Source: a virus (lineage: Duplodnaviria; Heunggongvirae; Uroviricota; Caudoviricetes). Taken from it: a DNA stretch of 64,000 nt. Under the pieces are notes generated by a model that worked only from the letters and a program-made list of their open reading frames with translations, ran no database searches and had not been told where the DNA came from. Location: IMG/VR virus record IMGVR_UViG_3300028534_000019, positions 31,091-95,090 of that record. The stretch is one strand, 5' to 3'. Within the stretch, counting starts at the first letter, position 1. Each line of letters starts with the position of its first letter. Below are positions 1 through 64,000 of the stretch, one piece after another. The position numbers were made by a program, and so were the translations under genes.

Positions 1-1
1 A

Positions 2-178
2 CCTGAAAATTCTTTTTTTATTTTTCAAATATCACCAACTCAATCAGAATTATTAGAAGTTGGAACATATTTTTTAAGTGTACAAATAACACATAAAAAT
101 GGTGCTGATGAACTAATATTCAGAAAAGAAGTTTTACAAGCAAAACTTAAAATAAAACAACAAGGTGTTCTTCTGTAA
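2..178 (+). CDS. 3' end of an upstream CDS (partial, hypothetical)
   Basis: Frame open from the window edge to TAA at 176-178 (...HKNGADELIFRKEVLQAKLKIKQQGVLL*). No recognisable motif. Confidence 0.4.
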   Translation, partial: PENSFFIFQISPTQSELLEVGTYFLSVQITHKNGADELIFRKEVLQAKLKIKQQGVLL

Positions 179-225
179 CACTTTGTTTCTACAAACAATA
201 AAAAATCTCAAAAATTAAGCAATAC

Positions 226-247
226 ATAAGTATATTTTTACTATAAT
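226..247 (+). promoter_or_regulatory. Promoter candidate (ATAAGT-N10-TATAAT)
   Basis: ATAAGT at 226-231, 10-nt spacer, TATAAT at 242-247. AAAGGAG RBS and the start at 274 follow. Confidence 0.4.
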
Positions 248-273
248 ACACTATCAAAACAAAGGAGCAAAAT

Positions 274-618
274 GTGAATGGTTTATATGGAAGTATATTA
301 CAATCAGAAACATTGAAATATGCTGATAATATAGGTATAGAATATATACAAAAACTCAAAGAAATAGATATACAAACCCCGAAAGGTACAAAAGAAATTA
401 ATGAATACCTAACAAATGAATATTCCAAATTTAAAAAAATTGTTGATAATGATAAAATGATAGCTGAAATGTTGAAAAACACTGCTAAGTCAAGGTTTAT
501 ATTAGACCTTATAGCAAGATTTGCTGAATTTTATGATTTAAGTATTGAAGAATTTATGTATAGAGTTGGAGAACCAACACAAAAATTATTTGCTGAGGCG
601 GCAAACTTATTAGATTAA
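274..618 (+). CDS. Hypothetical protein (GTG start)
   Basis: 114-codon ORF preceded by AAAGGAG. No motif recognised. Confidence 0.55.
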   Translation: MNGLYGSILQSETLKYADNIGIEYIQKLKEIDIQTPKGTKEINEYLTNEYSKFKKIVDNDKMIAEMLKNTAKSRFILDLIARFAEFYDLSIEEFMYRVGEPTQKLFAEAANLLD

Positions 619-640
619 AAAATAAAATATTAGGATTAAA

Positions 641-1129
641 ATGTTTGGGAATTATGTACTAGCACAAGAGTTATTTGAAAAAACAGGTTTTGCTTCAAGC
701 AATATTTCAATGGTAATTAAAGATGATAGAATTGAAGAAGGAAATGATTATCTTAAATTTAAAAGTGTTGTTTTACTCTATAAACATTCATTAAACTTAC
801 CAAAATTTATTACTGAGCCAATGAAAAAATATGAAGATGAATTTACAGATTTAAGTGATTTGATACCTTATATATATTTCACTGAATTAACTGATGAAAA
901 TATAAAATCAATAGAAGATAAATTTGAGATTGTTGAATTAGGTGGTGGTGAAGATATGCGACCTAAGAAATTTGTAAGAATTACAGATGAAACTTTACAT
1001 AATGTTATTTATGATGACAGCAAGATTAAAGTAACAGTTGAAAATTCTGAGATTAAAGAATTAGTTCAAGGAAAATATATTGATGGTTATATACAACTTT
1101 CAAATAGAAAATCTTTAGTTTGGTATTAA
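641..1129 (+). CDS. Hypothetical protein
   Basis: 162-codon ORF, co-directional and tightly spaced after the previous ORF. Confidence 0.6.
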   Translation: MFGNYVLAQELFEKTGFASSNISMVIKDDRIEEGNDYLKFKSVVLLYKHSLNLPKFITEPMKKYEDEFTDLSDLIPYIYFTELTDENIKSIEDKFEIVELGGGEDMRPKKFVRITDETLHNVIYDDSKIKVTVENSEIKELVQGKYIDGYIQLSNRKSLVWY

Positions 1130-1139
1130 AAATAAAAAA

Positions 1140-1161
1140 TTAAGTAATTTTACTATATAAT
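1140..1161 (+). promoter_or_regulatory. Promoter candidate (TTAAGT-N10-TATAAT) upstream of gene 32
   Basis: AAAATTAAGTAATTTTACTATATAAT. The same 26-nt pattern recurs at 13876, 26613, 39378 and 48823. Confidence 0.55.
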
Positions 1162-1177
1162 ACATTTACAAAACAAA

Positions 1178-1214
1178 AAGAAGTAATAAAAAAATATAAA
1201 TATTATTACTTCTT
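1178..1214 (+). promoter_or_regulatory. 11-bp stem hairpin in the gene 32 leader
   Basis: AAGAAGTAATA (1178-1188) is the exact reverse complement of TATTACTTCTT (1204-1214), with a 15-nt loop. Confidence 0.5.
1195..1202 (+). promoter_or_regulatory. T4-type late promoter box TATAAATA (candidate)
   Basis: Exact TATAAATA lies in the loop of the 1178-1214 hairpin upstream of gene 32. This 8-mer is also expected by chance in AT-rich DNA. Confidence 0.3.
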
Positions 1215-1261
1215 TAACATATAATAAAGAGTTATCATTTTATTGATGCTCTTTACAGTAT

Positions 1262-1332
1262 GTTAAATAAGGTGCGATTAAATCGTTGGAAATGTTAGAA
1301 ATTGTTAGATTTCGTTAAATAATTGTTAGAAA
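1262..1332 (+). promoter_or_regulatory. Periodic GTTRRA repeats in the gene 32 5' leader (candidate translational operator)
   Basis: GTTAAA at 1262, GTTGGA at 1285, GTTAGA at 1294 and 1304, GTTAAA at 1314, GTTAGA at 1325. The last five are spaced 9-11 nt apart and end 12 nt before the RBS and ATG at 1345. Confidence 0.45.
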
Positions 1333-1344
1333 AAGGAAAAATAT

Positions 1345-2358
1345 ATGTTAGATTTTAACAGCAACTCATTAGATTGGGATTCACTAGAAAAAAATTTAGG
1401 TGCGGATGTCAAAGACAAACCAAAGAAAAACTACAAAGATGATAGATTGTGGAGATTAGCTCAAGATGAAAATGGAGCAGGTGGAGCAATTATCAGATTA
1501 CTACCAGACCCTGAGGGTAAACCATTCATCAGACTTTACAAACACGCTTTTAGTTCATATGACCCTATTAAGAAAAGACAAAGATGGTATATTGGTACTT
1601 CACCACAAACTATTGAACAACCTTGTCCAGCTAGTGATTTATGGCAGTCTTTAATGGGAATTGGTACAGAAGAAGCAAAACAAGAGGCTAGAAGTTTTAA
1701 TAGAAGTATTAAATATATGTGTAACATCAAAGTTATTAAAGACCCAGCAAACCCACAAAATGAGGGTAAAATTTTCTTATGGGAATTTGGTACAAAACTT
1801 AAAGATAAATTTATGGCGGCTCTCAACCCATCAGAAACAGAAAGACAAATGGGAGAAGAACCAAAACAACTTTTCAATCCATTTACAGGGTGTAATGTAA
1901 AACTCAAAATTAAAAAAGTAGCTGGATTCCCTAACTATGATGAAACTGAAATTATGGGTGTAAGTGCTATTTATGAAAATGGAGATGTTGCCAAAGAAGA
2001 TATTCTTGCTAATGGGCATAAACTTTCAGAGTTCTTAAAACCTGATGCTTTTGATTCATATGAAGAACTTAAAGGTAAACTTAAATATGTTCTTGAAACA
2101 TATAAACCTAAACATCTTGATGAAGTTGTTTTTAGAAATGCTGTTGCACCTCTTATTAGTGGAACTAGTGGAACTAATGAGGAAGCACCAAAAACAGAAA
2201 GTGTTAAAGAAAATGTTGTTGATAGTGTAGATGTATCTCAAACTGAAACACCTGCTAATGATGTTCAAGAAACACCAAAAGTAGAAACAAAACAAGATAC
2301 AACCCAATCAGCACCATCAGCACAAAGTGATGATTTATCATTCTTAGAAGACCTTTAG
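1345..2358 (+). CDS. 32: T4 gp32-like single-stranded DNA-binding protein
   Basis: Blocks match my memory of T4 gp32: GAGGAIIRLLP, NIKVIKDPANPQNEGKIFLWEFG, KIKKVAGFPNYDETE, and an acidic Ser/Asp tail ending DDLSFLEDL. Confidence 0.9.
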   Translation: MLDFNSNSLDWDSLEKNLGADVKDKPKKNYKDDRLWRLAQDENGAGGAIIRLLPDPEGKPFIRLYKHAFSSYDPIKKRQRWYIGTSPQTIEQPCPASDLWQSLMGIGTEEAKQEARSFNRSIKYMCNIKVIKDPANPQNEGKIFLWEFGTKLKDKFMAALNPSETERQMGEEPKQLFNPFTGCNVKLKIKKVAGFPNYDETEIMGVSAIYENGDVAKEDILANGHKLSEFLKPDAFDSYEELKGKLKYVLETYKPKHLDEVVFRNAVAPLISGTSGTNEEAPKTESVKENVVDSVDVSQTETPANDVQETPKVETKQDTTQSAPSAQSDDLSFLEDL

Positions 2359-2368
2359 TCTTCTAAGA
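2342..2368 (+). terminator. Hairpin spanning the gene 32 stop codon (terminator or stability element)
   Basis: TCTTAGAAGAC (2342-2352) and GTCTTCTAAGA (2358-2368) are perfect complements with a 5-nt loop, followed by TTT. There is no long U-tract. Confidence 0.45.
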
Positions 2369-2381
2369 TTTGGATTGTAAA

Positions 2382-3512
2382 ATGAAACATAATTCTATAA
2401 TAGTAATAGATTTTTCTCATTTATCAAGTAGAATGTTATATGTTGCTGTATCACAAGCACATCCAAAAAAGAAAAATGGTAAATTTATTACTTCTGATTT
2501 TGTGAAATATTATAAACATTTGATATTTAATTCTTTACAATCAGTAAATACTAAGTTTAAAGGTGATATAATTATTGCTATGGATGGCAGAGATAATTGG
2601 AGAAAGAAATTTTATCCATTATATAAAGCACATAGGGCAAAAGATAGAGATAAATCTGAAATAAATTTTGCTGAATATTATGAAGAACTTGATAAGGTAG
2701 CAAATGCTTTAGAAAATTATTTCCCTTATAAAGTTATTAAAGTAGATGAAGCAGAAGCAGATGATATTGCTGGGGTTATAAGTAATACTTATGGTAATGA
2801 AATGAATATAACTTTAGTTACATCAGACCACGATTGGCAACAAGTACAAGCAGAAAATGATTTAATTACATTTTTTGACCCAATTAAAAGACTTGAAATA
2901 GAAATATCAGCAGATATGCAGGAAATTATTGATACACCTGAGGGTAAAATGTCAAGATTTACAGTAATTCATACCTTATTAGGTGATGATGGGGATAATG
3001 TACCGGGTGTTGTTAAATATACTGAATTTTCAGATAGTTTTATTTCTTTCTTAAAAGAAAATGGTATATATGATGTATCAGTTAAGAATTTTCATAAACT
3101 GAGTATGGCAGATGAACTACTTCAAAAATTTGATGTTTATAAAGTAGTTAAATCAGGGAAGAAAAAAGGGCAATTTTCAGATATTAAAGATATTTACAAA
3201 ACAAAAGCATTCGGAAAAGTTAAGGCTGAAAAAGTTTCACAAAATTCTGAAACACTTAATAAGTTTTTAGATTCTGATGAAATGTATAGAGATAATTTTA
3301 AAAGAAATGCTGTTTTAGTTGATTTCAATAAAATTCCAAAATTTGTAGAAGAAAAAATACTACAAGAATATAAAACAAAAAATAATCTTGCTAAAAATAA
3401 CAAGATATTAGAATATTTTATAAATGAAGGTTTGGGTGAGATGGTTCAAAAAGTTCATCTTTTTTATGGTGACTCAGATGAATCATCACTTGATGATTTT
3501 TTAGAATGGTAG
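2382..3512 (+). CDS. rnh: RNase H / FEN-type 5'-3' exonuclease (T4 rnh-like)
   Basis: Motifs IVIDFSHL, DGRDNWRKKFYPLYKAHR, EADDIAG, LVTSDHDWQQ and LLGDDGDNVPGV. The ATG at 2382 is preferred over the TTG at 2370. The C-terminus is SLDDFLEW. Confidence 0.8.
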   Translation: MKHNSIIVIDFSHLSSRMLYVAVSQAHPKKKNGKFITSDFVKYYKHLIFNSLQSVNTKFKGDIIIAMDGRDNWRKKFYPLYKAHRAKDRDKSEINFAEYYEELDKVANALENYFPYKVIKVDEAEADDIAGVISNTYGNEMNITLVTSDHDWQQVQAENDLITFFDPIKRLEIEISADMQEIIDTPEGKMSRFTVIHTLLGDDGDNVPGVVKYTEFSDSFISFLKENGIYDVSVKNFHKLSMADELLQKFDVYKVVKSGKKKGQFSDIKDIYKTKAFGKVKAEKVSQNSETLNKFLDSDEMYRDNFKRNAVLVDFNKIPKFVEEKILQEYKTKNNLAKNNKILEYFINEGLGEMVQKVHLFYGDSDESSLDDFLEW

Positions 3513-3516
3513 TTTA

Positions 3517-3786
3517 TTATTCTGAAAAAACAAATTTTACAAAGGAATATTGTTTCCATATTTCACTTTTTTGAAGTGTTGTATTAATAAATGCTTCAAG
3601 TCTATCAGGATATTTATAAGAATTTATTCTTTTTATATTATGTTCTGATAGTTCTTTACTTGGTATTATTTTTTTATCCCCTAAAATTGCTAGACTATTT
3701 GATAAAATATAGTTTGCTTCTTCATTAGAATTTCTTTCAAGTAAAGTTTTATATATGTTATTGATGTTTTCATTAGAAAAAATCAT
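3517..3786 (-). CDS. Hypothetical protein (lone minus-strand gene)
   Basis: 89-codon ORF that does not overlap its neighbours. An AGGAA-type RBS precedes the ATG on the minus strand. Confidence 0.5.
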   Translation of the reverse strand: MIFSNENINNIYKTLLERNSNEEANYILSNSLAILGDKKIIPSKELSEHNIKRINSYKYPDRLEAFINTTLQKSEIWKQYSFVKFVFSE

Positions 3787-3826
3787 ATTACATTCCTTAT
3801 TTTAAAAATATTTATAAAGGTTATTT

Positions 3827-4873
3827 ATGGCTATTATAGAACCATTAGAACAAAAATACTTCTTACTAGAAACCTCATCTAAAGACATAGGATACATTAA
3901 AAGTGATGATATATCTAAATCTTGTGATATATGTAATGAGGGTTCATCTTATGGTAGAAAACACCGACTTCATTTATACACTAAACCTACATATGATACA
4001 CCATCAATAGCGTGTTTTAATTGTGGTTATAAAGGTAATATGTATAGTTATCTTAGAGATTACCATCCTACTTTATTTGACCAATATAAAAAAGAAAAAA
4101 TGGGTAGTACCTTTAAAGAGTTAAAATTATCAAAAAATAAAAATAAAAACTCTAATAATGAAACAACAGAAGATATAAATTTAGATAATATTTTTAGTTC
4201 ACACAAAACAAAACACACACCAATATTAGGCGATTTACCAAAAAGTTTTAAGCCTTTATTAGAATTTGAAGAACCTATAAAATACTTAAAGAATAGAAAA
4301 ATAGAAAACTATGATAGATGGTATTTTTCACCAAAAGATAATAATATTGTATTTAATGGTGCTGAGGTAAGATTAAGTGAATATATTATTATACCATTCT
4401 ATAAAGAAGATAAAATATATGGTTTTCAAGCATTATCATACAAACAAAAAAGATTTTTTGTATTTTTATTAAAAGGTAATGATAGTTGGAAAGTTGAAAA
4501 TTGGTTTAATATAGATAGAGAGAAAAATATATATGTTTTTGAATCTGTTTATGATAGACTTTCATCAGGTTTAGATAATACTATTTCCCAAATGGGTGCT
4601 AGTTTATCAGTTGAAAGAATAGAAGAATTAAATAAAAATAAGCTAGTTTTTTGTTTGGATAATCAAAATATTGATGAAGCATCACAAAGAGAGTCTTTAA
4701 AATATGCTGAGAAAGGTTATAATGTTTTTATTTGGCCGACTAAGATACCAAAAAAATTTAAAGATACAAATGATTTACTAAAGGGTGGTGTACCAAAAGA
4801 AAAGATTAAAGAGATTATTGAAAATAATACCTTTAGTGGTACAGAAGCAATTTTGAGATTAAAAATGATATAA
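3827..4873 (+). CDS. 61: DNA primase (T4 gp61-like; zinc ribbon plus TOPRIM)
   Basis: CDICNEGSSYGRKHRLHLY...CFNCGYKGNMYSYLRDYHPTLFDQY parallels the T4 gp61 zinc-ribbon region as I recall it. The C-terminal part has acidic TOPRIM-like stretches (VFESVYD, CLDNQNIDEA). Confidence 0.8.
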   Translation: MAIIEPLEQKYFLLETSSKDIGYIKSDDISKSCDICNEGSSYGRKHRLHLYTKPTYDTPSIACFNCGYKGNMYSYLRDYHPTLFDQYKKEKMGSTFKELKLSKNKNKNSNNETTEDINLDNIFSSHKTKHTPILGDLPKSFKPLLEFEEPIKYLKNRKIENYDRWYFSPKDNNIVFNGAEVRLSEYIIIPFYKEDKIYGFQALSYKQKRFFVFLLKGNDSWKVENWFNIDREKNIYVFESVYDRLSSGLDNTISQMGASLSVERIEELNKNKLVFCLDNQNIDEASQRESLKYAEKGYNVFIWPTKIPKKFKDTNDLLKGGVPKEKIKEIIENNTFSGTEAILRLKMI

Positions 4874-4883
4874 AGGAATAATA

Positions 4884-5633
4884 ATGTATATACCAAGAAG
4901 AGAATTTGATGATGAACCAAAAATAATTATTTTTAGTGGTGCTGGATTGGATGCCCCATCAGGATTAAAAACTTTTAGGGGTTCTGATGGTTTATGGGAT
5001 AGCCACAAAATACAAGATATTTGTACTGAAAGTACTTGGAAACAAAATTTTGAAGAAGTTCATAATTTTTATAATGGTTTAAGAAATAAATTAGAAAAAG
5101 CACAACCAAATAAAGCACATTTAAAAATAAAAGAATTATATGAAAAGTACCCTGATAGTGTTCTAAATATTACAATGAATATATCAGACTTTTTTGAAAG
5201 GTTAGAAGTTCCAGTTCTTCATATTCACGGAGAACTTAAAAAAATGGAATGTTATGCTTGTGGTACTAAATGGGATATTGGGTATAAGCAGTGGGATATT
5301 GAAAAAGATAGGTGTCCTAAATGCAATAGTAGAAAAGGTGTGAAACCATCTATTGTATTTTTTGGTGGTCAAGCACCTATGTATAGCTACTTGTGGCGTG
5401 CTTTTGAGCATACTATGAATAAAGATACTATTGTGATTGTTATTGGTACTCAGGGTAATGTAGTGAATGTAGAAGAGAATTTAATAGGTACTCCTTGTAA
5501 GAAAATTCTTTGTAATATGGAAGCATCAGCAGATATTAATGTAAAAAAATGTGGTTTTGATAAGGTGTACTATGAAAGTATAGAAACAGCAATAGACAAA
5601 ATTATGGATGATATTGAAGAATGGAAAAAATAA
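4884..5633 (+). CDS. Sir2-family NAD-dependent deacylase (CobB-like sirtuin)
   Basis: FSGAGLDAPSGLKTFRG (GAGxS...FR), VLHIHG (catalytic His), Zn site CYAC...CPKC, and PSIVFFGG. Confidence 0.8.
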   Translation: MYIPRREFDDEPKIIIFSGAGLDAPSGLKTFRGSDGLWDSHKIQDICTESTWKQNFEEVHNFYNGLRNKLEKAQPNKAHLKIKELYEKYPDSVLNITMNISDFFERLEVPVLHIHGELKKMECYACGTKWDIGYKQWDIEKDRCPKCNSRKGVKPSIVFFGGQAPMYSYLWRAFEHTMNKDTIVIVIGTQGNVVNVEENLIGTPCKKILCNMEASADINVKKCGFDKVYYESIETAIDKIMDDIEEWKK

Positions 5634-6088
5634 AAATATTCACAAGTTACTATTCTAATATTAACAAAATCAGAGAGAATTATCCTGATTTTGTTTTAAT
5701 TTCAATTAGTGGTGGTTTGGAAAATAATATTATAACTTTAATAGATGATTGGGATAAAAGGTTAGCACCTAAAAAAGATTTCTTCTTAGAGTATAAAAAT
5801 TCAAAAGAAGGTTTACCACGAGAGATTAAATATGTAAAAGAATTTAATGATAAAGTTCTATATAAAGATAAAATAAAAATAATTATAAACTCTTGGTTAG
5901 AAAAATATCCAAACAAAACTATTGTAATGCTTTGTTATGAACATCCTAAAGATTTTTGTCATAGACAAATAGTAGCTAAAGAAATTGAAACTGTTTTTAA
6001 TGTTGATGTAAAAGAATTATTTTTTGAAAATTATGAAAGAATAGATTATAAAATGTTTCCTAAAGGCTTAGATGAAGATGAATGGTAA
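5621..6088 (+). CDS. DUF488-like protein
   Basis: VMLCYEHPKDFCHRQIVAKEI resembles the DUF488 C(x)E...CHR signature. Overlaps the Sir2 gene by 13 nt. Confidence 0.5.
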   Translation: MEKIKIFTSYYSNINKIRENYPDFVLISISGGLENNIITLIDDWDKRLAPKKDFFLEYKNSKEGLPREIKYVKEFNDKVLYKDKIKIIINSWLEKYPNKTIVMLCYEHPKDFCHRQIVAKEIETVFNVDVKELFFENYERIDYKMFPKGLDEDEW

Positions 6089-6165
6089 TTATTAATTTTT
6101 TATTTAATATTGTTTTAATCTAAATCATATTATAATTTCATCATATTTAAGGAAAAGGCTATAAT

Positions 6166-6639
6166 ATGAAAAAAGAATTAAAAATAGATATATTAGATAA
6201 TCTACAAAGAAATAGTGTTTGTGTTATTTTTAAACCAAGTGATAGTGTTTCACATATACTTATTTTGGAAGAATTAGTAAATAGAGTAGTATCAAGTGAA
6301 GTGATATTAAAAAGAGATACACTTGAGTATCTTAGAGATTCAGAAATAGAAATATATCCATTAGTTTATATGTCAAAAAATGATTTTGATGAATTACCTC
6401 AAAATGTCAAAGCAAGAGTTAGTTGTGTTGATGGTGAGATGTTATTTGAAAGTGTAGAAGATGATAGACAATTATCTAAAACAACCTTTTCTATACAAAT
6501 AGAAGATAAAGAATATACAAAAGATGAACTTTTAAAAGAAGTTGTTATGAGAATGAGTAATTTAGAAGATGGTACTTATGCTAGTACACCTGATGATTAT
6601 GATGACTTTTATAGTTCTTACAGTTTTAAAAAGATTTAA
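6166..6639 (+). CDS. Hypothetical acidic protein
   Basis: 157-codon ORF with AAGGAAAAGG upstream. Confidence 0.6.
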   Translation: MKKELKIDILDNLQRNSVCVIFKPSDSVSHILILEELVNRVVSSEVILKRDTLEYLRDSEIEIYPLVYMSKNDFDELPQNVKARVSCVDGEMLFESVEDDRQLSKTTFSIQIEDKEYTKDELLKEVVMRMSNLEDGTYASTPDDYDDFYSSYSFKKI

Positions 6640-6640
6640 T

Positions 6641-6708
6641 TTTTAAGTTTCATTTAAGTTTAATATGTTATAATTTTACATATCAAAAGACAAAAAGGAT
6701 TTAAAATG
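6641..6708 (+). repeat. 68-bp promoter/leader cassette, copy A (67/68 identical to 36837-36904)
   Basis: TTTTAAGTTTCATTTAAGTTTAATATGTTATAATTTTACATATCAAAAGACAAAAAGGATTTAAAATG. Contains TTAAGT (6654), TGT-TATAAT (6666-6674), an RBS and the ATG. Confidence 0.85.
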
Positions 6709-6954
6709 TCACAAATTAATTTCAAAAAAGTTTCTTACTATGTAGTTTCAATTATGGTATTATTTTCTTTAATAGCAATATTATCAAAACCATCACAAAT
6801 TGAGATAGATGTAAAATCAGGTACTAAAACTCTAACTTGTGAATTTGCTGATGGATGGAGAGAAATAGAACCTGAAAAAGTTGTTGGGTTTAATGATGAA
6901 AATGGATATTGGACTTTTACAAATGGTTATGCTAAAAATTGTGAGGTTAGATAG
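6706..6954 (+). CDS. Small membrane-anchored protein
   Basis: N-terminal hydrophobic helix YYVVSIMVLFSLIAILS. Confidence 0.6.
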   Translation: MSQINFKKVSYYVVSIMVLFSLIAILSKPSQIEIDVKSGTKTLTCEFADGWREIEPEKVVGFNDENGYWTFTNGYAKNCEVR

Positions 6955-7157
6955 TGTTTGTTGATAAAATTTTAGAAAATGGTGTAGAGTGTGTTTTTAT
7001 TACACACTCCAACAAAATAAGAAAGGCATATAGATATAAAAATATTATTTGGAAAATATATGCTAGTGGTGGTTATTCTGAAGTTTTTGAAAGTGAAATT
7101 CAATTCTCAGGAACAAGAGAAGAAGCAAAACAGAAATATCCTGAATTATTTTTTTAA
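6954..7157 (+). CDS. Hypothetical protein with C-terminal YPELFF motif
   Basis: GTG start overlaps the previous stop. Ends ...EEAKQKYPELFF*. Confidence 0.55.
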   Translation: MFVDKILENGVECVFITHSNKIRKAYRYKNIIWKIYASGGYSEVFESEIQFSGTREEAKQKYPELFF

Positions 7158-7166
7158 AGGTTAGAT

Positions 7167-7463
7167 ATGGATTTAGATAAAATAAGATTAATAGAAACAA
7201 ATAGTGCTTTAGGTTATATGGAAGTAGCATACCTAATACAAATAAATGAAAAAGAAATGCTTTGTGTGTATTCAAATGAAGAAGGATATGTAGGTGACCA
7301 TTCTTGGGTGGTTGGTGAAGTGTATGATATGTTTGAATATGAGAGTGATTATGATGAAGTAATTAATGATAAGAAAGAAATGGTATTAAAAGATTCTCCT
7401 CTATATGGTGATTTTTTATTTGACTTTTTCTTAAAACATCTAATTAAGAATAAACTATGTTAG
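7167..7463 (+). CDS. Hypothetical protein
   Basis: 98-codon ORF in the operon. Confidence 0.55.
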   Translation: MDLDKIRLIETNSALGYMEVAYLIQINEKEMLCVYSNEEGYVGDHSWVVGEVYDMFEYESDYDEVINDKKEMVLKDSPLYGDFLFDFFLKHLIKNKLC

Positions 7464-8191
7464 ACTATATATCTATATTAGCTGGTGGTTCTTGTAAATT
7501 TAATTGTGAATTTTGTGTTGGTAATTCTATAAGAGAAAATATCACACCTCATTATAGTTCAAAAATCAAAGGTTTTTTAGAATGTTATGCTGATAGAACA
7601 CAATTACTTTCAGTTTCAGGTGATACTTCAGACCCATCATTAATAAGTGAAACAATATTTATTCCTGTTGAAGCAAAAGAGTATAATAAAGATATAAAAG
7701 TTAGCATACATACAAGGGATATATATTTTACTGAAAAAGCAATGGATTATGGTTATGATAAAATTGTTTTAAGTATTGATGAAACACTTTCAGAAAATGA
7801 TTATCAAACCTTAGTAAATTATTATTACCACTATGGTTATAATATTAGATTAAGTTTTGTTTTAACATCATCTAATTTTTGGATTATTGATGAATGGAAA
7901 AAAGATTTTCCAGCATTATTTGATATGGAATTAACAATAAGACCTGATGTATTTGAAAAAGATGAGGTTTTTAGAAAACATATTTTTTTAGAAACATTTC
8001 TTGGTATAGATGGAGATTGGCAAAATATAGAGCAATATAAAAATGAATATGGTGCTATTGTTTTAGAAAAGTACCCTAATGTTTGGTATTGGGATTATAA
8101 TGTTACTAATAAAAATCTTGATGTTTTATATCTTTTTAGTAATGGTGACATAAAAAATAATTGTAAGTGGGAAAATTTATATGAAAATTAG
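7457..8191 (+). CDS. Radical SAM superfamily protein
   Basis: CKFNCEFC gives the CxxxCxxC cluster near the N-terminus (ILAGGSCKFNCEFCVG), and LLSVSGDTSDPSL resembles the SAM-binding GGE-type strand. The subfamily is not assignable. Confidence 0.65.
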   Translation: MLDYISILAGGSCKFNCEFCVGNSIRENITPHYSSKIKGFLECYADRTQLLSVSGDTSDPSLISETIFIPVEAKEYNKDIKVSIHTRDIYFTEKAMDYGYDKIVLSIDETLSENDYQTLVNYYYHYGYNIRLSFVLTSSNFWIIDEWKKDFPALFDMELTIRPDVFEKDEVFRKHIFLETFLGIDGDWQNIEQYKNEYGAIVLEKYPNVWYWDYNVTNKNLDVLYLFSNGDIKNNCKWENLYEN

Positions 8192-8423
8192 ATTAATAGA
8201 TTATAAAGAAGAAAGTTTTGATTTTCCTTACCCACCAAATTATGGTATGGATTTAGCAAAAATAAAAATAATGGGTAGTACTTTAGATATAGATAAGAAA
8301 CTATCTAAACATCTTGCTGAGTATAATTATTTTATGTATAAGGGTATGAAGATATTTTTTGAAGATTTAAACAATGACTCAAAAAAGAAAATGTATTCAG
8401 AATACCCTGAATATTACTTTTAG
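8181..8423 (+). CDS. Hypothetical protein with C-terminal YPEYYF motif
   Basis: Ends ...KKMYSEYPEYYF*. Confidence 0.55.
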   Translation: MKIRLIDYKEESFDFPYPPNYGMDLAKIKIMGSTLDIDKKLSKHLAEYNYFMYKGMKIFFEDLNNDSKKKMYSEYPEYYF

Positions 8424-8438
8424 TGATTAGGGGATTAT

Positions 8439-8795
8439 ATGAGTTTAGAAAGTACAGTGGCTTCACAGTCAATACACCCAGGAACATATGAAGTACATTG
8501 GGAAAATACATTCGATACAAAAGAAATAGTTAGTACAATAGAAATAAAACAAACTATATATTCTAGTAATCAATTAAAAAAAGTTCTTAAAAAATTATTA
8601 AAAAATTTTGATAAATTAAATAGTGAAATAAAATTAATAGAACCATCATATAATAATACTGAAGAAAAAATTAATAGAACATTTGCTATAATTGATATGA
8701 ATAATGAATATGAGATTAATAAACTAATTTCAGAAGGGTATTCTTTAAAAGAGATACACCAAGGTAAATTTATATTATACAAAAGGATTATATAA
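8439..8795 (+). CDS. Hypothetical protein
   Basis: 118-codon ORF with GGGGA upstream. Confidence 0.55.
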   Translation: MSLESTVASQSIHPGTYEVHWENTFDTKEIVSTIEIKQTIYSSNQLKKVLKKLLKNFDKLNSEIKLIEPSYNNTEEKINRTFAIIDMNNEYEINKLISEGYSLKEIHQGKFILYKRII

Positions 8796-9316
8796 TGGTT
8801 TTAAATTTTTATGGCGGGCCGGGTATTGGTAAAAGTACAAAAGCATCAGAGTTATTTTTTAGATGTAAACAACAAAACTTACAGGTTGAATTAATACACG
8901 AGTTTGCTAAAGATATGGTTTATTCTCAATCTATGGAAATATTGAAAGACCAATATTATGTAGGTGCTAATCAACATCATAGGGTGTGGAGAGTTCATAA
9001 CTATTACTTACAACAAGGTTTTAAAGAGGATGAATTTCTTATAATAACTGATAGTCCTATTTTGTTGGGTGCGGCTTATACTGATGATGATAAATTAAGA
9101 GATTTTATTTTTGAAACTTCAGAAAGATATAATAATATTAATATTATGCTAACAAGAAAATTTAATTACCAAGAAGAGGGAAGAAACCAAGATTTAAAAG
9201 GTGCTATTGAGATTGATAAAAAAGTTTTAGATTTATTAAATAAAACTTCTTATATAGAAACAAATGATACAGATAAAATTTTATCTCTAATTAAGGAAAA
9301 AATGAGTACAATATAA
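8795..9316 (+). CDS. P-loop NTPase (kinase/ATPase-like)
   Basis: Walker A motif FYGGPGIGKST at the N-terminus, and IITDSP as a possible Walker B. Confidence 0.6.
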   Translation: MVLNFYGGPGIGKSTKASELFFRCKQQNLQVELIHEFAKDMVYSQSMEILKDQYYVGANQHHRVWRVHNYYLQQGFKEDEFLIITDSPILLGAAYTDDDKLRDFIFETSERYNNINIMLTRKFNYQEEGRNQDLKGAIEIDKKVLDLLNKTSYIETNDTDKILSLIKEKMSTI

Positions 9317-9335
9317 ATATTAAAAAGGAGATAAA

Positions 9336-9914
9336 ATGACACTTGAAACATTTGCTGTTGAGTATAATAACTTAAAAATAGAAAAAGTATATATAAATTC
9401 ACACACATTAGAATCAGTAAAAAAAAGATTTAATATAGATTTAAAAATATCAGACCTAAAATCTGATATTTCTTTATCTATTGCTTTTCAAAAATATAAA
9501 AAGAATTTTACAGTAAATGATTTTAAGTTTGTTATCTTTATAAATGATATTGTACTTGTATTAAATATATATGAAAAAAATAATAAGTTTTATGGTAAAG
9601 TACTAACAGCATTATCACAAAAACAATTTGAATTAAGCAAAAATTTTTATCTTGGTAGTATTTTTGGTAATTTTGAGTGTACTATAAAAGAATATGCTTA
9701 TGAAGAAGTTTATTTTAATAATAGTTTTGAAAATATAAAAAAATCACTAAATGATTACAAACAATTACCAATATCACTAGATATTGCAACAAGTGATAGT
9801 GATATTAAAAGATTGAGAAAAGCAAACAGAACTGTTGATGTACCTTATATAAAAGGTTATTTTATAAAAGTTGTTGATGGTATTGATTATCTTATTATAG
9901 GTAGTAAAAAATAA
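9336..9914 (+). CDS. Hypothetical protein
   Basis: 192-codon ORF with AAAGGAG RBS. Confidence 0.6.
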   Translation: MTLETFAVEYNNLKIEKVYINSHTLESVKKRFNIDLKISDLKSDISLSIAFQKYKKNFTVNDFKFVIFINDIVLVLNIYEKNNKFYGKVLTALSQKQFELSKNFYLGSIFGNFECTIKEYAYEEVYFNNSFENIKKSLNDYKQLPISLDIATSDSDIKRLRKANRTVDVPYIKGYFIKVVDGIDYLIIGSKK

Positions 9915-9931
9915 GTATATGGAGGGTTAAT

Positions 9932-10387
9932 ATGAATAAACAAAAGTTTTATTTTAATAGTGAACATTTTGAATATGCTATTAATGACATTAAAAATAGA
10001 GTCCTATTGAATGTTAAAAAAGATGGTTTACAGATTGTTTCAGTGTTTAAGGATGGTTTACCTTTGGGTGTAAGGTTATCAAATGAATTTAATACAGGGT
10101 TGAGTATTATAAATTATGAAAAGTTTAGCTCAAATTCTGATAGTGTAACATTGCTTAAAGATGATGGTTTAAGAGGTGCTACAAATATATTAATTGTAAG
10201 TGACTTAGTACAAGATAAAAAGGGTTTTGAAAAAATTGTAAAATATATTAAAGAAAAATATGATAAAGAACCTATTATATACACTTTATTTGGTGACCCT
10301 TTGGAAAATAATACTAGATGGAATTTTACATTTAAAGAAAATGGACAGAAAATTCAATTCATTCCTTGGGTTGGAATGGATGTATAA
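9932..10387 (+). CDS. Hypothetical protein (weak phosphoribosyltransferase-like pattern)
   Basis: IVSVFKDGLPLGVRLS and NILIVSDLVQDKKG resemble the PRTase Rossmann and PRPP loops, but the canonical D-x-T-G-x-T is absent. Confidence 0.3.
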   Translation: MNKQKFYFNSEHFEYAINDIKNRVLLNVKKDGLQIVSVFKDGLPLGVRLSNEFNTGLSIINYEKFSSNSDSVTLLKDDGLRGATNILIVSDLVQDKKGFEKIVKYIKEKYDKEPIIYTLFGDPLENNTRWNFTFKENGQKIQFIPWVGMDV

Positions 10388-10411
10388 ATAATTCTAAAAT
10401 AGGAGAAAGAA

Positions 10412-10999
10412 ATGAAAAAATTTAGTGAATATATGAGTGAAAAAGCACTTGTAGAAGAAATGGAAGATAAGATAGGTTTAATGTTATATATGGCAGAAAA
10501 AAGTGATATTATAGCTGAATCTTATGATTTTGAAAATTTAACAGAAAGCCAAAGAATTGTACTTGAAGAAGGTGTAAATGATTGGTTAAACAAAGTTGGT
10601 CTTAAATTACATAAAACAAAAGGTATTATTGATTATTTAGCTGATTTTACTAAAGGTACAGGTAAAGTTCTTATGTCAGCAATTAAAGGTGATAAAGAGG
10701 CTGTTAAAGAACAACTTAAAAATGTTAAAAAAGAAGAAGTTTTAGATTTCTTACTTAAATTAGATATGGCTACATTACATATTGTTACCGGCCCGATACA
10801 CTTAATTGATGCTGTTACAGGTTGGGATTTAATGGCTAATGTTAAAGCAGTAGCTAAAACAGCAACTGATAAACTTAAAGAATTTTATCAAGCAATGAAA
10901 AAAGTAAAAGAAACAATTACAACTGTTTTACAAGGTACTAAACAAAAGAAAATGTTACAATTAGCAACAAACTTAGAAACAACAATTCCTGCACCTTAG
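10412..10999 (+). CDS. Hypothetical protein
   Basis: 195-codon ORF with GGAGAAAG RBS. Confidence 0.6.
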   Translation: MKKFSEYMSEKALVEEMEDKIGLMLYMAEKSDIIAESYDFENLTESQRIVLEEGVNDWLNKVGLKLHKTKGIIDYLADFTKGTGKVLMSAIKGDKEAVKEQLKNVKKEEVLDFLLKLDMATLHIVTGPIHLIDAVTGWDLMANVKAVAKTATDKLKEFYQAMKKVKETITTVLQGTKQKKMLQLATNLETTIPAP

Positions 11000-11019
11000 A
11001 ACAAAAAAAAGGATTTTAA

Positions 11020-11538
11020 ATGCCAAAATTTGGTAAAAGAAGTAAAAGAAACTTAGAAACTTGTCATAGAGATTTAAGAATTATATGTAATGAAGCAATT
11101 AAATATTTTGATTTTTCTGTTATATATGGTATAAGAAGTGAAGAAGAACAATTTAAACTTTTTAATGAAGGCAAATCTCAACTTGATGGTATCCATAAAA
11201 AATCAAAACACCAAGGCAGAAAGTGTGAAAAACTTGATGCTGGTGTAGATGAAGAACACAAAATTTTAACAGATGAAGATGGTGATGCTATTGCTTCTTT
11301 TGCTGTTGATTTAATGCCTTACTATAAAGGTTTCAATCCTTTTACAAATGAGTCAGGAACTAAACTTTTTTATTACCAAGCAGGATTAATAATGGGGATA
11401 GCCGCTAGACTTTATGAAGAGGGAAAAATAAAACATACTTTAAGATGGGGTGGAAATTGGGATAATGATATGGACTTTTTCGGAGATTCTCATTTCTTTG
11501 ATTTACCACACTTTGAATTAGTAATACCTAAAAAATAG
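11020..11538 (+). CDS. Peptidase M15-family cell-wall hydrolase (putative endolysin)
   Basis: SKHQ...AVDLMPY...DLPHFEL gives the H...D...H zinc-ligand pattern of M15 peptidases. YGIRSEEEQFKLF is also typical of the family. Confidence 0.65.
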   Translation: MPKFGKRSKRNLETCHRDLRIICNEAIKYFDFSVIYGIRSEEEQFKLFNEGKSQLDGIHKKSKHQGRKCEKLDAGVDEEHKILTDEDGDAIASFAVDLMPYYKGFNPFTNESGTKLFYYQAGLIMGIAARLYEEGKIKHTLRWGGNWDNDMDFFGDSHFFDLPHFELVIPKK

Positions 11539-11547
11539 GGTATTACT

Positions 11548-11664
11548 ATGAAGATATTTAAAAAAATTATTTTATCTATGATTATAAGTTTAAGCCTTTT
11601 TGTTTTTGACCCTTATAAACTTAACAGGTTAAGAGATTATCATAAAATTGAAAACACAAAATAA
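11548..11664 (+). CDS. 38-aa membrane peptide (possible lysis accessory; below the ORF-track cutoff)
   Basis: MKIFKKIILSMIISLSLFVFDPYKLNRLRDYHKIENTK*, lying 10 nt after the M15 peptidase stop. Confidence 0.35.
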   Translation: MKIFKKIILSMIISLSLFVFDPYKLNRLRDYHKIENTK

Positions 11665-11715
11665 CCTTAAAGACTTATAAAACTTACAATAACCTTACAA
11701 CACTACATAAAGTAT

Positions 11716-11723
11716 TATAAATA
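11716..11723 (+). promoter_or_regulatory. T4-type late promoter box TATAAATA
   Basis: Exact TATAAATA 19 nt upstream of the nuclease-terminase operon ATG at 11742. Confidence 0.45.
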
Positions 11724-11741
11724 ATTATAAAAGGATTTATA

Positions 11742-12089
11742 ATGCTTTATACTTACAGAATTAAAAAAATACACAAAATATATGATGGTGATACAATTAC
11801 AGCAGAACTTGATTTAGGATTTAAGATTTCATTTATTGAAAAGATTAGATTGTCTTTTATTGATGCTCCTGAAATAAGAGGGGAAGAAAGAGAAGAAGGA
11901 TTAAAATCAAGATTATGGTTAGTAGAACATTTAAACTCAGCTATATCTAAAGGTGATGATGTTTTTGTTAGAACAAATAAAGATAGCCAAGGTAAATATG
12001 GAAGATATTTAGGGGATATTATAATTAATGGGGAGTCACTTAATCTAAAGATGGTTGAAGAGGGTTATGCTGAACTTTATAAAAAGTAA
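11742..12089 (+). CDS. Staphylococcal-nuclease (SNase/thermonuclease)-like nuclease
   Basis: YDGDTIT, RLSFIDAPE, GKYGRYLGDI and MVEEGYAELY match SNase-fold signatures. Confidence 0.7.
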   Translation: MLYTYRIKKIHKIYDGDTITAELDLGFKISFIEKIRLSFIDAPEIRGEEREEGLKSRLWLVEHLNSAISKGDDVFVRTNKDSQGKYGRYLGDIIINGESLNLKMVEEGYAELYKK

Positions 12090-12099
12090 AGGTTTTATT

Positions 12100-13872
12100 A
12101 TGGAAGGAATATTTAATAAATTAAAAGAACATAATAAAGATGTTGTACTTAGTGATGAAGAGAAAAATAAAGTTTTAAGTGTTATAGATATAGAGAAAAA
12201 TAAAGAGGGTTTATATGTAGATGCCTTTGGTATGCCTATATCGCATAATGGGTTAAGAGATTTAAAAAAAGAGAAAACACAAATAAATCTTTCAGAAACA
12301 TTAATAAATGAAATTAAAACATCATATTTAGATTATTATTATTTTAGAGAAAATTATTGTAAAATTGTTACTAAAAAAGGTATTAAAAGACCTGAGCCAA
12401 GACCATACCAAAAAAGGTTAGAAGATGATTTAGTAACAGGTGAAGATGTTTTAGCATTTTGGCCGAGACAATCAGGAAAATCTGTAACTATTTCAACTTA
12501 TCTATTATGGAAAGCAATTACAACACCTAATATTAATATTGGTATAGCGGCAAATGTTCAAAAATTAGCTATGGAAGTATTAGACAAAATAAAAAATATA
12601 TTTTTGGAGTTACCTATTTGGATGAAGCCGGGTATAAAGGTTTGGAATAAAGGTTCTATTGAATTTGAAAATGGTACAAGAATTTTAACCTCAGCAACTA
12701 ATGGTGATGCTTTTAGGGGGTTTACTATTAATATATTATATGTTGATGAGGTTGCTTTTATTAGACATAGTGTGTGGGAAGAATTTGCTGATTCTGTTTT
12801 CCCTGCTCAAGAAGCACTTATGGAAAAACAAACTATTATGTCAAGTACGGCTGGTGGGCTTAATCATTGGTATCATTTAGTAGAGGGTGCTAGAAAGGGT
12901 AAAAATGGTTATAGAATAGCTGAAGCAAGTTGGAAAGAAGTTCCTAGATGGAAAAAAGATGGTACTCTTAAAACACCTGATGAATTTAAGGCTGAAATAA
13001 TAGCTAAAAATGGAGAGATGTTTTTCCAACAAAATTTTGGTAACTCTTTTTTAGGTAGTTCTAAAACTTTAATAGATTCACAAGCATTAAAAAATATTGA
13101 ACCTATGGATGATGATGAAATTTTGTTTGATAATGTTTTTAATGGACTAAGAATTTTTAAAGAGCCAAAACCTAATCATAATTATATAGTTACTTGTGAC
13201 CCCAAAAAAGAGGGTTTGGATAGTGCTGGATTACAAGTTGTTGATGTTACAAATTTACCTTTTGAACAAGTAGCATCAGCACAATTACACGAGAGTTATT
13301 TAACAATTCCTGGTAAATTAAATGATTTAGGGTTGTATTATAATAAGGCTATGATAGTATGTGAAAATAATGTAGCTGAGTCTATACCTAGTACTGTATA
13401 TTATAATTATGAATATGAGGGTGAAGTCTTTATAGAAAAAGATAGTAAGGGTCGCCCTAAAAAGGAAATGGGCATTAGGACAACTACCAAAACAAAAAGA
13501 TTAGGTTTAACTCTATTAAAGAAATTTGTAGAGAATGGAAACCTAATAATAAATGATACAAAAACATTAGATGAATTATTTAACTTCATTGAATATAAAG
13601 ATGGTATATATAAAGCAGAAGAGGGTTATCACGATGACCTTGTTATGTCATTAATGCTTGTTTTTGCTCCATTTTTAGATTTTAAAAACTTTGATGATTT
13701 TAGAGGTTTTGTTGATTATCTTGATAAAAAAGAAAAACAACAAGAAGAGAATGATAAAGAGATGGAAGAATTTATGGATTTAGGTTTTAGTTCTGATGAT
13801 GATTTGGAAGATGACGGGCCGTTTACTAAGGATATTTGGGGAAATAGAGATATGGTTGGTGGCTTCATATAA
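12100..13872 (+). CDS. 17: Terminase large subunit (T4 gp17-like)
   Basis: Walker A FWPRQSGKSVT. WNKGSIEFENGTRILTSATNGDAFRGFTINILYVDEVAFI parallels the T4 gp17 block, and the C-terminal nuclease region has YHDDLVMSL. The ATG at 12100 (after AAAGG) is preferred over 12055. Confidence 0.9.
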   Translation: MEGIFNKLKEHNKDVVLSDEEKNKVLSVIDIEKNKEGLYVDAFGMPISHNGLRDLKKEKTQINLSETLINEIKTSYLDYYYFRENYCKIVTKKGIKRPEPRPYQKRLEDDLVTGEDVLAFWPRQSGKSVTISTYLLWKAITTPNINIGIAANVQKLAMEVLDKIKNIFLELPIWMKPGIKVWNKGSIEFENGTRILTSATNGDAFRGFTINILYVDEVAFIRHSVWEEFADSVFPAQEALMEKQTIMSSTAGGLNHWYHLVEGARKGKNGYRIAEASWKEVPRWKKDGTLKTPDEFKAEIIAKNGEMFFQQNFGNSFLGSSKTLIDSQALKNIEPMDDDEILFDNVFNGLRIFKEPKPNHNYIVTCDPKKEGLDSAGLQVVDVTNLPFEQVASAQLHESYLTIPGKLNDLGLYYNKAMIVCENNVAESIPSTVYYNYEYEGEVFIEKDSKGRPKKEMGIRTTTKTKRLGLTLLKKFVENGNLIINDTKTLDELFNFIEYKDGIYKAEEGYHDDLVMSLMLVFAPFLDFKNFDDFRGFVDYLDKKEKQQEENDKEMEEFMDLGFSSDDDLEDDGPFTKDIWGNRDMVGGFI

Positions 13873-13875
13873 AAA

Positions 13876-13897
13876 TTAAGTATTTTTACTGTATAAT
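13876..13897 (+). promoter_or_regulatory. Promoter candidate (TTAAGT-N10-TATAAT)
   Basis: AAAATTAAGTATTTTTACTGTATAAT, 29 nt upstream of the ATG at 13926. Confidence 0.55.
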
Positions 13898-13925
13898 AAA
13901 ATCTATTAAAAATAAAAGGTTATAT

Positions 13926-14552
13926 ATGAGAAAGAAATTTAATGAAGATAAGAACAAAACTTATGAGAGTAAAGAACACTCTTTACATAAAAAGAAGATT
14001 GTAAAAAATCAAGACTATACAAAATTTAGGTTTTTTATAGGAACTTTTGATAATCAAACACCTAAGTTTCATTTAATATTAAATGATTTATATGATTCTA
14101 ATGAAAAAGATGAATTAGAATTAAGAATTATGTCACCAGTTGGATTGGTTATTGAATGTCAGCAAGTTGTGAATATAATGAATAACAAATTTAATGGTAG
14201 AACAACAGCATATATTGAAAGCCACGCTAGTTCAGCAGGTGCTATTGTTTTTGCTAATGCTGATAAAAGAGTTATATATGAAAATTCAAGAATAATGTTT
14301 CACAACTATTCAGGTGGTTATGGTGGTAAATTTCAAGATATTAAAGATAGATTAGATTTTGATGAAAAACATATTATTTCTTTTTTGAGTGTTGCTAAAC
14401 AATTCTTAAATAAAAAAGAATGGAAACAAATGGTAAATGGAAAAAACTTTTGGTTTGATGCTTCTGATATGTTAAAAAGAAATATAGCAACTCATATCAT
14501 AGTAGATGGTAAAGAGATGACTAAGAAAGAATATAAAAAATATAAAAAATAA
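13926..14552 (+). CDS. ClpP-fold serine protease (S14-like)
   Basis: SHASSAGAIVF (catalytic Ser context), NSRIMFHNYSGG (His) and FWFDASDML (Asp region), in ClpP order. Carries an N-terminal basic extension of about 50 aa. Confidence 0.7.
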   Translation: MRKKFNEDKNKTYESKEHSLHKKKIVKNQDYTKFRFFIGTFDNQTPKFHLILNDLYDSNEKDELELRIMSPVGLVIECQQVVNIMNNKFNGRTTAYIESHASSAGAIVFANADKRVIYENSRIMFHNYSGGYGGKFQDIKDRLDFDEKHIISFLSVAKQFLNKKEWKQMVNGKNFWFDASDMLKRNIATHIIVDGKEMTKKEYKKYKK

Positions 14553-14574
14553 TAATCTCTATAATAGAAAATCA

Positions 14575-14582
14575 TATAAATA
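14575..14582 (+). promoter_or_regulatory. T4-type late promoter box TATAAATA
   Basis: Exact TATAAATA 25 nt upstream of the ATG at 14607. Confidence 0.4.
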
Positions 14583-14606
14583 TTATTAAAATTAAAGAGG
14601 TATAAA

Positions 14607-15344
14607 ATGAACCTTAATTTATATGACTCATCACACGATAGAGAATATGAACTTTTTAGAGATACAACAGAAGAATTAATTAATATGTATGGTGTACCTG
14701 TAAAATATCTTATAACAGAAAAAATTAATCAAAATGAAATATTTGGTGAATGGAGTCATTTAAAGATAGACAATCAAAAGGTACACCAATTTTTTGGTTT
14801 ACCATCAGCTAGTGATAATTGGGAAGGTGATAACTCTTTATTTTCAAATTTTGGGCTTCAAAATGTAGAAAGTATTAATATATTCATTCCTAGAAAAGTT
14901 ATGGAAGTGATACACCCTGAAATTGTTAATAGAGATGGTAAAGCAACAATAGAAAATTTACCTATTGGGAATTTGGTAGTTTTTGAAAGTAATAAAATAA
15001 TGGAAGTTACTGGTTTTGAATTAAGTTCAGCAGATTTTGGTAATAATAATGTATTTACTTCTGATAGACTGAAAAATGTTTTTAAACTTAAATTAAAATC
15101 TTATATACCAAATAGAGATGATTATTCTTCAGCAGATGATATAACAGATAGTAACAATTTTGATTATGGTGATTTTGGTAACTTAGATTCAATATTCAGA
15201 GATGAAGAAGAAGAAGTAAAAAATGTTACACACAAAGCCGAAGATGTAGTATTAAAAAATGAAACTATTTATCCTGCTGAGGTTAGAGAAAAACCAATAA
15301 GAGAAAAAACAAAAGAAGATAATCCTTTTGGGTATCTTGGTTAA
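14607..15344 (+). CDS. Hypothetical protein (possible virion protein, from the late-box context)
   Basis: 245-codon ORF with AAAGAGG RBS and a late-type box upstream. No motif is confidently recognised. Confidence 0.6.
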   Translation: MNLNLYDSSHDREYELFRDTTEELINMYGVPVKYLITEKINQNEIFGEWSHLKIDNQKVHQFFGLPSASDNWEGDNSLFSNFGLQNVESINIFIPRKVMEVIHPEIVNRDGKATIENLPIGNLVVFESNKIMEVTGFELSSADFGNNNVFTSDRLKNVFKLKLKSYIPNRDDYSSADDITDSNNFDYGDFGNLDSIFRDEEEEVKNVTHKAEDVVLKNETIYPAEVREKPIREKTKEDNPFGYLG

Positions 15345-15358
15345 TATAAAGGAAAAAT

Positions 15359-15754
15359 ATGAAAAATAACCTAAATGGTGTTGATAATACTAAAACAGTA
15401 GGTTCTTTTAATGAATTAGATAAGTTATTAAAAGATAAGAAAATGAAACCTGTTTTTGAAAGAGATGGTTTAACATTTTTTAAAAAATCAAGGTTTTATA
15501 TGAACAAAGGTGTATTAAGAGAACATATTGCTACATATAAGGGATATGCTATTCTACTAGACCACAACAATCTTAAAGAAACTTTAGATGAAAATAAAAC
15601 AAAAATGATGCCTATACTAATTAGTGCTAATGATATTAAATTACTTAAAAAAATAAATGGTAATATAATAAGAAAATTAAACCCACAAACTCTTACAAAA
15701 CTTGAAAAAGCAGTAATGCTTGATGAAGTAATGAAAAACATAGATTCAATGTAA
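15359..15754 (+). CDS. Hypothetical protein
   Basis: 131-codon ORF. Confidence 0.55.
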   Translation: MKNNLNGVDNTKTVGSFNELDKLLKDKKMKPVFERDGLTFFKKSRFYMNKGVLREHIATYKGYAILLDHNNLKETLDENKTKMMPILISANDIKLLKKINGNIIRKLNPQTLTKLEKAVMLDEVMKNIDSM

Positions 15755-15816
15755 TCTATGTTCCCACAATAAAATTTTTAAAAAATCAATAATAAACATA
15801 CTATTTTTATTTTACT

Positions 15817-15838
15817 TTAAGCATATAGTAGCTATAAT
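15817..15838 (+). promoter_or_regulatory. Promoter candidate (TTAAGC-N10-TATAAT)
   Basis: TTAAGCATATAGTAGCTATAAT. The -10 element and leader are shared with 32565-32605. Confidence 0.5.
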
Positions 15839-15870
15839 ACTACATATAAAACATAAAAGGATTAGAAATG
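15830..15870 (+). repeat. 41-bp -10/leader cassette (40/41 identical to 32565-32605)
   Basis: AGCTATAATACTACATATAAAACATAAAAGGATTAGAAATG versus ...GGATTAAAAATG. Confidence 0.85.
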
Positions 15871-16212
15871 GCAACAAGAAGTACAATTTGGATAGAAAAT
15901 GAAGATAAAAGTTTTGAAGGTATTTATGCTCATTGGGATGGATATTTATCACATAATGGTAGAATACTTTTAAATAACTATAATTCAGAAGAAAAAGCAA
16001 GAGAACTTATTGCTAAGGGTAATATTTCAGTTTTAGATGAAACTATTGACACTTGTAGATTTTATGATGAAGAGGGTTATAAATCAAGTTCTGATGATTT
16101 AACTGATTATCACGAAGAGTATCTATATCTTTTCAAAGATGGTAAATGGTTTGTATCAGAAGATGCTAAAAATTTTGTTGAATTAACAGAAAAACTTATA
16201 GGAGAAGAGTAA
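15868..16212 (+). CDS. Hypothetical protein
   Basis: 114-codon ORF following the promoter cassette. Confidence 0.6.
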   Translation: MATRSTIWIENEDKSFEGIYAHWDGYLSHNGRILLNNYNSEEKARELIAKGNISVLDETIDTCRFYDEEGYKSSSDDLTDYHEEYLYLFKDGKWFVSEDAKNFVELTEKLIGEE

Positions 16213-16592
16213 TGTTTTCAGATAAGTATGTAAAAATTTTAAAAGAGGATTGGGAAGTAATCAAAAAAGATTATAACTCAATGCTGAAAGAAAATGAAAA
16301 GTTAAAAAAAGAAAATGCTGAGTTACAGAAATATAAAGCACAAGATGATTTACTTTATAGTTATGAAAACACATTAGTTGATAAAGATATTCAGATAAAC
16401 TCTTTAAAGGAAGAAATTCATAATTTAAAATATAATTTACTTATATTAGAAGATAAACTAGATAGAAGTGCTATTATGGAAAAATTATATCTTGAAACTT
16501 TACATAAGGAAAGATTGAAAAGAAGTTGTTTTAAAGAATGTGATGAATATGAAACTGTAAATACAGAGAGTATTTTAGATAAAACTGTTTAA
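16212..16592 (+). CDS. Hypothetical coiled-coil protein
   Basis: Heptad-like K/E/L-rich sequence. The ATG overlaps the upstream stop. Confidence 0.55.
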   Translation: MFSDKYVKILKEDWEVIKKDYNSMLKENEKLKKENAELQKYKAQDDLLYSYENTLVDKDIQINSLKEEIHNLKYNLLILEDKLDRSAIMEKLYLETLHKERLKRSCFKECDEYETVNTESILDKTV

Positions 16593-16601
16593 AGGATTAA
16601 A

Positions 16602-17051
16602 ATGATATATTCAAATAATAAAAAAGTAAAACACGACTATGAAATAATTGAAACATTTGAGGCAGGTGTTGTTTTGAGCGGTCCGCAAGTAAAATCAATT
16701 AGAAAAGGTTCTTTAAGCCTTAAAGGTTCTTATGTTAGTCTTGATGATGGTGTTTTATCATTAAAACAATACTCACTTGCTAGACCTGATTATTTGGATG
16801 CTTTTAGTTCTTTTGATGATAAACCAATAAAATTTTTACTCAAAAAAAGAGAGATTAAAAAATTACAAAAAAAGATTCAAGAAAAAGGTTTAACATTATC
16901 TATAACAAAAGTTTATCAACCTGAAAATACTAGATTTATTAAGGCTGAGTTAGTTCTTGTGAGAGGTAAAAAACTATATGATAAAAGAGAAGATTTAAAA
17001 AAGAAAACACAAGAAATGGATATGAAAAAGGCTATAAAATATGATAGATAA
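16602..17051 (+). CDS. smpB: SmpB (tmRNA-binding protein)
   Basis: NNKKVKHDYEIIETFEAGVVLSGPQVKSIRKGSLSLKGSYV matches the conserved SmpB N-terminal block (NKKA.HDY.I...EAGI.L.G.EVKS.R). Size is 149 aa with a basic C-terminal tail. Confidence 0.9.
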   Translation: MIYSNNKKVKHDYEIIETFEAGVVLSGPQVKSIRKGSLSLKGSYVSLDDGVLSLKQYSLARPDYLDAFSSFDDKPIKFLLKKREIKKLQKKIQEKGLTLSITKVYQPENTRFIKAELVLVRGKKLYDKREDLKKKTQEMDMKKAIKYDR

Positions 17052-17250
17052 TCTAAAAAGTGCTGATGAAATATATTTAGTAGTACAGTTTGGAGCAAAA
17101 GATTTTAACAATAGAACACAAGAATTGATTGATGAAAATTATATTCCATTTAGTGATGTTGCTGTTCAAAGTTTTCACGATGAATTTTGCTTTTCACAAC
17201 AGTTTATAAAAAATCCAAAATACATAGAAGAAACAAAAAGGAAAATATAA
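17041..17250 (+). CDS. Hypothetical protein
   Basis: 69-codon ORF overlapping the smpB end by 11 nt. Confidence 0.45.
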   Translation: MIDNLKSADEIYLVVQFGAKDFNNRTQELIDENYIPFSDVAVQSFHDEFCFSQQFIKNPKYIEETKRKI

Positions 17251-18041
17251 TGTTAATAGTACCTGTTGGTTTGCCTGGTTCAGGAAAAACTGTTTTATCA
17301 AGAAAATTTAATACAGTTATAAATGCTGATGAATTGTTTAAGGATAATTATACATTAGATGATTTAATAAATTATATAAAAGAATATAATTATACAGTAA
17401 CAGATGTTTATTTGGATGGTTTATTTATTACAAGGAATTTAGTTAAGAAATTGATTGAAACTTTTGATTATTATATTAGATTAGTATATTTTAAACCTAA
17501 TATAGAAAATTGTATCTACAATGATTTATCAAGAAATAGAGAAAAAGATAGTGTTAATATAATTTATGGTTCTGATTTAAGTTTTATGAAAGAAAGTTAT
17601 TTTAGAAATAAAATAAGAGAAACAATGGAAGTATATAAGGCTGATTATGTAGAATATATAAAAGAAGAAAATAACTTTCAAAATTATATAGAAACACAAG
17701 AGTATGTCTTAGAAGGAAGTACATATGGTACTTGTTGGGATGAAGACGGCCCGTCTGAAACAACACCTGATGACCCATACCATTTTACTGATTTTACAGA
17801 ACTTGAAAAGATATTTAAAAAAATGAATATTCCTTATACAGAAGAAAATTATAATAAAATTGAAAGTGTTATAGAAGAAGAAGATAGAAGTGAGGGTGAT
17901 TATTATGGTGGTTATGCTTATAAAGAGGTTTATAGAGTTGAAGTTACATTATTAATAAAAGCAATACTAAAAGAGTTTTTTGGTATTGATAAAACAGATA
18001 TGGCATATATTAAAAAAGAATACCCTGAACTAATATTTTAA
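17250..18041 (+). CDS. P-loop kinase-like protein (polynucleotide-kinase-like N-terminus) with C-terminal YPELIF motif
   Basis: MLIVPVGLPGSGKT is a Walker A at the extreme N-terminus, as in T4 Pnk-type kinases. The ATG at 17250 overlaps the previous stop (TAATG). Ends ...IKKEYPELIF*. Confidence 0.55.
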   Translation: MLIVPVGLPGSGKTVLSRKFNTVINADELFKDNYTLDDLINYIKEYNYTVTDVYLDGLFITRNLVKKLIETFDYYIRLVYFKPNIENCIYNDLSRNREKDSVNIIYGSDLSFMKESYFRNKIRETMEVYKADYVEYIKEENNFQNYIETQEYVLEGSTYGTCWDEDGPSETTPDDPYHFTDFTELEKIFKKMNIPYTEENYNKIESVIEEEDRSEGDYYGGYAYKEVYRVEVTLLIKAILKEFFGIDKTDMAYIKKEYPELIF

Positions 18042-18056
18042 AAAAAAGGCTAAAAA

Positions 18057-18569
18057 ATGGTAGAAGAAAATAATTTTAGAGAAACAAAAACACATATTTA
18101 TTTTTGGGGTAGTATCTATTCTCAATGGTACACTTCAAAAAACCAATTCAAAGAAGATGGATTTATTTTTCAAAATGCTGAACAGTATATGATGATGAAA
18201 AAAGCAGAACTTTTTAAAGATTATGATGTATTAGAAAAAATGAAACAAACAAGTAATCCAAAGGTATTAAAAAAATTGGGTAGAGAAATTAAAGGTTTTG
18301 ATGAAGATATTTGGAATTTTAATAAAATGGATATTGTTGAAAGAGGGAATTTTTTAAAGTTCTCTCAAAATCCTAAGTTATTAGAAAAACTTATAGCACA
18401 CAAAAATAAACATATAGTAGAAGCATCACCTTATGATAAGATTTGGGGTATTGGGCTTCATTGGTCAGATGATAAGGTATTAAATGAAAGTACTTGGAAT
18501 GGTGAAAATCTTTTAGGTAAATGTATTATGTCAGCAAGAGATAAAATTTTAAATCCAAAATCTATATAA
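18057..18569 (+). CDS. NADAR (YbiA/DUF1768) family protein
   Basis: IYFWGSIYSQWY, FQNAEQYMMMKKAELF, GNFLKFSQNPKL and IVEASPYDKIWGIG are the family signatures as I recall them. Confidence 0.8.
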   Translation: MVEENNFRETKTHIYFWGSIYSQWYTSKNQFKEDGFIFQNAEQYMMMKKAELFKDYDVLEKMKQTSNPKVLKKLGREIKGFDEDIWNFNKMDIVERGNFLKFSQNPKLLEKLIAHKNKHIVEASPYDKIWGIGLHWSDDKVLNESTWNGENLLGKCIMSARDKILNPKSI

Positions 18570-18579
18570 TAAGAAAAAA

Positions 18580-18601
18580 TTAAATAAAAATATTATATAA
18601 T
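18580..18601 (+). promoter_or_regulatory. Promoter candidate (TTAAAT-N10-TATAAT) upstream of dnaK
   Basis: TTAAATAAAAATATTATATAAT, 38 nt upstream of the ATG at 18640. Confidence 0.4.
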
Positions 18602-18639
18602 TAAGAATTAAAACATTTAAAACACAAAGGAGATAATTT

Positions 18640-20490
18640 ATGGCAGTTATTGGTATAGATTTAGGAACGACAAATAGTGCTGTTTCAGTTTATGAAGTAG
18701 GGGAATTTAAAATTATTCCTAATGCTGAGGGTAAAAATACAACACCTAGTATTGTAGCATTTACAGATAAAGGGGATGTATTAGTAGGGGAATCAGCAAA
18801 AAGACAAGCAGTCACAAACCCTGAAAAAACTATTGAAGCAATTAAAAGAATTATGGGTATGCAATTTAATGAACCTAGATGTAAAGAGGCTCAAGAAAAA
18901 GTACAATATAAAATTGTAGATAAAAATGGTTTGGCCGCTGTTGATGTTGATGGTAAGATTTATACACCACAAGAAATTTCAGCTAAAATCCTTACAAAAC
19001 TAAAAGATGATGCAGAAGCATTTATTGGTAAAGAAGTTACAGATGCTGTAATTACAGTTCCAGCATACTTTAATGATGCTCAGAGAAAGGCGACACAAGA
19101 GGCAGGCGTTATTGCAGGGCTTAATGTACTAAGAATTATTAATGAACCTACTTCGGCCGCTCTTGCTTATGGTTTGGACAAAAAAGGTGAGGAAAATATT
19201 CTTGTTTATGATTTTGGTGGTGGTACTTTTGATGTATCTGTATTAGAAATTGGAGATGGTACTTTTGAAGTTCTTTCAACTGATGGTAATGCTTTCTTAG
19301 GTGGTAAAGACTTTGACCAAATTTTAGTTAATTATATTGCTGAATATTTTAAAGAGAAACAGGGTGTTGATTTAAGAAATGATAAAATGGCACTTCAAAG
19401 ATTATATGATGCTTCAGAAAATGCTAAAAAAGAGTTATCAAGTGTTGTAGAAACTGAAATTAACTTACCATTTATTACTATGACAGAAGCCGGCCCGCAG
19501 CATCTTGTTTTAAAAATTTCAAGAGGTAAATTTGAGGGGTTAGTACAAAATCTTGTAGATGAAACTATTGAACATATTACAACAGCATTACAAGACGCTG
19601 GTTTAAGTGTAGATGATATTAGTGAATTGATTATGGTTGGTGGCTCAACAAGAATACCTTTAGTACAAGAGGCAGTTTCAAAGTATTTTAAAGGTAAAAC
19701 TCTTAATAAATCTGTTAATCCTGATGAAGTTGTAGCCGCTGGTGCTTCAATTCAAGGTGGTGTATTAACAGGAGATGTAAAAGATGTTCTTCTTCTTGAT
19801 GTTACACCATTATCACTTGGTATTGAAACTATGGGTGGTATTGCTACTAAAATCATCCCAAAAGGTACAACTATTCCTGTTAAAAAATCAGAAATCTTTA
19901 GTACAGCAGTTGATAATCAACCAGCAGTTAGTATTGTAGTAGTACAAGGTGAAGCAAAATTAGCAGAAGATAATAAATCTTTAGGACAATTTAATCTTGA
20001 GGGTATAACACCAGCTAAAAAAGGTGTACCACAAATTGAAGTTAATTTTGATGTTGATTCTAATGGTGTTTTGAGTGTATCAGCTATTGATAAAGGAACA
20101 GGTAAAGAACAGAAAATAACAATTACAGGTTCGACAGGTTTAAGTGAAGAAGAAATTAGAAAGATGATTGATGATGCTGAAAAACAAAATCAAGAAAAGG
20201 CTGAAAAAATTAAAGCAATTGAAGCAAAAAATGAATTGGATGCTACTCTTTCAAGAATTAAAAACTTTAATGATGAAGAAAAAAATGAAGTGCTATCAGC
20301 TAAAATTTCTGATGTTGAAGAATATGTAAAAGAAGATAGAACAGCAGAAGAAATTAGAAAAATTAGAGATGAACTTGAAGAAGTTTATTTAAAAGCATTT
20401 GAAGAGAAATCAAAAAGAAATGAAGGTGCTGAGGTAAAAGAAAGCACTGAAAATAATGATGATGTTATTGATGCTGAAATTGAAGAATAA
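18640..20490 (+). CDS. dnaK: Hsp70 chaperone DnaK (canonical bacterial type)
   Basis: [69 protein letters not shown], and an acidic tail [10 protein letters not shown]. Confidence 0.95.
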
Positions 20491-20501
20491 AAGAGGAAAA
20501 A

Positions 20502-21305
20502 TTGAAAAAATTATATAAAATTCTTGAAATTGAAGAAACTTCTACAACAGTAGAAATAAAAAAAGCATATAGAAAATTAGCTAAAAAATACCACCCTGAT
20601 GTTTGTAAAGAAGAGGGTGGTGAAGATAAGTTTAAAGAAATTAATAGAGCATATGAAGTTCTAAGCAATCCACAAGAAAAACAAAAGTATGATAGATTTG
20701 GTGATGAAATGTATGAAAAAATGGGGTCAGGTGGTGGAAGACCTAATCCAAATGCTGATGAGTTTGCAGAAGCAATGGCATCATTTTTCAACCAAAAGGG
20801 AAATCCCCGACAAGGTAATCCTTTTGGTATGGGTGGTAATCCTTTTATTCATACAACAATTCAAGCATATATTTCGATAGAAGATTTATTTAAAGGTACT
20901 TCTATACAATTACAAGATGGTACTAAAGTAAAAATACCACCTAGAACAATACCGGGTAGTAGGGTAAGAGTTAAAGGCAAAGGTATGTCAGATGGTAAAA
21001 ATACAGGAGATTTATTTATTATCATAACACCAAAAAATAATGATAAAGAATTTGTTGAGAATGATACTATTATAAAGATTATCAAAATTGATTTAGTTAG
21101 TATGATTTTTGGAAATGAAATAAAATATAATCATTATGGTAAAGATTTAATTGTTACTGTTCCAAAAAATACAAAGCCCGGTGACTTTGTACAAATTCCC
21201 AATCAGGGCTTAGGTACTCAGGGTTCATTAATTTTACATTTAGATTTAGAATTACCAAAAGCAGAAGATTTAGATGAAGAAAAAGTAAAAGAATTATTTA
21301 ATTAA
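20502..21305 (+). CDS. J-domain co-chaperone (DnaJ/CbpA-like, no zinc-finger domain)
   Basis: TTG start after AAGAGG. J domain is YKILEIEETSTTVEIKKAYRKLAKKYHPDV with HPD, followed by a G/F-rich linker and a DnaJ C-terminal beta domain. No CxxCxGxG repeats. Confidence 0.85.
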   Translation: MKKLYKILEIEETSTTVEIKKAYRKLAKKYHPDVCKEEGGEDKFKEINRAYEVLSNPQEKQKYDRFGDEMYEKMGSGGGRPNPNADEFAEAMASFFNQKGNPRQGNPFGMGGNPFIHTTIQAYISIEDLFKGTSIQLQDGTKVKIPPRTIPGSRVRVKGKGMSDGKNTGDLFIIITPKNNDKEFVENDTIIKIIKIDLVSMIFGNEIKYNHYGKDLIVTVPKNTKPGDFVQIPNQGLGTQGSLILHLDLELPKAEDLDEEKVKELFN

Positions 21306-21312
21306 TATACAA

Positions 21313-21334
21313 TTAAGGTTTCTTTTGCTATAAT
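21313..21334 (+). promoter_or_regulatory. Promoter candidate (TTAAGG-N10-TATAAT)
   Basis: TTAAGGTTTCTTTTGCTATAAT. TATAATTTCATCATAT is shared with the 6089-6165 intergenic region. Confidence 0.5.
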
Positions 21335-21364
21335 TTCATCATATATAAACTAAAAGGATTCAAA

Positions 21365-21769
21365 ATGGCAAAAGAAAAAAGTTATGGGGTTGCTCCTTAT
21401 TTAATTATAAATGGGCAATATTATATATTGTTAAATAAAACATCAGAACATAGTAGATACAATTTCTTCAAAGGTAAAATTGAAGAGGGTGAAACTATTG
21501 CTCAATGTGCCAAAAGAGAATTTTGGGAAGAAACAGGTGTAGAAGTTGATGAGAGAGATTTTGAAGAATATTTTTTCCAAAAGTCTTCTAAAAAAGATGT
21601 TGGTATTTTTTTAATTAATTGGTCTAAATATATTAATAAAAAATTTCAATTTCAAAAAAGAGAAATTTGGGCTTCTTATTGGGTAGAGGTTGATGATGTT
21701 CAAACATCCAAAAACCAAAAAGAAATTGTTGATTCTATTGAATCTTTTTTTAAAAATAAATCTGAGTAA
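21365..21769 (+). CDS. Nudix hydrolase
   Basis: Complete Nudix box GKIEEGETIAQCAKREFWEETGV (Gx5Ex7REUxEExGU). Confidence 0.85.
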   Translation: MAKEKSYGVAPYLIINGQYYILLNKTSEHSRYNFFKGKIEEGETIAQCAKREFWEETGVEVDERDFEEYFFQKSSKKDVGIFLINWSKYINKKFQFQKREIWASYWVEVDDVQTSKNQKEIVDSIESFFKNKSE

Positions 21770-21785
21770 AAAGTAAAGGTAAAAA

Positions 21786-22823
21786 ATGTCTAAAGAAATT
21801 GATGGATATGTAGTAAAACAAGAAACAGTTCAAGGTGTAATGAGTATTGAAGATATTGAAAAGAATTTCAATTCTTTTGTTAAAGAGATAGATTCAAATA
21901 TGGATAAAATGTCCACTGTAATACAAAATGATGAGTTAAATCAAATTAGTGATGAAATTCTTAAAGCAAAAGAATATATTGAAACATTTTCAAGAGGTGA
22001 AACAAAAAGTTTTAAAGAAAAAACACTAAGCCATTTAGGTAATGTACCGATGATTGGGGATTGGGCTAAGGGTAAGTATGAAGAAGTCAGAAGAACAAAT
22101 TTTGAAAATAGTTCTGTTAAAGAAATTATTGAGGGTATTTTTAATACTTTTGAAGAAAAGAAGAAAAGACTTATTGTTTTGAGTGAAAATATTGATTTAC
22201 TTAGAAGTAATTTACAAGTACAAGAGGCAAAACTTGAAGAGTATATTGTTCAACTTGATTATATTATTGATAATACAACTAGCTCAGGTGAAAAACTTAA
22301 AGCAATTGATATGAGTATTGTTGCTCAATCTCAAAGACAAGTGGTTAAAGAAATGTTATATAATCAAATTGATTTTATTCTTAACCTTATGGAAACTTTA
22401 ATGGTTAAAATTGTAAAAACTTTACCTGTTCTTAAAAATACATTAAATAGTTCTGTAAACATAGCGGCAACTATTAATAGTATGAAAGATACTGTTGAAA
22501 TGATGAACTCTTTAGAAGAATTGACAAATAAAGTTACACAAGAATCAACAAATAATATTCAAAGTCTTATTATTGATGTTATGGATAACTTCTCAGAAAA
22601 AATTGATGAAGAATTTTATGAAAAAGCCGCTGATAGAAATATACAGTTTACTAAAGATTTGATTGATTCAAGAAAAAAATATATTGAAAAATCTGTTAAA
22701 GGTTATAAAAATCTTAAAAGTATTGAGGTAAAAATGCAACAAGCACTTCTTGAAAGAGCAAATGCTGAAGAAGAAACATTACAAATTATGCAGTCAAGTA
22801 CAATTTCATCAGAGGCTGTGTAA
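21786..22823 (+). CDS. TelA-like (toxic anion resistance family) coiled-coil protein, tentative
   Basis: Length and helical block order resemble TelA as I recall it (for example ...KEIIEGIFNTFEEKKKRLIVLSENIDLLRSNL..., ...QRQVVKEMLYNQIDFILNLMETLMVKIVKTLPVLKN...). Confidence 0.4.
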   Translation: MSKEIDGYVVKQETVQGVMSIEDIEKNFNSFVKEIDSNMDKMSTVIQNDELNQISDEILKAKEYIETFSRGETKSFKEKTLSHLGNVPMIGDWAKGKYEEVRRTNFENSSVKEIIEGIFNTFEEKKKRLIVLSENIDLLRSNLQVQEAKLEEYIVQLDYIIDNTTSSGEKLKAIDMSIVAQSQRQVVKEMLYNQIDFILNLMETLMVKIVKTLPVLKNTLNSSVNIAATINSMKDTVEMMNSLEELTNKVTQESTNNIQSLIIDVMDNFSEKIDEEFYEKAADRNIQFTKDLIDSRKKYIEKSVKGYKNLKSIEVKMQQALLERANAEEETLQIMQSSTISSEAV

Positions 22824-23236
22824 TGGAAAATTCTGAATTTTATATTGAGATAAATAACACTATTTTATTTTGTCCTGATATTTTGACGGCTGAAAGAAAA
22901 TATGATGAGGTTTTATTGACTTGTAACAATGGTACTGAAATAATTTTATCAGATGCTAAATATCTTGATGAGATACTAGATAAAAAAGCAAACTTTCATA
23001 AATTACAAAATATTGTGAATGTAGATAAAACAATTTTAGATATTGAGGAAAAAGTTAAACAAAAAAGTTTAGCAAATATTCAGGAAATTGAAGATAAATT
23101 TAAAAGTTCTTTAGCTCAAACAGAATCAAAAATTGATAGTATTAGACAAACTATAAGCACTATTGACCCATCAAGAGCAGTGAGTTTGGTTGATGATATG
23201 GAAACACTTTTATCAAAATTTAAGGCTTTAATCTAA
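22823..23236 (+). CDS. Hypothetical protein
   Basis: 137-codon ORF. The ATG overlaps the upstream stop. Confidence 0.55.
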   Translation: MENSEFYIEINNTILFCPDILTAERKYDEVLLTCNNGTEIILSDAKYLDEILDKKANFHKLQNIVNVDKTILDIEEKVKQKSLANIQEIEDKFKSSLAQTESKIDSIRQTISTIDPSRAVSLVDDMETLLSKFKALI

Positions 23237-23245
23237 AGGAATAAT

Positions 23246-24100
23246 ATGTTCAAAAAAGATAAAAATACCTCAACTATTTTAAAAGTTATTAAAGAGTATG
23301 ATAATATTCAGAAATTGTTTAATATAGAGTTGGATAAAGCAACATCAGAACAATTTGTGGATGAACTTAAAAAACAACTTAAATTAAATTTAGAAACTCT
23401 ATCTATCTTAACTGAAAAAACAGAGGTGTTTTCAGATACAAAAACATTTACAGGTTTTGGTTTTAGGTTGCCATATGAAGAACAAAAAATAGAGTATCTA
23501 AAATATGATAATATTTCAAGTGATGAAGAAAGTGCTTATAATATAATTGAGCATAATAAATTTATAACTTTATATAAACATAAAAAAGAATATAAAAAAA
23601 TCTTTACAAAAGAAAGTATATATTTTGAAAGTGTTTTATTAGAAATTAATAAAATATATGGTAGTATAAAAAGTGATTATTCACATAATACAGAATTAAG
23701 AGATGCTTTATTTATTATTAAAGAGTTTTCAAGAACAACACAAAAAGGTGTAGTTTATTATATTTCTTTAAGATATATAGAAAAATTTTTGATAGAAGTA
23801 TTTCCAACATTTTCAAATGTAATAAAAAAAGAATTTAAAGACTATAAAGAAAATACAAAAAATGATTTTGGGTATTGGAAAATAGAAAATTTATATAATA
23901 TTTTATTAGGATTTGAGTCTTTAATTTCATATTCAAAACAAAAAGATGAGTTTACCTTTAGACCAAGAATTAGTGTATCTATAATTTTAAAAAATGAAGA
24001 TGGTTATGTAACTAAGAAAATATTAAAAGAACTAATGAAAGAAACAAGGTATTTAGATTTTAAAATTTATCAGAAAAATAAAAAGGATAGTAATGAATAG
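23246..24100 (+). CDS. Hypothetical protein
   Basis: 284-codon ORF. Confidence 0.6.
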   Translation: MFKKDKNTSTILKVIKEYDNIQKLFNIELDKATSEQFVDELKKQLKLNLETLSILTEKTEVFSDTKTFTGFGFRLPYEEQKIEYLKYDNISSDEESAYNIIEHNKFITLYKHKKEYKKIFTKESIYFESVLLEINKIYGSIKSDYSHNTELRDALFIIKEFSRTTQKGVVYYISLRYIEKFLIEVFPTFSNVIKKEFKDYKENTKNDFGYWKIENLYNILLGFESLISYSKQKDEFTFRPRISVSIILKNEDGYVTKKILKELMKETRYLDFKIYQKNKKDSNE

Positions 24101-24380
24101 ATATTCAAAAGATGAAACAATAAAAACATTCTTAACACAAAATAAAGCAACTATAATTTATGATGGTATGTATAAACTTGTTTTTGATGATGGTGGTGTT
24201 ATGATAACAACTAAAACTTCTGATGAGATGTTTTCATTCTTAATTGGTTATAAGTATGCTAGTATGAATTATGAAAAGATTTTAGAGAGAATTAATACTG
24301 AACACAATAATATGGTAAAACAGTATGATGAACAAATGAACATTATGTCATCTATGGTTGAAGATAAAGAAGAAAATTAA
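24093..24380 (+). CDS. Hypothetical protein
   Basis: 95-codon ORF overlapping the upstream gene by 8 nt. Confidence 0.5.
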   Translation: MNRYSKDETIKTFLTQNKATIIYDGMYKLVFDDGGVMITTKTSDEMFSFLIGYKYASMNYEKILERINTEHNNMVKQYDEQMNIMSSMVEDKEEN

Positions 24381-24447
24381 TTTTAATTTTTAATTTTCTT
24401 TTAATATTAAAATGCTATAATTACATAATTAAAAAAGAAGGATATTT

Positions 24448-25548
24448 ATGTTAGTTCAAAATAAAAAAGTTCCAAAAGAAACATTAGAGTTATTGGACTC
24501 TAAAATAGAAGAATTTGAAAAAAATACAAATTCAACTGTTTTATATATTACAATTACAGGTTCTGTTCTTTATGGTACTGATAATGAAAATAGTGATTTA
24601 GATTTTAAAGGTATTTTTATGCCTAATCTAAAAGAAGTGCTTATTGGTAATACACCTAGTGCTTTTGTTTTTAATTCAAATACAAAAGATAAAAACTCTT
24701 CTGATGATATTGATTTAACATTACACCCTGTAAATGACTTCTTTAATCATCTTAGAAAATCTGAAACAGGTGCTGTTGATTTACTTTTTAGTATGTTTAG
24801 AGAAGATACTATTGTTTTTGATGATGGTATTTTCACGAACTTTATGAAGAAAAATTATCAAAAGTTTAGAAATTCTAATATGAAAAGTTTTATCGGTTAT
24901 GCTGTTGGTCAAACTAAAAAATTTGGGATTAAAGGTGCTAGATATGAAGAGTTAGATGTTTTTTATAAAGATTGTGTTAATTATTTTAATCTTGCTCCAA
25001 AAGAAAATAAATTAGGTGAATATTGGGATTTTCTTGAACTAAAAGCCCAAGGTAAAAAATATATTAAGTTTACAAAAGCAGAAGGTGCTAGAAGAAATGA
25101 TGGTAGTAGTAATATCATTGATTATATTTCTGTTCTTGGTAAACTATATCATAAAGATGTAACAGTAGGTTATTTTTTAGAAAGAGTTTCTAAATTTTAT
25201 AATCAATTTGGTAATAGAACTAAAACAGTAGCTAAAACTGAATCAAAAACAGATTGGAAAGCAATGAGCCACGCCCTTAGAGTAGCTATGGAAGTTAAAG
25301 AGTTACTTCAATTTGGTTTTATTAAATTTCCATTGACTTATGCTGATGAGATTAAAGAAGTTAAATTTGGTAACAGAGAAGAACAAGAAACATTAGATAA
25401 AATTAGAGATGTATTGGGTGAAGTTGATACAATATTAGAAAATATTGATAAAGATAACTTTCCTTGTGAAATGAGTGAAGAATTACTTAAAAAATTAAAA
25501 TGGGAAGTAATTCTTCTATATAAAGAGTTTTTAGATTTAGGTTTTTAA
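24448..25548 (+). CDS. Nucleotidyltransferase (RlaP/PF10127-like, Pol-beta superfamily)
   Basis: ITITGSVLYGTDNENSDLDFKGIF gives the GS...G...D-x-D NTase signature of the RNA-ligase-associated family. Confidence 0.65.
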   Translation: MLVQNKKVPKETLELLDSKIEEFEKNTNSTVLYITITGSVLYGTDNENSDLDFKGIFMPNLKEVLIGNTPSAFVFNSNTKDKNSSDDIDLTLHPVNDFFNHLRKSETGAVDLLFSMFREDTIVFDDGIFTNFMKKNYQKFRNSNMKSFIGYAVGQTKKFGIKGARYEELDVFYKDCVNYFNLAPKENKLGEYWDFLELKAQGKKYIKFTKAEGARRNDGSSNIIDYISVLGKLYHKDVTVGYFLERVSKFYNQFGNRTKTVAKTESKTDWKAMSHALRVAMEVKELLQFGFIKFPLTYADEIKEVKFGNREEQETLDKIRDVLGEVDTILENIDKDNFPCEMSEELLKKLKWEVILLYKEFLDLGF

Positions 25549-25549
25549 A

Positions 25550-26602
25550 ATGGATTTTGATTTTGATGAAATTGTTGCTACAAGAACTTATGTTGATTGT
25601 TATTGTAATGATAATATAAGTTCAGATGATATTAAAGGTATATTAAATCCTAATTTTATTAATAAAACATTAAATGAAATAGATAATTTTTTATATGGTG
25701 GTTTTAATTATTTTAGTAAAAGAGTTCCATTCACTTTAGCTGGTGGTTCTCTTCTTAGTTATTGTTCTTATTATATAGCTACAAAAAATGATTATGGTAA
25801 TCCAAAAAGTTATTTAGATTGGTTGGAATATTCAGGTAATTCTGATATTGATTTATTTTTTGAATGTGAGGAAGATTATATAAAAATGCTTGAAGCAGTA
25901 CAAAAAAATGGTTTTAGTAATTTATCACCTAAACCAAATGCTAAAAGTTTTTATAAAAAAAGAGGAAAAAATAAAAATACAATTTCAATAGATTTAGTAC
26001 ATAAAGATTATTCAGCACCACAAAAACTTATAGATAGATTTGATTTGAATAAGAGTAAAATTGCTATAAGTTCTTATGGCAATCTTTATATAGGTAATGA
26101 TTTTGATAATTATCTTTGTTTAAATCCATTAAATATAAATTATAATACTATATCAAGATTTAAAAAATATTCTATAACAAAACATATACAACCTTCATAT
26201 AAAACTTTACAAGAACTTGTACATATTTTCATTGATAAACAAGATGAAGTATATGAAAGTTTTTATAATGATGAAAAAAGAGATATACCTATGTATGGTG
26301 GGCTTGAAAATCTGATTACAATTATTGTAGATTGTAAAAAGTTATATAACATAGATTTAAAACTTAGTCGTGATGAGGTATTTAACTTATATTTAATATT
26401 GGAGAAACATTTTTCTGAAAAAGATAGATTAATTTCTTTTTTTACAAAAATAATTAATGAAGATAGTATTGATTATATACCTAAAATATATGAATTATTA
26501 TTACAACGACAAGATAGATTTTATGGAAAACAATTTGAAGATAATATGGATGAATCTATTAGAGATAAAGTTTTAGAAACATACCCTGAAATAATGTTTT
26601 AA
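25550..26602 (+). CDS. Hypothetical protein (possible second NTase-fold protein) with C-terminal YPEIMF motif
   Basis: FTLAGGSLLSY...GNSDIDLFFE is weakly NTase-like, with longer than typical spacing. Ends ...KVLETYPEIMF*. Confidence 0.35.
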   Translation: MDFDFDEIVATRTYVDCYCNDNISSDDIKGILNPNFINKTLNEIDNFLYGGFNYFSKRVPFTLAGGSLLSYCSYYIATKNDYGNPKSYLDWLEYSGNSDIDLFFECEEDYIKMLEAVQKNGFSNLSPKPNAKSFYKKRGKNKNTISIDLVHKDYSAPQKLIDRFDLNKSKIAISSYGNLYIGNDFDNYLCLNPLNINYNTISRFKKYSITKHIQPSYKTLQELVHIFIDKQDEVYESFYNDEKRDIPMYGGLENLITIIVDCKKLYNIDLKLSRDEVFNLYLILEKHFSEKDRLISFFTKIINEDSIDYIPKIYELLLQRQDRFYGKQFEDNMDESIRDKVLETYPEIMF

Positions 26603-26612
26603 CACATAAAAA

Positions 26613-26634
26613 TTAAGTAATATTACTATATAAT
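26613..26634 (+). promoter_or_regulatory. Promoter candidate (TTAAGT-N10-TATAAT)
   Basis: AAAATTAAGTAATATTACTATATAAT, 31 nt upstream of the ATG at 26665. Confidence 0.55.
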
Positions 26635-26664
26635 ATGACTTATTAAATATAATAAAGGAAAAAA

Positions 26665-27576
26665 ATGGAAGAACAAATAGCGATTGATTTAGGCTATTCA
26701 ACATCAAAAGTTGCTTATGCTGATAAAATAGCAAAATTCCCAACTGCTGTTTCTTTTGCTACTGATGTAGGTACATCATATGGTGAAGGGAATATTTATG
26801 ACTTTGAGGGAGATAAGTATTATGTGGGTAGTGAAGCCGCTGATGCTGAGGCTTTTACAACTATGGATTTTAAATTTTTATATAAATTTGCTCCTCTTCT
26901 TATCTATCATATTTTAAGTAAATTTGATAAAGCAGAACTTGAAAAACCTATTGTTGTAAAAACAGGATTGGCAATTGTTGATTGGCATAAAAAAGATGAT
27001 TTTATTGAAAGAATTTCAAAAATTGAAGTGAATGGGCAAACTGTTGAAACAACACCCATTCTTATTCCTCAAGGTGCTGGATGTGCTGTTGATTGGGTTT
27101 CATCAGATAATGATGGAGAATGGCCGGACAATCTTACAGTAGTTGATATTGGTTATAATACTATTAACCTTATATCATTTTTAGAGGGTAAACCAATTAG
27201 AAAAAATATGAAAAGTTACCCAGGACACGGTGTTTCTAGTATAATTAAACCTTTTACTAGTTATCTTGAAAATACTTTTGGTACAACATTTTCAGAACAA
27301 GAAGCAATTAAATTTTTTGTTAAAGGTACTTTTAAATATAATGGTGAAGACCAACCTAAAGTATCAGAAAAAATTACAGAATTAAAATCACAATTTGTTA
27401 AAAAAATGTTTCAATCTGTTTTAGTTTCTGATAAAAAACTTCTTGCTATGTCAGATGTAGTGCTTATTGCTGGTGGTGGTGCTTATTTACTTCAAGATAT
27501 TCCATTCCCGCCAAATGTTGAGTTTGTTGATTCTCCTTATGAGTTCAGTAATACTCGTGGTTATTTAATTTCATAA
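26665..27576 (+). CDS. Actin-like ATPase (ParM/Alp family)
   Basis: Actin-fold phosphate and adenosine motifs in order: IAIDLGYSTSKVAY, VVDIGYNTINL, VLIAGGGAYLL, and a C-terminal NTRGYLI (compare ParM ...VNGMYLIG). Confidence 0.7.
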   Translation: MEEQIAIDLGYSTSKVAYADKIAKFPTAVSFATDVGTSYGEGNIYDFEGDKYYVGSEAADAEAFTTMDFKFLYKFAPLLIYHILSKFDKAELEKPIVVKTGLAIVDWHKKDDFIERISKIEVNGQTVETTPILIPQGAGCAVDWVSSDNDGEWPDNLTVVDIGYNTINLISFLEGKPIRKNMKSYPGHGVSSIIKPFTSYLENTFGTTFSEQEAIKFFVKGTFKYNGEDQPKVSEKITELKSQFVKKMFQSVLVSDKKLLAMSDVVLIAGGGAYLLQDIPFPPNVEFVDSPYEFSNTRGYLIS

Positions 27577-27589
27577 AAAAGGATAAAAA

Positions 27590-27931
27590 TTGTTAAAATT
27601 ATGGTATAGAATTAAGTGTTTTTTTGGACACTGTTTAGAACTTGATATTATTAAAAGTAAGGAAGAAATTAGAAAAAGAGATTATGATGTTTCTAAAGCA
27701 CCTTATAAAGTTGAAGGTGTGGCTGAGGAATTTCCACAAGAATTTAAAGATATTCTTGAAAAGAAAGAAGATAAAGAAAATGAGTCTGAAAAAACAGAAA
27801 AACTTAAAAGGGCTTGGTTCAATAATGGAGTTGAACAAAGATTAGTTCAAATTCAACCTATTGATGAAAGTTTAAGTTTACCTGATGGATGGGTAAAAGG
27901 TAAATTAAAAAAAGGTATGAATAATGAGTAA
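27590..27931 (+). CDS. Hypothetical protein (TTG start)
   Basis: 113-codon ORF with AAAGGA upstream. K/E-rich. Confidence 0.45.
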   Translation: MLKLWYRIKCFFGHCLELDIIKSKEEIRKRDYDVSKAPYKVEGVAEEFPQEFKDILEKKEDKENESEKTEKLKRAWFNNGVEQRLVQIQPIDESLSLPDGWVKGKLKKGMNNE

Positions 27932-28136
27932 AAATAGATATGGTGTCAGAGACGCTTATAAAAATTTAGCAAACATCACAAAAACAATTAATACTCTTAG
28001 TGGTGAAGCCCTTGAAGAGGCAGAAAGAAAAATTTATCTTTATAGAGATTTTATTGATTATTCAAGAGATTTATACAATAATGGTTTGATAAATCAGAAA
28101 GAATTAAAAGGTTTAGGTAAGGTAGATAATGGATAA
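27924..28136 (+). CDS. Hypothetical protein
   Basis: 70-codon ORF overlapping the upstream gene by 8 nt. Confidence 0.5.
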   Translation: MSKNRYGVRDAYKNLANITKTINTLSGEALEEAERKIYLYRDFIDYSRDLYNNGLINQKELKGLGKVDNG

Positions 28137-28428
28137 TGTAAAACCAACAAGTGTATCTATTAATTTAGATGAACACTCAGTAAAAACAATTAAAAAAGTA
28201 AATAGCATACATAGAGATTCTTTAATCAATATTGGTATTGCTATGGTGGCAAAAACACCTTATTATAAAACATTATTAGGTGTAGAACAAGAAGATTTAG
28301 ATGAAGTAGCATCATTAGATATGTTAGATGAAGAAAATGAAACTACAACATCAAAAAAATCTAAAAAGAAAGAAGAAACTAAAACAGAAGTAAAAGCAAA
28401 ACCTACATCTTCTTGGGATAGTTTCTAA
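28129..28428 (+). CDS. Possible ribbon-helix-helix DNA-binding protein (ParR-like adaptor candidate)
   Basis: The N-terminus TSVSINLDEHSVKTIKKVNSIHRDSLINIGIAMV fits a beta-strand/helix/helix pattern. The tail is acidic then basic. Confidence 0.3.
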   Translation: MDNVKPTSVSINLDEHSVKTIKKVNSIHRDSLINIGIAMVAKTPYYKTLLGVEQEDLDEVASLDMLDEENETTTSKKSKKKEETKTEVKAKPTSSWDSF

Positions 28429-28442
28429 TAAAAGGAACAATT

Positions 28443-28889
28443 ATGATTTTAGATAAAATCACAAAAGAACAATTATTAGCAAGAAAGAATAGAGATACCT
28501 TTAAAACAGGTATCTTAACTACATTAATGTCAGAAGTATCTATTATAGGTAAGAATAAAGGTAATAGAAAAACAACTGATGAAGAAGCAATTGCTGTTAT
28601 AAAGAAATTTATTTCAAATGCTGAAAATAACATTGAATCTCTTCAAGGTTCTCATAATTGGGAAAATTGTACTGAAAGTATTCAAGAATTTCAAGATGAA
28701 ATAGAATTACTTCAAGGTTTTTTACCAAAACAAATGACCGAAGATGAGTTAAAAGTATCTATTGAAGTTATGGTTTCAAAAGGTGCTAACAATATTGGTG
28801 CTATTATGGGTACTCTTAAAAAAGAATATGGTGGATTATATGATGGCAAGATGGCTAGTAAACTAGCTAAAGAAGTTTTATCAAAATAA
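28443..28889 (+). CDS. GatB/YqeY-domain protein
   Basis: LLARKNRDTFKTGILTTLMSEV, TDEEAIAVIKKFISNAENNIE, FLPKQMTEDELK, IGAIMGTLKKEYGGLYDGKMASKLAKEVL. Confidence 0.65.
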   Translation: MILDKITKEQLLARKNRDTFKTGILTTLMSEVSIIGKNKGNRKTTDEEAIAVIKKFISNAENNIESLQGSHNWENCTESIQEFQDEIELLQGFLPKQMTEDELKVSIEVMVSKGANNIGAIMGTLKKEYGGLYDGKMASKLAKEVLSK

Positions 28890-28911
28890 TTAACATATTT
28901 TATGTTATAAT
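28890..28911 (+). promoter_or_regulatory. Promoter candidate (TTAACA-N10-TATAAT with TGn)
   Basis: TTAACATATTTTATGTTATAAT, upstream of thyX. Confidence 0.45.
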
Positions 28912-28940
28912 TCTAACATAAAAATAAAAAAAGGATATTA

Positions 28941-29846
28941 ATGACATTAGAAAAAGATGGTATATCTTACGAAAAACCGATAGTAACACTATTACAAGAT
29001 ACAGGTATAGGTGTAGCTGAATATGCCGCTAGAACTTGCTATGATAGTTTTAACAATAGTGAAAACACACTAATTAAAGAAGTTAATTACCAACTTGATT
29101 CTTATATAGGTCAAGACCATTATGATGAGTCATACAAAGATGATTTAAACAATATTGAAGATTCTGAATTGCTTAGTGATTTAGCTTGGGCATATCATCA
29201 CCATTCAATTTTAGAACATTCTAATCTATCTTTCTTAATTAAAGGTACTTCAAGAGGTGTACTTCAAGAACACGCTCGACATAGAATACAAGCAATTTCA
29301 GTAAGAAGTACAAGATATACAATGAGTGGTATTATTAATGCTTTTGTTGCTAGTAAATTTCATATTGGTTCAGAATTACAGTTTTTTACTGAAAAGTTAA
29401 TGAATATGGATATGTTTGTAACTACTGATGAAATGTATCAAAAAATTGAAATAGCAGGTATTTTTGATAAACTAAATTTTCAATATAATAACTGTAATGA
29501 ATTTTATGAGATGGCAGTTGCTAAATCTAGTATGAAATTTCTTGAAGCAAATGATAATCCTTATAATGCTTATGATATTTTTGAAAAACTTCAAAAAGGT
29601 AAGAAGAAAAGAAATGTTGGAGATGCTTTTAAACATATAGTTTCAGATAACTGGAAAGTAGATATGGTAGTGACTTTTAATATTAGAAGCCTTAAAAACT
29701 ACTTTACATTAAGAGATAGTGGTGCGGCATATTTTCAAATTAAGTGGTTAGCAGAAGAAATGAAAAAAGCAACACCTATTAAATACTTAAAACTTATTGA
29801 TAAAAAATATAGAGATGTTGATGTTAAAGGAATAGATAATGATTAG
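28941..29846 (+). CDS. thyX: Flavin-dependent thymidylate synthase ThyX
   Basis: ThyX signature HARHRIQAISVRSTRY (RHRxxSxxxxSxR) and LEHSNLSFLIKGTSRGV. Confidence 0.85.
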   Translation: MTLEKDGISYEKPIVTLLQDTGIGVAEYAARTCYDSFNNSENTLIKEVNYQLDSYIGQDHYDESYKDDLNNIEDSELLSDLAWAYHHHSILEHSNLSFLIKGTSRGVLQEHARHRIQAISVRSTRYTMSGIINAFVASKFHIGSELQFFTEKLMNMDMFVTTDEMYQKIEIAGIFDKLNFQYNNCNEFYEMAVAKSSMKFLEANDNPYNAYDIFEKLQKGKKKRNVGDAFKHIVSDNWKVDMVVTFNIRSLKNYFTLRDSGAAYFQIKWLAEEMKKATPIKYLKLIDKKYRDVDVKGIDND

Positions 29847-30483
29847 TATTAAAAATTTCAAAGGAACACTTGTTTTAAATGGTGTTTCTTCTTTTGATGA
29901 ACCATATTTAGATGATGAATTATTAGAAAAGATAAATGAAAGAAAAGAAGAAATGGATGATATATTTGAAGCAAGAAAAACAAATGAAAATATATCATAT
30001 GATTGTTTATATTTAGAAAATAGAGTAAAATTATTAGAAAAACAATTAGAAATTGATAATAAAGAAATTGCTAAAATACTAGAAGATAATCTTGAAGTTG
30101 ATTTAGAATCTAATGATTTTGAAAAAGATTTAGAAAATACTTATAATAAAGTTCTATTACTTGTTAGAAATAAAGTTAGAATTACTGAAATAATGAACCA
30201 TTATTCAGTTTTATTATTAAGTCTTAAAGATGATTCTGATTTTATAGGTAAAAGTAAATTTGAATTTGAAATGTTTCTAAACTCTAAAAAGAACTTAGGT
30301 AGCATTAAAGAATATTCAGTAAAAGTTAATGATGATAAAACATTTATAAGTTTAAAAGTGTTTTTTAAGAATGAAGATGAACCTGTATATTTCTTGGTTA
30401 CTGAAGAATATATTAAATTTTCAAACTTATCCACTTTTGAAGTACTAAATCTACACTCATTAGAGGATTTAGATGATGAGTAA
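29839..30483 (+). CDS. Hypothetical acidic protein
   Basis: 214-codon ORF. Confidence 0.55.
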   Translation: MISIKNFKGTLVLNGVSSFDEPYLDDELLEKINERKEEMDDIFEARKTNENISYDCLYLENRVKLLEKQLEIDNKEIAKILEDNLEVDLESNDFEKDLENTYNKVLLLVRNKVRITEIMNHYSVLLLSLKDDSDFIGKSKFEFEMFLNSKKNLGSIKEYSVKVNDDKTFISLKVFFKNEDEPVYFLVTEEYIKFSNLSTFEVLNLHSLEDLDDE

Positions 30484-30667
30484 TGAACTTTTTAAACATA
30501 AAGAAAAAGGTACTATTTATAAAGTAATTAAAACAGATAATATCAATGGTATTAACACTGTTACTTATAAAGAGGACTCTTTCCCTGATAGTGCTAAACC
30601 AAGAATATATGTAAGAGATTTATATATGTTTCTTAAAAATATGGAATTAATTGAAGATAAAGGTTAG
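30473..30667 (+). CDS. Hypothetical protein
   Basis: 64-codon ORF. Confidence 0.45.
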   Translation: MMSNELFKHKEKGTIYKVIKTDNINGINTVTYKEDSFPDSAKPRIYVRDLYMFLKNMELIEDKG

Positions 30668-30669
30668 AG

Positions 30670-30909
30670 ATGGAAATACAATCTTTATTATATAAATGTG
30701 ATAAATGTGATGCTATTATAGATAATCCAATTTCTAAAGAATATAATATTCATTTTTGTAACAAATGTGTTTTAGAGTTTATTCATAATAAGATGGTAAT
30801 TGAATTTAATGAACCTCAAAAAATTCATAACATAAATGAAAATCATAAAGATGAACATATAACGACAAAAAATATAGATTTTTGTGAAGTTAGTATTAAG
30901 GATTTATAA
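30670..30909 (+). CDS. Small zinc-ribbon protein
   Basis: CDKCDAII...CNKC four-Cys pattern. Confidence 0.5.
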   Translation: MEIQSLLYKCDKCDAIIDNPISKEYNIHFCNKCVLEFIHNKMVIEFNEPQKIHNINENHKDEHITTKNIDFCEVSIKDL

Positions 30910-31217
30910 TGTCAAAGCAATGGCTTAGTGAATTAATAGAACAGCCATATGAATGGTGTATTGAAACTGTTACAAAAGAGCCTGAATTACTAAAAAATAT
31001 AAAAGTACAAACACAAGAACTTTGTGAAATAGCATTTTATGAAGATTATAAAACAGCAAAATATATACATCAAGAATTTAGATTTAATGAGAGAATTTTA
31101 GCTATTGCTCGACAGCATAGTTTATTAAATAAAAGCATACCACAAGATATGCTTGAAAAAATAAATGAATATCCATATAATTACTTTGAAAAGAAATATC
31201 CTGAAATCTTTTTCTAA
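30909..31217 (+). CDS. Hypothetical protein with tandem C-terminal motif (EYPYNYF then KYPEIFF)
   Basis: Ends ...KINEYPYNYFEKKYPEIFF*. Confidence 0.55.
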   Translation: MSKQWLSELIEQPYEWCIETVTKEPELLKNIKVQTQELCEIAFYEDYKTAKYIHQEFRFNERILAIARQHSLLNKSIPQDMLEKINEYPYNYFEKKYPEIFF

Positions 31218-31229
31218 TTTAATAAAAGG

Positions 31230-31251
31230 TTAAGGTTGTATTAGCTATAAT
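31230..31251 (+). promoter_or_regulatory. Promoter candidate (TTAAGG-N10-TATAAT)
   Basis: TTAAGGTTGTATTAGCTATAAT, followed by an RBS and the abortive ATG ACA TAA at 31286-31294. Confidence 0.5.
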
Positions 31252-31345
31252 TCTACATACACAAAATAAAAGTAAAGGATTTGATATGACATAAATGTTT
31301 GTTATAGAAATTTAGATACATAATATAAAACAAAAGGAAAAAGAA

Positions 31346-31549
31346 ATGGATAGCAAAACAGCAGAAGGTTTAGGTATAGCAATTGGTGCTATTATTGTAT
31401 TAATTATAGGATTAGCAATTCAATTAGGTATTTTTTATCTAATCGCTTTAGGGTTGATTTGGGCTTTTGATATAGCAATAGTACCAATTAAATTAGCAAT
31501 TGGAATGTGGTTAGTTAAAATAGTGCTTAGTTTAGCAGTAAGAAAATAA
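31346..31549 (+). CDS. Small two-helix membrane protein
   Basis: GIAIGAIIVLIIGLAIQLGIFYLIALGLIWAF and KLAIGMWLVKIVLSLAV. Confidence 0.6.
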   Translation: MDSKTAEGLGIAIGAIIVLIIGLAIQLGIFYLIALGLIWAFDIAIVPIKLAIGMWLVKIVLSLAVRK

Positions 31550-31567
31550 AAAATAAAAAGGAAAGAA

Positions 31568-32455
31568 ATGGATAAAGGTTTATTTGGAATTATTGGAGCA
31601 GGTGTATTAGTAGTTATGCTATTAATTTTAGGTGCTACATCAGTTTATACAGTTGATGAGGGTAAAGTTGGTATTGTAAAGACTTGGGGTAAAGCAGTAA
31701 AGCAAGTTAATCCCGGACTTCACTTCAAAATGCCTATTGCTGATGAGGTTGTAGAGATTGAGGTAAGAACAAGAAAAAATGTTGAAACTATGAGTATTGC
31801 TACAAGTGAGCAAATGGCGGCAAAAGCAACTGTTTCTATGAACTGGACTGTTAATAAAGCAAGTGTTTTAGAACTCTATAAGAAATATGGCTCACTTGAC
31901 CAATTTGAAAGTAGAATTTTAGACCCAAAACTTAGAGATGCCACAAAAGAGGGTATTGCTAAATTTACAGCAGAACAAAATATTAAGAACAGAGGTGTAA
32001 GCACACTCAAAGTTAAGGAATTATTTATTAACCAAATTAAAGGTTATCCTATTACTGTTAATGGTTTTCAAATTGAAGATATTCAATTAAGTAAAAAATA
32101 TCTTGCTTCAATTGATGCTAAACAAACAGCTAAAAATGAAAGAGATGCTGAAAAATTTAAACTTGAAAAACAAGCCCTTGAAGCACAAAGAGCAGTAAAT
32201 ACAGCAAATGCTGAAAGAGATGCCGCTAAAGCAAGAGCAGATGGTGTGGCTTATAAAATTGAAGCAGAAGCAAAAGCAAATGCTAAGAAAATTGCCCTTA
32301 TTGCTGGAGCAGAAGCAAAAGCAATTAAACAAAAAGCACAAGCACTTAAAAATAACCCTGCTATTATAGACTATATGAGAGCAGAAAAATGGAGTGGGAA
32401 TTATCCTACTACTATGATGGGTAGCAACCCAAACATTCTTATGAAATTAAAATAA
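31568..32455 (+). CDS. SPFH/band-7 (prohibitin/HflC-like) membrane protein
   Basis: N-terminal TM helix, then YTVDEGKVGIVKTWGKAVKQVNPGLHFKMPIADEVVEIEVRTR, and an Ala/Lys/Glu-rich coiled coil at the C-terminus. Confidence 0.8.
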   Translation: MDKGLFGIIGAGVLVVMLLILGATSVYTVDEGKVGIVKTWGKAVKQVNPGLHFKMPIADEVVEIEVRTRKNVETMSIATSEQMAAKATVSMNWTVNKASVLELYKKYGSLDQFESRILDPKLRDATKEGIAKFTAEQNIKNRGVSTLKVKELFINQIKGYPITVNGFQIEDIQLSKKYLASIDAKQTAKNERDAEKFKLEKQALEAQRAVNTANAERDAAKARADGVAYKIEAEAKANAKKIALIAGAEAKAIKQKAQALKNNPAIIDYMRAEKWSGNYPTTMMGSNPNILMKLK

Positions 32456-32465
32456 GAGTATCTTC

Positions 32466-32489
32466 TAATAGAGGTTTTTACCTCTATTA
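32466..32489 (+). terminator. Hairpin after the SPFH gene (terminator candidate)
   Basis: TAATAGAGGT / ACCTCTATTA form a 10-bp perfect stem with a TTTT loop. No U-tract follows. Confidence 0.4.
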
Positions 32490-32552
32490 CCCCTAACACA
32501 TCTACATACATATAATCACAACAACAAAACAACAAAAAATTTTAATATTACA

Positions 32553-32573
32553 TTAAGAATATTCAGCTATAAT
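32553..32573 (+). promoter_or_regulatory. Promoter candidate (TTAAGA-N9-TATAAT)
   Basis: TTAAGAATATTCAGCTATAAT. The -10 element and leader are shared with 15830-15870. Confidence 0.5.
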
Positions 32574-32602
32574 ACTACATATAAAACATAAAAGGATTAA
32601 AA

Positions 32603-32914
32603 ATGGAAGAGTTTTTAAATAAGTTTGAAAAAATAGTTGATAGTTTCCCTTTAAACCCATCATACTTTTTAGTATTGGATATAGCAAATGATGTTTCAAA
32701 TGCTATGTTAGAAGATGATAAAGAAGTTTGTAGAAATATGTTATTAAAATATATTAAAATTGAATGTAGCATAGAAACATATAATGAAAACAGAAAAGAA
32801 ATTGATAAATTAATTTCAAAAATTAAAGAAACATTGATTACACTTTGTTTAACATTTTCAAGAGATGATAGTTTTATAATGGTTGATGATAATTTAATAG
32901 ATTTAGAATTATGA
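32603..32914 (+). CDS. Hypothetical protein
   Basis: 103-codon ORF. Confidence 0.55.
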   Translation: MEEFLNKFEKIVDSFPLNPSYFLVLDIANDVSNAMLEDDKEVCRNMLLKYIKIECSIETYNENRKEIDKLISKIKETLITLCLTFSRDDSFIMVDDNLIDLEL

Positions 32915-33183
32915 TTGAAAATTATTTTGATTGGTTTTTAAATAATTCTGAAGAATTAAGTGATTTTAGGAATGATTTTTTATATACGATAATAACTATT
33001 GAAACAGCACCAAAAATGGAACTTAGTTTATTCTATGTTTTTAAAGATTTAGGTATTAATCTTGATATATCTGATATTAGTGTTAAGGTTAATAGTACAA
33101 GTTCTAGTTTAAGTGTTTCAGATAATTTAAAAGAAAAACTAAAACTCTATATAAAAGAAAAATATCCTGAAATTATATTCTAA
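32911..33183 (+). CDS. Hypothetical protein with C-terminal YPEIIF motif
   Basis: Ends ...KLYIKEKYPEIIF*. Confidence 0.55.
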   Translation: MIENYFDWFLNNSEELSDFRNDFLYTIITIETAPKMELSLFYVFKDLGINLDISDISVKVNSTSSSLSVSDNLKEKLKLYIKEKYPEIIF

Positions 33184-33194
33184 TTAATTTTAAT

Positions 33195-33216
33195 TTAAGC
33201 ATTTAATAGATATAAT
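33195..33216 (+). promoter_or_regulatory. Promoter candidate (TTAAGC-N10-TATAAT)
   Basis: TTAAGCATTTAATAGATATAAT. Confidence 0.5.
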
Positions 33217-33245
33217 ATCACATATAAAAGGAAAAAGGAACAAAA

Positions 33246-33461
33246 ATGAGTTTAACATATAAACAGATTACAGAACATATTTCTAAGATTAAAGAAAATA
33301 TTTCTATTCTTGAAGATAGACTTGATACTGAATGTAAAAGTGCTGAGTCTAATAGTTGTATTGCTAAAACATTACTAGAAGAACTTGATAAGCAAGAGAT
33401 GGCTTTAATGGTAGCTGAAGATTATTTTGATAGAGTAATAGATAGAGGAAGAGGAGATTAA
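33246..33461 (+). CDS. Hypothetical helical protein
   Basis: 71-codon ORF. Confidence 0.5.
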   Translation: MSLTYKQITEHISKIKENISILEDRLDTECKSAESNSCIAKTLLEELDKQEMALMVAEDYFDRVIDRGRGD

Positions 33462-33464
33462 AGA

Positions 33465-34577
33465 ATGAAAATTACAGAGATTAAACCTATTTTACAGTTT
33501 TCTAAAGATGCTGATGATGCTGTAATCATTGAGGGTAAACACGGTATTGGTAAATCAGAAATAGTTAAACAATATTGTTCGGAAAATGGTTATTTTTATA
33601 CTGTTTTATTTTTAAGTCATCAAGAAGTTGGTGATTTGATTGGTATGCCTTTTGAAAAAAATGGTATTCAATATTGGTCTAAACCATCTTGGTTAGTAAG
33701 AATGGAAGAAGCATCAGCAAGAGGGGAACATAATGTTTTACTCTTAGATGAGTTAAACCGAGCCCAAACTGATGTATTACAAAGTGCTTTACAACTTGTT
33801 TTAGAAAGACAAATTCACGAGCATTTCTTACCTACTACTGATGGTGTAAGAAGTCAAGTAATTGCTTGTATTAACCCTGATGATGATTTATATCAAGTAA
33901 TTACACTTGACCCAGCACTAAAAGATAGATTTTTACATTTAAAAACAAGTGAAGATTTACAAGGATGGGTTAAATGGGGTGGTGAAAAAGGAGTACCTGA
34001 TGTTGTTATTCATTACTTGCTTGAAAATGAAAATGATTTTCATAGTACAAATGAAGATGGTGAGGGTGCTACACCAAGAAGTTGGTATAAATTAAGTCAA
34101 TTCTTGAAAATATTTGAAGATAAAGAAGTTGAAGAATTTCAACTTTGGGAGATTATTAAAGGTAAAGTAGGTTCAAGTATCGGTAGCAAATTCCTTAACT
34201 TTTATAATACTCATAGTACATTTATTGATGTTACAAAAATTAAAAAGTTTTTAAATAAATATAAAAGAGATATTTCTGATTTACCTGAAATTGGTGCTGA
34301 ATTAGCTAGTTATATTAAAGGTCTTGAACAAGTAACTAAAGTAGAACAAGTTAATAAACTATATCACGACAGTATTGAAAAAATTAAAGATACTAAAGTT
34401 ACTATGGATGATGAAGATATTTTCACTATTTTTGCTATGCTTCACGCTTTTGAAATAGAAGTAACAACATCAGTTATGAAGCAATGGAAAAATGAAAGTG
34501 TGAGTGATTTTATGGATTTTGTTAAAAAAGATAATAAAGAACTCATTACATTAATAACAAGAAGATTAAAAACATAA
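33465..34577 (+). CDS. AAA+ ATPase (MoxR / AAA_5-like)
   Basis: Walker A IIEGKHGIGKSE, Walker B plus sensor LLLDELNRAQTDVLQSALQLVLER, and ACINPDD...LDPALKDRF. Confidence 0.8.
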   Translation: MKITEIKPILQFSKDADDAVIIEGKHGIGKSEIVKQYCSENGYFYTVLFLSHQEVGDLIGMPFEKNGIQYWSKPSWLVRMEEASARGEHNVLLLDELNRAQTDVLQSALQLVLERQIHEHFLPTTDGVRSQVIACINPDDDLYQVITLDPALKDRFLHLKTSEDLQGWVKWGGEKGVPDVVIHYLLENENDFHSTNEDGEGATPRSWYKLSQFLKIFEDKEVEEFQLWEIIKGKVGSSIGSKFLNFYNTHSTFIDVTKIKKFLNKYKRDISDLPEIGAELASYIKGLEQVTKVEQVNKLYHDSIEKIKDTKVTMDDEDIFTIFAMLHAFEIEVTTSVMKQWKNESVSDFMDFVKKDNKELITLITRRLKT

Positions 34578-34592
34578 AAGAGGTATTAAAAA

Positions 34593-34802
34593 ATGTATGC
34601 TTTAATAGGTTATAATGATGAGTATTATTACATTCAAATTTTTTCAGAAACTGATGTTGTGTATGGTTATATAATATATAACTTTAGTGGGGATAAAAGT
34701 TTAGTAGTTGATAATTTCCCAATTAGTTCAGTATTAAAAAGGTTTGAAACATTATATACTATTGAAGAAATACAAAATTTATACCCTGAATTAAAGTTCT
34801 AA
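34593..34802 (+). CDS. Hypothetical protein with C-terminal YPELKF motif
   Basis: Ends ...IEEIQNLYPELKF*. Confidence 0.5.
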   Translation: MYALIGYNDEYYYIQIFSETDVVYGYIIYNFSGDKSLVVDNFPISSVLKRFETLYTIEEIQNLYPELKF

Positions 34803-34814
34803 GAAAGGTTTTAT

Positions 34815-35183
34815 ATGGTAAAATTTCATAAAGATTATGATTTTAAAGGTGCTGATTTAGAAATCTTAAAAAAATTTCATAAAGATAATAATATTTCAAG
34901 AGTTGTATTAGATATAGAACTTAAAAAAGATAAAATTATGTTTTATTGGATTGAATATTCTAATTTTAGATATTTGTATGTTGATGATTTAAAAAGAAGT
35001 AGAGATATTAATATTAGCATATTCAAAATTAATGATATTATTTCTATAACAAATAGAGATTTTAACACACAAATATATTTTAAAGATGATATGTTTTATA
35101 TACCAAATAATAAAAATACTGATGTATTAATTGATGAATTTATCGAAGGTGATACATCAGTGAAAATTTTAAGAAAGATTTAA
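34815..35183 (+). CDS. Hypothetical protein
   Basis: 122-codon ORF. Confidence 0.5.
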   Translation: MVKFHKDYDFKGADLEILKKFHKDNNISRVVLDIELKKDKIMFYWIEYSNFRYLYVDDLKRSRDINISIFKINDIISITNRDFNTQIYFKDDMFYIPNNKNTDVLIDEFIEGDTSVKILRKI

Positions 35184-35201
35184 TATTTTTTAGTGTATAA
35201 T
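35180..35201 (+). promoter_or_regulatory. Promoter candidate (TTAATA-N10-TATAAT)
   Basis: TTAATATTTTTTAGTGTATAAT, 19 nt upstream of the ATG at 35220. Confidence 0.4.
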
Positions 35202-35219
35202 GTCATATAAAGGATTAAA

Positions 35220-43497: not shown

Positions 43498-43989
43498 GTG
43501 AAAAAATATGATAATGTGTTAATGATTAATGCTAAATCTTGGGCAAAACAGAGTTACTGTAATAGAAAAAAAGTAGGTGCTGTTTTAGCCAAAGATGGTA
43601 GGATTTTAGCAACAGGTTATAATGGTACTATCTCAGGTACTGAAAATTGTTGTGAAGAAAAATGTGATGTTTGTAATGGTACAGGTAGGTCATATTTAGA
43701 TGATGAAGAATATTGTCCTAGATGTAATGGTGGTGGTAAAATTACAAATGATTTTACATTACACGCTGAACAAAATATAATTACATTTTGTGCTAAAGAA
43801 GGAATACCAACAAAAGATACTACGATTTACATTACTCTAAGCCCTTGTAAAACTTGTGCTAAATTAATTGCTCAAAGTGGTATTAAAAGAGTTGTGTATA
43901 ATGAACAATATAGAGATACATCAGGTGTTGATTTTCTTAAAAATCTTGGAATACAATGTGAACAACATAATACAAAAGGAAAAGAATGA
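43498..43989 (+). CDS. dCMP deaminase (ComEB/Cd family) with an extra Cys-rich insert
   Basis: GYNG...HAEQNII (HAE) and LSPCKTCAKLI (PCxxC). The insert is CCEEKCDVCNGTGRSYLDDEEYCPRCNGGGK. GTG start. Confidence 0.85.
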   Translation: MKKYDNVLMINAKSWAKQSYCNRKKVGAVLAKDGRILATGYNGTISGTENCCEEKCDVCNGTGRSYLDDEEYCPRCNGGGKITNDFTLHAEQNIITFCAKEGIPTKDTTIYITLSPCKTCAKLIAQSGIKRVVYNEQYRDTSGVDFLKNLGIQCEQHNTKGKE

Positions 43990-44579
43990 AAAAAACATTA
44001 ACAGGTACTAGTTTAGCTGGTGGAAGTGTAAATTATGATAGAGTAGAAAATGATTTTTATGCTACTGATAAGAATAGTACTAGAGGTTTATTGGATATAC
44101 ATAATATAGAATCTGATAGTTTTTATGAACCTTGTGTTGGTCAAGGGCATATAGTTGAAGTTCTTAAAGAATATTTTCCAAATGCTGAATATACTTATAG
44201 TGATTTAGTTGATAGAGGTTATGAAAATACACAAATTTTTGATTATCTAAATACTGAAACAGATATTAAAGCAGATTGGATAATCACTAATCCACCTTAT
44301 AAATTAGCAAAAGAATTTATTTCAAAAAGTTTAACACAAGCTAATAAAGGTGTGGCAATGTTTCTTAAAATCCAATTTTTAGAAGGACAAGCTAGAAAAG
44401 AATGGTTTAAAAACACACCATTAAAATATGTATATGTTTTTAGTAAAAGACAAGACCCTTTAAGAGATGGAATGGAATTAAATCCAAAAACAGGTAAAAA
44501 ATGGGGTAGCACTATGTGTTTTGCTTGGTTTGTATGGGAGATTGGATATGAGGGTGAACCAATTATTAGGTGGATATAA
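43986..44579 (+). CDS. DNA methyltransferase (NPPY motif; probably N6-adenine), no adjacent endonuclease seen
   Basis: Motif I-like YEPCVGQGHIV and motif IV DWIITNPPY. Confidence 0.7.
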   Translation: MKKTLTGTSLAGGSVNYDRVENDFYATDKNSTRGLLDIHNIESDSFYEPCVGQGHIVEVLKEYFPNAEYTYSDLVDRGYENTQIFDYLNTETDIKADWIITNPPYKLAKEFISKSLTQANKGVAMFLKIQFLEGQARKEWFKNTPLKYVYVFSKRQDPLRDGMELNPKTGKKWGSTMCFAWFVWEIGYEGEPIIRWI

Positions 44580-44794
44580 TGACAAATATTCAAAAAATTA
44601 AATTTGATGCTAAATTTAGTGTTTCATATATGAATGGAAAATATGTTATTTCAGGTTTTAATCATACTTATTCTTTACATATAAAAGATAGATGTGATGA
44701 ATTAAATTATTTCATTGAAGATTATGAATTATGGAATTTAAGAGAAAAAGAATGGGAAGACCTTGTAAATACAATTAAGAAAGAGGGATTTTAA
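44579..44794 (+). CDS. Hypothetical protein
   Basis: The ATG at 44579 overlaps the methyltransferase stop (TAATG) and is preferred to the GTG at 44570. Confidence 0.45.
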   Translation: MTNIQKIKFDAKFSVSYMNGKYVISGFNHTYSLHIKDRCDELNYFIEDYELWNLREKEWEDLVNTIKKEGF

Positions 44795-45411
44795 ATCTCT
44801 CCTGATTGTATTTTACTTAATAAACTAGCTGTATCGCCAATAAAATTATTCTGAATATTAACAGTTTTTTCATCATTTTGTTTTTCTAATTCATAAGCAT
44901 TTAAAAATTTCTTAACTTTAAGTTGTGTTTCAGCAACAGTAGAATAACTATCCATCAATAACTTCATACTTGTAACATTACCTTTTTTAAGTTCAGCATA
45001 TGCCATTAAAACACTACCTGAAACCTCTTCAGAGTGTGATACAGCTAAATCCTTACCTAACTTAGATAAAATCTCTTTCGTCGTCTGTATATCTTCTCTT
45101 AGTGCTTGTTTAACTATATCAAAATCAGTTAATAATTCATCACTCTTTACAATACTTGCTAATGTATCACTATCATTTAAAACAGGAACTTGTTTTATTT
45201 TCTCATCTATTTCTTGTTTTCTTTTTTTAAGATTATCTTCAAGACCATCAGCCTCTAATTCAAAAGCGTCTAACAAACCTAAAAATTTATTTGCTTCTTC
45301 TAATTCTTTAGAAACCTTTTCATTTACATCTTCTATAATTTCTATTTCATCAGTATTATCAGTTGATTTATTTTCTGTAAAATCTATATTATTTTCTTCT
45401 ATATTAGACAT
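44791..45411 (-). CDS. Hypothetical acidic protein (last gene of the minus-strand tail operon)
   Basis: 206-codon ORF downstream of the gp15-like gene. Convergent with the plus-strand genes. Confidence 0.6.
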   Translation of the reverse strand: MSNIEENNIDFTENKSTDNTDEIEIIEDVNEKVSKELEEANKFLGLLDAFELEADGLEDNLKKRKQEIDEKIKQVPVLNDSDTLASIVKSDELLTDFDIVKQALREDIQTTKEILSKLGKDLAVSHSEEVSGSVLMAYAELKKGNVTSMKLLMDSYSTVAETQLKVKKFLNAYELEKQNDEKTVNIQNNFIGDTASLLSKIQSGEI

Positions 45412-45434
45412 TTAAAACCTTTTTTATTATTTTT

Positions 45435-46223
45435 TTATTCATTTGGATGTGTTATAGTTGTTTTAGCATTATCTATGTTATAATCATCTTCATCTACTTG
45501 TTTTGAATTAATAAAACCTGATAATTCCTCTATCTCATATACTTCACTTTTGTAATTTATTTCAGTTGTAACAGCAGTAGTATAAATTTCAACCTCTTTA
45601 ATAATGTGTGCTTCTTTTATAGGTAAGTATAAATTACCCTTAACAGTTATCGGTACTGAAATTTCAACAAGATATATTTCATCATCATTTGGTTCAGGTA
45701 ATTCAATATCAAAATCACCTAATTGTACTTGTATAGATGTAGGTTCTTCTTGTATATCTAATTCATTAATTTTTAATGTGTAATCAGGTCTAAATAATGG
45801 TGCTATCTGTTCAATGATTATAGTAGCATCAGAAAATGTTTTTGTAGCAATATGTAAAGTAAATTCAAAATCATAAGCAACAGAATTTTTATGAAATAAT
45901 CTTGTAATATCTTCTTTACTTAAATTATCTTTTGATGTTCTGTTTACAATAGAATTTTTATTTGTATTTCTATTTAATGCTTTATTTAAGCCATTAAATT
46001 CTAAAGCCATTCTTGGTAATACATTAACATTACCATTATTAATATTTTCTATATCATAATCACTCAACATAAAAGCAATATTTCTATTCCCAAATTTTAT
46101 AGGTACTTTTGTATCTGAAATTCTTTTACCTGTATTATCAAATCTTGGTACACTAATATCATTAAATAAATCTATCAAAGCAATAGTATAATTTTTAGTT
46201 GAGTTGTGGTAAAAGTAGTTCAT
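45435..46223 (-). CDS. 15: Tail sheath stabiliser / tail completion protein (T4 gp15-like)
   Basis: MNYFYHNSTKNYTIALIDLFNDISVPRF...KVPIKFGNRN...VLPRMALEF parallels T4 gp15 MFGYFYNSSFRRYATLMGDLFSNIQIKR...RVPITYASKE...ILPRINLHL, from memory. Confidence 0.7.
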   Translation of the reverse strand: MNYFYHNSTKNYTIALIDLFNDISVPRFDNTGKRISDTKVPIKFGNRNIAFMLSDYDIENINNGNVNVLPRMALEFNGLNKALNRNTNKNSIVNRTSKDNLSKEDITRLFHKNSVAYDFEFTLHIATKTFSDATIIIEQIAPLFRPDYTLKINELDIQEEPTSIQVQLGDFDIELPEPNDDEIYLVEISVPITVKGNLYLPIKEAHIIKEVEIYTTAVTTEINYKSEVYEIEELSGFINSKQVDEDDYNIDNAKTTITHPNE

Positions 46224-46259
46224 AATTTTCCTTGTTAAAATATGTTATTTTATATTAAT

Positions 46260-46283
46260 ATTCTTAGGAAAAATCCTAAGAAT
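46260..46283 (-). terminator. Hairpin between the tube and gp15-like genes (attenuator/terminator candidate)
   Basis: ATTCTTAGGA / TCCTAAGAAT form a 10-bp perfect stem with a 4-nt loop. Confidence 0.45.
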
Positions 46284-46289
46284 AATTTT

Positions 46290-46814
46290 TTACATTTTAA
46301 TCCAGTGAGTAAATGCAAAATCAACAGTAAACTCAGTTACCATATCATTACTTTCATCAGCCATATCAATAGAACTGATATTAGTCGGCCAAAGGTTTCT
46401 AAATTGATAAGTAAGTTTTACACTATTATCTCTTGTATCTAATTGTTGAATTTGTGCTGTTTCAGTCATATAAGAAGCATTAGTAGTAACTTTTCTTTTA
46501 TGATTTTCCATATCATCAATAAATACCAACCAATCATCAAATAATTTTCTTAATTCGTGGTCTTGTGTGTTGTAAAATGTTAAAGACCAAGTATTTTCAT
46601 AAGCCGCATCACCTGCAATTATAAGTTTTCTACCTTGTGTCCAAACCTCAATTTGCCCAATAGATTTAGCTGGTATCGGCCCGCCCTTACAAAGAGTATC
46701 TATCTTTTTATCATCTTTTGGTCCGACAGGAGCCGCCAACATAACTCTATATTTATTTGCTCTTGCACCTAAACCAAGAGTACTTTTTAATTCTTGTACT
46801 TTACTAGAAGCCAT
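46290..46814 (-). CDS. 19: Tail tube protein (T4 gp19-like), paralogue 1
   Basis: GARANKYRV, FDDWLVF and NLWPTNISSIDMADESNDMVTEFTVDFAFTHW parallel T4 gp19 ...GLWPTNVGELQLDWDSNNEIQTFEVTLALDYWE. Confidence 0.85.
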   Translation of the reverse strand: MASSKVQELKSTLGLGARANKYRVMLAAPVGPKDDKKIDTLCKGGPIPAKSIGQIEVWTQGRKLIIAGDAAYENTWSLTFYNTQDHELRKLFDDWLVFIDDMENHKRKVTTNASYMTETAQIQQLDTRDNSVKLTYQFRNLWPTNISSIDMADESNDMVTEFTVDFAFTHWIKM

Positions 46815-46864
46815 AACTTCCTCCTTTTTTTAATCTTAATACAAAATTTGTACTAATTCTTATT

Positions 46865-46872
46865 TATTTATA
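46865..46872 (-). promoter_or_regulatory. T4-type late promoter box TATAAATA (minus strand)
   Basis: The plus strand reads TATTTATA, 51 nt upstream of the tube paralogue 1 ATG. AAAGGAGG RBS. Confidence 0.4.
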
Positions 46873-46886
46873 TATGGTATTTTTTA

Positions 46887-47399
46887 TCAATCCCAATGTG
46901 AATAATTAAATGTAACAGTAAACTCTAACAACCCTTCTGTATCATCACTATAAGTAGATTCAGATAATGCTTTAGGATATAAATCATATATTGTATATGT
47001 AGCCATTGGTGAGTTATCTTTTGTGCTTAATTGTTGTAAAACAGCATCAGTCATATAACTTGGTGCTGATGAAGCACTTCTATTATTTGTATTAAAATCA
47101 TCTATAAAATTCATCCAAGCTAAAAATGCTTTTCTTAATGTATGCTGTTCTGTATCAACAAATGTTAAATCCCAAGTTCCTGTAAAAAGTGTTTCACCAG
47201 CGATAGTTAATTTTTTACCTTGTACATATACTTCTACATCAGCAAATTCTTTACCAGGAATATTAGCACCTTTAACTAATGTATTAACTATATTATTACC
47301 CGGCCCGCCACCTTTTGAATTAAGAATTAGTTTATATCTATTTGACCTAGCACCTATACCAAGTGTATTTTTTAGATTTTGAATTGTACTATTTGCCAT
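46887..47399 (-). CDS. 19: Tail tube protein (gp19-like), paralogue 2
   Basis: Clearly alignable to paralogue 1 (MANSTIQNLKNTLGIGARSNRYKL..., ...DLYPKALSESTYSDDTEGLLEFTVTFNYSHWD). Confidence 0.85.
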   Translation of the reverse strand: MANSTIQNLKNTLGIGARSNRYKLILNSKGGGPGNNIVNTLVKGANIPGKEFADVEVYVQGKKLTIAGETLFTGTWDLTFVDTEQHTLRKAFLAWMNFIDDFNTNNRSASSAPSYMTDAVLQQLSTKDNSPMATYTIYDLYPKALSESTYSDDTEGLLEFTVTFNYSHWD

Positions 47400-47410
47400 T
47401 ATATATCCTT

Positions 47411-47923
47411 TTAAAATGTTTCAATATATGATGCTTTGGCTGTTATACTAAATTCAGCTATTGAAGCACCAGCACTATTATCTAAAGTCGGCCCGCCTAC
47501 TGTAACTAAAATACAATCTTTGAATTTAATAATATCTTGAAAGGTATTAATATCAAAGTCAGTGGCAGTTTGAACTAATATATCAAACCTTTGGTTTTTA
47601 GGGTATTCTCTTGAAAATTTTTGTGAAGCACTTGACCACATTCTATATAGTGTAAAATTTTCTAAATCTTTCATAGTAACAGTAACTTGAAAATTTTCTA
47701 ATCTACCCACTGCAAATCTCCATTCCTCAGCTACCCATTCCTCAATAGGTGATGAATTAACCTCAGCTAACTGTATATTAGTTATAGCGGCCGTCAGTGT
47801 ATCAGGGTCAACTGTAATAGCACCAGCGGCTGTTCCACCTGTTGGTAATATCATAACCTTAAATTTAGAGGGGTCTTGCCATCTAATAGACTTAGCAAGT
47901 TGTATAGGTGCTGATAAAGCCAT
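47411..47923 (-). CDS. Divergent tail-tube-fold protein, paralogue 3 (tube or tube-initiator-like)
   Basis: Same size and position as the tube genes. Starts MALSAP..., using the third in-frame ATG, which is preceded by GGAG. Shares a weak FKV...W...F.VTV pattern. Confidence 0.5.
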   Translation of the reverse strand: MALSAPIQLAKSIRWQDPSKFKVMILPTGGTAAGAITVDPDTLTAAITNIQLAEVNSSPIEEWVAEEWRFAVGRLENFQVTVTMKDLENFTLYRMWSSASQKFSREYPKNQRFDILVQTATDFDINTFQDIIKFKDCILVTVGGPTLDNSAGASIAEFSITAKASYIETF

Positions 47924-47937
47924 AAGCATCTCCATAT

Positions 47938-47955
47938 TTTATAAATATTTATAAA
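47938..47955. promoter_or_regulatory. Perfect 18-bp palindrome carrying TATAAATA on both strands (bidirectional late promoter candidate)
   Basis: TTTATAAATATTTATAAA is its own reverse complement. The plus-strand box is 47940-47947 and the minus-strand box is 47946-47953. It lies between divergent tail genes. Confidence 0.55.
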
Positions 47956-47964
47956 AGGAAAACA

Positions 47965-48654
47965 ATGGCTTTAGTATATAAAGAAGAATATAAAAATATA
48001 GCTAAAATAGGTGGTAAAGAAATTCATTTTAAACCGTGGAATACAAAAAATGAAAAAGAATTTTTAATTGCTGTTGAATCTGATGAAGATATTACAGATT
48101 CAATGCTATATGAATTATTAGTTAAACCTTGTATAAAAGAACAAGATATTGTACTTGATGAATACGAACAAAAATTACTTATGATTGAAATGAGGAAAAA
48201 ATCTATTGGTAGTACTTTCCCATTGAGTTACAAATGTTCTAATTGTAAAAATCTTAATGAGATTGAAGTAGAATTAGATGATATTATTAAATATAATGAA
48301 CCAAAATATGATGAGGTTACCGTAGAAGATATAACTATATCTTTTGGAGTTCCAAGAACTGAAAAATTAATCAAAAGACTTGATGAAGTTGATACAAAAG
48401 TAGAAAAAACTTTTTATAATTTTTTAATACATATAAACTATATTATTATTGATGGTGTTAAAGAAGATACATTTAGTTTTGAGGAGTTAAAAGATTATAT
48501 TGAAAGTTTACCAACATCTATTTTTGATGAATTTTATGAAAAATATAGTGCTATGAGTCCTAATTTAAGGTTTGAGTTAGACCAATATTGTATGTTTTGT
48601 AATGAGAAAAATCAGATTAATCTTGAAGGAATCCCAAATTTTTTATGGGCATAA
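47965..48654 (+). CDS. 26: Baseplate hub assembly protein (T4 gp26-like) with zinc ribbon, paralogue 1
   Basis: HFKPWNTKNEKEFL...LLMIEMRKKSIGS...YKCSNCKN...CMFCNEKN, ending IPNFLWA. This resembles the T4_baseplate (gp26) pattern from memory. Confidence 0.5.
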   Translation: MALVYKEEYKNIAKIGGKEIHFKPWNTKNEKEFLIAVESDEDITDSMLYELLVKPCIKEQDIVLDEYEQKLLMIEMRKKSIGSTFPLSYKCSNCKNLNEIEVELDDIIKYNEPKYDEVTVEDITISFGVPRTEKLIKRLDEVDTKVEKTFYNFLIHINYIIIDGVKEDTFSFEELKDYIESLPTSIFDEFYEKYSAMSPNLRFELDQYCMFCNEKNQINLEGIPNFLWA

Positions 48655-48819
48655 TGGTAGAGTCATCTTTACTAAGTATATACCAATTTTACTCTAATAT
48701 GAAATTTTTTGGAAATTATTCTATTCCTGAGGTTGATGAAATGTTGCCTTTTGAAAGAGATATTTTTTACTCTTTATTAGTTAAACTTAAAGAAGAACAA
48801 AATAAAGTTGGTATGTAAA
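48655..48819 (+). CDS. 54-aa hypothetical protein (below the ORF-track cutoff; in frame with the upstream gene)
   Basis: MVESSLLSIYQFYSNMKFFGNYSIPEVDEMLPFERDIFYSLLVKLKEEQNKVGM*. The ATG directly follows the TAA of the previous gene, in the same frame. Confidence 0.4.
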
Positions 48820-48822
48820 AAT

Positions 48823-48844
48823 TAAGTATTTTTTAGATATAATA
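48823..48844 (+). promoter_or_regulatory. Promoter candidate (TTAAGT-N10-TATAAT)
   Basis: AAAATTAAGTATTTTTTAGATATAAT. Confidence 0.5.
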
Positions 48845-48916
48845 TATTTAATTTAAAGAATAAAGAACCATTATGTCATTAAAGACTCAATGATAAATAT
48901 AAACAAAAGGAAAATT

Positions 48917-49618
48917 ATGGCTTTACAATATAAGCAATCGTATAATAATATCTCTAAAATAGGAGATAAAGAAATTCATTTTAGACCTTGGAGTGCTAAA
49001 GATGAAAGACTTTATTTGAAGTTAATTGAAAAAACTGAAAATATAACAGAAGAAGATTTTTATAACACTTTAATAAAACCTTGTATAGAAGAAAAAGATT
49101 TAGTTTTAAGTCAAGCAGAACAAAAGAAACTATTACTAGATATTAGAATTAAATCAATTTCTGAATTTATTGAAGATGATATTGTATGTGAAGAATGTGA
49201 AGAAATCACTAAAATCAAAGTTAAAATAGAAGACTGTTTAACTTATATACCAAATACATTTAAACCAATTAAAATAGATGATATAGAGATTGAATTTGAT
49301 AAACCAAAAACAATGAAAGATTATTTTAATGTAACTGAGGGTGAAAGTGTCGTAGATTATATCTATGATATGTTTTTGCTACATATAAGTAAAATAAAAA
49401 TGGTTAGTGAAGATGGTGAAAAAGTTTATGATGATATTTCTATTCAAGATAAAGAAGATTTTATAAATTCATTACCTAGTAAGATGTTTGATGAATTTTT
49501 TGAAAAATTTCAAGAAATGCTAGATGAAACAAAAATAACCTATAAGTTTACTTGTCCTAAATGTAAACACAAACAAGAAACAGACTACAATTTTATACCT
49601 AACCTTCTTTGGGTATAA
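48917..49618 (+). CDS. 26: gp26-like hub assembly protein, paralogue 2
   Basis: MALQYKQSYNNISKIGDKEIHFRPWSAKDERLYL... is alignable to 47965-48654. Cys pairs CEECEE / CPKCKH, ending IPNLLWV. The ATG at 48917 (RBS AAAGGA) is preferred to 48890. Confidence 0.5.
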   Translation: MALQYKQSYNNISKIGDKEIHFRPWSAKDERLYLKLIEKTENITEEDFYNTLIKPCIEEKDLVLSQAEQKKLLLDIRIKSISEFIEDDIVCEECEEITKIKVKIEDCLTYIPNTFKPIKIDDIEIEFDKPKTMKDYFNVTEGESVVDYIYDMFLLHISKIKMVSEDGEKVYDDISIQDKEDFINSLPSKMFDEFFEKFQEMLDETKITYKFTCPKCKHKQETDYNFIPNLLWV

Positions 49619-49654
49619 AATAAACTATAAAATCTCTTACTATATTAAGTTATC

Positions 49655-49662
49655 TATAAATA
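49655..49662 (+). promoter_or_regulatory. T4-type late promoter box TATAAATA
   Basis: CTATAAATACTTTTAA lies 31 nt upstream of the tape measure ATG. The same 16-mer occurs at 62436-62451. Confidence 0.5.
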
Positions 49663-49692
49663 CTTTTAAGATAAAAATAGTCAGGAGATTTT

Positions 49693-52600
49693 ATGAGTGC
49701 TAACAAAAGAACTAATAAAAGAAAAACTTTTAAAAAACCTACATTAATAACTTTACCAAAAATAAAAGGTAGTGATTATAGAAATAAAGATAATTATGAA
49801 GAACCTAATGGTTTTAAAGAAAAAAAATCTAAACCATCATCTTTATTTGCTAAAATGGCTCAAGATTTAGCTAAGGTTAAAAAAGAGAATGAAGAATTAA
49901 ATAATAAACTTGAAAAAATTTATGAAGTTCAAAAAAACTCTAATGCTCAGATAATCAAAAACCAACAACAAAGTATAGATATACAGCACGACCAAATGGA
50001 ACAACAAAGAGAGGCTGAATATAAAAAAGAACATTCTTATGCTAAAAAAGTAAAAGAAAAAATAGTTTATATTAAAGAAAAAACTAAAGATTCTTTATCA
50101 AATGCTGGTGGAAAAATCAAGAATGGTTTTAATAAAGTAAAACAGAAAACATCAGGTTTTTTTGATTTTATAAAGAAAGCAGCGGGAATAGCATTATTTT
50201 TAAAACTTTTTTGGCCGGTGATTAAAAAGAAAGTGATACCTTATGTTAAAGATACACTAATACCTCAAATTAAAGATTTTTTAAATAATAAAGTAATACC
50301 ATTTTTTAAAGATACTGTAATACCCGGCTTAGAGAAATTTTTCAAAGATACACTTTGGCCGATGATAAAAAACAATTTTGGTGATATTTTAAAAGGGTTA
50401 GGTATAACAGCATTTTTGTTAAATCCTGTTAAATTTATAACAACAGCAATAAAATTGGCTTTTAAAACTACTTTTTTTGGAATTAAACAAATAGTAAAAT
50501 TATTACCTAAACTAGCAGGTTTTTTAAAATCACCAGCAAAATATTTAGCAACAAAAGGGTTAGATTTAGCTAAACAAGGTGCTACTAAGGTTTCTGATTT
50601 AGCTAAACAAGGTGCTACTAAGGTTTCTGATTTAGCTAAACAAGGTGCTACTAAGGTTTCTGATTTAGCTAGAGATGGAGTTGATGCTGTTTCTGATTTT
50701 ACAAAAAATGATAGTATAAGTGATATGGCTGAAAATGGTTATGATAAATTAAAAGACTCTAAAGGAAGTGGTGGTTTATTAGAAAAAATTAATAAAAAAA
50801 TTGATTCTATGAAAGAAAAAATAACAAAAATTTCAGGGTCTTTGATAGATAAAGGAATTGGTTTAGCTAAAAAATTACCATCAAGTTTTGGTGCCGCACT
50901 GAAAATGTTAAAACCACTAGCAAAACTTATTCCATTTTTAGGAACAGCATTAATGGTGTGGGATGTTATAGATTTATTTTTCCCTAATTTAACAAGTAAA
51001 CTCACAGAATTTTTTAGTTGGAAGAATATTAAAGAAATGGCTTCAAGTATATGGGAAAAAGTTAAAGAAGTATTTGGTAGTGTTTCTAAATGGATAAGTG
51101 ATAAATTTAGTGGTATAATTTCAAGTGTAAGAAAAATGGTAGGTAAATTATTTTTAATGAGTCCTATGACTGCATTGTTACCTGATTCTATTAAGAAAAA
51201 AGTATATAATTTTATTGTAGGAGATGATAAAGAAGCTAAAAAAGAAGAAAAATCTTCAGCTATGTTTAAAAAAGGTTATGCTAATGATGATTGGGGTGAT
51301 AATAGTATAAATGAACAAAAGATTAAAAAAGATTTAAAAACAGGTAAAATTAATATTAAAGATTTAGAAGCATTGTTACAATATGGGAATTTAGATGAAG
51401 ATGAACAAGATAAATTAAAGAAAATAATTTCTTCTAATACTAAAACTAAAAAAACTAAAAAAACTTTAGGTAATGTTTCATCTATTAGTAATACTACTGA
51501 TGTTAAAAAACCTCTAACAAAAGAACAAAAACAAGATAATTATATTAAATCTATGGATGCCCAAATTGGAGCATTTACAAAAACAAGAGATAAAATTAAA
51601 ACAGCACTTGATAATAAAGATTTAAGTCCTAAGAAAAGAAAAGGTTTAGAGAAAGCATTATCTTATTATGATACACTTATCAAGAAGAAACAAGAAAAGA
51701 AACAAAGTTTAGTAAAACATAAAAAACATAAAAAACCTACAAGAACATCAGAATCATCATATATGATGGCTGATGGGAAAGGTGGGAAAGTTCCAATAAC
51801 TAAAGAGCAACACGACAGAATGGATGCCATTCAAAATAAAATTTCTGTTGCTTTTGATGGTGGAAACAGTGAAGAAATAGATAAATTACTTAAAGAACAA
51901 GAAGATTTAAGAGCAACAATAATTAAAGAAGGATTTAAACCTTCACAAAGTATAAGTATTTCTAATACTTCTAGTAGTTCTAGTACAACAAATAATTCTT
52001 TTGGTAATGTTAGTAATGTTAGTAATGTAGGTAATACTTTTTTATCAGCAAAACCTAATACTGCTCAAAGTGTAGCAAATCCAAGTGAGTCTGAAACACC
52101 AAAAACAGATGGTTTTTTTACTTCTCAAATGAAACCTAGTTTTGATACAAAACCAAAAGATGTAAGTACAAGTGGTTTTAATCAATCACAAAGTAATGAT
52201 TTAGATGATAAAGAAAGAAAACAATTAAAAATGGAAAAAATACCTGCTAAAAAAATATTCAAATTAACAGGTAGTGCTTCAAGTGGTGGTTTTGAAAAAA
52301 TGAATAAATCATTACAACATAATGTTAAATTATTTGGTATGGAATATGCTGAAAAAACAGGAGAAAAACTAACTATTAATTCAGCATATAGAAGTGTTAA
52401 ATTACAAAAAAAATTATTTGAAAATAAGAAAAAAGAAGTAAGAAAAAAACACCCTGAATGGTCAGATAGTCAAGTTCTTAGGGAAACAAGAAGATGGGTA
52501 GCACCTCCAGGGAGAAGCGCACACAATTCAGGTTTAGCAATTGATATAGGTTATCAAAATAGAAAATCTCCATCAATGGATAAAGCAGATAGATTAGGTT

Positions 52601-53952
52601 TATTATCAAAATATGGTTTAACAAGGATGTTACCAAACGAGCCTTGGCATATTACACCATCAAGTTTAACAAAAACTGATTTAAAATCAGTTGCTAATGA
52701 AATAGAACAAGATGTAAAAGATGGTAATTTTACAGAAGATAATATTACAAAAGGAGTATATTTAGCTAAAGCAACAGGTTCTACAATATCAGATATGGAT
52801 GAGCCTGAATTACCAAGTACTTTAGCAAATTCTTTAACACAACCTAAAGAACAAAGTATAACTATACCTAATACAAGTAATGTAGCTAATACAAGTAATG
52901 TAGCTAATACAAGTAATGTAGCTAATACAAGTAATGTAGCTAATACAAGTAATGTAGCTAATACAAGTAATGTTAAAAATAAAAAAAATAAGTTTAAAGA
53001 ACTTGTTAAAAAAATTGATGGGTCAATAGTTTATGCTCAAAGAGGATTAAAAGATTTTGGTATAACTTCTCTTAATCCATCAGATATGGGAGAAGCAAAA
53101 AATAGTGGTGGTTTTGTTGGTAATGAGTCATTATATGATAAACAGGATTCTTTATATACTGATATGTTAAAAAGTCAAAAGGCTCAAAATAATATTGTAA
53201 AAGATTCTTATAATGCTTATAGTACAGTGGATGGTGCTATTAAAACTGAAAATGTACCTGATGGGTATGAAATATATACAACAGATGGTGGTGTATCTAC
53301 ATTAATTAAGAAACCTTTAGAAGATAGCAAGAATAATAAACCTATGGCTAAAGAAGTTGTAAAACAAGAACAACAAATACAACATAAACCTATGGCTAAA
53401 GAAGTTGTAAAACAAGAACAAAATCAAAGTGTATATAAAAAAGGGTTGAGTAAATTTGGTAAAATACTATCTAATCCATTTGAAAGTTTAGGTAATGGAA
53501 TAGAAAAAGTTGTTAGTAAAACACAAGATTTTGGTAACAAAGTTAAAGATGTATTAACTGATAATCCTATTGTTAATAAAGAGAAAGAAATAATAGATAA
53601 TGTTAGTGGTAGTATAAGTGGAATTTTTGGTGGAGTTGAGAATCATTTTGATGATATGAGTTCAAAAATTAAAGGTAAAGATAATATTAATTTATTAAAT
53701 GATAATAAATCATATTCTAAAGCACCTTTACAAAAAGCAAAAGTTAAAAAAACTTCAGCACCAAAAATAGATATTGATAATGTAGCCAAAAAACTATTAG
53801 CATCAAATAAAACAGAAACTAAACAAGTAAAAGATGAAAATAAAGCACCTATAATAATTAATCAGTCATCAGGTGGTGTTAGAAATGATGATGTTTCATT
53901 ACACGAAATAAAACCAAAACAAGATATGTTTGGTATTATGGAGATGTTATAA
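49693..53952 (+). CDS. Tail tape measure / tail length determinator (gp29-like role) with an embedded M15 peptidase domain
   Basis: 1419 aa, K/E-rich and helical, with hydrophobic segments near aa 160-270, internal tandem repeats, and a position between the hub chaperones and the baseplate genes. Confidence 0.75.
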   Translation: MSANKRTNKRKTFKKPTLITLPKIKGSDYRNKDNYEEPNGFKEKKSKPSSLFAKMAQDLAKVKKENEELNNKLEKIYEVQKNSNAQIIKNQQQSIDIQHDQMEQQREAEYKKEHSYAKKVKEKIVYIKEKTKDSLSNAGGKIKNGFNKVKQKTSGFFDFIKKAAGIALFLKLFWPVIKKKVIPYVKDTLIPQIKDFLNNKVIPFFKDTVIPGLEKFFKDTLWPMIKNNFGDILKGLGITAFLLNPVKFITTAIKLAFKTTFFGIKQIVKLLPKLAGFLKSPAKYLATKGLDLAKQGATKVSDLAKQGATKVSDLAKQGATKVSDLARDGVDAVSDFTKNDSISDMAENGYDKLKDSKGSGGLLEKINKKIDSMKEKITKISGSLIDKGIGLAKKLPSSFGAALKMLKPLAKLIPFLGTALMVWDVIDLFFPNLTSKLTEFFSWKNIKEMASSIWEKVKEVFGSVSKWISDKFSGIISSVRKMVGKLFLMSPMTALLPDSIKKKVYNFIVGDDKEAKKEEKSSAMFKKGYANDDWGDNSINEQKIKKDLKTGKINIKDLEALLQYGNLDEDEQDKLKKIISSNTKTKKTKKTLGNVSSISNTTDVKKPLTKEQKQDNYIKSMDAQIGAFTKTRDKIKTALDNKDLSPKKRKGLEKALSYYDTLIKKKQEKKQSLVKHKKHKKPTRTSESSYMMADGKGGKVPITKEQHDRMDAIQNKISVAFDGGNSEEIDKLLKEQEDLRATIIKEGFKPSQSISISNTSSSSSTTNNSFGNVSNVSNVGNTFLSAKPNTAQSVANPSESETPKTDGFFTSQMKPSFDTKPKDVSTSGFNQSQSNDLDDKERKQLKMEKIPAKKIFKLTGSASSGGFEKMNKSLQHNVKLFGMEYAEKTGEKLTINSAYRSVKLQKKLFENKKKEVRKKHPEWSDSQVLRETRRWVAPPGRSAHNSGLAIDIGYQNRKSPSMDKADRLGLLSKYGLTRMLPNEPWHITPSSLTKTDLKSVANEIEQDVKDGNFTEDNITKGVYLAKATGSTISDMDEPELPSTLANSLTQPKEQSITIPNTSNVANTSNVANTSNVANTSNVANTSNVANTSNVKNKKNKFKELVKKIDGSIVYAQRGLKDFGITSLNPSDMGEAKNSGGFVGNESLYDKQDSLYTDMLKSQKAQNNIVKDSYNAYSTVDGAIKTENVPDGYEIYTTDGGVSTLIKKPLEDSKNNKPMAKEVVKQEQQIQHKPMAKEVVKQEQNQSVYKKGLSKFGKILSNPFESLGNGIEKVVSKTQDFGNKVKDVLTDNPIVNKEKEIIDNVSGSISGIFGGVENHFDDMSSKIKGKDNINLLNDNKSYSKAPLQKAKVKKTSAPKIDIDNVAKKLLASNKTETKQVKDENKAPIIINQSSGGVRNDDVSLHEIKPKQDMFGIMEML
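50563..50661 (+). repeat. Perfect 33-nt tandem repeat x3 inside the tape measure (DLAKQGATKVS)
   Basis: GATTTAGCTAAACAAGGTGCTACTAAGGTTTCT starts at 50563, 50596 and 50629. A degenerate fourth unit follows (DLARDGVDAVS). Confidence 0.95.
52370..52660 (+). other. VanY/M15B-like peptidoglycan peptidase domain within the tape measure
   Basis: INSAYRSVKLQKKLF, WVAPPGRSAHNSGLAIDIGY and NEPWHITP give the SxYRS...PGxSxHxxGxAxD...WH pattern. Confidence 0.7.
52870..52974 (+). repeat. Perfect 18-nt tandem repeat x5 plus a partial sixth unit (NTSNVA) inside the tape measure
   Basis: AATACAAGTAATGTAGCT starts at 52870, 52888, 52906, 52924 and 52942. The sixth unit diverges to ...GTTAAA. Confidence 0.95.
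53338..53421 (+). repeat. 36-nt direct repeat x2 with a 12-nt spacer (KPMAKEVVKQEQ) inside the tape measure
   Basis: AAACCTATGGCTAAAGAAGTTGTAAAACAAGAACAA occurs at 53338-53373 and 53386-53421. Confidence 0.9.
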
Positions 53953-53975
53953 ATAATTTAAAAAGGTATTAATTT

Positions 53976-54686
53976 ATGATTTATCCATTAAATTTATTTA
54001 CACCAGACCCTATAACAAATAGCCTTAGACCATTTATGATGTTCTCAGCAAAAGAAGTCAATTTTAATGCTATGAGGGCTAAATCGTGGTCTGATGCTAA
54101 GGAAACATTATCAACAAAAATGATATTTGCTTTACCTATACCAAATACAGGTATTATGGATTCATTCCAAAATGAATATGGCAGTGAACCATCAGTTGGT
54201 GGTTTACTTGCTCAGAAAGCCCAAGATACTTTTAATGCACTTCCGGGTGCCGCTGGAATTTCATCAGCATCAGCAAGATTAGGCTTTGTTGCCGACCCTA
54301 AATATACTCAACTATACAAAGGTTCTTCACCTAGAAGTTGGAGTGGTACTTGGCAAATTGTTCCTGAATCATTAGGAGAATCACTTGTTGCTCATATGAT
54401 GTTAAGAGCAATTAAATATTGTGCCGCACCTGATAAAAAATCTGATGCTAGTAATAAAATAGGTGTATTAATACAGCCTTATGTTTTTTCAATAACAATT
54501 TCTAATCCTTTAATAGATAGAGCAGTAAAATTTGATAAAATGGTGATGAAATCTTATGATATTACTTATTATGCTCAAGGTTATGCTAGTTCTTATAAAG
54601 ATATGTTTCCAAAACAAATATCTTTATCATTAAAATTTGAAGAATTTGGAATTAAAACTAGAAAAGATTGGGGAAAACCTTTCTAA
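53976..54686 (+). CDS. Tail/baseplate protein (possibly a gp48/gp54-like tube cap or initiator)
   Basis: Positioned directly after the tape measure. FALPIPNTGIMDSFQNEYGSE is a weak resemblance only. Confidence 0.4.
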   Translation: MIYPLNLFTPDPITNSLRPFMMFSAKEVNFNAMRAKSWSDAKETLSTKMIFALPIPNTGIMDSFQNEYGSEPSVGGLLAQKAQDTFNALPGAAGISSASARLGFVADPKYTQLYKGSSPRSWSGTWQIVPESLGESLVAHMMLRAIKYCAAPDKKSDASNKIGVLIQPYVFSITISNPLIDRAVKFDKMVMKSYDITYYAQGYASSYKDMFPKQISLSLKFEEFGIKTRKDWGKPF

Positions 54687-54706
54687 TAAGAGAGTAAGGA
54701 AAAATA

Positions 54707-55216
54707 ATGAAAAATAAATATTTAGAATTTGATAATATGGATTTTATTGATAACAAACAAGTTAAGAATTTCACAAGGTTATCTTATTTACCTGATTTAC
54801 CTAAAGATTTTTGGGATAATTTTACATTTGATACATATTTAGTTGATGATGATGAATATATAGAAGGTATATCTTGGAGATTATATGAAACTACTGATTA
54901 TTGGGATGTATTAATGTTTCTAAATGGTATAACAAATTTTTATGATTTACCTAAAAATTTCAATGTTGTTGTAGAAAGAACTATGTCAAAAGTTGATAAA
55001 TGGAATCAGTTCTCAAATAAAAAGTTATCAGAAGAAGAAAAAGAGAAAAAATATAAAGAGTTATTAGATAAAGAAAATGAAAAAAATGAAAGATTTAGAC
55101 ATATTAAATATCTTACACCAAGTGGGTTATCTGATTTAGAACATTATTTAGATACATTTAAAGGTAAACCAAAAATATTACCTAACTTAATAATAAATCC
55201 ACCACAAGAAAACTAA
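54707..55216 (+). CDS. Hypothetical baseplate-cluster protein
   Basis: 169-codon ORF within the baseplate operon. Confidence 0.55.
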   Translation: MKNKYLEFDNMDFIDNKQVKNFTRLSYLPDLPKDFWDNFTFDTYLVDDDEYIEGISWRLYETTDYWDVLMFLNGITNFYDLPKNFNVVVERTMSKVDKWNQFSNKKLSEEEKEKKYKELLDKENEKNERFRHIKYLTPSGLSDLEHYLDTFKGKPKILPNLIINPPQEN

Positions 55217-55243
55217 ATATCTAAATATACTAAAGGAGTATAA

Positions 55244-56353
55244 ATGGGTTATAATATAGGGGTACAATCAAACCATTTTAAAGAATTTTCTTTAACAATA
55301 GATGGTATTAAGATAGTAGAAGAACAAATAATATCACTTATGATAAATTGGGATATTAATCACTTTAAAATAACAGGTTCTCTTAGTTGGAAAGATGGAA
55401 GTTGTATGGTAGAAGAAACACCGATTAGAGGTGGTAATACAGTAGTAATTAATATGACTGATTTTGATGGGGCTTCATATTCAGGGAACTTTAAAGTCTT
55501 AAATACAAATTATGAAAGAAGCACAGATTTTTATATAAGTACAATATCTTTTATTGATACAGAAAGTTTTAACATTTTAAAACTTTATCCAACAAAGTCT
55601 TGGCTTCAAGCAACTATGGTACAAATAATTGATGATGCCAAGACAGCAAAACCTTTCTTAACTTCAAAAGGTAAAGAATTTAATGACCCTGGTTTAATGC
55701 ACGAGAATTTTGTTGTGCCTCAAAATAAAAACTTTTATTGGACAATAGAGTGGTTAAAACAAAGAAATAATAGGTTAATGTTTCAAAATAGAGAGAAATA
55801 TATTATTGATGATTTTAATACATTAATAAACAAAGGTGTTAAAGGTAAGCCATATTATTTTAAAGCAAATAATGCTTCATATAAAAGAAATGTTTATGAA
55901 TATAGTGTAAAAAATTCAGATTTTATTAAGAATATAGCAACTATGCCAAATGTAGAATTTCCTTATTTTAATGTTGATTACAAACATAAACAACAAACAA
56001 AAGGCTCATATGCAGATGCTTCAGGTGCTATTGGTGGGCAAGGTACATTAAATGATTTTAGTTCAAATGGGGATAAATTTAGTTTTATATCAAATACAAA
56101 TTTTGAAGAAACTAAAGATTTTTATTTTCAGAAAAATGCTTTATCTAACTTAGTTGTAGAAATATTAGTTCCTGGGCAATGTAAAACAAATTTAGGTGAT
56201 GTAGTATGTTTAGAATTTGATAATTTATTTGAGGGAAAAGGTCCGGAAAAGAATATTAAAGGTAAATTTCTAATTGTAGGATTAACAGATATTTTTCAAA
56301 ATCCTGAATATTTACAAAAATTAACATTAGCAAGACCAAAATGGTTTAAATAA
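55244..56353 (+). CDS. Baseplate hub protein (gp27 / gpD-like), tentative
   Basis: Size and position immediately upstream of the gp5-like spike. AAAGGAG RBS. Confidence 0.5.
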   Translation: MGYNIGVQSNHFKEFSLTIDGIKIVEEQIISLMINWDINHFKITGSLSWKDGSCMVEETPIRGGNTVVINMTDFDGASYSGNFKVLNTNYERSTDFYISTISFIDTESFNILKLYPTKSWLQATMVQIIDDAKTAKPFLTSKGKEFNDPGLMHENFVVPQNKNFYWTIEWLKQRNNRLMFQNREKYIIDDFNTLINKGVKGKPYYFKANNASYKRNVYEYSVKNSDFIKNIATMPNVEFPYFNVDYKHKQQTKGSYADASGAIGGQGTLNDFSSNGDKFSFISNTNFEETKDFYFQKNALSNLVVEILVPGQCKTNLGDVVCLEFDNLFEGKGPEKNIKGKFLIVGLTDIFQNPEYLQKLTLARPKWFK

Positions 56354-56364
56354 AGGGATATTAA

Positions 56365-57435
56365 ATGAATGATATAATGTATAATAAGAGTAATTTAAAC
56401 TCAACTAAAATTTTTTATAGAGCAGTAATAGAAAATAGAGTTGACCCTAAAAAACTTGGTAGATGTCAAGTTAGAATATTAGGAATACACTCCGAAGAAG
56501 CCACAGGAGATAAAGTTCCAAAGGAGAACCTACCTTGGGCTGAGTTGATAGGAAGCAACGGTTATAACGGAGGTATGAGTGGTATAGGTATTAGTGCTGT
56601 ACCTGAGCAAGGTTCTTGGGTATGGGTATTCTTAGAAGATGGTGATTGGAATAAACCTATTATAGTAGGTACAATATATGGTATATCATCAATGTTAAGC
56701 CCCGGCACTAACCCCGGTTTTCACGACCCTGATGTACAATTTCCTTATGCTGATAGACTTAATGAGCCTGATTTTAATAGATTAGCAAGAAATGAAAAAG
56801 TAAATGAAACAATAATTATTACAATCAAGGATGCTAATAGAGATAAATCAATACCAACATCAACTGGTAAATTATGGGATGAATTGAAAGAAACTACTAC
56901 TTTAGCAGAATACCCAAATAATAGAGTGATAGAAACAAGACACCATTCTTATATAGAACTTGATGATACTGATGGTAATGAAAGATACCATTATATTCAT
57001 AAAACAGGAACTTATAGAGAAATAGTAGAAACAGGTGATGAAACAAACAAAGTAATAAGAGATAAGTACCTAATAGTTGATAGAAATCTTAAAGAATTAA
57101 TAAAGGGTAATATGTGGACTACTGTTTATGGTGATAATGAAGATTATGTACAAGGTTATAGAGAGATACTTGTTTCAGATTATCAACACGAAATAGTTGA
57201 AAAACATCTTAAAGAAGAATATATGGACTATAAAGAAGAAGATGTGCATAAATATCTAAAAGAGCATTATCATAGCACCAAAGATGAAACAGTTGATGGT
57301 ATGCTAACAGAGAAATATAATAGTACAAAAACAGAAACAGTGTCAGGTTTAGTAAGTGAGAGTTATAATTCAGGACAAACAACAGATGGCGGGCCGTTTA
57401 TACAAATAACAGCAGGTGTTATAACTCTTAACTAA
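56365..57435 (+). CDS. 5: Baseplate central spike (gp5 / gpV-like OB-fold plus beta-helix), no lysozyme domain
   Basis: FYRAVIENRVDPKKLGRCQVRILGIH...LPWAELIG...VPEQGSWVWVFLEDGDWNKPIIVGTIYG. The C-terminus has 8-residue-type repeats (KDETVDGMLTEKYNSTKTETVSGLVSESY). Confidence 0.85.
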   Translation: MNDIMYNKSNLNSTKIFYRAVIENRVDPKKLGRCQVRILGIHSEEATGDKVPKENLPWAELIGSNGYNGGMSGIGISAVPEQGSWVWVFLEDGDWNKPIIVGTIYGISSMLSPGTNPGFHDPDVQFPYADRLNEPDFNRLARNEKVNETIIITIKDANRDKSIPTSTGKLWDELKETTTLAEYPNNRVIETRHHSYIELDDTDGNERYHYIHKTGTYREIVETGDETNKVIRDKYLIVDRNLKELIKGNMWTTVYGDNEDYVQGYREILVSDYQHEIVEKHLKEEYMDYKEEDVHKYLKEHYHSTKDETVDGMLTEKYNSTKTETVSGLVSESYNSGQTTDGGPFIQITAGVITLN

Positions 57436-57446
57436 AAGGATAAAAA

Positions 57447-58292
57447 ATGGAATTAAAAGTAAAAGATTTTATTATAGATAAAAATATACCATTAGCACTA
57501 ATAGAAAATCCTGTTAAGGCAACGGCTTGTGCTGTAAAAGGTATGAAATTATATGAAGAAAGTAAAATTTTAAAAAGTTTGTTTAATATAGGAAGAATAA
57601 AATTAAGAGTTTTAAAACCAATATTAGAAGGACTTTTATTAATTGAAACTGTTAAAAATTTATCAGTAGTATTACCAAGTCCAACTAAGATTACAGAAGT
57701 AAATGCTAATGCTAGTATAAATTTACCTGAATGTTTGGTTGGTAAAAAAGTAACAGCAGTTGCTAATAAAATAAATAATTCTACATCAAAAGCAAGTGTT
57801 AGTGTAGAAATTAAGAATAATATTGATATAATGTCAGTAACAGCAGAAGATTATATAAACAAAACTGTTTCAGGGATTGTTAATAGTGTATATTTACCAT
57901 TCTTTTATTTACTTGATGAGTATAGATGGTTTATTCAAAAAACTGAGTTTGCTAAACTTTATAAAGAATGGAAAGAAGATTATAGTTGTTTTGTTAATAA
58001 TTGCGAACCACTAAAAGATATTGTAACAGATGATTCTTATATGTGGGAAGATAATAGAAGTCAATTTATTTTACCAATTGATATTAATTCAGGAAAATTA
58101 AGACTTTGGAAGATATTAGGAAATCCTAGTGAAACAACAAAAGATAAATGTTATGAAATAGAAAAAGAATATTATGATTTTACACAAAAAAGAAAAGAAT
58201 TAGCTCAACAAGGTAAGAAAATATTATATGAAAAAGGAATACCTGATGAAATAAACCCTTTTATAGAACTAATAAATAAATATAAAATATAA
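57447..58292 (+). CDS. Hypothetical baseplate-cluster protein
   Basis: 281-codon ORF between the spike and gp25-like genes. Confidence 0.55.
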   Translation: MELKVKDFIIDKNIPLALIENPVKATACAVKGMKLYEESKILKSLFNIGRIKLRVLKPILEGLLLIETVKNLSVVLPSPTKITEVNANASINLPECLVGKKVTAVANKINNSTSKASVSVEIKNNIDIMSVTAEDYINKTVSGIVNSVYLPFFYLLDEYRWFIQKTEFAKLYKEWKEDYSCFVNNCEPLKDIVTDDSYMWEDNRSQFILPIDINSGKLRLWKILGNPSETTKDKCYEIEKEYYDFTQKRKELAQQGKKILYEKGIPDEINPFIELINKYKI

Positions 58293-58303
58293 TAGGGTAT
58301 AAT

Positions 58304-58654
58304 ATGAGATATGTTGATATTAATAATAATTTAAAGTTAGATAAAGATTATAAAGCAGTAGAAAATTCTGTACATAATATATTATCAACAAGAAAAGGTT
58401 CAGTGCCAGGAGTTCCAAATTTTGGAAGTAATTTATATTCTATTGTTTTCAATCAACTAGACCCAATTATAGAAACAACAATAAAAAATGAAATAGTAGA
58501 AGCATTAGAATATTGGGAACCGAGAATTGATATTAAACATATAAATATCATTGAAGATGAAGATTATAACAGACTAAAAGTGTTCATAGGTTATGAGATA
58601 TTATATGATGTAATACAAAAAGAATATGAATATCTGTTTGTAATTAACAAATAA
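58304..58654 (+). CDS. 25: Baseplate wedge protein (gp25 / gpW-like)
   Basis: VENSVHNILSTRKGSVPGVPNFGSNLYSIVFNQLD...IKNEIVEALEYWEPRIDI is the GPW_gp25 signature. Confidence 0.85.
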   Translation: MRYVDINNNLKLDKDYKAVENSVHNILSTRKGSVPGVPNFGSNLYSIVFNQLDPIIETTIKNEIVEALEYWEPRIDIKHINIIEDEDYNRLKVFIGYEILYDVIQKEYEYLFVINK

Positions 58655-58670
58655 GGATATGGAGAAATAA

Positions 58671-61600
58671 ATGAGTACAACTAGTGAAGAACTTTTAGAG
58701 ATAGTACCTTATGATTTAGAAGAAATTAAAAAAGAACTTAAAGATAGAGCAATATCTGATTTAGGAATGACTGATGCTCAATATGAGGGTTCAAATATTT
58801 CACAAATAATAGATATTATTGCTTATAATACATTAATTAATAATTATAATTTTACTTATGGTTTTAATGAAATGTTTATTACAAAAGCAAGAGATAAATC
58901 TAATGTAATTTCACACGCAAGGGCTTTGGGTTATATTAATAAAAGAAAAACATCTTATCAATATAAAATTAGATTAAAATCTAAAGTAGCTGGACAAGTA
59001 ACATTAGATAAATACACACCTTTTGAATCAGGTGGTAATCAATATGTTTATATGGGTGACCCTTTTACTGATTCTTTTGGTACTGAGATAATTATCTATT
59101 CTCTATATAATGAATATGAAAATGGTTTAACTCAAGATTTTTATAAAAATATTGTAAAAGATGATTATATTATTACTGAAGAGGGTGTTGTATTTAGACT
59201 TCTTGATAATACAGAAGAAGCAGAATATCCAAAAATGCTACTTGAACAAATTACAAAAGGTGAAGTAAAAGAGTTATCAGGTTTACCACAACAAATTTTT
59301 TATAAAGATAAAAGAACATCAAAATTAGTTCAATTCGGAACAGTTGATAGTTATCTAATTTCAGGTGATAAATTTCTAGTACAATATAATTCAGATTCTT
59401 ATAATAGATTAAATCCTTGGACTGTAAGTCCTTTAATAACAAATAGTTTTAAATTAATAGATGGTAAATTAACAGTTGATAATGACTTAAATTTTAATAA
59501 TCAGTCAGATTTTAAAATACAAAGTATAGTTGAAGTATTAGTTGATATTGAAGCAGATGGTAATTATGTTGTATATGATGTTAATTCTGTTACAATATCA
59601 GATGATAAAACAACAGTTTATTTCCCTACTGATAAGATGGCTGTAAGAGAAAATGTAAACTCAGCAAATATTCATTCATTGGGTGGTGATGCTTATTCTA
59701 TTGATACTCAATATATCATATATGATGAAGATTCAGTAACAGAATTAGAAATTATTATTGCTGGTTTAGAACCTCTAAGATTATATAAAAAAGGTTATGT
59801 AGTTGTTAATGATGATGATGATAAACTTAAAAGAGTTGCTTTAGACCCTATTAAAAATAGATTAACTGATGATTATATAGCACCTGAAATAAATACAACT
59901 TTGTATGTATTTGATAAACCAATTGTTGAAAGAGTTATAAGTGTAGATTTAGTAAAAATAACCAAAGCATCAGATGGTAGTGTAATATTTGTTCCTGATG
60001 ATAAAATAACATTATCTGATAATCAAATGATTATAGATGATTCAGTAGGTTTAGAAAAAGATGATGAAGTAGAAGTTAGTTATACTTTTTATACTAATGT
60101 TACTGAAGCAGATGTTTATGTTCATTACTTATATTCTTATAGTGATTTAGATGGTAAACATCTTAAAATAAGTATAGGTTATGATGAAAATAATGATGGA
60201 AGACCTGATGCTTTAATTTCTTTTTCAGATTTAAAACCTGAGCCCGGGATTAATTGGGAAGGTTTTCCTTTGTTTGATTGGCAAGAAGAAACAGAAATTC
60301 TTATATTTGATATTAGAACTTTGAATATAGATGACACATTAGTTAAACAATCTTTATATAAAGAAACTGGTTTACAAATACACGAATGTTTTACTACACC
60401 TTTTAGATTAACAAGATTTTCAAAGACACAACCTGAAGTAGATGCTTTAGGTAAAGTTACTTATCAAGATTTTGATAGTAGCACTTGTTTTGCTAGTACA
60501 AAAACTATACAAGAAAAATATGAATTTGAAGTTGTTGTTACTGAGGGTTCTATGGAAAGATATAGTGAATTAGATGATGAAGGTAACATTAAATATCCTG
60601 AATTAAGTGTTGTTATTACACCTGATATGGAACAATCAGGTTATTTTGTTATTTATGGTAAAGATATAGAACAAAATGGTATAGAAATGTTTATTGATGG
60701 TGTTAAGAAAAATGGTACACTTCATAACTCTAAACCTTGGTATCAAAGAAGTTCATTATTAGCTGAAAAGATAATTGAAGATAATACTTTTATTTCATTA
60801 CCTGATGCTGAATATCCTGATTATATCAAAATTTATACTAGATATGCTTCTTCAGGTATAGAAATTATGAGTGGAAACTTATGTAAATTGAATATACTTA
60901 AAACATCAGGTTCTAAGGGTTATACTAACCTTTTAATTTCTCCTAAAGATACTAGTATTTTTGATGCTGTTTATATTAATGAAGAAGCAAAAGTTCCTAA
61001 TATATTATTTGTAGAAGGAAGTGATGAAGAGAGTATTGATGAAATTAGAGAAAATGCTCCATTATTTAGTAATACAGCTAATAGAGCAGTAACTAAAAAA
61101 GATTATAAAACTATTTGTGAGGCTCAACCTTATGTTTATAATGCTCAGATTTGGGGTGGTGAAGAGATAAGACCTTGTCCTCATTTAGGAGAAGTTTATA
61201 TATCTATTATACCTTATTCAAGAACATTAGACTTGGTTAAAGATAATGATACTTATAAAATTGATACATCATTACCTGAAATGTTTTTTCCAACATATTA
61301 CCAAATAACAGGTAAGATTGAGGAAACATCAACTGAGAAAAATATAACTGATAAGAGTATTTTATTTAATATTTTAGATAATTATAAAGTAATTACAATA
61401 AAATTAAATTATGCTAAACCTGTATATATAGAAAGTAAAGTAACAATAGATTTACTTAAAAATAAACCGGGTAAATCAGTTAATGAAATTAGACAAGATT
61501 TGGTTAATGCTATTAGAAATTATTTTACTGAAAATGTAGAATTTTTTGAATCAACAATTTATAAATCAACTTTAGTTAAAAAACTTGATGAAGTTATAGG

Positions 61601-62429
61601 TGATTATTATGGTTTAAATGCTAATATTTCTTATTGGGTTAATATTTGGGCTGATGTAGTTAATACAACAAATGGTTCTTTTAGTTTCAGTCACACAAGA
61701 ACAGTGGATTATGATGAAACACACCAAGTAGCAACAGGTATTATACAAAGAATTAATAAATTTAATTTATATCTTGCTTATCCTATTGAACCTATGTTTA
61801 AACCAAATAAAGTTATAGATGGTAATTTGGTATATGGTGATTTGGATGTTGATGCTTTAACTAAGATAGGTGCTAGAGATGTTTTTTTAACTAATGATGA
61901 AATATATTTAGATTTAAACTATGCTCATATTAGAGCATTTGATAAAAATGATGTAGAAACAAGAGCATACCCAACTGAGGAAGACCAATTGATACAAATT
62001 CCTATTATGTGGAAAGTTCCTAATTATAATATAGGAAAAATGCTAACTATTTTACCTACTGAGGTAAAAGATAAATTAGGTTTAGAAAACCAAACAGGTT
62101 CAACATTAACAATAGATTTAGAATATAGAATAGGATGGTATAATATTTATAGAGATATTAAAATTATTGATGTTGTTATAGAACAATTAGATGAAAATAC
62201 AACAAGTTTTTTAGAAACTTCTTTTATAAATTATATTGTTATGAATCAAGTTGATGAATATATTTTAAAAACTTTCCCAGGAGAAAGTAGATGGGATTAT
62301 AAATCAACTATATTACCTAGAATGGCTTTTTTAGAAAGAATAAAATTAGATATTTTACCTCAATATGAAGATTTACAATTTGTTAGAAACACCTTTCCAA
62401 TAATTGAACAAGTAGAATTTATAGCATAA
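58671..62429 (+). CDS. 6: Baseplate wedge protein (gp6 / Baseplate_J-like), enlarged
   Basis: The N-terminus (...GMTDAQYEGSNISQIIDIIAYNTLINNYNFTYGFNEMFITKARDKSNVISHARALGY) fits Baseplate_J. Positioned after the gp25-like gene. 1252 aa. Confidence 0.65.
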   Translation: MSTTSEELLEIVPYDLEEIKKELKDRAISDLGMTDAQYEGSNISQIIDIIAYNTLINNYNFTYGFNEMFITKARDKSNVISHARALGYINKRKTSYQYKIRLKSKVAGQVTLDKYTPFESGGNQYVYMGDPFTDSFGTEIIIYSLYNEYENGLTQDFYKNIVKDDYIITEEGVVFRLLDNTEEAEYPKMLLEQITKGEVKELSGLPQQIFYKDKRTSKLVQFGTVDSYLISGDKFLVQYNSDSYNRLNPWTVSPLITNSFKLIDGKLTVDNDLNFNNQSDFKIQSIVEVLVDIEADGNYVVYDVNSVTISDDKTTVYFPTDKMAVRENVNSANIHSLGGDAYSIDTQYIIYDEDSVTELEIIIAGLEPLRLYKKGYVVVNDDDDKLKRVALDPIKNRLTDDYIAPEINTTLYVFDKPIVERVISVDLVKITKASDGSVIFVPDDKITLSDNQMIIDDSVGLEKDDEVEVSYTFYTNVTEADVYVHYLYSYSDLDGKHLKISIGYDENNDGRPDALISFSDLKPEPGINWEGFPLFDWQEETEILIFDIRTLNIDDTLVKQSLYKETGLQIHECFTTPFRLTRFSKTQPEVDALGKVTYQDFDSSTCFASTKTIQEKYEFEVVVTEGSMERYSELDDEGNIKYPELSVVITPDMEQSGYFVIYGKDIEQNGIEMFIDGVKKNGTLHNSKPWYQRSSLLAEKIIEDNTFISLPDAEYPDYIKIYTRYASSGIEIMSGNLCKLNILKTSGSKGYTNLLISPKDTSIFDAVYINEEAKVPNILFVEGSDEESIDEIRENAPLFSNTANRAVTKKDYKTICEAQPYVYNAQIWGGEEIRPCPHLGEVYISIIPYSRTLDLVKDNDTYKIDTSLPEMFFPTYYQITGKIEETSTEKNITDKSILFNILDNYKVITIKLNYAKPVYIESKVTIDLLKNKPGKSVNEIRQDLVNAIRNYFTENVEFFESTIYKSTLVKKLDEVIGDYYGLNANISYWVNIWADVVNTTNGSFSFSHTRTVDYDETHQVATGIIQRINKFNLYLAYPIEPMFKPNKVIDGNLVYGDLDVDALTKIGARDVFLTNDEIYLDLNYAHIRAFDKNDVETRAYPTEEDQLIQIPIMWKVPNYNIGKMLTILPTEVKDKLGLENQTGSTLTIDLEYRIGWYNIYRDIKIIDVVIEQLDENTTSFLETSFINYIVMNQVDEYILKTFPGESRWDYKSTILPRMAFLERIKLDILPQYEDLQFVRNTFPIIEQVEFIA

Positions 62430-62442
62430 TTTATGCTATAAA
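62418..62442 (+). terminator. Hairpin spanning the gp6-like stop codon and overlapping the next late box
   Basis: TTTATAGCAT (62418-62427) and ATGCTATAAA (62433-62442) form a 10-bp perfect stem with a 5-nt loop, followed by TACTTTT. Confidence 0.4.
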
Positions 62443-62444
62443 TA
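62437..62444 (+). promoter_or_regulatory. T4-type late promoter box TATAAATA
   Basis: CTATAAATACTTTTAA lies 20 nt upstream of the ATG at 62464. The 16-mer is identical to the one before the tape measure. Confidence 0.5.
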
Positions 62445-62463
62445 CTTTTAAAAAGAGGTTAAT

Positions 62464-64000
62464 ATGACTAATGATATATATCCACTTTTGGATGAAAGTC
62501 TAATAAATGAAAATATAGTAAATTATAATTTATTTAAAGATATATTAATGTCTTTTTTTAGAAATAATGCTAATATTGAAAATGTTATTAATAATCCTGT
62601 TTTACTTTATGACTTTGATTATCTAATTGAACAATATTATGATACTTTAGCTGGTGAAGATACAAATAAAATTAGAAAAGAACTATTTAAAATTAATATG
62701 GAAGAAATAAATGATGTTCTTGATAGTACATCACTTAATGATGATGTATTAGAACATTTTTATGATTTTTATAGAAGTATGGGTAAAGGTATTGATGATG
62801 TTAAATTAATTAATAACTTATCAAATGATATTAATTCTCAATATTTTAATACAGCTAGAATTTATAAAATGAAAAAAGGTACATATTTAGGATATGATTT
62901 TATATTTAGTCTTTTAGGAAAAACAGGTCTTGAACCATTATTTAAAGGTGCTGAATTAGAAATTAAAGAACTTGATGAACCTTTTAAATACCAAATTAAA
63001 TCACAAGTACCAAGAGAAATATTAAAAGATACATTGTTAAAAATAACACATCCTTGTGGTTTTGAATACAGTTTTGTTTCATATGATTATATTGGTTTTG
63101 ATGAATTTTATTCTTTTTATTATGAAACTTTTTATAACTCAATAATTTTTAAACAAAATGATGGTACAATAATATTCTCATTAGAGAAAGAGTCTGATTA
63201 TTCGACAAATTTAATTTCTAGTTATTATGATGGAATTAGAAATTTTAATGTTACTGATGATGAAGTTTATGGTACTTTGGTTGAAGTTTTATTCATAAAT
63301 AATTTTTATTTTAAAGAATTAATGGATAGAACAACTGAATTATTTTTAAAATTACAATATAATGAAATTTATACAGTACAAGAAGATTCTCCTATTGAAG
63401 TTAAAGATATATATGATGTTGGAACTAATTTAGAAATATTAATAACAAATATTGAGTTAATTAATATTGAAATTGGTGAATTATATTATGAAGTAGGAAA
63501 TAAAGAAAATTCTATTAATAATGGAAAATATCTTTTTAACTTTAAACTAAAAGAAGCAAAAACATTATATATAGTTGGACAAAATTCATTTAAAGTTAGA
63601 TATACAATAGCTGGTGATAGCCCTAATCAAGGGTGGTATTATGCTGATATACCTATTATAGACCCTGTTGTATCACAAGATAATAAAAAAGTTTATGAAG
63701 ATATTAATTTTACGAAAGAAGATATTCTAAAAGATTTTAATTATAATGGTGTTTATCTTAAAAAATTTGATACTACTAATTATTTTTTAATCAATAAAAC
63801 AGAAAACAATAAACTTGATTTGATTAGAGATGAATTATATTGGGATATGTTTATACATATTGGACTTTATACATCACAAACATTTTTATTAGAAGATATA
63901 TTTGAGCCAAAACCTAATGAAATTTGTAGAAAAGTACAAATAGGTATGGAAACTACTTATTATAAAGAAAAACTTAAAATAGGTGGTTTTAAAATTGGTT
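62464..64000 (+). CDS. Baseplate/tail fibre-proximal structural protein, 5' partial (gp7-position)
   Basis: I read the frame through by hand and it stays open from the ATG at 62464 (RBS AAGAGG) to the window end, over 510 codons. It is absent from the ORF track only because no stop codon lies within the window. Confidence 0.7.
   Translation, partial: MTNDIYPLLDESLINENIVNYNLFKDILMSFFRNNANIENVINNPVLLYDFDYLIEQYYDTLAGEDTNKIRKELFKINMEEINDVLDSTSLNDDVLEHFYDFYRSMGKGIDDVKLINNLSNDINSQYFNTARIYKMKKGTYLGYDFIFSLLGKTGLEPLFKGAELEIKELDEPFKYQIKSQVPREILKDTLLKITHPCGFEYSFVSYDYIGFDEFYSFYYETFYNSIIFKQNDGTIIFSLEKESDYSTNLISSYYDGIRNFNVTDDEVYGTLVEVLFINNFYFKELMDRTTELFLKLQYNEIYTVQEDSPIEVKDIYDVGTNLEILITNIELINIEIGELYYEVGNKENSINNGKYLFNFKLKEAKTLYIVGQNSFKVRYTIAGDSPNQGWYYADIPIIDPVVSQDNKKVYEDINFTKEDILKDFNYNGVYLKKFDTTNYFLINKTENNKLDLIRDELYWDMFIHIGLYTSQTFLLEDIFEPKPNEICRKVQIGMETTYYKEKLKIGGFKIG

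What the first reader, a model, noticed from the sequence alone, without database searches (positions are those of the whole stretch)
1130..1344. Gene 32 leader: promoter, hairpin with a late box in its loop, then five 10-nt-periodic GTTRRA repeats up to the RBS
The 215-nt region before the gp32-like gene contains these elements in order:
- A TTAAGT-N10-TATAAT promoter at 1140.
- An 11-bp perfect hairpin at 1178-1214, whose loop holds TATAAATA.
- GTTAAA at 1262, followed by a run of GTTGGA, GTTAGA, GTTAGA, GTTAAA and GTTAGA at 1285, 1294, 1304, 1314 and 1325. This run ends just before AAAAAGGA-N-ATG.

T4 gp32 autoregulates its translation by cooperative binding to an unstructured A/U-rich leader nucleated next to a folded element. 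This arrangement looks like a differently worded version of that operator. The ~10-nt period could alternatively mark same-face binding sites for a DNA-binding regulator.
Basis: partly seen in the sequence, partly recalled or inferred. Interest (0 to 1): 0.6.

Follow-up and report, generated by a model that had tools for sequence, protein, structure and literature searches.

The report
Conserved repeat-word leader of phage gene 32
The long untranslated leader in front of this phage's single-stranded-DNA-binding protein gene (gene 32) carries hairpins followed by short words repeated every ~10 bases up to the ribosome site; relatives conserve this layout, and it most likely lets the protein shut off its own translation, as in phage T4 but with a different word and fold.

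Summary
It is the only such cluster in 64 kb.

- a sixth word, CGATTAAA, at 1275;
- a second hairpin at 1214-1266 that contains the 1262 GTTAAA;
- a terminator after the gene.

In 16 metagenomic relatives (gp32 48-68% identical) and in cultured Campylobacter phages, the gene-32 leader keeps the same plan:
- a phage promoter word, TTAAGT-N10-TATAAT;
- hairpin(s), one class with clear stem covariation;
- 2-7 words, CG(A/U)U(U)AAA, 9-11 nt apart;
- a last word always 15-25 nt before the AUG.

The word tract is less structured than shuffled sequence in 15/15 leaders. Word clusters occur only at gene 32, and their CG survives strong genome-wide CpG depletion. The words contain the UUAAA/UAAA elements of the T4 gene-32 operator.

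Best reading: an RBS-anchored autogenous translational operator for gp32, analogous to T4's but not homologous to it. This is inferred, not shown.

More distant T4-like phages also carry ~10-nt-periodic, lineage-specific words in their gene-32 leaders.

Verdict: a new variant of a known kind, of moderate interest.

The parts
1140..1161 (+). Phage promoter word TTAAGT-N10-TATAAT, preceded by an A-run. Probably the early/middle-type promoter of a monocistronic gene-32 unit.
   Evidence: There are 7 exact TTAAGY-N10-TATAAT copies in the window against 0.23 expected. All are on the + strand and directly upstream of genes. The same word sits upstream of gene 32 in 13 of the 15 relatives scanned, all but L169 and L173. 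The other copies in the window stand roughly 20-60 nt before their gene's start, whereas gene 32 has a 183-nt leader. The generic sigma-70 scan does not call this word.
1177..1215 (+). Hairpin 1: a 13-bp A/U-rich stem with a 13-nt loop.
   Evidence: Read directly from the sequence. RNAfold places it in both the MFE and the centroid structure; the whole leader has z = -4.4 against shuffles. L167 has an analogous 9-bp stem of different sequence (AATACATAA/TTATGTATT) around its own TATAAATA. On the minus strand the stem is followed by TTTTTGTTTTG, which looks like a terminator.
1195..1202 (+). TATAAATA, the T4 late-promoter consensus, in the loop of hairpin 1. Probably a second, late promoter for gene 32.
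   Evidence: The same octamer lies roughly 10-30 nt before the start codon of about 9 other genes in the window. Five window-like relatives (L002, L167, L172, L299 and the more distant L169) carry one between the promoter word and the repeats, while L300 does not. The octamer is not enriched genome-wide, so this single copy is suggestive only.
1214..1266 (+). Hairpin 2. The outer stem pairs 1214-1222 with 1258-1266. The inner stem pairs 1225-1237 with 1244-1255 and has one bulge and G-U pairs.
   Evidence: It appears in the RNAfold MFE and centroid structures. G-U pairs at 1222-1258 and 1232-1248 are allowed only in the sense RNA. Relatives L002, L167, L172, L299 and L300 have a hairpin at the equivalent place with different sequences. 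There are too few sequences for a covariation test.
1243..1264 (+). Degenerate copy of the promoter word (TTGATG-N10-TATGTT).
   Evidence: It aligns with a perfect TTAAGT-N10-TATAAT at L167 2893 and with TTAGGT-N10-TAGAGT in L002, both just 5' of the words. It is probably inactive here. This is inference.
1269..1274 (+). AAGGTG, a Shine-Dalgarno-like hexamer at the 5' edge of the word array.
   Evidence: (A/G)AGGT(G/T) lies immediately before the first word in the window, L002, L167, L172, L299 and L300. No conserved start codon follows it. Its role is unknown.
1275..1330 (+). Array of six words: CGATTAAA 1275, CGTTGGA 1284, TGTTAGA 1293, TGTTAGA 1303, CGTTAAA 1313 and TGTTAGA 1324. This is the proposed operator lattice.
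   Evidence: It is the only such cluster in 64 kb. The spacing of 9-11 nt matches relatives, where 27 of 32 intervals are 9-11 nt. The region 1260-1365 folds less well than shuffles, z = +1.0. It holds 3 CG in 40 nt against 3.0 CG per kb genome-wide.
1333..1347 (+). Shine-Dalgarno AAGGA (1333-1337), a 7-nt spacer and the ATG start (1345-1347) of gene 32.
   Evidence: The last word abuts the A-run and SD. In 16 of 16 leaders the last word starts 15-25 nt before the AUG.
1345..2358 (+). Gene 32 homologue: a 337-aa single-stranded-DNA-binding protein.
   Evidence: Pfam gp32 PF08804, E = 5e-39. It is 36% identical to T4 gp32 over the core. It is followed by an RNase H homologue, as in relatives.
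2342..2368 (+). Intrinsic terminator overlapping the gene-32 stop codon.
   Evidence: An 11-bp stem followed by a T-run; it is the only terminator called in 900-2500. Terminators downstream of gene 32 are predicted in 5 of 6 T4-like genomes (PMC1524935).

Best explanation
The region 1162-1347 is the 5' leader of a monocistronic gene-32 mRNA. Transcription starts at the TTAAGT-N10-TATAAT promoter and probably, later in infection, at the TATAAATA box.

The leader has two parts. The first is a folded 5' part made of hairpins 1 and 2. The second is an ~80-nt intrinsically open 3' part made of words of the type YG(A/U)U(U)RRA, spaced 9-11 nt apart and running into the Shine-Dalgarno sequence and the AUG.

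Proposed mechanism:
- When gp32 exceeds the available single-stranded DNA, it loads onto the open word tract. Loading is helped by the words, and possibly by the adjacent fold acting as a boundary or nucleation site.
- It spreads cooperatively over the RBS and blocks initiation.
- This is the T4 gene-32 logic, built from a different word and different folds.

What is shown:
- the elements themselves;
- their conservation;
- their restriction to gene 32;
- their anchoring to the RBS;
- the openness of the tract;
- covariation of the hairpin in relatives.

What is inferred:
- that the RNA is the ligand;
- that the outcome is repression.
For: 1. Conservation. Sixteen distinct leaders (gp32 48-68% identical to the window's) keep promoter word, hairpin(s), then 2-7 words. 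L261 is the exception for the words.

2. Register.
- Word spacings are 9 (10 times), 10 (10 times), 11 (7 times) and 12-14 (5 times).
- The last word starts 15-25 nt before the AUG in 16 of 16 leaders, while the -10 box lies 11-151 nt before the first word.
- The array is therefore positioned relative to the ribosome site, not the promoter.

3. Specificity. Word clusters occur only beside gene 32 in the 64-kb window and in all relatives' loci. A gene whose cis-element has no other target is most simply regulated by its own product.

4. Openness. The stretch from the first word to +20 folds less well than shuffles in 15 of 15 leaders, z = +0.4 to +1.7. The 5' part of the window's leader is strongly folded, z = -4.4.

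5. RNA-level structure. In the larger subfamily, a hairpin with the invariant loop CAAUAACAUUUAA has 4 of 6 stem pairs with compensatory double changes. It is 88.9% paired against 30-49% in slid controls, and 0 of 500 shuffles match it.

6. Selection. CG is kept in the words although CpG observed/expected is 0.14-0.25 in the window, L081, L166, L184 and L300.

7. Parallel with T4.
- The T4 leader is a pseudoknot followed by GUUAAUUAAAUUAAAUUAAAAAGGAAAUAAAAAUGUUUAAACGUAAA.
- The pseudoknot and the UUAAA/UAAA repeats are both required for repression (PMC535899; PMC3014915).
- The relatives' words are CG+UUAAA, CGA+UAAA and CGA+UUAAA.

8. Generality. Of 151 distinct gp32 leaders from T4-like phages, 70% have a 4-mer recurring 3 or more times at 8-12 nt, and 42% have one recurring 4 or more times. 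The figures are 19% and 4% for 133 neighbouring-gene leaders (Fisher p = 2e-15, not corrected for phylogeny).
Against: - No binding or expression data exist for any member.
- T4 gp32 is described as largely sequence-independent, so a conserved CG-containing word is not what the classical model predicts.
- The 9-11-nt period does not match the ~7-nt site size of T4 gp32 (my own knowledge).
- The window's folds are not the conserved-loop hairpin of the larger subfamily, and no pseudoknot is supported.
- L261 keeps the hairpin but has no words.
- L275 keeps the words but has lost the hairpin.
- In the BLASTP alignment only the His ligand of the T4 zinc-binding site has an aligned counterpart; Cys77, Cys87 and Cys90 do not, although a Cys (C94) lies a few residues from the C87/C90 positions.
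- A ~10-bp period is also the DNA helical repeat.
- The general statistic is dominated by one clade (the ATCC words).
Confidence: 0.55

Rival explanations
1. The words form a translational enhancer, ribosome standby site or mRNA stabiliser. An open, A/U-rich leader next to protective 5' hairpins would ensure very high and long-lived gp32 synthesis, with no feedback by gp32.
For: - The tract is open and A/U-rich, abuts the SD, and is anchored to the RBS.
- A Shine-Dalgarno-like (A/G)AGGUG marks its 5' edge in the window's subgroup.
- T4 gene-32 mRNA is the most stable T4 message (PMC3014915).
- 5' hairpins are known stabilisers (my own knowledge).
Against: - Enhancers that act through ribosomal protein S1 need no specific word.
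- Conservation of CG against strong CpG depletion and a fixed 9-11-nt register argue for a specific reader.
- Other highly expressed genes in the window, such as the structural genes, have short leaders without words.
- This reading does not exclude autoregulation; in T4 both hold.
Confidence: 0.15
2. The words are an operator for another sequence-specific RNA-binding factor, not for gp32. Candidates are a RegA-like translational repressor, an unknown phage or host protein, or a small RNA.
For: - The conserved CG-containing word suggests sequence-specific reading.
- In-vitro selection with RB69 RegA yields UAA triplets (reference title cited in PMC3014915), and selection with T4 RegA yields AAAAUUGUUAUGUAA (my recollection, not retrieved from a paper here). 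These resemble AUUGUUAGA and GAUAAA.
- regA lies next to gene 62 in all 26 T4-related genomes compared in PMC3014915.
- A second word cluster lies about 300 nt upstream in five relatives.
Against: - RegA-type repressors act on many mRNAs, whereas word clusters occur only at gene 32.
- Lineage-specific words at the same place in very distant T4-like phages would need a dedicated regulator conserved everywhere.
- gp32 is the only gene always linked to the words.
- No regA search was done in the window.
Confidence: 0.12
3. The words act at the DNA level. They could be direct-repeat binding sites on one face of the helix for a transcription regulator or roadblock, phased A-tract curvature, or an iteron-type origin element.
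For: - The mean period of ~10 bp equals the helical repeat.
- Many words end in A3-5 tracts.
- Some T4 origins are a middle promoter followed by an unwinding element (my own knowledge).
Against: - The array is anchored to the AUG (15-25 nt), not to any promoter (11-151 nt).
- Individual spacings range from 9 to 14 nt.
- The words always lie on the sense strand and run into the SD.
- Neighbouring hairpins use G-U pairs and covary, which indicates RNA.
- Distant lineages use words without A-tracts, such as AUCC and ACAUACG.
Confidence: 0.1
4. The repeats are a neutral product of replication slippage in an AT-rich spacer and have no function.
For: - The number of words varies from 0 to 7 between relatives.
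- The window's words have drifted from CG to TG and from AAA to AGA.
Against: - Position, strand, register and the CG dinucleotide are conserved across gp32 proteins only 48-68% identical to the window's.
- The cluster is unique in 64 kb.
Confidence: 0.03

Closest known systems
Autogenous translational operator of phage T4/T2/RB69 gene 32 (5' pseudoknot plus an unstructured tract of more than 40 nt with UUAAA/UAAA repeats covering the RBS)
   Same: - It serves the same gene, on the same strand, in the same place.
- It has a folded element 5' of an intrinsically open, A/U-rich, repeat-bearing tract that runs into the SD and AUG.
- The relatives' words contain UUAAA/UAAA.
- The window shares AAAAAGGAAA...AUGUU with T4 around the SD.
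- Tandem promoter types and a terminator after the gene are also shared.
   Different: - The leaders cannot be aligned, so this is analogy, not homology.
- The fold is one or two plain hairpins, with no supported pseudoknot.
- The word is 7-8 nt with a conserved CG, spaced 9-11 nt apart, rather than back-to-back 5-nt UUAAA.
- In the window four of seven words are UUAGA or UUGGA.
- The leader is much longer (183 nt).
- The zinc ligands of T4 gp32 do not align, apart from the His.
T4/RB69 gene 43 (DNA polymerase) translational operator
   Same: It is a hairpin with a conserved loop sequence upstream, plus sequence overlapping the RBS, read by the gene's own product (PMC3014915). This resembles the conserved-loop hairpin (CAAUAACAUUUAA) of the larger subfamily.
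   Different: It serves a different gene and protein. It has no repeated words, and its hairpin lies about 40 nt from the AUG with no long open tract.
Candidate structured RNAs upstream of GP32 genes in IMG/VR (12 motifs; PMC10690425)
   Same: They were found by comparative genomics directly upstream of gp32 genes and were proposed to regulate gp32. The covarying hairpin of the larger subfamily may be one of them.
   Different: Those motifs were defined by structure and covariation. The periodic unstructured words described here are not structural and are not mentioned in the main-text passages on GP32. I could not check motif identity because the models are not held.
[quoted passage not shown]
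   Same: They are evenly spaced short direct repeats in a T4-type genome, conserved in syntenic regions of relatives, with unknown function (PMC3016281).
   Different: They are not in the gene-32 leader and are not tied to a ribosome site. They are presumed to act as DNA.
RegA translational repressor sites
   Same: They are short A/U-rich sequences at translation initiation regions. The selected ligands, UAA triplets for RB69 RegA and AAAAUUGUUAUGUAA for T4 RegA (my recollection), resemble the words.
   Different: RegA acts on many early mRNAs through single sites. Here there are arrays of words at one gene only.

Membership tests
T4-type gene 32 autogenous translational operator | Lies in the 5' leader of a gp32-family gene, on the sense strand, and extends over the SD and AUG. 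| tested here: met
   gp32 matches Pfam PF08804 at E = 5e-39. The words span 1275-1330, the SD is at 1333-1337 and the ATG at 1345. The last word starts 15-25 nt before the AUG in 16 of 16 leaders.
T4-type gene 32 autogenous translational operator | An intrinsically unstructured A/U-rich tract of more than 40 nt. | tested here: met
   Window 1260-1365 has an MFE of -8.8 against -11.4 for shuffles, z = +1.0. All 15 family leaders tested have z > 0.
T4-type gene 32 autogenous translational operator | Several UUAAA/UAAA repeats in the tract. | tested here: met
   The relatives' words are CGUUAAA, CGAUAAA, CGAUUAAA and CGUUUAAA. The window has three UUAAA words (1262, 1275, 1313) and four UUAGA or UUGGA variants. 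The feature is therefore met in the family and only partly met in the window.
T4-type gene 32 autogenous translational operator | An H-type RNA pseudoknot at the 5' edge, serving as the nucleation site. | tested here: inconclusive
   The window has two hairpins. The larger subfamily has a covarying hairpin. The 3' half of its loop, AUUUAA, is complementary to the word core UUAAAU in 7 of 9 leaders, but these are all A-U pairs at varying positions, so nothing can be decided.
T4-type gene 32 autogenous translational operator | Sequence homology with the T4/T2/RB69 leader. | tested here: not met
   The T4 leader shares only the A-run, AAGGA and AUGUU around the RBS. No Rfam family matched, and Rfam holds no model of this operator (PMC10690425).
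T4-type gene 32 autogenous translational operator | gp32 binds the leader cooperatively and represses its own translation. | not testable with these tools
   This needs purified protein and RNA, or infection genetics.
T4-type gene 32 autogenous translational operator | gp32 carries the zinc-binding subdomain (His64, Cys77, Cys87, Cys90) and the terminal domains used for cooperative binding. | tested here: inconclusive
   The core is 36% identical to T4. His aligns (H67), but the three Cys do not in the BLASTP alignment; a Cys (C94) lies a few residues from the C87/C90 positions, so a shifted alignment cannot be excluded. An acidic C-terminus is present.
T4-type late promoter | An exact TATAAATA box a short distance upstream of the transcribed gene. 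| tested here: inconclusive
   The box at 1195-1202 lies 143 nt before the ATG. Other copies lie roughly 10-30 nt before a start codon. The octamer is not enriched overall, but it is present in the leaders of five window-like relatives and absent from L300. No search for gp55 or gp33 was done.
T4 middle (MotA-dependent) promoter | A -10 element plus a MotA box (a/t)(a/t)(a/t)TGCTTtA centred near -30. | tested here: not met
   The box here is TTAAGT, 10 nt from TATAAT. The geometry is similar (a box in place of -35, closer to -10), but the sequence is different. motA and asiA were not searched.
Iteron-type DNA repeat array | Evenly spaced double-stranded DNA repeats that act independently of a ribosome site. 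| tested here: not met
   The array is anchored to the AUG, not to promoters. Spacing ranges from 9 to 14 nt. The words lie on the sense strand only.
RegA operator | Sites at the initiation regions of many early genes. | tested here: not met
   Word clusters occur only at gene 32, both in the 64-kb window and in relatives' loci.

The most novel reading that the evidence does not exclude
Gene-32 leaders across the T4-like phages may share a previously undescribed 'periodic word' operator design. In this design, a lineage-specific 4-8-nt word is repeated every 9-11 nt up to the ribosome site. Examples are CG(A/U)UAAA here and in Campylobacter phages, AAUCC in cyanophage-like lineages, and UGUUGUAAA, ACGAAAA, AACAUACG, CGUAUAU and AACGCAAUAC elsewhere.

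Each word would be read sequence-specifically by the cognate gp32, or by gp32 dimers or filaments with a ~10-nt register. The single-stranded-DNA-binding protein and its RNA word would then co-evolve. This would explain how a 'sequence-independent' SSB picks out its own message.
Probability: 0.3. Interest if true: 0.75.

Novelty: new variant of a known kind. Interest (0 to 1): 0.55.

Why it matters
How T4 gp32, a sequence-independent DNA binder, recognises its own mRNA is still open. PMC535899 says it is not clear how the protein distinguishes specific RNA. PMC3014915 notes that RB49 lacks the T4-type operator and calls for more study in diverse relatives.

This leader family offers a natural comparison set:
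- The architecture is the same as T4's (a fold, then an open repeat tract, then the RBS), but with a different, longer word.
- The word's CG is held against genome-wide CpG loss and it keeps a conserved ~10-nt register.
- There is an apparent trade-off between a conserved-loop hairpin with 2-3 words and no such hairpin with 4-7 words.
- The word also occurs in cultured Campylobacter phages (CP220, CP21), so the idea can be tested at the bench.

If the wider pattern of lineage-specific periodic words holds, it gives a rule for finding gp32 operators in metagenomic phages, and a handle on RNA specificity in an OB-fold SSB.

Tried and rejected
- Close relatives among deposited phages: none. blastn gave only about 60-nt matches inside gp32 of Campylobacter, Vibrio and Acinetobacter phages.
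- A single-protein scan of IMG/VR found nothing. Exact look-up of the window's gp32 found no contig.
These became useful as an outgroup.
- IMG/VR pattern scans for the conserved loop and for AAGGT plus words returned 125 stretches. Only 7 carry a close gp32 relative (52-62% identical); an eighth has only a weak partial match. The rest are chance.
- Rfam gave only sub-threshold chance hits.
- Upstream ORF idea. ATG 1292 opens an 8-codon ORF (MLEIVRFR*) whose start mimics the gp32 start. The larger subfamily has a conserved AUAUGAAA. However, the ORFs are not conserved in length or frame and lack an SD, so this was rejected.
- The conserved loop CAATAACATTTAA is absent from the window; matches with up to 2 mismatches are at chance level.
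- Hairpin 1 as a sense-strand terminator or attenuator: it has no U-run after the stem and was not called by the scan. It looks more like a terminator on the minus strand. This was not pursued.
- Words as complements of the 16S 3' end: this is not the case for this family. It may apply to the cyanophage AUCC words.
- No search for regA, motA or gp55 was made in the window.
Full report
**What is in the sequence**

Window 1130-1344 is the spacer between a 162-aa ORF ending at 1129 and a 337-aa gene starting at 1345. That gene is a clear gp32 homologue: Pfam PF08804 at E = 5e-39 and 36% identity to T4 gp32 over the core. It is followed by a T4-type RNase H.

- TTAAGT 1140-1145, N10, TATAAT 1156-1161.
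- A perfect hairpin, which in fact extends to 13 bp (1177-1189 / 1203-1215), with TATAAATA at 1195-1202 in its loop.
- GTTAAA at 1262.
- GTTGGA, GTTAGA, GTTAGA, GTTAAA and GTTAGA at 1285, 1294, 1304, 1314 and 1325.
- AAAAAGGA, 7 nt, then ATG.

- A further word, CGATTAAA, at 1275.
- A second, larger hairpin at 1214-1266, whose 3' arm contains the 1262 GTTAAA.
- An SD-like AAGGTG at 1269.
- A terminator at 2342-2368.

**Is it more than chance?**

GTTRRA is not enriched in the window as a whole (221 against 230 expected). However, the run is the only cluster on either strand of 64 kb. It has 6 copies in 70 nt, against a mean of 2.8 and a maximum of 4 in 200 dinucleotide shuffles, and about 4e-5 expected by a Poisson estimate.

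The promoter word is real:
- TTAAGY-N10-TATAAT occurs 7 times against 0.23 expected.
- All copies are on the + strand in front of genes.
- The other copies stand roughly 20-60 nt before their gene's start, whereas gene 32 has a 183-nt leader.

TATAAATA is not enriched (20 against 27 expected). Even so, it sits roughly 10-30 nt before the start codon of about nine genes. It also recurs between the promoter and the words in five window-like relatives, though not in L300. It is therefore probably a second, late promoter, as T4 gene 32 also has late transcription.

**Relatives**

The phage has no close deposited relative. Its gp32 has about 60 metagenomic homologues at 45-68% identity. I recovered 16 distinct leaders. 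They fall into two groups.

Group A contains L001, L081, L161-163, L164/165, L166, L168, L170, L173, L184 and L261. Its layout, in order, is:
- the promoter word;
- a hairpin with the invariant 13-nt loop CAAUAACAUUUAA and stems that differ between phages (AUGGAC/GUCCAU, UAAGAC/GUCUUA, GUGAC/GUCAC, ACGGAG/CUCCGU, AAGGAG/CUCCUU, GGGAG/CUCCC);
- UAUAAA(A/C)(G/U)AUAUGAAAU;
- 2-3 words CG(A/U)U(U)AAA, the last touching the SD.

Counting pairs in this hairpin gives 4 of 6 with compensatory double changes. It is 88.9% paired against 30-49% when the partner is slid, and 0 of 500 shuffles match it.

Group B contains the window, L300/301, L002, L167/280, L172, L299 and, more distantly, L169. It lacks that loop. 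Instead it has other hairpins, a TATAAATA, (A/G)AGGU(G/U) and 4-7 words.

Two natural variants are informative:
- L261 has the hairpin but no words.
- L275 equals L167 minus 56 nt that include the hairpin, with the words intact.

**Properties of the word array**

- Spacings across the family are 9 (10 times), 10 (10 times), 11 (7 times) and 12-14 (5 times).
- The last word starts 15-25 nt before the AUG in all 16 leaders. The distance from a -10 box to the first word ranges from 11 to 151 nt.
- The segment from the first word to +20 folds less well than shuffled sequence in 15 of 15 leaders (window z = +1.0).
- The 5' part of the window's leader is strongly folded, with z = -4.4 for the whole leader.
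- Word clusters occur nowhere else in the window or in relatives' loci. The one exception is a second cluster about 300 nt upstream of gene 32, after a TATAAATA, in five relatives.
- The window has CpG observed/expected of 0.18 (GpC 1.03), and several relatives have 0.14-0.25. Yet the words keep their CG: 3 CG in 40 nt here against 3 per kb genome-wide.
- In the window four words have drifted to UGUUAGA.

**Comparison with T4**

The T4 leader, read from NC_000866, is a pseudoknot followed by cuGUUAAUUAAAUUAAAUUAAAAAGGAAAUAAAAAUGUUUAAACGUAAA.

The literature states that the operator is a ~28-nt pseudoknot plus a less structured tract of more than 40 nt with several UUAAA/UAAA repeats and the RBS. 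It also states that both parts are needed for repression, and that the repeats probably contribute specificity (PMC535899; PMC3014915).

The family words are exactly CG+UUAAA, CGA+UAAA, CGA+UUAAA and CGU+UUAAA. The architecture is therefore the same: fold, open repeat tract, RBS. The sequences are not alignable, the fold is a hairpin rather than a supported pseudoknot, and the unit is longer and spaced at ~10 nt. This is analogy of mechanism, not family membership by homology.

**Wider pattern**

In the more distant gp32 loci fetched (35-46% identity), the last ~55 nt before the AUG again consist of lineage-specific words at ~9-11-nt spacing:
- AAUCC(A/G) 3-5 times in the large cyanophage-like group;
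- UGUUGUAAA 4 times (L003);
- ACGAAAA (L082);
- AACGCAAUAC (L158);
- CGUAUAU (L047);
- AACAUACG (L099, L065);
- AAUACG (L105).

Another class has two GGGAGUUCCC-type hairpins instead.

Of 151 distinct gp32 leaders, 70% have a 4-mer recurring 3 or more times at 8-12 nt, and 42% have one recurring 4 or more times. The figures are 19% and 4% for 133 leaders of neighbouring genes, and 5% and 0% for shuffles (Fisher p = 2e-15). The sample is not phylogenetically independent and is dominated by the ATCC class.

Cultured Campylobacter phages CP220 and CP21 have a 9-bp hairpin followed by two GAUUAA words 10 nt apart, a U-run and AAAGGA.

I found no paper describing such periodic words. One study lists 12 candidate structured RNAs upstream of GP32 genes and notes that Rfam has no model (PMC10690425).

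**Interpretation**

The best-supported reading is an RBS-anchored RNA operator through which gp32 limits its own translation (confidence about 0.55). The elements, their conservation, gene specificity, RBS anchoring, openness and hairpin covariation are shown.

Points that do not fit the classical T4 model:
- the conserved CG word, which implies a sequence-specific reader;
- the ~10-nt rather than ~7-nt register;
- the poorly conserved zinc site.

Rival explanations:
- A pure translational enhancer or stabiliser (0.15).
- A different RNA-binding regulator such as a RegA-like protein (0.12). Word clusters occurring at one gene only argue against it.
- DNA-level direct-repeat sites or curvature (0.10). 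AUG anchoring, sense-strand restriction and RNA-type covariation nearby argue against it.
- Neutral slippage (0.03).

**Verdict**

It is a new variant of a known kind of system. It is of moderate interest in itself and more interesting if the clade-wide periodic-word pattern proves to be a general gp32 operator code.

Noticed in passing
L003-L160 (for example L043, L003, L082, L158, L047, L099, L105), the 55 nt before each gp32 start: Distant T4-like phages have lineage-specific words at 9-11-nt spacing in their gene-32 leaders. The large cyanophage-like group uses AAUCC(A/G) 3-5 times. Its last copy lies in GAGGUAAUCC, which from my own knowledge is nearly the complement of the 16S rRNA 3' end GGAUCACCUC. 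Among gp32 leaders, 42% have a 4-mer chain of 4 or more, against 4% of control leaders.
   Followed up: partly
L011, L021, L075, L122, L151 and others: Another class of gp32 leaders has no words. Instead it has two tandem hairpins with GGGAGUUCCC-like palindromic tops directly before the SD.
   Followed up: no
L001 about 760-830, L168 2327-2346, L170 2753-2788, L184 749-765, L173 about 780-830: A second cluster of the same words (CGTTGAA, GATAAA, CGTTAAAA and others) lies about 300 nt upstream of gene 32. It follows a TATAAATA box and precedes the TTAAGT promoter, with no ORF. It could be a late-transcript leader extension or a small decoy RNA.
   Followed up: partly
L275 versus L167/L280: These are natural variants of one phage. 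They differ by a 56-nt deletion that removes the TATAAATA box and the hairpin but leaves all six words.
   Followed up: no
window, whole; also L081, L166, L184, L300: CpG is strongly depleted (observed/expected 0.18 in the window, 0.14-0.25 in these relatives) while GpC is normal (about 1.0) in a 26% G+C genome. This suggests avoidance of CG-containing restriction or methylation sites.
   Followed up: no
window 18640-20490 and 39844-41706: The phage encodes two full-length Hsp70/DnaK homologues (Pfam HSP70, E = 2e-230 and 4e-141).
   Followed up: partly
window 4884-5633 and 5621-6088: A Sir2-family protein (E = 5e-28) is followed by a DUF488-N3a protein, just downstream of the gene 32 / RNase H / putative primase block.
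   Followed up: no
window 6644-6705 and 36840-36901: Two nearly identical ~60-nt promoter-plus-leader copies (taagtttcatTTAAGT(T/C)TAATATGTTATAATtttacatatcaaaagacaaaaaggatttaaaATG) stand in front of two different genes.
   Followed up: no
window 1292-1318: A mini-ORF, ATG TTA GAA ATT GTT AGA TTT CGT TAA, lies inside the word array. Its first 8 nt (ATGTTAGA) match the gp32 start (ATGTTAGATTTT). It is not conserved in relatives.
   Followed up: yes
window 1177-1215, minus strand: On the minus strand, hairpin 1 is followed by TTTTTGTTTTG and so looks like an intrinsic terminator for antisense transcription. Antisense transcripts of T4 gene 32 are reported in a reference title in PMC3014915.
   Followed up: no
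L001, L161, L166, L170 and others: group A hairpin loop against the words: The 3' half of the invariant loop (AUUUAA) is the exact complement of the word core UUAAAU. A loop-word pseudoknot is therefore possible but cannot be tested, because all pairs are A-U.
   Followed up: partly
L302 1100-1162 (Campylobacter phage CP220) and L303 (CP21): In these cultured phages the gp32 leader is a hairpin GGUUUUAAU-AUAAUAG-AUUAAAACC, then (C/U)GAUUAA, U7 and AAAGGA. It contains two GAUUAA words 10 nt apart. This is a usable experimental system.
   Followed up: partly
window 1345-2358 (protein residues 60-100): In the BLASTP alignment only the His of T4 gp32's zinc-binding ligands (His64, Cys77, Cys87, Cys90) has an aligned counterpart. 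A nearly invariant Cys (C94) lies a few residues from the C87/C90 positions.
   Followed up: partly

What the first reader, a model, noticed from the sequence alone, without database searches (positions are those of the whole stretch)
1140..48844. Phage-wide promoter word TTAAGN-N9/10-TATAAT with an unusually short spacer
At least 16 intergenic regions carry TTAAG(T/G/C), or a close variant, 9-10 nt upstream of a perfect TATAAT. An ACAT(A)-rich start region and an AAAGGA RBS usually follow. Sites are 226, 1140, 6654, 13876, 15817, 18580, 21313, 26613, 28890, 31230, 32553, 33195, 35180, 36850, 39378 and 48823.

Five of them share a longer 26-nt consensus, AAAATTAAGTAwTTTTACTrTATAAT. These precede gene 32, the ClpP-like protease, the ParM-like gene, the tmRNA and the second gp26-like gene.

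The upstream element sits at about -28 to -23. That is too close for a classical -35 hexamer, so it is either a host-specific extended -10 or -16 style element or the binding site of a phage transcription factor, analogous to MotA boxes.
Basis: seen in the sequence. Interest (0 to 1): 0.5.

Follow-up and report, generated by a model that had tools for sequence, protein, structure and literature searches.

The report
Phage promoters with a TTAAG activator box
The repeated word is real and marks about 19 non-late promoters of a T4-like phage: each has a perfect -10 box, no -35 box, and a TTAAG box one helical turn closer, which probably binds an activator protein whose identity (phage-encoded or the host regulator HsrA/CosR) is open.

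Summary
TTAAGN-N9/10-TATAAT occurs 14 times against 1.1 expected. Twelve of the 13 plus-strand copies are intergenic. With close variants, 19 gene-proximal promoters carry TTAA 15-16 bp upstream of TATAAT. Ten of them carry a second TTAA(G/T) exactly 11 bp further upstream. No -35 hexamer is present. T4-type late promoters (TATAAATA) form a separate class.

The same word at the same spacing is the top positional signal in Campylobacter phages CP220 and NCTC12673, where it is mostly tandem (TTAAG-N6-TTAAG-N10/11-TATAAT). It is also the top signal in uncultured relatives, and as a single TTAA(A/G) box in Vibrio phage phiKT1024. T4 lacks it. I did not find it at this spacing in a Campylobacter plasmid or 136 kb of Campylobacterota chromosome.

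Two readings remain close:
- The box is read by an unidentified phage protein, analogous to MotA. It is conserved across phages of two host phyla, and in the Vibrio phage it precedes T4-middle-type genes, beside a separate early class with a GTTTAC -35.
- The tandem form matches the published operator of the host regulators HsrA/CosR in sequence, 11-bp phasing, strand and distance to the -10.

I found no MotA, AsiA or OmpR-family homologue.

The parts
215..247 (+). Tandem-box promoter: distal TTAAG at 215, proximal ATAAG at 226, -10 TATAAT at 242. It lies upstream of the ORF starting at 274.
1140..1161 (+). Single-box promoter (A-tract + TTAAGT at 1140, TATAAT at 1156), 183 nt upstream of gp32. 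A TATAAATA late word at 1195 lies in the same leader.
6104..6136 (+). Tandem-box promoter: TTAAT at 6104, TTAAT at 6115, TATAAT at 6131. It lies upstream of the ORF at 6166.
6643..6674 (+). Tandem-box promoter: TTAAG at 6643, TTAAGT at 6654, then N10 and TATAAT at 6669. The TTAA offsets (26 and 15 from the -10) equal those I read in the H. pylori Php1227 oligonucleotide. It heads a block of small ORFs (6706-11538).
13876..13897 (+). Single-box promoter (AAAAATTAAGT, TATAAT at 13892) upstream of the Clp-protease-like gene.
15817..15838 (+). Single-box promoter (TTAAGC, TATAAT at 15833) upstream of the ORF block 15868-18569, which includes SmpB and a NADAR-domain protein.
18580..18601 (+). Single-box variant promoter (AAAAAATTAAAT, TATAAT at 18596) upstream of DnaK and DnaJ.
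21302..21334 (+). Tandem-box promoter: TTAAT at 21302, TTAAGG at 21313, TGc-TATAAT at 21329. It lies upstream of the NUDIX gene.
24390..24421 (+). Tandem-box promoter: TTAAT at 24390, TTAAT at 24401, TGc-TATAAT at 24416. It lies upstream of the RlaP-like gene.
26613..26634 (+). Single-box promoter (AAAAATTAAGT, TATAAT at 26629) upstream of the actin-like (ParM/MreB-like) gene.
28890..28911 (+). Single-box variant promoter (TTAACA, TGt-TATAAT at 28906) upstream of thyX.
31219..31251 (+). Tandem-box promoter: TTAAT at 31219, TTAAGG at 31230, TATAAT at 31246. It lies upstream of ORF 31346 and the SPFH gene.
32542..32573 (+). Tandem-box promoter: TTAAT at 32542, TTAAGA at 32553, then N10 and TATAAT at 32568. 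It lies upstream of small ORFs starting at 32603.
33184..33216 (+). Tandem-box promoter: TTAAT at 33184, TTAAGC at 33195, TATAAT at 33211. It lies upstream of ORF 33246 and the MoxR-like ATPase.
35169..35201 (+). Tandem-box promoter: TTAAG at 35169, TTAAT at 35180, TATAAT at 35196. It lies upstream of the DUF2201/VWA metallopeptidase-like gene.
36839..36870 (+). Tandem-box promoter: TTAAG at 36839, TTAAGT at 36850, then N10 and TATAAT at 36865. It is a near-duplicate of the cassette at 6643-6705.
39378..39399 (+). Single-box promoter (AAAAAATTAAGT, TATAAT at 39394), 52 nt upstream of the tmRNA gene (39452-39772).
42357..42378 (+). Single-box variant promoter (TTAAAT, TATAAT at 42373) upstream of ORF 42406-42903, which I read by eye as MazG-like (no Pfam hit).
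48822..48843 (+). Single-box promoter (AAAAATTAAGT, TATAAT at 48838) upstream of the T4_baseplate (gp26-like) gene.

Best explanation
**What the sites are**
- The 19 sites are the phage's non-late promoters.
- Each has a consensus sigma-70-type -10 hexamer (TATAAT) and no -35 hexamer.
- Each has a TTAAG(T) box whose first T lies 16 (sometimes 15) bp upstream of the -10, at about -28 to -24.
- Half of them also have a second TTAA(G/T) box exactly one helical turn (11 bp) further upstream.

**How I infer they work**
- I infer that they are activator-type promoters. A sequence-specific protein bound to the box, on one face of the helix next to sigma region 4, replaces the missing sigma/-35 contact and recruits host RNA polymerase.
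- This is what MotA does at T4 middle promoters and what PhoB does at pho boxes (both recalled from the literature).

**Who reads the box**
- My slightly preferred reader is a phage-encoded protein that is not yet identified and is unrelated in sequence to MotA/AsiA.
- On this reading these are middle-type promoters of a three-class T4-like programme. The early class would use host-type promoters lying elsewhere in the genome. This class covers replication, nucleotide-metabolism, chaperone and auxiliary genes. The late class uses TATAAATA.

**Shown versus inferred**
- Shown: the motif, its geometry, its position in front of genes, its separation from the late class, and its conservation in related phages of two host phyla.
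- Inferred: that a protein binds the box, that this protein is phage-encoded, and the timing of expression.
For: **The motif and its geometry**
- Strong enrichment, a fixed spacing and intergenic placement.
- No -35 hexamer.
- A separate late class, TATAAATA: 8 of 13 + strand copies are intergenic and several others lie just before the next gene.

**The positional test recovers known biology**
- The same positional 4-mer test run on T4 recovers its known classes: GTTTAC at the -35 position and GCTT of the Mot box at offset 18. It shows no TTAA at offset 16.

**The box follows the phage lineage across host phyla**
- TTAA at offset 16 or TAAG at offset 15 is the top or second signal in the window, in uncultured relatives L088 and L089, and in Campylobacter phages CP220 and NCTC12673.
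- L004 yields too few sites for this test but has 5 exact matches against 0.18 expected.
- TTAA at offset 16 is also the top signal in L091 and in the first 50 kb of Vibrio phage phiKT1024, and it is among the top three over the whole phiKT1024 genome.

**The complete Vibrio phage genome has two TATAAT classes**
- One is GTGTTTACT-N16-TATAAT, with about 17 sites, most of them in regions of small ORFs and tRNA genes.
- The other is TTAA(A/G/T)-N11-TATAAT, with about 17 sites. These precede the sliding clamp, gp32, the clamp loader, the primase-helicase, nrdB, thioredoxin, GroES, GroEL, the MreB-like gene and the gp55-like sigma factor (annotation).
- From what I recall of T4, these are the kinds of genes served by MotA-dependent middle promoters.

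**Fit within the window**
- Single-box promoters precede homologues of those same genes (gp32, the actin-like gene, chaperones, thyX).
- The window's closest relatives, L004 and L089, use almost only single boxes. That suits a MotA-like monomer better than a dimeric response regulator.
Against: - No candidate factor was found.
  - Pfam gave no MotA, AsiA, sigma-70, winged-helix or HTH hit on 70 window ORFs.
  - phmmer with T4 MotA and AsiA found nothing better than E = 0.045 in the window, the complete NCTC12673 genome or the complete phiKT1024 genome.
  - A clade-conserved 217-aa protein of unknown function gave a medium-confidence model with no significant fold match.
- No separate host-type early class is visible in the 64-kb window, and none showed up in the positional test on two thirds of the NCTC12673 genome. 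If one truly does not exist, a factor made after infection could not start the programme.
- In the Campylobacter phages and in half of the window sites, the box pair looks exactly like a known host operator (see the first rival). This explanation treats that as coincidence or mimicry.
- The window covers only part of the genome, and the host is unknown.
Confidence: 0.4

Rival explanations
1. The box is the operator of a host protein: the essential orphan OmpR/PhoB-type response regulator of Campylobacterota, called HsrA or HP1043 in Helicobacter pylori and CosR in Campylobacter jejuni. The phage copies the architecture of the host's HsrA/CosR-bound promoters. Those promoters have a -10 hexamer, no -35, and two TTTAAG half-sites 11 bp apart immediately upstream of the -10. 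Host polymerase plus this constitutively active regulator would then transcribe the phage's pre-late genes from the first minute.
For: **Published host operator**
- HP1043 consensus is TTTAAG-N5-TTTAAG. [quoted passage not shown] HP1043 activates Php1227 in vitro (PMC5253667; PMC8345958).
- CosR ChIP-seq and footprints give TTAA-n7-TTAA at promoters. The DNA-binding domain is nearly identical to that of HP1043. Targets include rRNA, tRNA and ribosomal-protein promoters (bioRxiv 10.64898/2026.08.04.742711).

**Matching geometry**
- The Php1227 oligonucleotide reads TTAAG-CAAAAC-TTAAA-N10-TATCAT. Its TTAA offsets are 26 and 15 from the hexamer that I take to be its -10. The window promoters have offsets 26/27 and 15/16.
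- In the window, a distal TTAA is in register in 10 of 19 promoters (binomial P = 8e-12).
- NCTC12673 has about 24 promoters of the form TTAAG-N6-TTAAG-N10/11-TATAAT. Of the 11 plus-strand intergenic CP220 promoters, 8 have a distal TTAA in register by my reading.
- The C. jejuni '-35 consensus' TTTAAGTnTT with a 15-19 nt spacer (Wosten 1998, as quoted in PMC3824568) coincides with the distal box.

**Hints about the host and the biology**
- The phage tmRNA tag ANNTDYTGNTVLSA shares NNTDY and its length with the H. pylori tag VNNTDYAPAYAKAA. This hints at a Campylobacterota host.
- NCTC12673 infects oxidatively stressed cells poorly (PMC8540345), and oxidation impairs CosR binding.
Against: - The proximal box is conserved at the same place in phiKT1024 and L091, which are Vibrio-type phages with 0-1 distal boxes. 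To my knowledge Vibrio has no HsrA/CosR.
- Nine of the 19 window promoters, and nearly all promoters in the closest relatives L004 and L089, have only one half-site. HP1043 does not bind a single half-site stably in vitro.
- Conservation is inverted. In host sites the distal hexamer, with its G, is the conserved one. In the window the proximal box is the conserved one, and six of the ten distal boxes are TTAAT.
- I found no TTAAG-N11-TATAAT in pTet (45 kb) or in 136 kb of Campylobacterota chromosome. Only tens to about 200 sites are expected per host genome, so this is weak evidence.
- Strong promoters in the Arcobacter, Sulfurovum, Sulfurospirillum and Campylobacter sp. loci have canonical TTGACA-N17 -35 boxes.
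- The host of the window phage is not known.
Confidence: 0.33
2. No dedicated protein reads the box. TTAAG repeats in phase with the helix are a DNA-shape or curvature signal, or are contacted directly by RNA polymerase. This would be the strong 10-11 bp periodic signal reported upstream of the -10 in C. jejuni and H. pylori promoters in place of a -35 box.
For: - The 11-bp phasing of the boxes.
- The periodic signal of Petersen et al. 2003, as summarised in PMC3824568.
- All non-late promoters in the window carry the box, so it may act with unmodified host polymerase.
Against: - A shape signal would not conserve a specific pentamer, including its G, at a distance fixed to within 1 bp.
- The word is not enriched at this spacing in T4, in pTet or in the Campylobacterota chromosomal loci.
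- RNA polymerase is not known to read bases at -28 to -24 (from memory).
Confidence: 0.1
3. The upstream word has no function of its own. It is carried along because whole promoter-leader cassettes were duplicated within the genome, and only the TATAAT matters.
For: Cassette duplication is real. The segments around 6669 and 36865 are 89% identical over 82 nt, and 15833 and 32568 share the same leader.
Against: - Most pairs of sites share only the box and the -10; identity is about 60% or less over 82 nt.
- The same word at the same spacing occurs in phages whose gp32 is only 43-61% identical, and in cultured Campylobacter and Vibrio phages with no DNA similarity to the window.
Confidence: 0.04
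4. TTAAGN is a divergent -35 hexamer used with an exceptionally short spacer, or it is part of an extended -10 or -16 element read by the host sigma factor.
For: TTAAGT resembles the C. jejuni '-35' word TTTAAGTnTT.
Against: - The host word lies 15-19 nt from the -10, which is where the distal box sits, not the proximal one.
- A hexamer-to-hexamer spacer of 9-10 nt is far outside the 15-19 nt range of sigma-70 promoters (established knowledge).
- TGn precedes the -10 in only 5 of 19 promoters, and 10-11 variable bases separate the box from the -10.
Confidence: 0.03

Closest known systems
Promoters annotated in Campylobacter phage NCTC12673 (Kropinski et al. 2011 annotation 'promoter, extended -10 region'; 'novel A/T rich promoter motifs' in Sacher et al. 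2018, PMC6024767)
   Same: Same word, spacing and strand: TTAAG-N6-TTAAG-N10/11-TATAAT, about 24 sites. Those I checked coincide with the annotated promoter features, and one sits upstream of gp32. The RNA-seq study states that most phage transcription appears to be driven by one of two newly predicted A/T-rich promoter motifs; I could not see the motifs themselves.
   Different: There the sites are almost always tandem. In the window only about half are tandem and the distal box is weaker. The phages are only distantly related (terminase about 39% identical). In the papers I could search, the sites were not linked to any binding protein.
HsrA (HP1043) / CosR-bound promoters of Helicobacter pylori and Campylobacter jejuni
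   Same: Half-site TTTAAG or TTAA, 11-bp phasing, coding strand, placed directly upstream of a sigma-80/sigma-70 -10 with no -35. The TTAA offsets I read in Php1227 (26 and 15) match those here (26/27 and 15/16).
   Different: Host sites need both half-sites and conserve the distal one. Here the proximal box is the invariant one, and 9 of 19 sites have it alone. The box also occurs in Vibrio phages.
T4 middle promoters (MotA box plus -10, with AsiA-remodelled sigma-70)
   Same: A -10 hexamer, no usable -35, and a 9-10 bp box centred near -30 that replaces it. In the related Vibrio phage the box precedes the same kinds of genes (gp32, gp45, clamp loader, nrd, gp55).
   Different: The word is different: TTAAG(T) rather than (a/t)3TGCTT(t/c)A. 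It lies about 3 bp closer to the -10 (TTAA at offset 16 against GCTT at offset 18). I detected no MotA or AsiA homologue.
pho-box promoters (PhoB, OmpR/PhoB family)
   Same: Two direct repeats with an 11-bp period, about 10 bp upstream of the -10, in place of a -35. The activator contacts sigma region 4 (recalled from the literature, not tested here).
   Different: The half-site sequence is different. The regulator is phosphorylation-dependent. No phage genome is known to use it genome-wide.
C. jejuni RpoD promoter consensus (Wosten 1998: TTTAAGTnTT, then 15-19 nt, then TATAAT; Petersen 2003: a periodic signal instead of a -35)
   Same: The word TTAAGT and the -10 hexamer. With a 17-18 nt spacer the host word falls exactly on the distal box.
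   Different: The invariant phage box is one helical turn closer to the -10 than the host '-35' word.

Membership tests
Classical sigma-70 promoter (-35/-10) | A -10 hexamer close to TATAAT | tested here: met
   Perfect TATAAT in all 19 sites.
Classical sigma-70 promoter (-35/-10) | A -35 hexamer (TTGACA-like) 16-18 bp upstream of the -10 | tested here: not met
   The two-hexamer scan found 119 sites against 130 expected, and none of its 60 listed best hits uses the -10 of a TTAAG promoter. No -35-like 4-mer is enriched at offsets 22-24, whereas the T4 and phiKT1024 controls show one.
Extended -10 promoter | TGn immediately upstream of the -10 | tested here: not met
   TGn is present in 5 of 19 promoters. 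The conserved word lies 10-11 bp further upstream.
T4 MotA-dependent middle promoter | A MotA box, (a/t)(a/t)(a/t)TGCTT(t/c)A, centred at -30 | tested here: not met
   The word here is TTAAG(T). The T4 control shows GCTT at offset 18, while the window shows TTAA at offset 16 and TAAG at offset 15.
T4 MotA-dependent middle promoter | The phage encodes MotA and AsiA | tested here: not met
   No Pfam MotA or AsiA hit on 70 window ORFs. phmmer with T4 MotA and AsiA gave nothing better than E = 0.045 in the window, its relatives, the complete NCTC12673 genome or the complete phiKT1024 genome. The part of this phage's genome outside the window was not available.
T4 MotA-dependent middle promoter | Activity requires phage protein synthesis (middle timing) | not testable with these tools
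   This needs time-course RNA-seq or chloramphenicol-block experiments.
HsrA (HP1043) / CosR-dependent promoter | Half-site TTTAAG (or TTAA) on the coding strand | tested here: met
   Proximal TTAA in 18 of 19 sites and TTAAG in 12 of 19, all on the gene strand. Consensus taken.
HsrA (HP1043) / CosR-dependent promoter | Two half-sites with centres 11 bp apart; both are needed for binding in vitro | tested here: inconclusive
   A second TTAA is in register in 10 of 19 sites (P = 8e-12), but 9 of 19 lack it and 6 of the 10 distal boxes are TTAAT.
HsrA (HP1043) / CosR-dependent promoter | The site lies immediately upstream of the -10 and replaces the -35 | tested here: met
   TTAA offsets are 15/16 and 26/27 here, against 15 and 26 from the hexamer I take to be the -10 in the Php1227 oligonucleotide.
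HsrA (HP1043) / CosR-dependent promoter | The host encodes HsrA/CosR and the protein binds the site | not testable with these tools
   The host is unknown. The only hints are the tmRNA tag and the shared motif with Campylobacter phages. No binding data exist.
T4-type late promoter (gp55) | TATAAATA at -10, with no upstream element | tested here: not met
   The finding's sites have TATAAT(A/T/G), not TATAAATA. TATAAATA forms a separate class at other intergenic sites.

The most novel reading that the evidence does not exclude
The TTAA(G) box marks a previously unrecognised middle-transcription system that does not use MotA or AsiA. It would be shared by a large clade of T4-like phages infecting two bacterial phyla (Vibrio and Campylobacterota). 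In the Campylobacterota-infecting branch its operator has become indistinguishable from that of the host's essential master regulator HsrA/CosR. The phage factor and the host regulator would then share, or compete for, the same operators. This would tie phage gene expression to the control of the host's rRNA, tRNA and ribosomal-protein promoters, or let the phage hijack that control.
Probability: 0.25. Interest if true: 0.75.

Novelty: new variant of a known kind. Interest (0 to 1): 0.55.

Why it matters
- **An open question in phage transcription.** How T4-like phages that lack MotA and AsiA switch from early to middle transcription is unresolved. A fixed box at -28, conserved from Vibrio phages to Campylobacter phages and read by something other than MotA, gives a concrete DNA handle for finding the factor.
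- **A possible new host dependency.** That factor is redox-sensitive and is being pursued as a drug target. This bears on the use of Campylobacter phages in poultry and on why infection fails in oxidatively stressed cells.
- **Practical use.** In either case the word gives a simple, validated rule for annotating transcription units in this clade: box plus -10 for non-late genes, TATAAATA for late genes.

Tried and rejected
- **Identifying the phage by DNA similarity.** There is no megablast match in the phage collection. gp32 found no relatives in the viral contig collection. Exact-protein look-ups failed for the terminase and DnaK. Look-ups with window proteins reached only an 8.6-kb upstream extension and a 7.9-kb contig at the 3' end, so the rest of the genome was not reached.
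- **A first motif search.** EM with ribosome-binding sites included converged on a mixture of Shine-Dalgarno and TATAAT signals. I repeated it with the ribosome-binding sites masked.
- **Fishing for host DNA.** I used a GroEL sequence recalled from memory as a hook. That is too small to see a regulon of tens to about 200 sites, so the absence of the word there is weak evidence.
- **An unrelated phage of the same host group.** H. pylori phage KHP30 shows no TTAAG promoter. It has its own intergenic word, AACCCTTAAAAT.
- **A phage-encoded OmpR-like protein.** None was found in about 470 kb of phage DNA, while the same search found such proteins in the bacterial loci.
- **MotA and AsiA homologues.** None found.
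- **Clade-conserved proteins of unknown function.**
  - Family A (window 42406-42903) looks MazG-like by eye.
  - Family B (about 100 aa) has sub-threshold GapR_DNA-bd hits (best 20.9 bits against a 22.6-bit cut-off). It is not in the window, and in L089 its own gene sits behind a TTAAG promoter.
  - Family C (about 217 aa) gave an AlphaFold model with pLDDT 72 and no PDB fold match at E < 0.4.
- **Literature.** In the papers I could search, I found none that links phage promoters to CosR or HsrA. Wosten 1998 is not held.

Full report
**1. What the window is**

The sequence is 26% G+C with almost all genes on the + strand. It encodes T4-type proteins:
- gp32, RNase H, a large terminase, neck and baseplate proteins;
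- many auxiliary genes: two DnaK, DnaJ, SmpB, a tmRNA, ThyX, Sir2, NADAR, MoxR plus a VWA protein, an actin-like protein and dCMP deaminase.

There is no nucleotide match to any phage in the collection. The terminase is about 40% identical to those of Vibrio phage phiKT1024 and the Campylobacter phages CP220/CPt10. The window is therefore a piece of an uncultured T4-like phage.

**2.

- TTAAGN-N9/10-TATAAT occurs 14 times against 1.1 expected, 13 of them on the + strand.
- The distance between TTAAG and TATAAT is 11 nt (10 sites) or 10 nt (3 sites) and essentially nothing else.
- Twelve of the 13 + strand copies fall in the 5% of the window that is intergenic.
- An unanchored EM search of intergenic DNA recovers the same motif.
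- With one-base variants there are 19 promoters. Each lies 18-183 nt upstream of a gene start, and 13 of them lie 26-31 nt upstream.
- Part of the similarity between sites is due to duplicated promoter-leader cassettes.

**3.

- Ten of the 19 promoters carry a second TTAA(G/T) exactly 11 bp upstream of the first (P = 8e-12).
- There is no -35 hexamer, and TGn is present in only 5 of 19.
- A second promoter class, the T4 late word TATAAATA, sits in other intergenic regions. These precede the nuclease-terminase pair, the neck protein, the 1419-aa tail/baseplate-region protein, and both sides of the divergent region at 47936-47964. One copy lies in the gp32 leader.
- The TTAAG class is therefore the non-late class.

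**4. The word in other phages**

| Sequence | Result |
|---|---|
| CP220, first 50 kb | 13 exact TTAAG-N11-TATAAT sites; most intergenic ones have a distal TTAA or TTCA |
| NCTC12673, complete | about 24 promoters TTAAG-N6-TTAAG-N10/11-TATAAT, including one before gp32; they coincide with features annotated 'promoter, extended -10 region' |
| L004, L088 (41% G+C), L089 (gp32 48-57% identical) | the box is present, mostly single |
| L091 and Vibrio phage phiKT1024 | a single TTAA(A/G/T) box at the same offset |
| L090 | no TTAA enrichment at this offset |
| T4 | no box |

The unbiased positional 4-mer test ranks TTAA at offset 16 or TAAG at offset 15 first or second in the window, L088, L089, CP220 and NCTC12673. 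TTAA at offset 16 ranks first in L091 and in the first 50 kb of phiKT1024. L004 gave too few sites for this test. On T4 the same test returns the known GTTTAC -35 and the GCTT of the Mot box. That T4 result serves as a positive control.

**5. The word in host DNA**

The exact word at this spacing is absent from C. jejuni plasmid pTet. It is also absent from eight Campylobacterota chromosomal loci (136 kb) and from 72 loci of other bacteria. Strong promoters in the Arcobacter, Sulfurovum, Sulfurospirillum and Campylobacter sp. loci have ordinary TTGACA-N17 boxes. The sample is small.

**6. The HsrA/CosR lead**

- The H. pylori essential orphan response regulator HP1043 (HsrA) binds TTTAAG-N5-TTTAAG on the coding strand. 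The site lies immediately upstream of the -10 of promoters that lack a -35, and HP1043 activates Php1227 in vitro.
- A 2026 preprint gives TTAA-n7-TTAA for its C. jejuni orthologue CosR. The DNA-binding domain is nearly identical, and targets include rRNA, tRNA and ribosomal-protein promoters.
- The Php1227 oligonucleotide reads TTAAG-N6-TTAAA-N10-TATCAT. Its TTAA offsets from what I take to be the -10 are 26 and 15, the same as window sites 6643-6674 and 36839-36870.
- The C. jejuni '-35 consensus' TTTAAGTnTT, at 15-19 nt from the -10, falls on the distal box.
- The tmRNA tag resembles the H. pylori tag.
- This is a specific match in word, phase, strand and position. It is the main reason to take a host-factor model seriously.

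**7. Why I do not rank the host-factor model first**

- The invariant element across the clade is the proximal box alone.
- In the complete phiKT1024 genome there are two TATAAT classes:
  - GTGTTTACT-N16-TATAAT, most of whose sites lie in the regions of small ORFs and tRNA genes;
  - TTAA(A/G/T)-N11-TATAAT, before the sliding clamp, gp32, clamp loader, primase-helicase, nrdB, thioredoxin, GroES/EL, the MreB-like gene and the gp55-like sigma factor.
- This is the early/middle split of T4 with a different middle box.
- An element that stays fixed while the early class changes with the host is what a phage-encoded reader predicts.
- To my knowledge Vibrio has no HsrA/CosR.
- In the window, the nine single-box promoters precede gp32, the actin-like gene, the Clp-like gene, thyX, DnaK/DnaJ, the SmpB block, the tmRNA, a MazG-like gene and a baseplate hub gene.
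- The ten tandem promoters mostly head blocks of small ORFs without database matches, and auxiliary genes. This may hint at two sub-classes, but NCTC12673 uses the tandem form before gp32, so the hint is weak.
- HP1043 does not bind a single half-site stably, and the window's distal boxes are mostly TTAAT.

**8. The search for a reader**

- Pfam found no transcription-factor domain on 70 window ORFs.
- I found no OmpR-family protein in about 470 kb of phage DNA.
- I found no MotA or AsiA homologue, including in two complete genomes.
- Clade-wide clustering gave three small families:
  - one that looks MazG-like by eye;
  - one of about 100 aa with sub-threshold GapR DNA-binding similarity, not in the window;
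  - one of 217 aa with no Pfam hit and no significant fold match.
- No reader can be named.

**9. Verdict**

The sites are real promoters of the non-late class. They have no -35 and are built around a fixed box at about -28 that most likely binds an activator.

| Reading | Probability |
|---|---|
| A phage-encoded, MotA-like but unrelated factor | about 0.40 |
| The host HsrA/CosR-type regulator | about 0.33 |
| Direct or DNA-shape recognition | about 0.10 |
| No function (hitch-hiking on duplicated cassettes) | about 0.04 |
| A misplaced -35 or an extended -10 | about 0.03 |

The remainder is unassigned. The promoters themselves were already annotated in NCTC12673. What is new is their extension to this uncultured clade and to Vibrio phages, the second in-phase box, the identity with the HsrA/CosR operator, and the two-class structure in phiKT1024. 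In the papers I could search, I found no link between these phage promoters and HsrA/CosR.

Noticed in passing
window 1195, 11716, 14575, 42924, 42946, 47940 (+) / 47946 (-), 49655, 62437; also 46865 (-), and 9312, 10383, 39349, 53948 at gene ends: The T4-type late promoter word TATAAATA forms a separate class. It precedes the nuclease-terminase pair, the neck protein, tail/baseplate genes and the minus-strand cluster. At 47936-47964 the palindrome TATAAATATTTATA gives back-to-back late promoters for divergent genes only 29 bp apart.
   Followed up: partly
window 39452-39772 (tmRNA), 16602-17051 (SmpB), 18640-21305 (DnaK, DnaJ), 39844-41706 (second DnaK): The phage carries its own trans-translation pair (tmRNA plus SmpB) and an Hsp70 system. 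The tag peptide ANNTDYTGNTVLSA shares NNTDY and its length with the H. pylori tag but ends in LSA, not AA. Relative L089 also encodes SmpB.
   Followed up: partly
window 6640-6705 and 36834-36901; also 15833 and 32568: Near-identical promoter-plus-leader cassettes (89% identity over 82 nt) stand in front of unrelated genes. This suggests that regulatory cassettes move or are copied within the genome.
   Followed up: partly
window 1162-1344 (gp32 leader); L004, L088, L090, L091 at about 9800-10000; L092 at about 11020-11095: The long gp32 leader holds 4-5 spaced copies of (C/T)GTTA(A/G), seen for example as cgttgga, tgttaga and cgttaaa. Similar repeats recur upstream of gp32 in distant relatives. 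They may form a translational operator for gp32 autoregulation.
   Followed up: no
L092 + L096 + L097 + L098 (Vibrio phage phiKT1024, complete genome): There are two distinct TATAAT promoter classes. About 17 are GTGTTTACT-N16-TATAAT, most of them in regions of small ORFs and tRNA genes. About 17 are TTAA(A/G/T)-N11-TATAAT, before replication, nucleotide-metabolism, chaperone and gp55-like genes. There is no MotA or AsiA homologue.
   Followed up: partly
L088 16419-16730, L089 15019-15345, L091 13583-13870, L092 15338-15628, L087 38959-39303 (-): A protein of about 100 aa is conserved in relatives, in the Vibrio phage and in NCTC12673 (gp098). It has consistent sub-threshold similarity to the GapR DNA-binding domain (best E = 2.8e-4, 20.9 bits). 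It was not found in the 64-kb window.
   Followed up: partly
L085 (Helicobacter phage KHP30): 7925, 13730, 16357, 21322, 23615: Five intergenic regions start with the word AACCCTTAAAAT (one as AACCCTTGAAAT), directly after the stop codon of the preceding gene. It is unrelated to the TTAAG box.
   Followed up: no
L005-L009, L011 (Campylobacterota groES and tRNA-Met upstream regions): The groES and tRNA-Met promoters of a Campylobacter sp., Sulfurospirillum, Arcobacter and Sulfurovum carry canonical TTGACA-N17-TA(n)AAT. The groES promoters of L005 and L007 are followed by a CIRCE-like inverted repeat. Loss of the -35 is therefore not general in this phylum.
   Followed up: no
window 57811-57832 (+): One exact TTAAGA-N10-TATAAT lies inside the ORF 57447-58292, with no Shine-Dalgarno sequence or start codon after it. 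It is either chance or an internal promoter.
   Followed up: no
L001 11097-11118 (CP220): One CP220 promoter reads TTAAGCAAAACTTAAG-N11-TATAAT. Its box pair is identical to the H. pylori Php1227 HP1043 site (TTAAGCAAAACTTAAA) at 15 of 16 positions.
   Followed up: no

What the first reader, a model, noticed from the sequence alone, without database searches (positions are those of the whole stretch)
4733..50361. Every Trp-Pro dipeptide uses TGG-CCG: context-dependent use of the rare CCG codon after GG
All six Trp-Pro dipeptides I found are encoded TGGCCG. They lie at 4733 (primase), 12460 (terminase), 27121 (ParM-like), 46386 on the minus strand (tube 1), and 50212 and 50356 (tape measure).

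Pro is otherwise overwhelmingly CCT or CCA in this window. I noticed only about 14 other CCG codons, several of them in CCG-GGT (Pro-Gly). Together with the Gly-Pro result, this shows that CCG is chosen when the upstream bases are GG. It creates GGCCG or GGNCCG words. This could be the same phenomenon as the CGGNCCG motif or a separate codon-pair effect.
Basis: seen in the sequence. Interest (0 to 1): 0.45.

Follow-up and report, generated by a model that had tools for sequence, protein, structure and literature searches.

The report
Trp-Pro codon rule from restriction-site avoidance
In this phage every Trp-Pro is written TGG-CCG because the genome tolerates the DNA words GGCC and GGNCC only when a CpG flanks them, one of many codon distortions that look like escape from bacterial restriction enzymes, not a translation effect.

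Summary
All six Trp-Pro dipeptides are TGG-CCG, although CCG is only 6% of Pro codons (P about 5e-8, which survives correction over all 3588 codon pairs).

It is not a codon-pair effect in the translational sense. It is one face of a DNA-word rule:
- All 18 GGCC and all 13 GGNCC in the 64 kb carry a CpG flank.
- Wherever the code allows it, both flanks are CpG, giving CGGNCCG 11 times. This is the case at 30 of 31 free positions.
- CpG is otherwise five-fold depleted in the window.

The window is purged of many short words: GATC 0 against 104 expected, CATG 0/66, CTRYAG 0/46, ACGT 0/23, WGGCCW 0/10. Nearly all the strongest codon-pair biases map to such purges.

Related phages do not share the rule. 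At the same terminase residues they write TGG-CCT and GAT-GGT-CCT, and each relative avoids a different set of words.

The motif is not created where the protein does not force GG(N)CC. This argues for damage control at unavoidable restriction targets.

Why CpG specifically is unsettled. Either the enzymes are sensitive to flanking bases, or a CpG-directed DNA modification shields the sites. The second reading has weak support: CpG sites are polymorphism hotspots.

The parts
4733..4738 (+). TGGCCG, Trp-Pro in primase-like gene 3827-4873
   Evidence: primase assignment
12460..12465 (+). TGGCCG, Trp-Pro in large terminase. Orthologous codons in relatives L002 and L003 are TGG CCT
27121..27126 (+). 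TGGCCG, Trp-Pro in actin-like (ParM/ALP) gene 26665-27576
46386..46391 (-). TGGCCG (CGGCCA on the + strand), Trp-Pro in tail-tube paralogue 46290-46814. The paralogous position in 46887-47399 is Tyr-Pro, TAT CCT
50212..50217 (+). TGGCCG, Trp-Pro in the 1419-aa tape-measure-like gene (motif W-P-V-I-K)
50356..50361 (+). TGGCCG, Trp-Pro in the same gene (motif W-P-M-I-K, apparently an internal repeat of the previous site)
18932..18937 (+). TGGCCG in another frame (TTG GCC GCT, Leu-Ala-Ala) in the DnaK-like gene
19154..19159 (+). CGGCCG (TCG GCC GCT, Ser-Ala-Ala) in the DnaK-like gene. GGCC flanked by CpG on both sides
47788..47793 (-). CGGCCG (ACG GCC GCT, Thr-Ala-Ala) in tube paralogue 47411-47935
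8815..8821 (+). CGGGCCG, GGC GGG CCG (Gly-Gly-Pro)
10789..10795 (+). CGGCCCG, ACC GGC CCG (Thr-Gly-Pro)
13815..13821 (+). CGGGCCG, GAC GGG CCG (Asp-Gly-Pro) in terminase. Relative L002 has GAT GGT CCT at the same motif
16679..16685 (+). CGGTCCG, AGC GGT CCG (Ser-Gly-Pro) in the SmpB-like gene
17747..17753 (+). CGGCCCG, GAC GGC CCG (Asp-Gly-Pro)
19491..19497 (+). CGGCCCG, GCC GGC CCG (Ala-Gly-Pro) in the DnaK-like gene
41232..41238 (+). CGGACCG, ACC GGA CCG (Thr-Gly-Pro) in the second DnaK-like gene
46677..46683 (-). CGGGCCG, GGC GGG CCG in tube paralogue A
47301..47307 (-). CGGGCCG, GGC GGG CCG in tube paralogue B, at a column not homologous to the site in A
47489..47495 (-). CGGGCCG, GGC GGG CCG in tube paralogue C, at a non-homologous column
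57390..57396 (+). CGGGCCG, GGC GGG CCG in baseplate-region gene 56365-57435
46720..46725 (-). CGGACC (GTC GGA CCA, Val-Gly-Pro). The only Gly-Pro without CCG. It keeps the 5' CpG flank
56240..56245 (+). GGTCCG (AAA GGT CCG, Lys-Gly-Pro). A 5' C is impossible because Lys has no C-ending codon

Best explanation
The TGG-CCG rule is a by-product of selection on DNA words, most likely by host restriction enzymes, and not on translation.

SHOWN:
- This phage genome has been purged, through synonymous codon choice, of many short and mostly palindromic words.
- Trp-Pro (TGG CCN) cannot avoid GGCC, and Gly-Pro (GGN CCN) cannot avoid GGNCC.
- At exactly these unavoidable sites every free neighbouring synonymous position is set so that the site is flanked by CpG (C before, G after).
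- For Trp-Pro the 5' neighbour is the fixed T of TGG, so the only free position is the Pro third base, and it is always G.
- Put another way, TGG CCA and TGG CCT would be WGGCCW (the HaeI specificity, 0 found against 10 expected). TGG CCC would add a GGCCC, which is a GGNCC word (the Sau96I specificity). CCG is the only harmless choice.

INFERRED:
- The agents of selection are restriction or similar defence nucleases of an unidentified host.
- Because both flanks are fixed wherever possible, one flank alone is not enough. Each strand counts.
- That fits one of two mechanisms. Either (i) the nucleases have half-site recognition that a CpG flank spoils, or (ii) a CpG-directed DNA modification (for example 5-methylcytosine on the last C of GG(N)CC on each strand) shields sites that cannot be removed.
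- I cannot decide between (i) and (ii).
For: A null that keeps proteins and codon usage (synonymous shuffles) gives these observed against expected counts:
- GATC 0 vs 104, CATG 0 vs 66, CTRYAG 0 vs 46, ACGT 0 vs 23.
- AAGCTT 0 vs 18, TCTAGA 0 vs 19.5, GAATTC 0 vs 13.6.
- TGCA 21 vs 157, GCWGC 2 vs 23, WGGCCW 0 vs 10.1.

In the full codon-pair table, TGG-CCG (4.7e-8) and GGG-CCG (1.6e-11) sit among pairs that each remove such a word:
- GAC-CCT and GAC-CAA remove GATC.
- CAC-GAC removes CATG.
- AAA-GCA removes AGCT, and AAT-GCT removes TGCA.
- GCC-GCT removes GCWGC.

GGCC (18 observed vs 14.6 expected) and GGNCC (13 vs 15.2) are not depleted, but their flanks are redistributed:
- Unflanked GGCC 0 vs 12.8, and unflanked GGNCC 0 vs 13.6.
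- Doubly flanked CGGNCCG 11 vs about 0.

The base before Gly-Pro is C in 12 of 12 possible cases (P = 2e-15). Elsewhere CCG:CCC is 15:14, but it is 18:0 at W-P and G-P sites. Unflanked sites are also absent in other frames (0 vs 5.5, P = 0.012).

The motif is not created where it is not forced: 0 of 50 Arg-frame opportunities, 3 of 157 xxG-GCC-Gxx, 0 of 14 Arg-Pro.

Orthologous terminase sites differ only at synonymous positions. The window has TGG CCG and GAC GGG CCG. Relatives have TGG CCT and GAT GGT CCT. Paralogous tube position: Trp-Pro is TGG CCG and Tyr-Pro is TAT CCT.

Relatives and Campylobacter phage CP220 (27.6% GC) use CCT, CCA or CCC after TGG. They have unflanked GGCC, and each avoids a different set of words.

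Synonymous removal of restriction sites is an established cause of local codon bias (review PMC8410138).
Against: - The host and its restriction enzymes are unknown, so no cognate enzyme has been shown.
- No single known specificity explains a requirement for CpG on both flanks. HaeI plus Sau96I explains Trp-Pro but not CGGNCCG.
- Gly-Pro also prefers GGG or GGC in the middle (9 of 13). This creates an extra GGCC and needs a further assumption, namely avoidance of GGWCC (4 observed vs 12.4 expected).
- Two CGGCCG sites (TCG GCC GCT and ACG GCC GCT) use rare codons that create a GGCC that was avoidable.
- No DNA methyltransferase or base-modification gene was found among about 50 ORFs scanned in the window.
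- About 4.8 kb just upstream of the window in another assembly of the same phage carries GATC, CATG, ACGT and unflanked GGCC.
Confidence: 0.8

Rival explanations
1. Translational codon-pair effect: with tRNA-Trp or tRNA-Gly in the ribosomal P site, the CCG codon (or a CGG-anticodon tRNA-Pro) is decoded better, so CCG is selected after TGG or GGN.
For: All sites are in frame, and the effect is tied to two dipeptides.
Against: - The constraint reaches the third base of the codon before Gly (12 of 12 C) and the Gly third base. This makes a DNA palindrome.
- It holds in other frames.
- It is absent after the other G-ending contexts AG and TG.
- It is absent from close relatives at orthologous residues and from CP220.
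- There are no tRNA genes in the window.
- Almost all other strong codon-pair biases are explained by DNA words.
Confidence: 0.03
2. Positive selection for a functional DNA motif: CGG(N)CCG or GGCCG is a binding, modification, nicking or packaging site that the phage needs. Trp-Pro and Gly-Pro are simply the cheapest places to encode it.
For: CGGNCCG occurs 11 times against about 0.3 expected, and CGGCC 20 against 2. Two CGGCCG sites are built with rare TCG and ACG codons.
Against: - The motif is never made where GG(N)CC is not already forced: 0 of 50, 3 of 157 and 0 of 14 opportunities.
- There are none in intergenic DNA.
- Conversion of essentially every forced site (30 of 31 free positions) is what avoidance of a harmful word predicts. 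It is not what a dose of beneficial sites predicts.
- The sites have no regular spacing or strand orientation.
Confidence: 0.07
3. Neighbour-dependent mutation or relic GC: G+C-rich patches resist the A+T-biased mutation pressure, or are leftovers of recently acquired G+C-richer genes, so rare G/C-ending codons cluster.
For: Several sites lie in DnaK-like genes that are rich in CpG. Rare codons do cluster here (GGC GGG CCG).
Against: - The effect stops exactly at the 7-bp word. The next synonymous positions are ordinary A/T.
- After GG it is 12 of 12, against 0 of 13 after TG.
- Relatives have A/T at the same positions, so the G/C states are derived.
- The three tube-paralogue sites are at non-homologous positions.
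- CpG is a mutational hotspot, not a cold spot, in this population.
Confidence: 0.04
4. Sequencing or assembly artefact at GGC-type motifs.
For: Illumina chemistry has known error contexts after GG(C) (from general knowledge, not tested here).
Against: Assemblies made separately from other samples or pipelines (Logan SRR8439170, ENA ERZ27262685) give identical sequence at these sites. Such errors would not respect reading frame and protein sequence on both flanks.
Confidence: 0.01

Closest known systems
Restriction-site (short palindrome) avoidance in phage genomes through synonymous substitutions (Sharp 1986; Gelfand & Koonin 1997; Rocha 2001; Rusinov 2018, as cited in review PMC8410138)
   Same: Short words typical of Type II sites are absent against a codon-preserving null. 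Removal is synonymous. The pattern differs between related phages, as expected for host-specific pressure.
   Different: Here the words GGCC and GGNCC are not depleted, because Trp-Pro and Gly-Pro force them. Instead their flanks are rewritten to CpG on both sides. I did not find this kind of flank compensation at unavoidable sites described in three literature searches.
Enzyme specificities HaeI (WGGCCW), HaeIII (GGCC), Sau96I (GGNCC), AvaII (GGWCC), TseI (GCWGC), as listed in REBASE/NEB (from general knowledge)
   Same: WGGCCW is 0 against 10.1 expected, GGWCC 4 against 12.4, GCWGC 2 against 23. HaeI-type plus Sau96I-type avoidance leaves CCG as the only Pro codon after TGG.
   Different: None of these specificities requires non-CpG flanks. 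They do not predict C before and G after every Gly-Pro site. No cognate enzyme has been identified for this phage's host.
CpG-specific methyltransferases of Mollicutes (M.SssI, M.MpeI) and the CpG under-representation linked to them (PMC9465063, citing Wojciechowski 2013)
   Same: Extreme CpG depletion (observed/expected 0.18). CpG<->TpG/CpA transitions are over-represented among polymorphisms. According to supplier tables (general knowledge), a methylated C in an overlapping CpG blocks several GG(N)CC-type enzymes.
   Different: That paper states that prokaryotic CpG methyltransferases have been described only in Mollicutes. This phage reads TGA as stop and encodes an endolysin, so a Mycoplasma-type or Spiroplasma-type host that reads TGA as Trp is unlikely. 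No methyltransferase gene was found in the window. Methylation was not measured.
Translational codon-pair bias (Gutman & Hatfield type)
   Same: It shows up as a very strong deviation in a codon-pair table.
   Different: The signal is symmetric on the DNA, extends beyond the codon pair, is specific to this lineage, and is explained word by word at the DNA level.

Membership tests
Restriction-site avoidance by synonymous codon choice | Short (4-6 bp, mostly palindromic) words depleted relative to a null that keeps protein sequence and codon usage | tested here: met
   GATC 0/104, CATG 0/66, CTRYAG 0/46, ACGT 0/23, TGCA 21/157, WGGCCW 0/10.1
Restriction-site avoidance by synonymous codon choice | Depletion achieved through synonymous changes, visible as codon-pair distortions and as synonymous differences from orthologues | tested here: met
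   Codon-pair table. Terminase has TGG CCG against TGG CCT, and GAC GGG CCG against GAT GGT CCT
Restriction-site avoidance by synonymous codon choice | Pattern is specific to lineage or host, and not shared by relatives of similar base composition | tested here: met
   L002-L008, L013 and CP220 lack the rule and avoid other words
Restriction-site avoidance by synonymous codon choice | Host encodes enzymes that cut the avoided words | not testable with these tools
   Host unknown. The only hint is that one relative (L013) is binned in a Cloacimonadota MAG
Restriction-site avoidance by synonymous codon choice | The constrained word matches a plain recognition sequence | tested here: inconclusive
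   WGGCCW plus GGNCC explains Trp-Pro. The two-sided CpG requirement at Gly-Pro (12/12 and 12/13) matches no known specificity
Translational codon-pair bias | Effect confined to the two adjacent codons in frame | tested here: not met
   It extends to the third base of codon -1 and to other frames
Translational codon-pair bias | Matching tRNA supply (for example a phage tRNA-Pro reading CCG) | tested here: not met
   No tRNA genes in the window, only a tmRNA. Host tRNAs cannot be tested
Shielding by overlapping CpG-directed DNA modification | CpG under-represented, with excess TpG/CpA | tested here: met
   Odds ratios: CpG 0.18, TG 1.16, CA 1.11
Shielding by overlapping CpG-directed DNA modification | CpG sites hypermutable by transition | tested here: inconclusive
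   Of 15 isolated differences between assemblies, 5 are CpG<->TpG/CpA transitions. Three of them have the CpG in the window (P = 7e-5). The sample is small
Shielding by overlapping CpG-directed DNA modification | A CpG-specific (or CCG-specific) methyltransferase or other modifying enzyme in phage or host | tested here: not met
   None among about 50 ORFs of the window. 36 kb of the phage and the host remain unseen
Shielding by overlapping CpG-directed DNA modification | Modified bases actually present at CpG in virion DNA | not testable with these tools
   Needs bisulfite, nanopore or SMRT data
Positively selected functional DNA motif | Motif created wherever coding allows, and also found outside genes | tested here: not met
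   0/50, 3/157 and 0/14 opportunities used. None intergenic

The most novel reading that the evidence does not exclude
The phage DNA carries a CpG-directed (or CCG-directed) modification, made by the phage or by a conserved host enzyme. The phage exploits it by writing a CpG onto each flank of every restriction target it cannot remove synonymously (GGCC in Trp-Pro, GGNCC in Gly-Pro). The last C of the site is then modified on both strands. This would be a shielding strategy by overlapping modification, and it would imply CpG methylation outside the Mollicutes.
Probability: 0.3. Interest if true: 0.7.

Novelty: new variant of a known kind. Interest (0 to 1): 0.42.

Why it matters
The result shows that an extreme codon-pair bias in a phage can be entirely a DNA-word effect. 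That is a caution for codon-pair analyses and for recoding phage genes.

It also exposes a rule that plain site avoidance does not predict. Where a target word is forced by the protein, selection acts on its flanks, here always towards CpG and on both strands. If that reflects an overlapping protective modification, it would be a new anti-restriction tactic. It could be read directly from sequence and used to infer the defence repertoire and DNA modification of uncultured phage-host pairs. If it reflects flank-sensitive nucleases, it predicts their specificity (roughly, no cutting of CGG(N)CC).

Tried and rejected
- **Close relatives for an evolutionary test.** None were found in IMG/VR, in INPHARED (terminase at most 41% identical) or in JGI metagenome contigs. 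Only short metagenomic contigs were available.
- **Host identification through the phage DnaK.** This gave uninformative MAG hits, plus one related phage contig binned as Cloacimonadota.
- **A single known enzyme for the flank rule.**
  - EcoO109I-type RGGNCCY would allow CCA, or a T before the site, and neither is seen.
  - EaeI-type YGGCCR is present 9 times, so it is not avoided.
  - CviJI-type RGCY fails because AGCC is not depleted.
- **CpG as a universal shield of all residual sites.**
  - Residual GCWGC (2/2), GAGAC (2/2) and GGNNCC (4/4) are CpG-flanked, but some of these reuse the same CpGs or follow from the Ala-Ala rule.
  - The residual GAGCT sites are TGAGCTA, with no CpG.
- **A diffuse local-GC effect.** Rejected because neighbouring synonymous positions beyond the 7-mer are ordinary A/T.
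- **7-deazaguanine genes.** They are present next to the terminase of relative L003 but have no homologues in the window.
- **Met-Gln/Met-His as an analogous unavoidable TGCA.** Too few cases to test.
- **More polymorphism data.** The last look-ups returned only identical Logan contigs.

Full report
**The observation.** The window is 26.2% G+C. I defined 90 non-overlapping ORFs covering 93% of it. TGGCCG occurs seven times. The site given as 46386 is CGGCCA on the + strand and reads TGG CCG in the minus-strand gene 46290-46814. The seventh, at 18932, is TTG GCC GCT in another frame.

There are no other Trp-Pro dipeptides. Pro codons are CCT 283, CCA 219, CCC 14 and CCG 33. Six out of six therefore has a probability of 1.5e-8 to 4.7e-8. 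That remains significant after correction for all 3588 codon pairs tested.

**What the rule really is.** CCG follows a GG dinucleotide in 12 of 12 cases, but AG in only 2 of 16 and TG in 0 of 13. Gly-Pro uses CCG in 12 of 13 cases. Seen as DNA words:
- All 18 GGCC and all 13 GGNCC in the window have a C immediately 5' or a G immediately 3'.
- Eleven of the 13 GGNCC are the palindrome CGGNCCG.
- This happens in a genome where CpG is at 0.18 of expectation.

Against synonymous shuffles that keep every protein and the codon usage, GGCC (18 vs 14.6) and GGNCC (13 vs 15.2) are not depleted. Their flanks are redistributed instead: unflanked 0 vs 12.8 and 0 vs 13.6, and doubly flanked GGNCC 11 vs about 0.

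The base before the Gly codon is C in 12 of the 12 Gly-Pro sites where the preceding amino acid has a C-ending codon (P = 2e-15). The thirteenth follows Lys, which has none. Elsewhere CCG and CCC are equally common (15:14), but at these sites the count is 18:0. The Gly codon itself is GGG or GGC in 9 of 13 cases, against an 11% baseline.

So 30 of the 31 free flanking positions are set to make a CpG. In Trp-Pro the 5' neighbour is the fixed T of TGG, which leaves only the Pro third base, hence CCG every time. Unflanked sites are also missing in reading frames where they could arise (0 vs 5.5, P = 0.012).

**The genomic setting.** The same shuffle test shows a genome stripped of short words:

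| Word | Observed | Expected |
|---|---|---|
| GATC | 0 | 104 |
| CATG | 0 | 66 |
| CTRYAG | 0 | 46 |
| ACGT | 0 | 23 |
| AAGCTT | 0 | 18 |
| TCTAGA | 0 | 19.5 |
| GAATTC | 0 | 13.6 |
| ATGCAT | 0 | 13.6 |
| CAGCTG | 0 | 9.5 |
| WGGCCW | 0 | 10.1 |
| TGCA | 21 | 157 |
| GCWGC | 2 | 23 |
| CCAGA | 2 | 54 |
| GGWCC | 4 | 12.4 |

- GAC-CCT and GAC-CAA replace GAT-C.. and so avoid GATC.
- CAC-GAC avoids CATG.
- AAA-GCA avoids AGCT, and AAT-GCT avoids TGCA.
- GCC-GCT and GCG-GCA at Ala-Ala avoid GCWGC.
- CCT-GAT avoids CCAGA.
- CCG/CCC-GGT at Pro-Gly avoids CCWGG.

TGG-CCG, GGG-CCG and GGC-CCG belong to this list. Synonymous removal of restriction sites is an established cause of local codon bias in phages (review PMC8410138).

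**Comparison with relatives.** The phage is a distant T4-like myovirus. Its terminase is at most 41% identical to those of cultured phages, the nearest being Vibrio and Campylobacter phages. Metagenomic relatives found through the terminase do not share the rule:
- L002 (73% identical terminase) and L003 write the orthologous Phe-Trp-Pro as TGG CCT.
- L002 writes the orthologous Asp-Gly-Pro as GAT GGT CCT, where the window has GAC GGG CCG. That is three synonymous differences in three consecutive codons.
- Each relative avoids a different set of words. L007, for example, has GTAC 0 vs 62 and CCGG 0 vs 14.
- Campylobacter phage CP220, with nearly the same base composition (27.6% G+C), has Trp-Pro as CCA or CCT, and 20 of its 20 GGCC are unflanked.

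Within the window, the three GGC GGG CCG sites of the tail-tube paralogues lie at non-homologous positions. Where one paralogue has Leu-Trp-Pro (CTT TGG CCG), another has Leu-Tyr-Pro (TTA TAT CCT).

These comparisons exclude a family-wide or composition-driven effect. They show that the G/C states are derived.

**Mechanism.** A translational explanation fails for four reasons:
- The constraint is symmetric on the DNA and reaches the codon before Gly.
- It holds outside the reading frame.
- It is lineage-specific.
- There is no tRNA gene in the window.

Positive selection for CGG(N)CCG as a functional site is unlikely, because the motif is never built where the protein does not already force GG(N)CC. 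The counts are 0 of 50 opportunities in the Arg-containing frames, 3 of 157 for xxG-GCC-Gxx, and 0 of 14 Arg-Pro. None lies between genes.

The best reading is damage control at unavoidable targets. For Trp-Pro alone, two known specificities would suffice (general knowledge of REBASE entries). TGG CCA and TGG CCT are WGGCCW, the HaeI site. TGG CCC adds GGCCC, a Sau96I-type GGNCC word.

These specificities do not explain why Gly-Pro sites carry CpG on both sides. A palindromic site would be broken by one flank. Both flanks are kept against strong A+T pressure, so each strand matters. Two sub-models remain:
- nucleases whose half-site recognition is spoiled by a CpG flank;
- a CpG-directed modification that marks the last C of GG(N)CC on each strand.

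For the second model there is indirect support. CpG is depleted to 0.18, with mild TpG/CpA excess. Among 15 isolated differences between this window and other assemblies of the same phage, five are CpG<->TpG/CpA transitions, three of them with the CpG in the window (P = 7e-5).

Against it:
- No methyltransferase was found among about 50 ORFs scanned.
- CpG methyltransferases are so far described only in Mollicutes (PMC9465063).
- CpG flanks are not a universal feature of residual sites of other avoided words.

I put the general explanation (defence-driven selection on DNA words) at about 0.8, and the modification-shield version at about 0.3.

**Loose ends.**
- The preference for GGG or GGC in Gly-Pro creates an extra GGCC. 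It needs a separate pressure against GGWCC.
- Two CGGCCG sites (19154 and 47788) are made with rare TCG and ACG codons although GGCC was avoidable there.
- In another assembly of the same phage (99.94% identical over 12.4 kb), the 4.8 kb just upstream of the window start carries GATC, CATG, ACGT, unflanked GGCC, and GGA CCA / GGA CCT. It is either a recently acquired module or an assembly chimera. If real, it shows that the purge reflects evolutionary history and not the translation machinery.

**Verdict.** The finding is real, highly significant, and the same phenomenon as the CGGNCCG motif. Its cause is of a known kind, restriction-site avoidance through synonymous codon choice. The twist is unusual and, as far as I could find, undescribed: forced sites are compensated by CpG on both flanks.

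Noticed in passing
window 1-64000: Complete absence of GATC, CATG, ACGT, CTRYAG, AAGCTT, TCTAGA, GAATTC, ATGCAT and CAGCTG. Near-absence of TGCA, GCWGC, CCAGA and GAGAC against a codon-preserving null. This is one of the most thoroughly purged phage sequences I have seen, and it implies a host with many Type II systems.
   Followed up: partly
window, all 82 AGCT sites: Every AGCT is TAGCT or AGCTA. TAGCTA (28 vs 27) and CAGCTA (36 vs 28) are at expectation. RAGCTA is depleted about 3- to 7-fold. All V-AGCT-B forms are absent (0 vs 91). This flank rule is formally parallel to the GGCC one but uses T/A flanks.
   Followed up: partly
window, e.g. 11403, 18936, 19737, 22628, 26838, 29027, 32224, 47827, 54251: Ala-Ala is written GCC GCT (11 times against 0.7 expected) or GCG GCN. 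This avoids GCWGC. Most GCC and GCG codons of the window occur in this context.
   Followed up: partly
window 4231, 12243, 41451 (also 10959, 29618): Differences between assemblies of the same phage are enriched for CpG<->TpG/CpA transitions (5 of 15 isolated SNPs). This suggests that CpG is hypermutable in this population.
   Followed up: partly
L011:1-4800 (upstream of window position 1 in ENA contig k141_205395): A segment with 3 GATC, 3 CATG, 4 ACGT, 7 TGCA, unflanked GGCC, and Gly-Pro written GGA CCA / GGA CCT. It includes two minus-strand genes (one of 1018 aa with a weak carbohydrate-binding hit) and a short Gp23-like gene. It looks foreign to the rest of the genome, or the assembly is chimeric.
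   Followed up: partly
window 41520-41701: A dense cluster of 30 differences in 180 bp between the window and ENA contig k141_205395, at the 3' end of the second DnaK-like gene and close to the end of that contig. It is a recombination tract or a strain variant.
   Followed up: no
window 39452-39772 and 16602-17051: The phage encodes a tmRNA (tag ANNTDYTGNTVLSA) and an SmpB-like protein, that is, a complete trans-translation pair.
   Followed up: no
window 18640-20490, 39844-41706, 20502-21305: Two DnaK/Hsp70 genes and a DnaJ gene are encoded by the phage. The first DnaK carries an unusual share of the window's CpGs (11 of 192).
   Followed up: no
window 4884-5633, 5621-6088, 26665-27576, 43498-43989, 28941-29846: Sir2-family protein, DUF488, actin-like ParM/ALP protein, dCMP deaminase and ThyX. 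No DNA methyltransferase or base-hypermodification gene was seen in the window. The 7-deazaguanine genes next to the terminase of relative L003 are absent here.
   Followed up: partly
L013 (JAMOPB010000327.1): A 9.7-kb contig syntenic with window 13.9-21.2 kb (ClpP ... DnaK, DnaJ; DnaK 66% identical) is binned in a Candidatus Cloacimonadota MAG. This is the only hint about the host range of this phage group.
   Followed up: no
window 50190-50384: The two Trp-Pro sites of the tape-measure-like gene sit in a repeated peptide motif, [FL]-W-P-[VM]-I-K, 144 bp apart. They may not be independent in origin.
   Followed up: no
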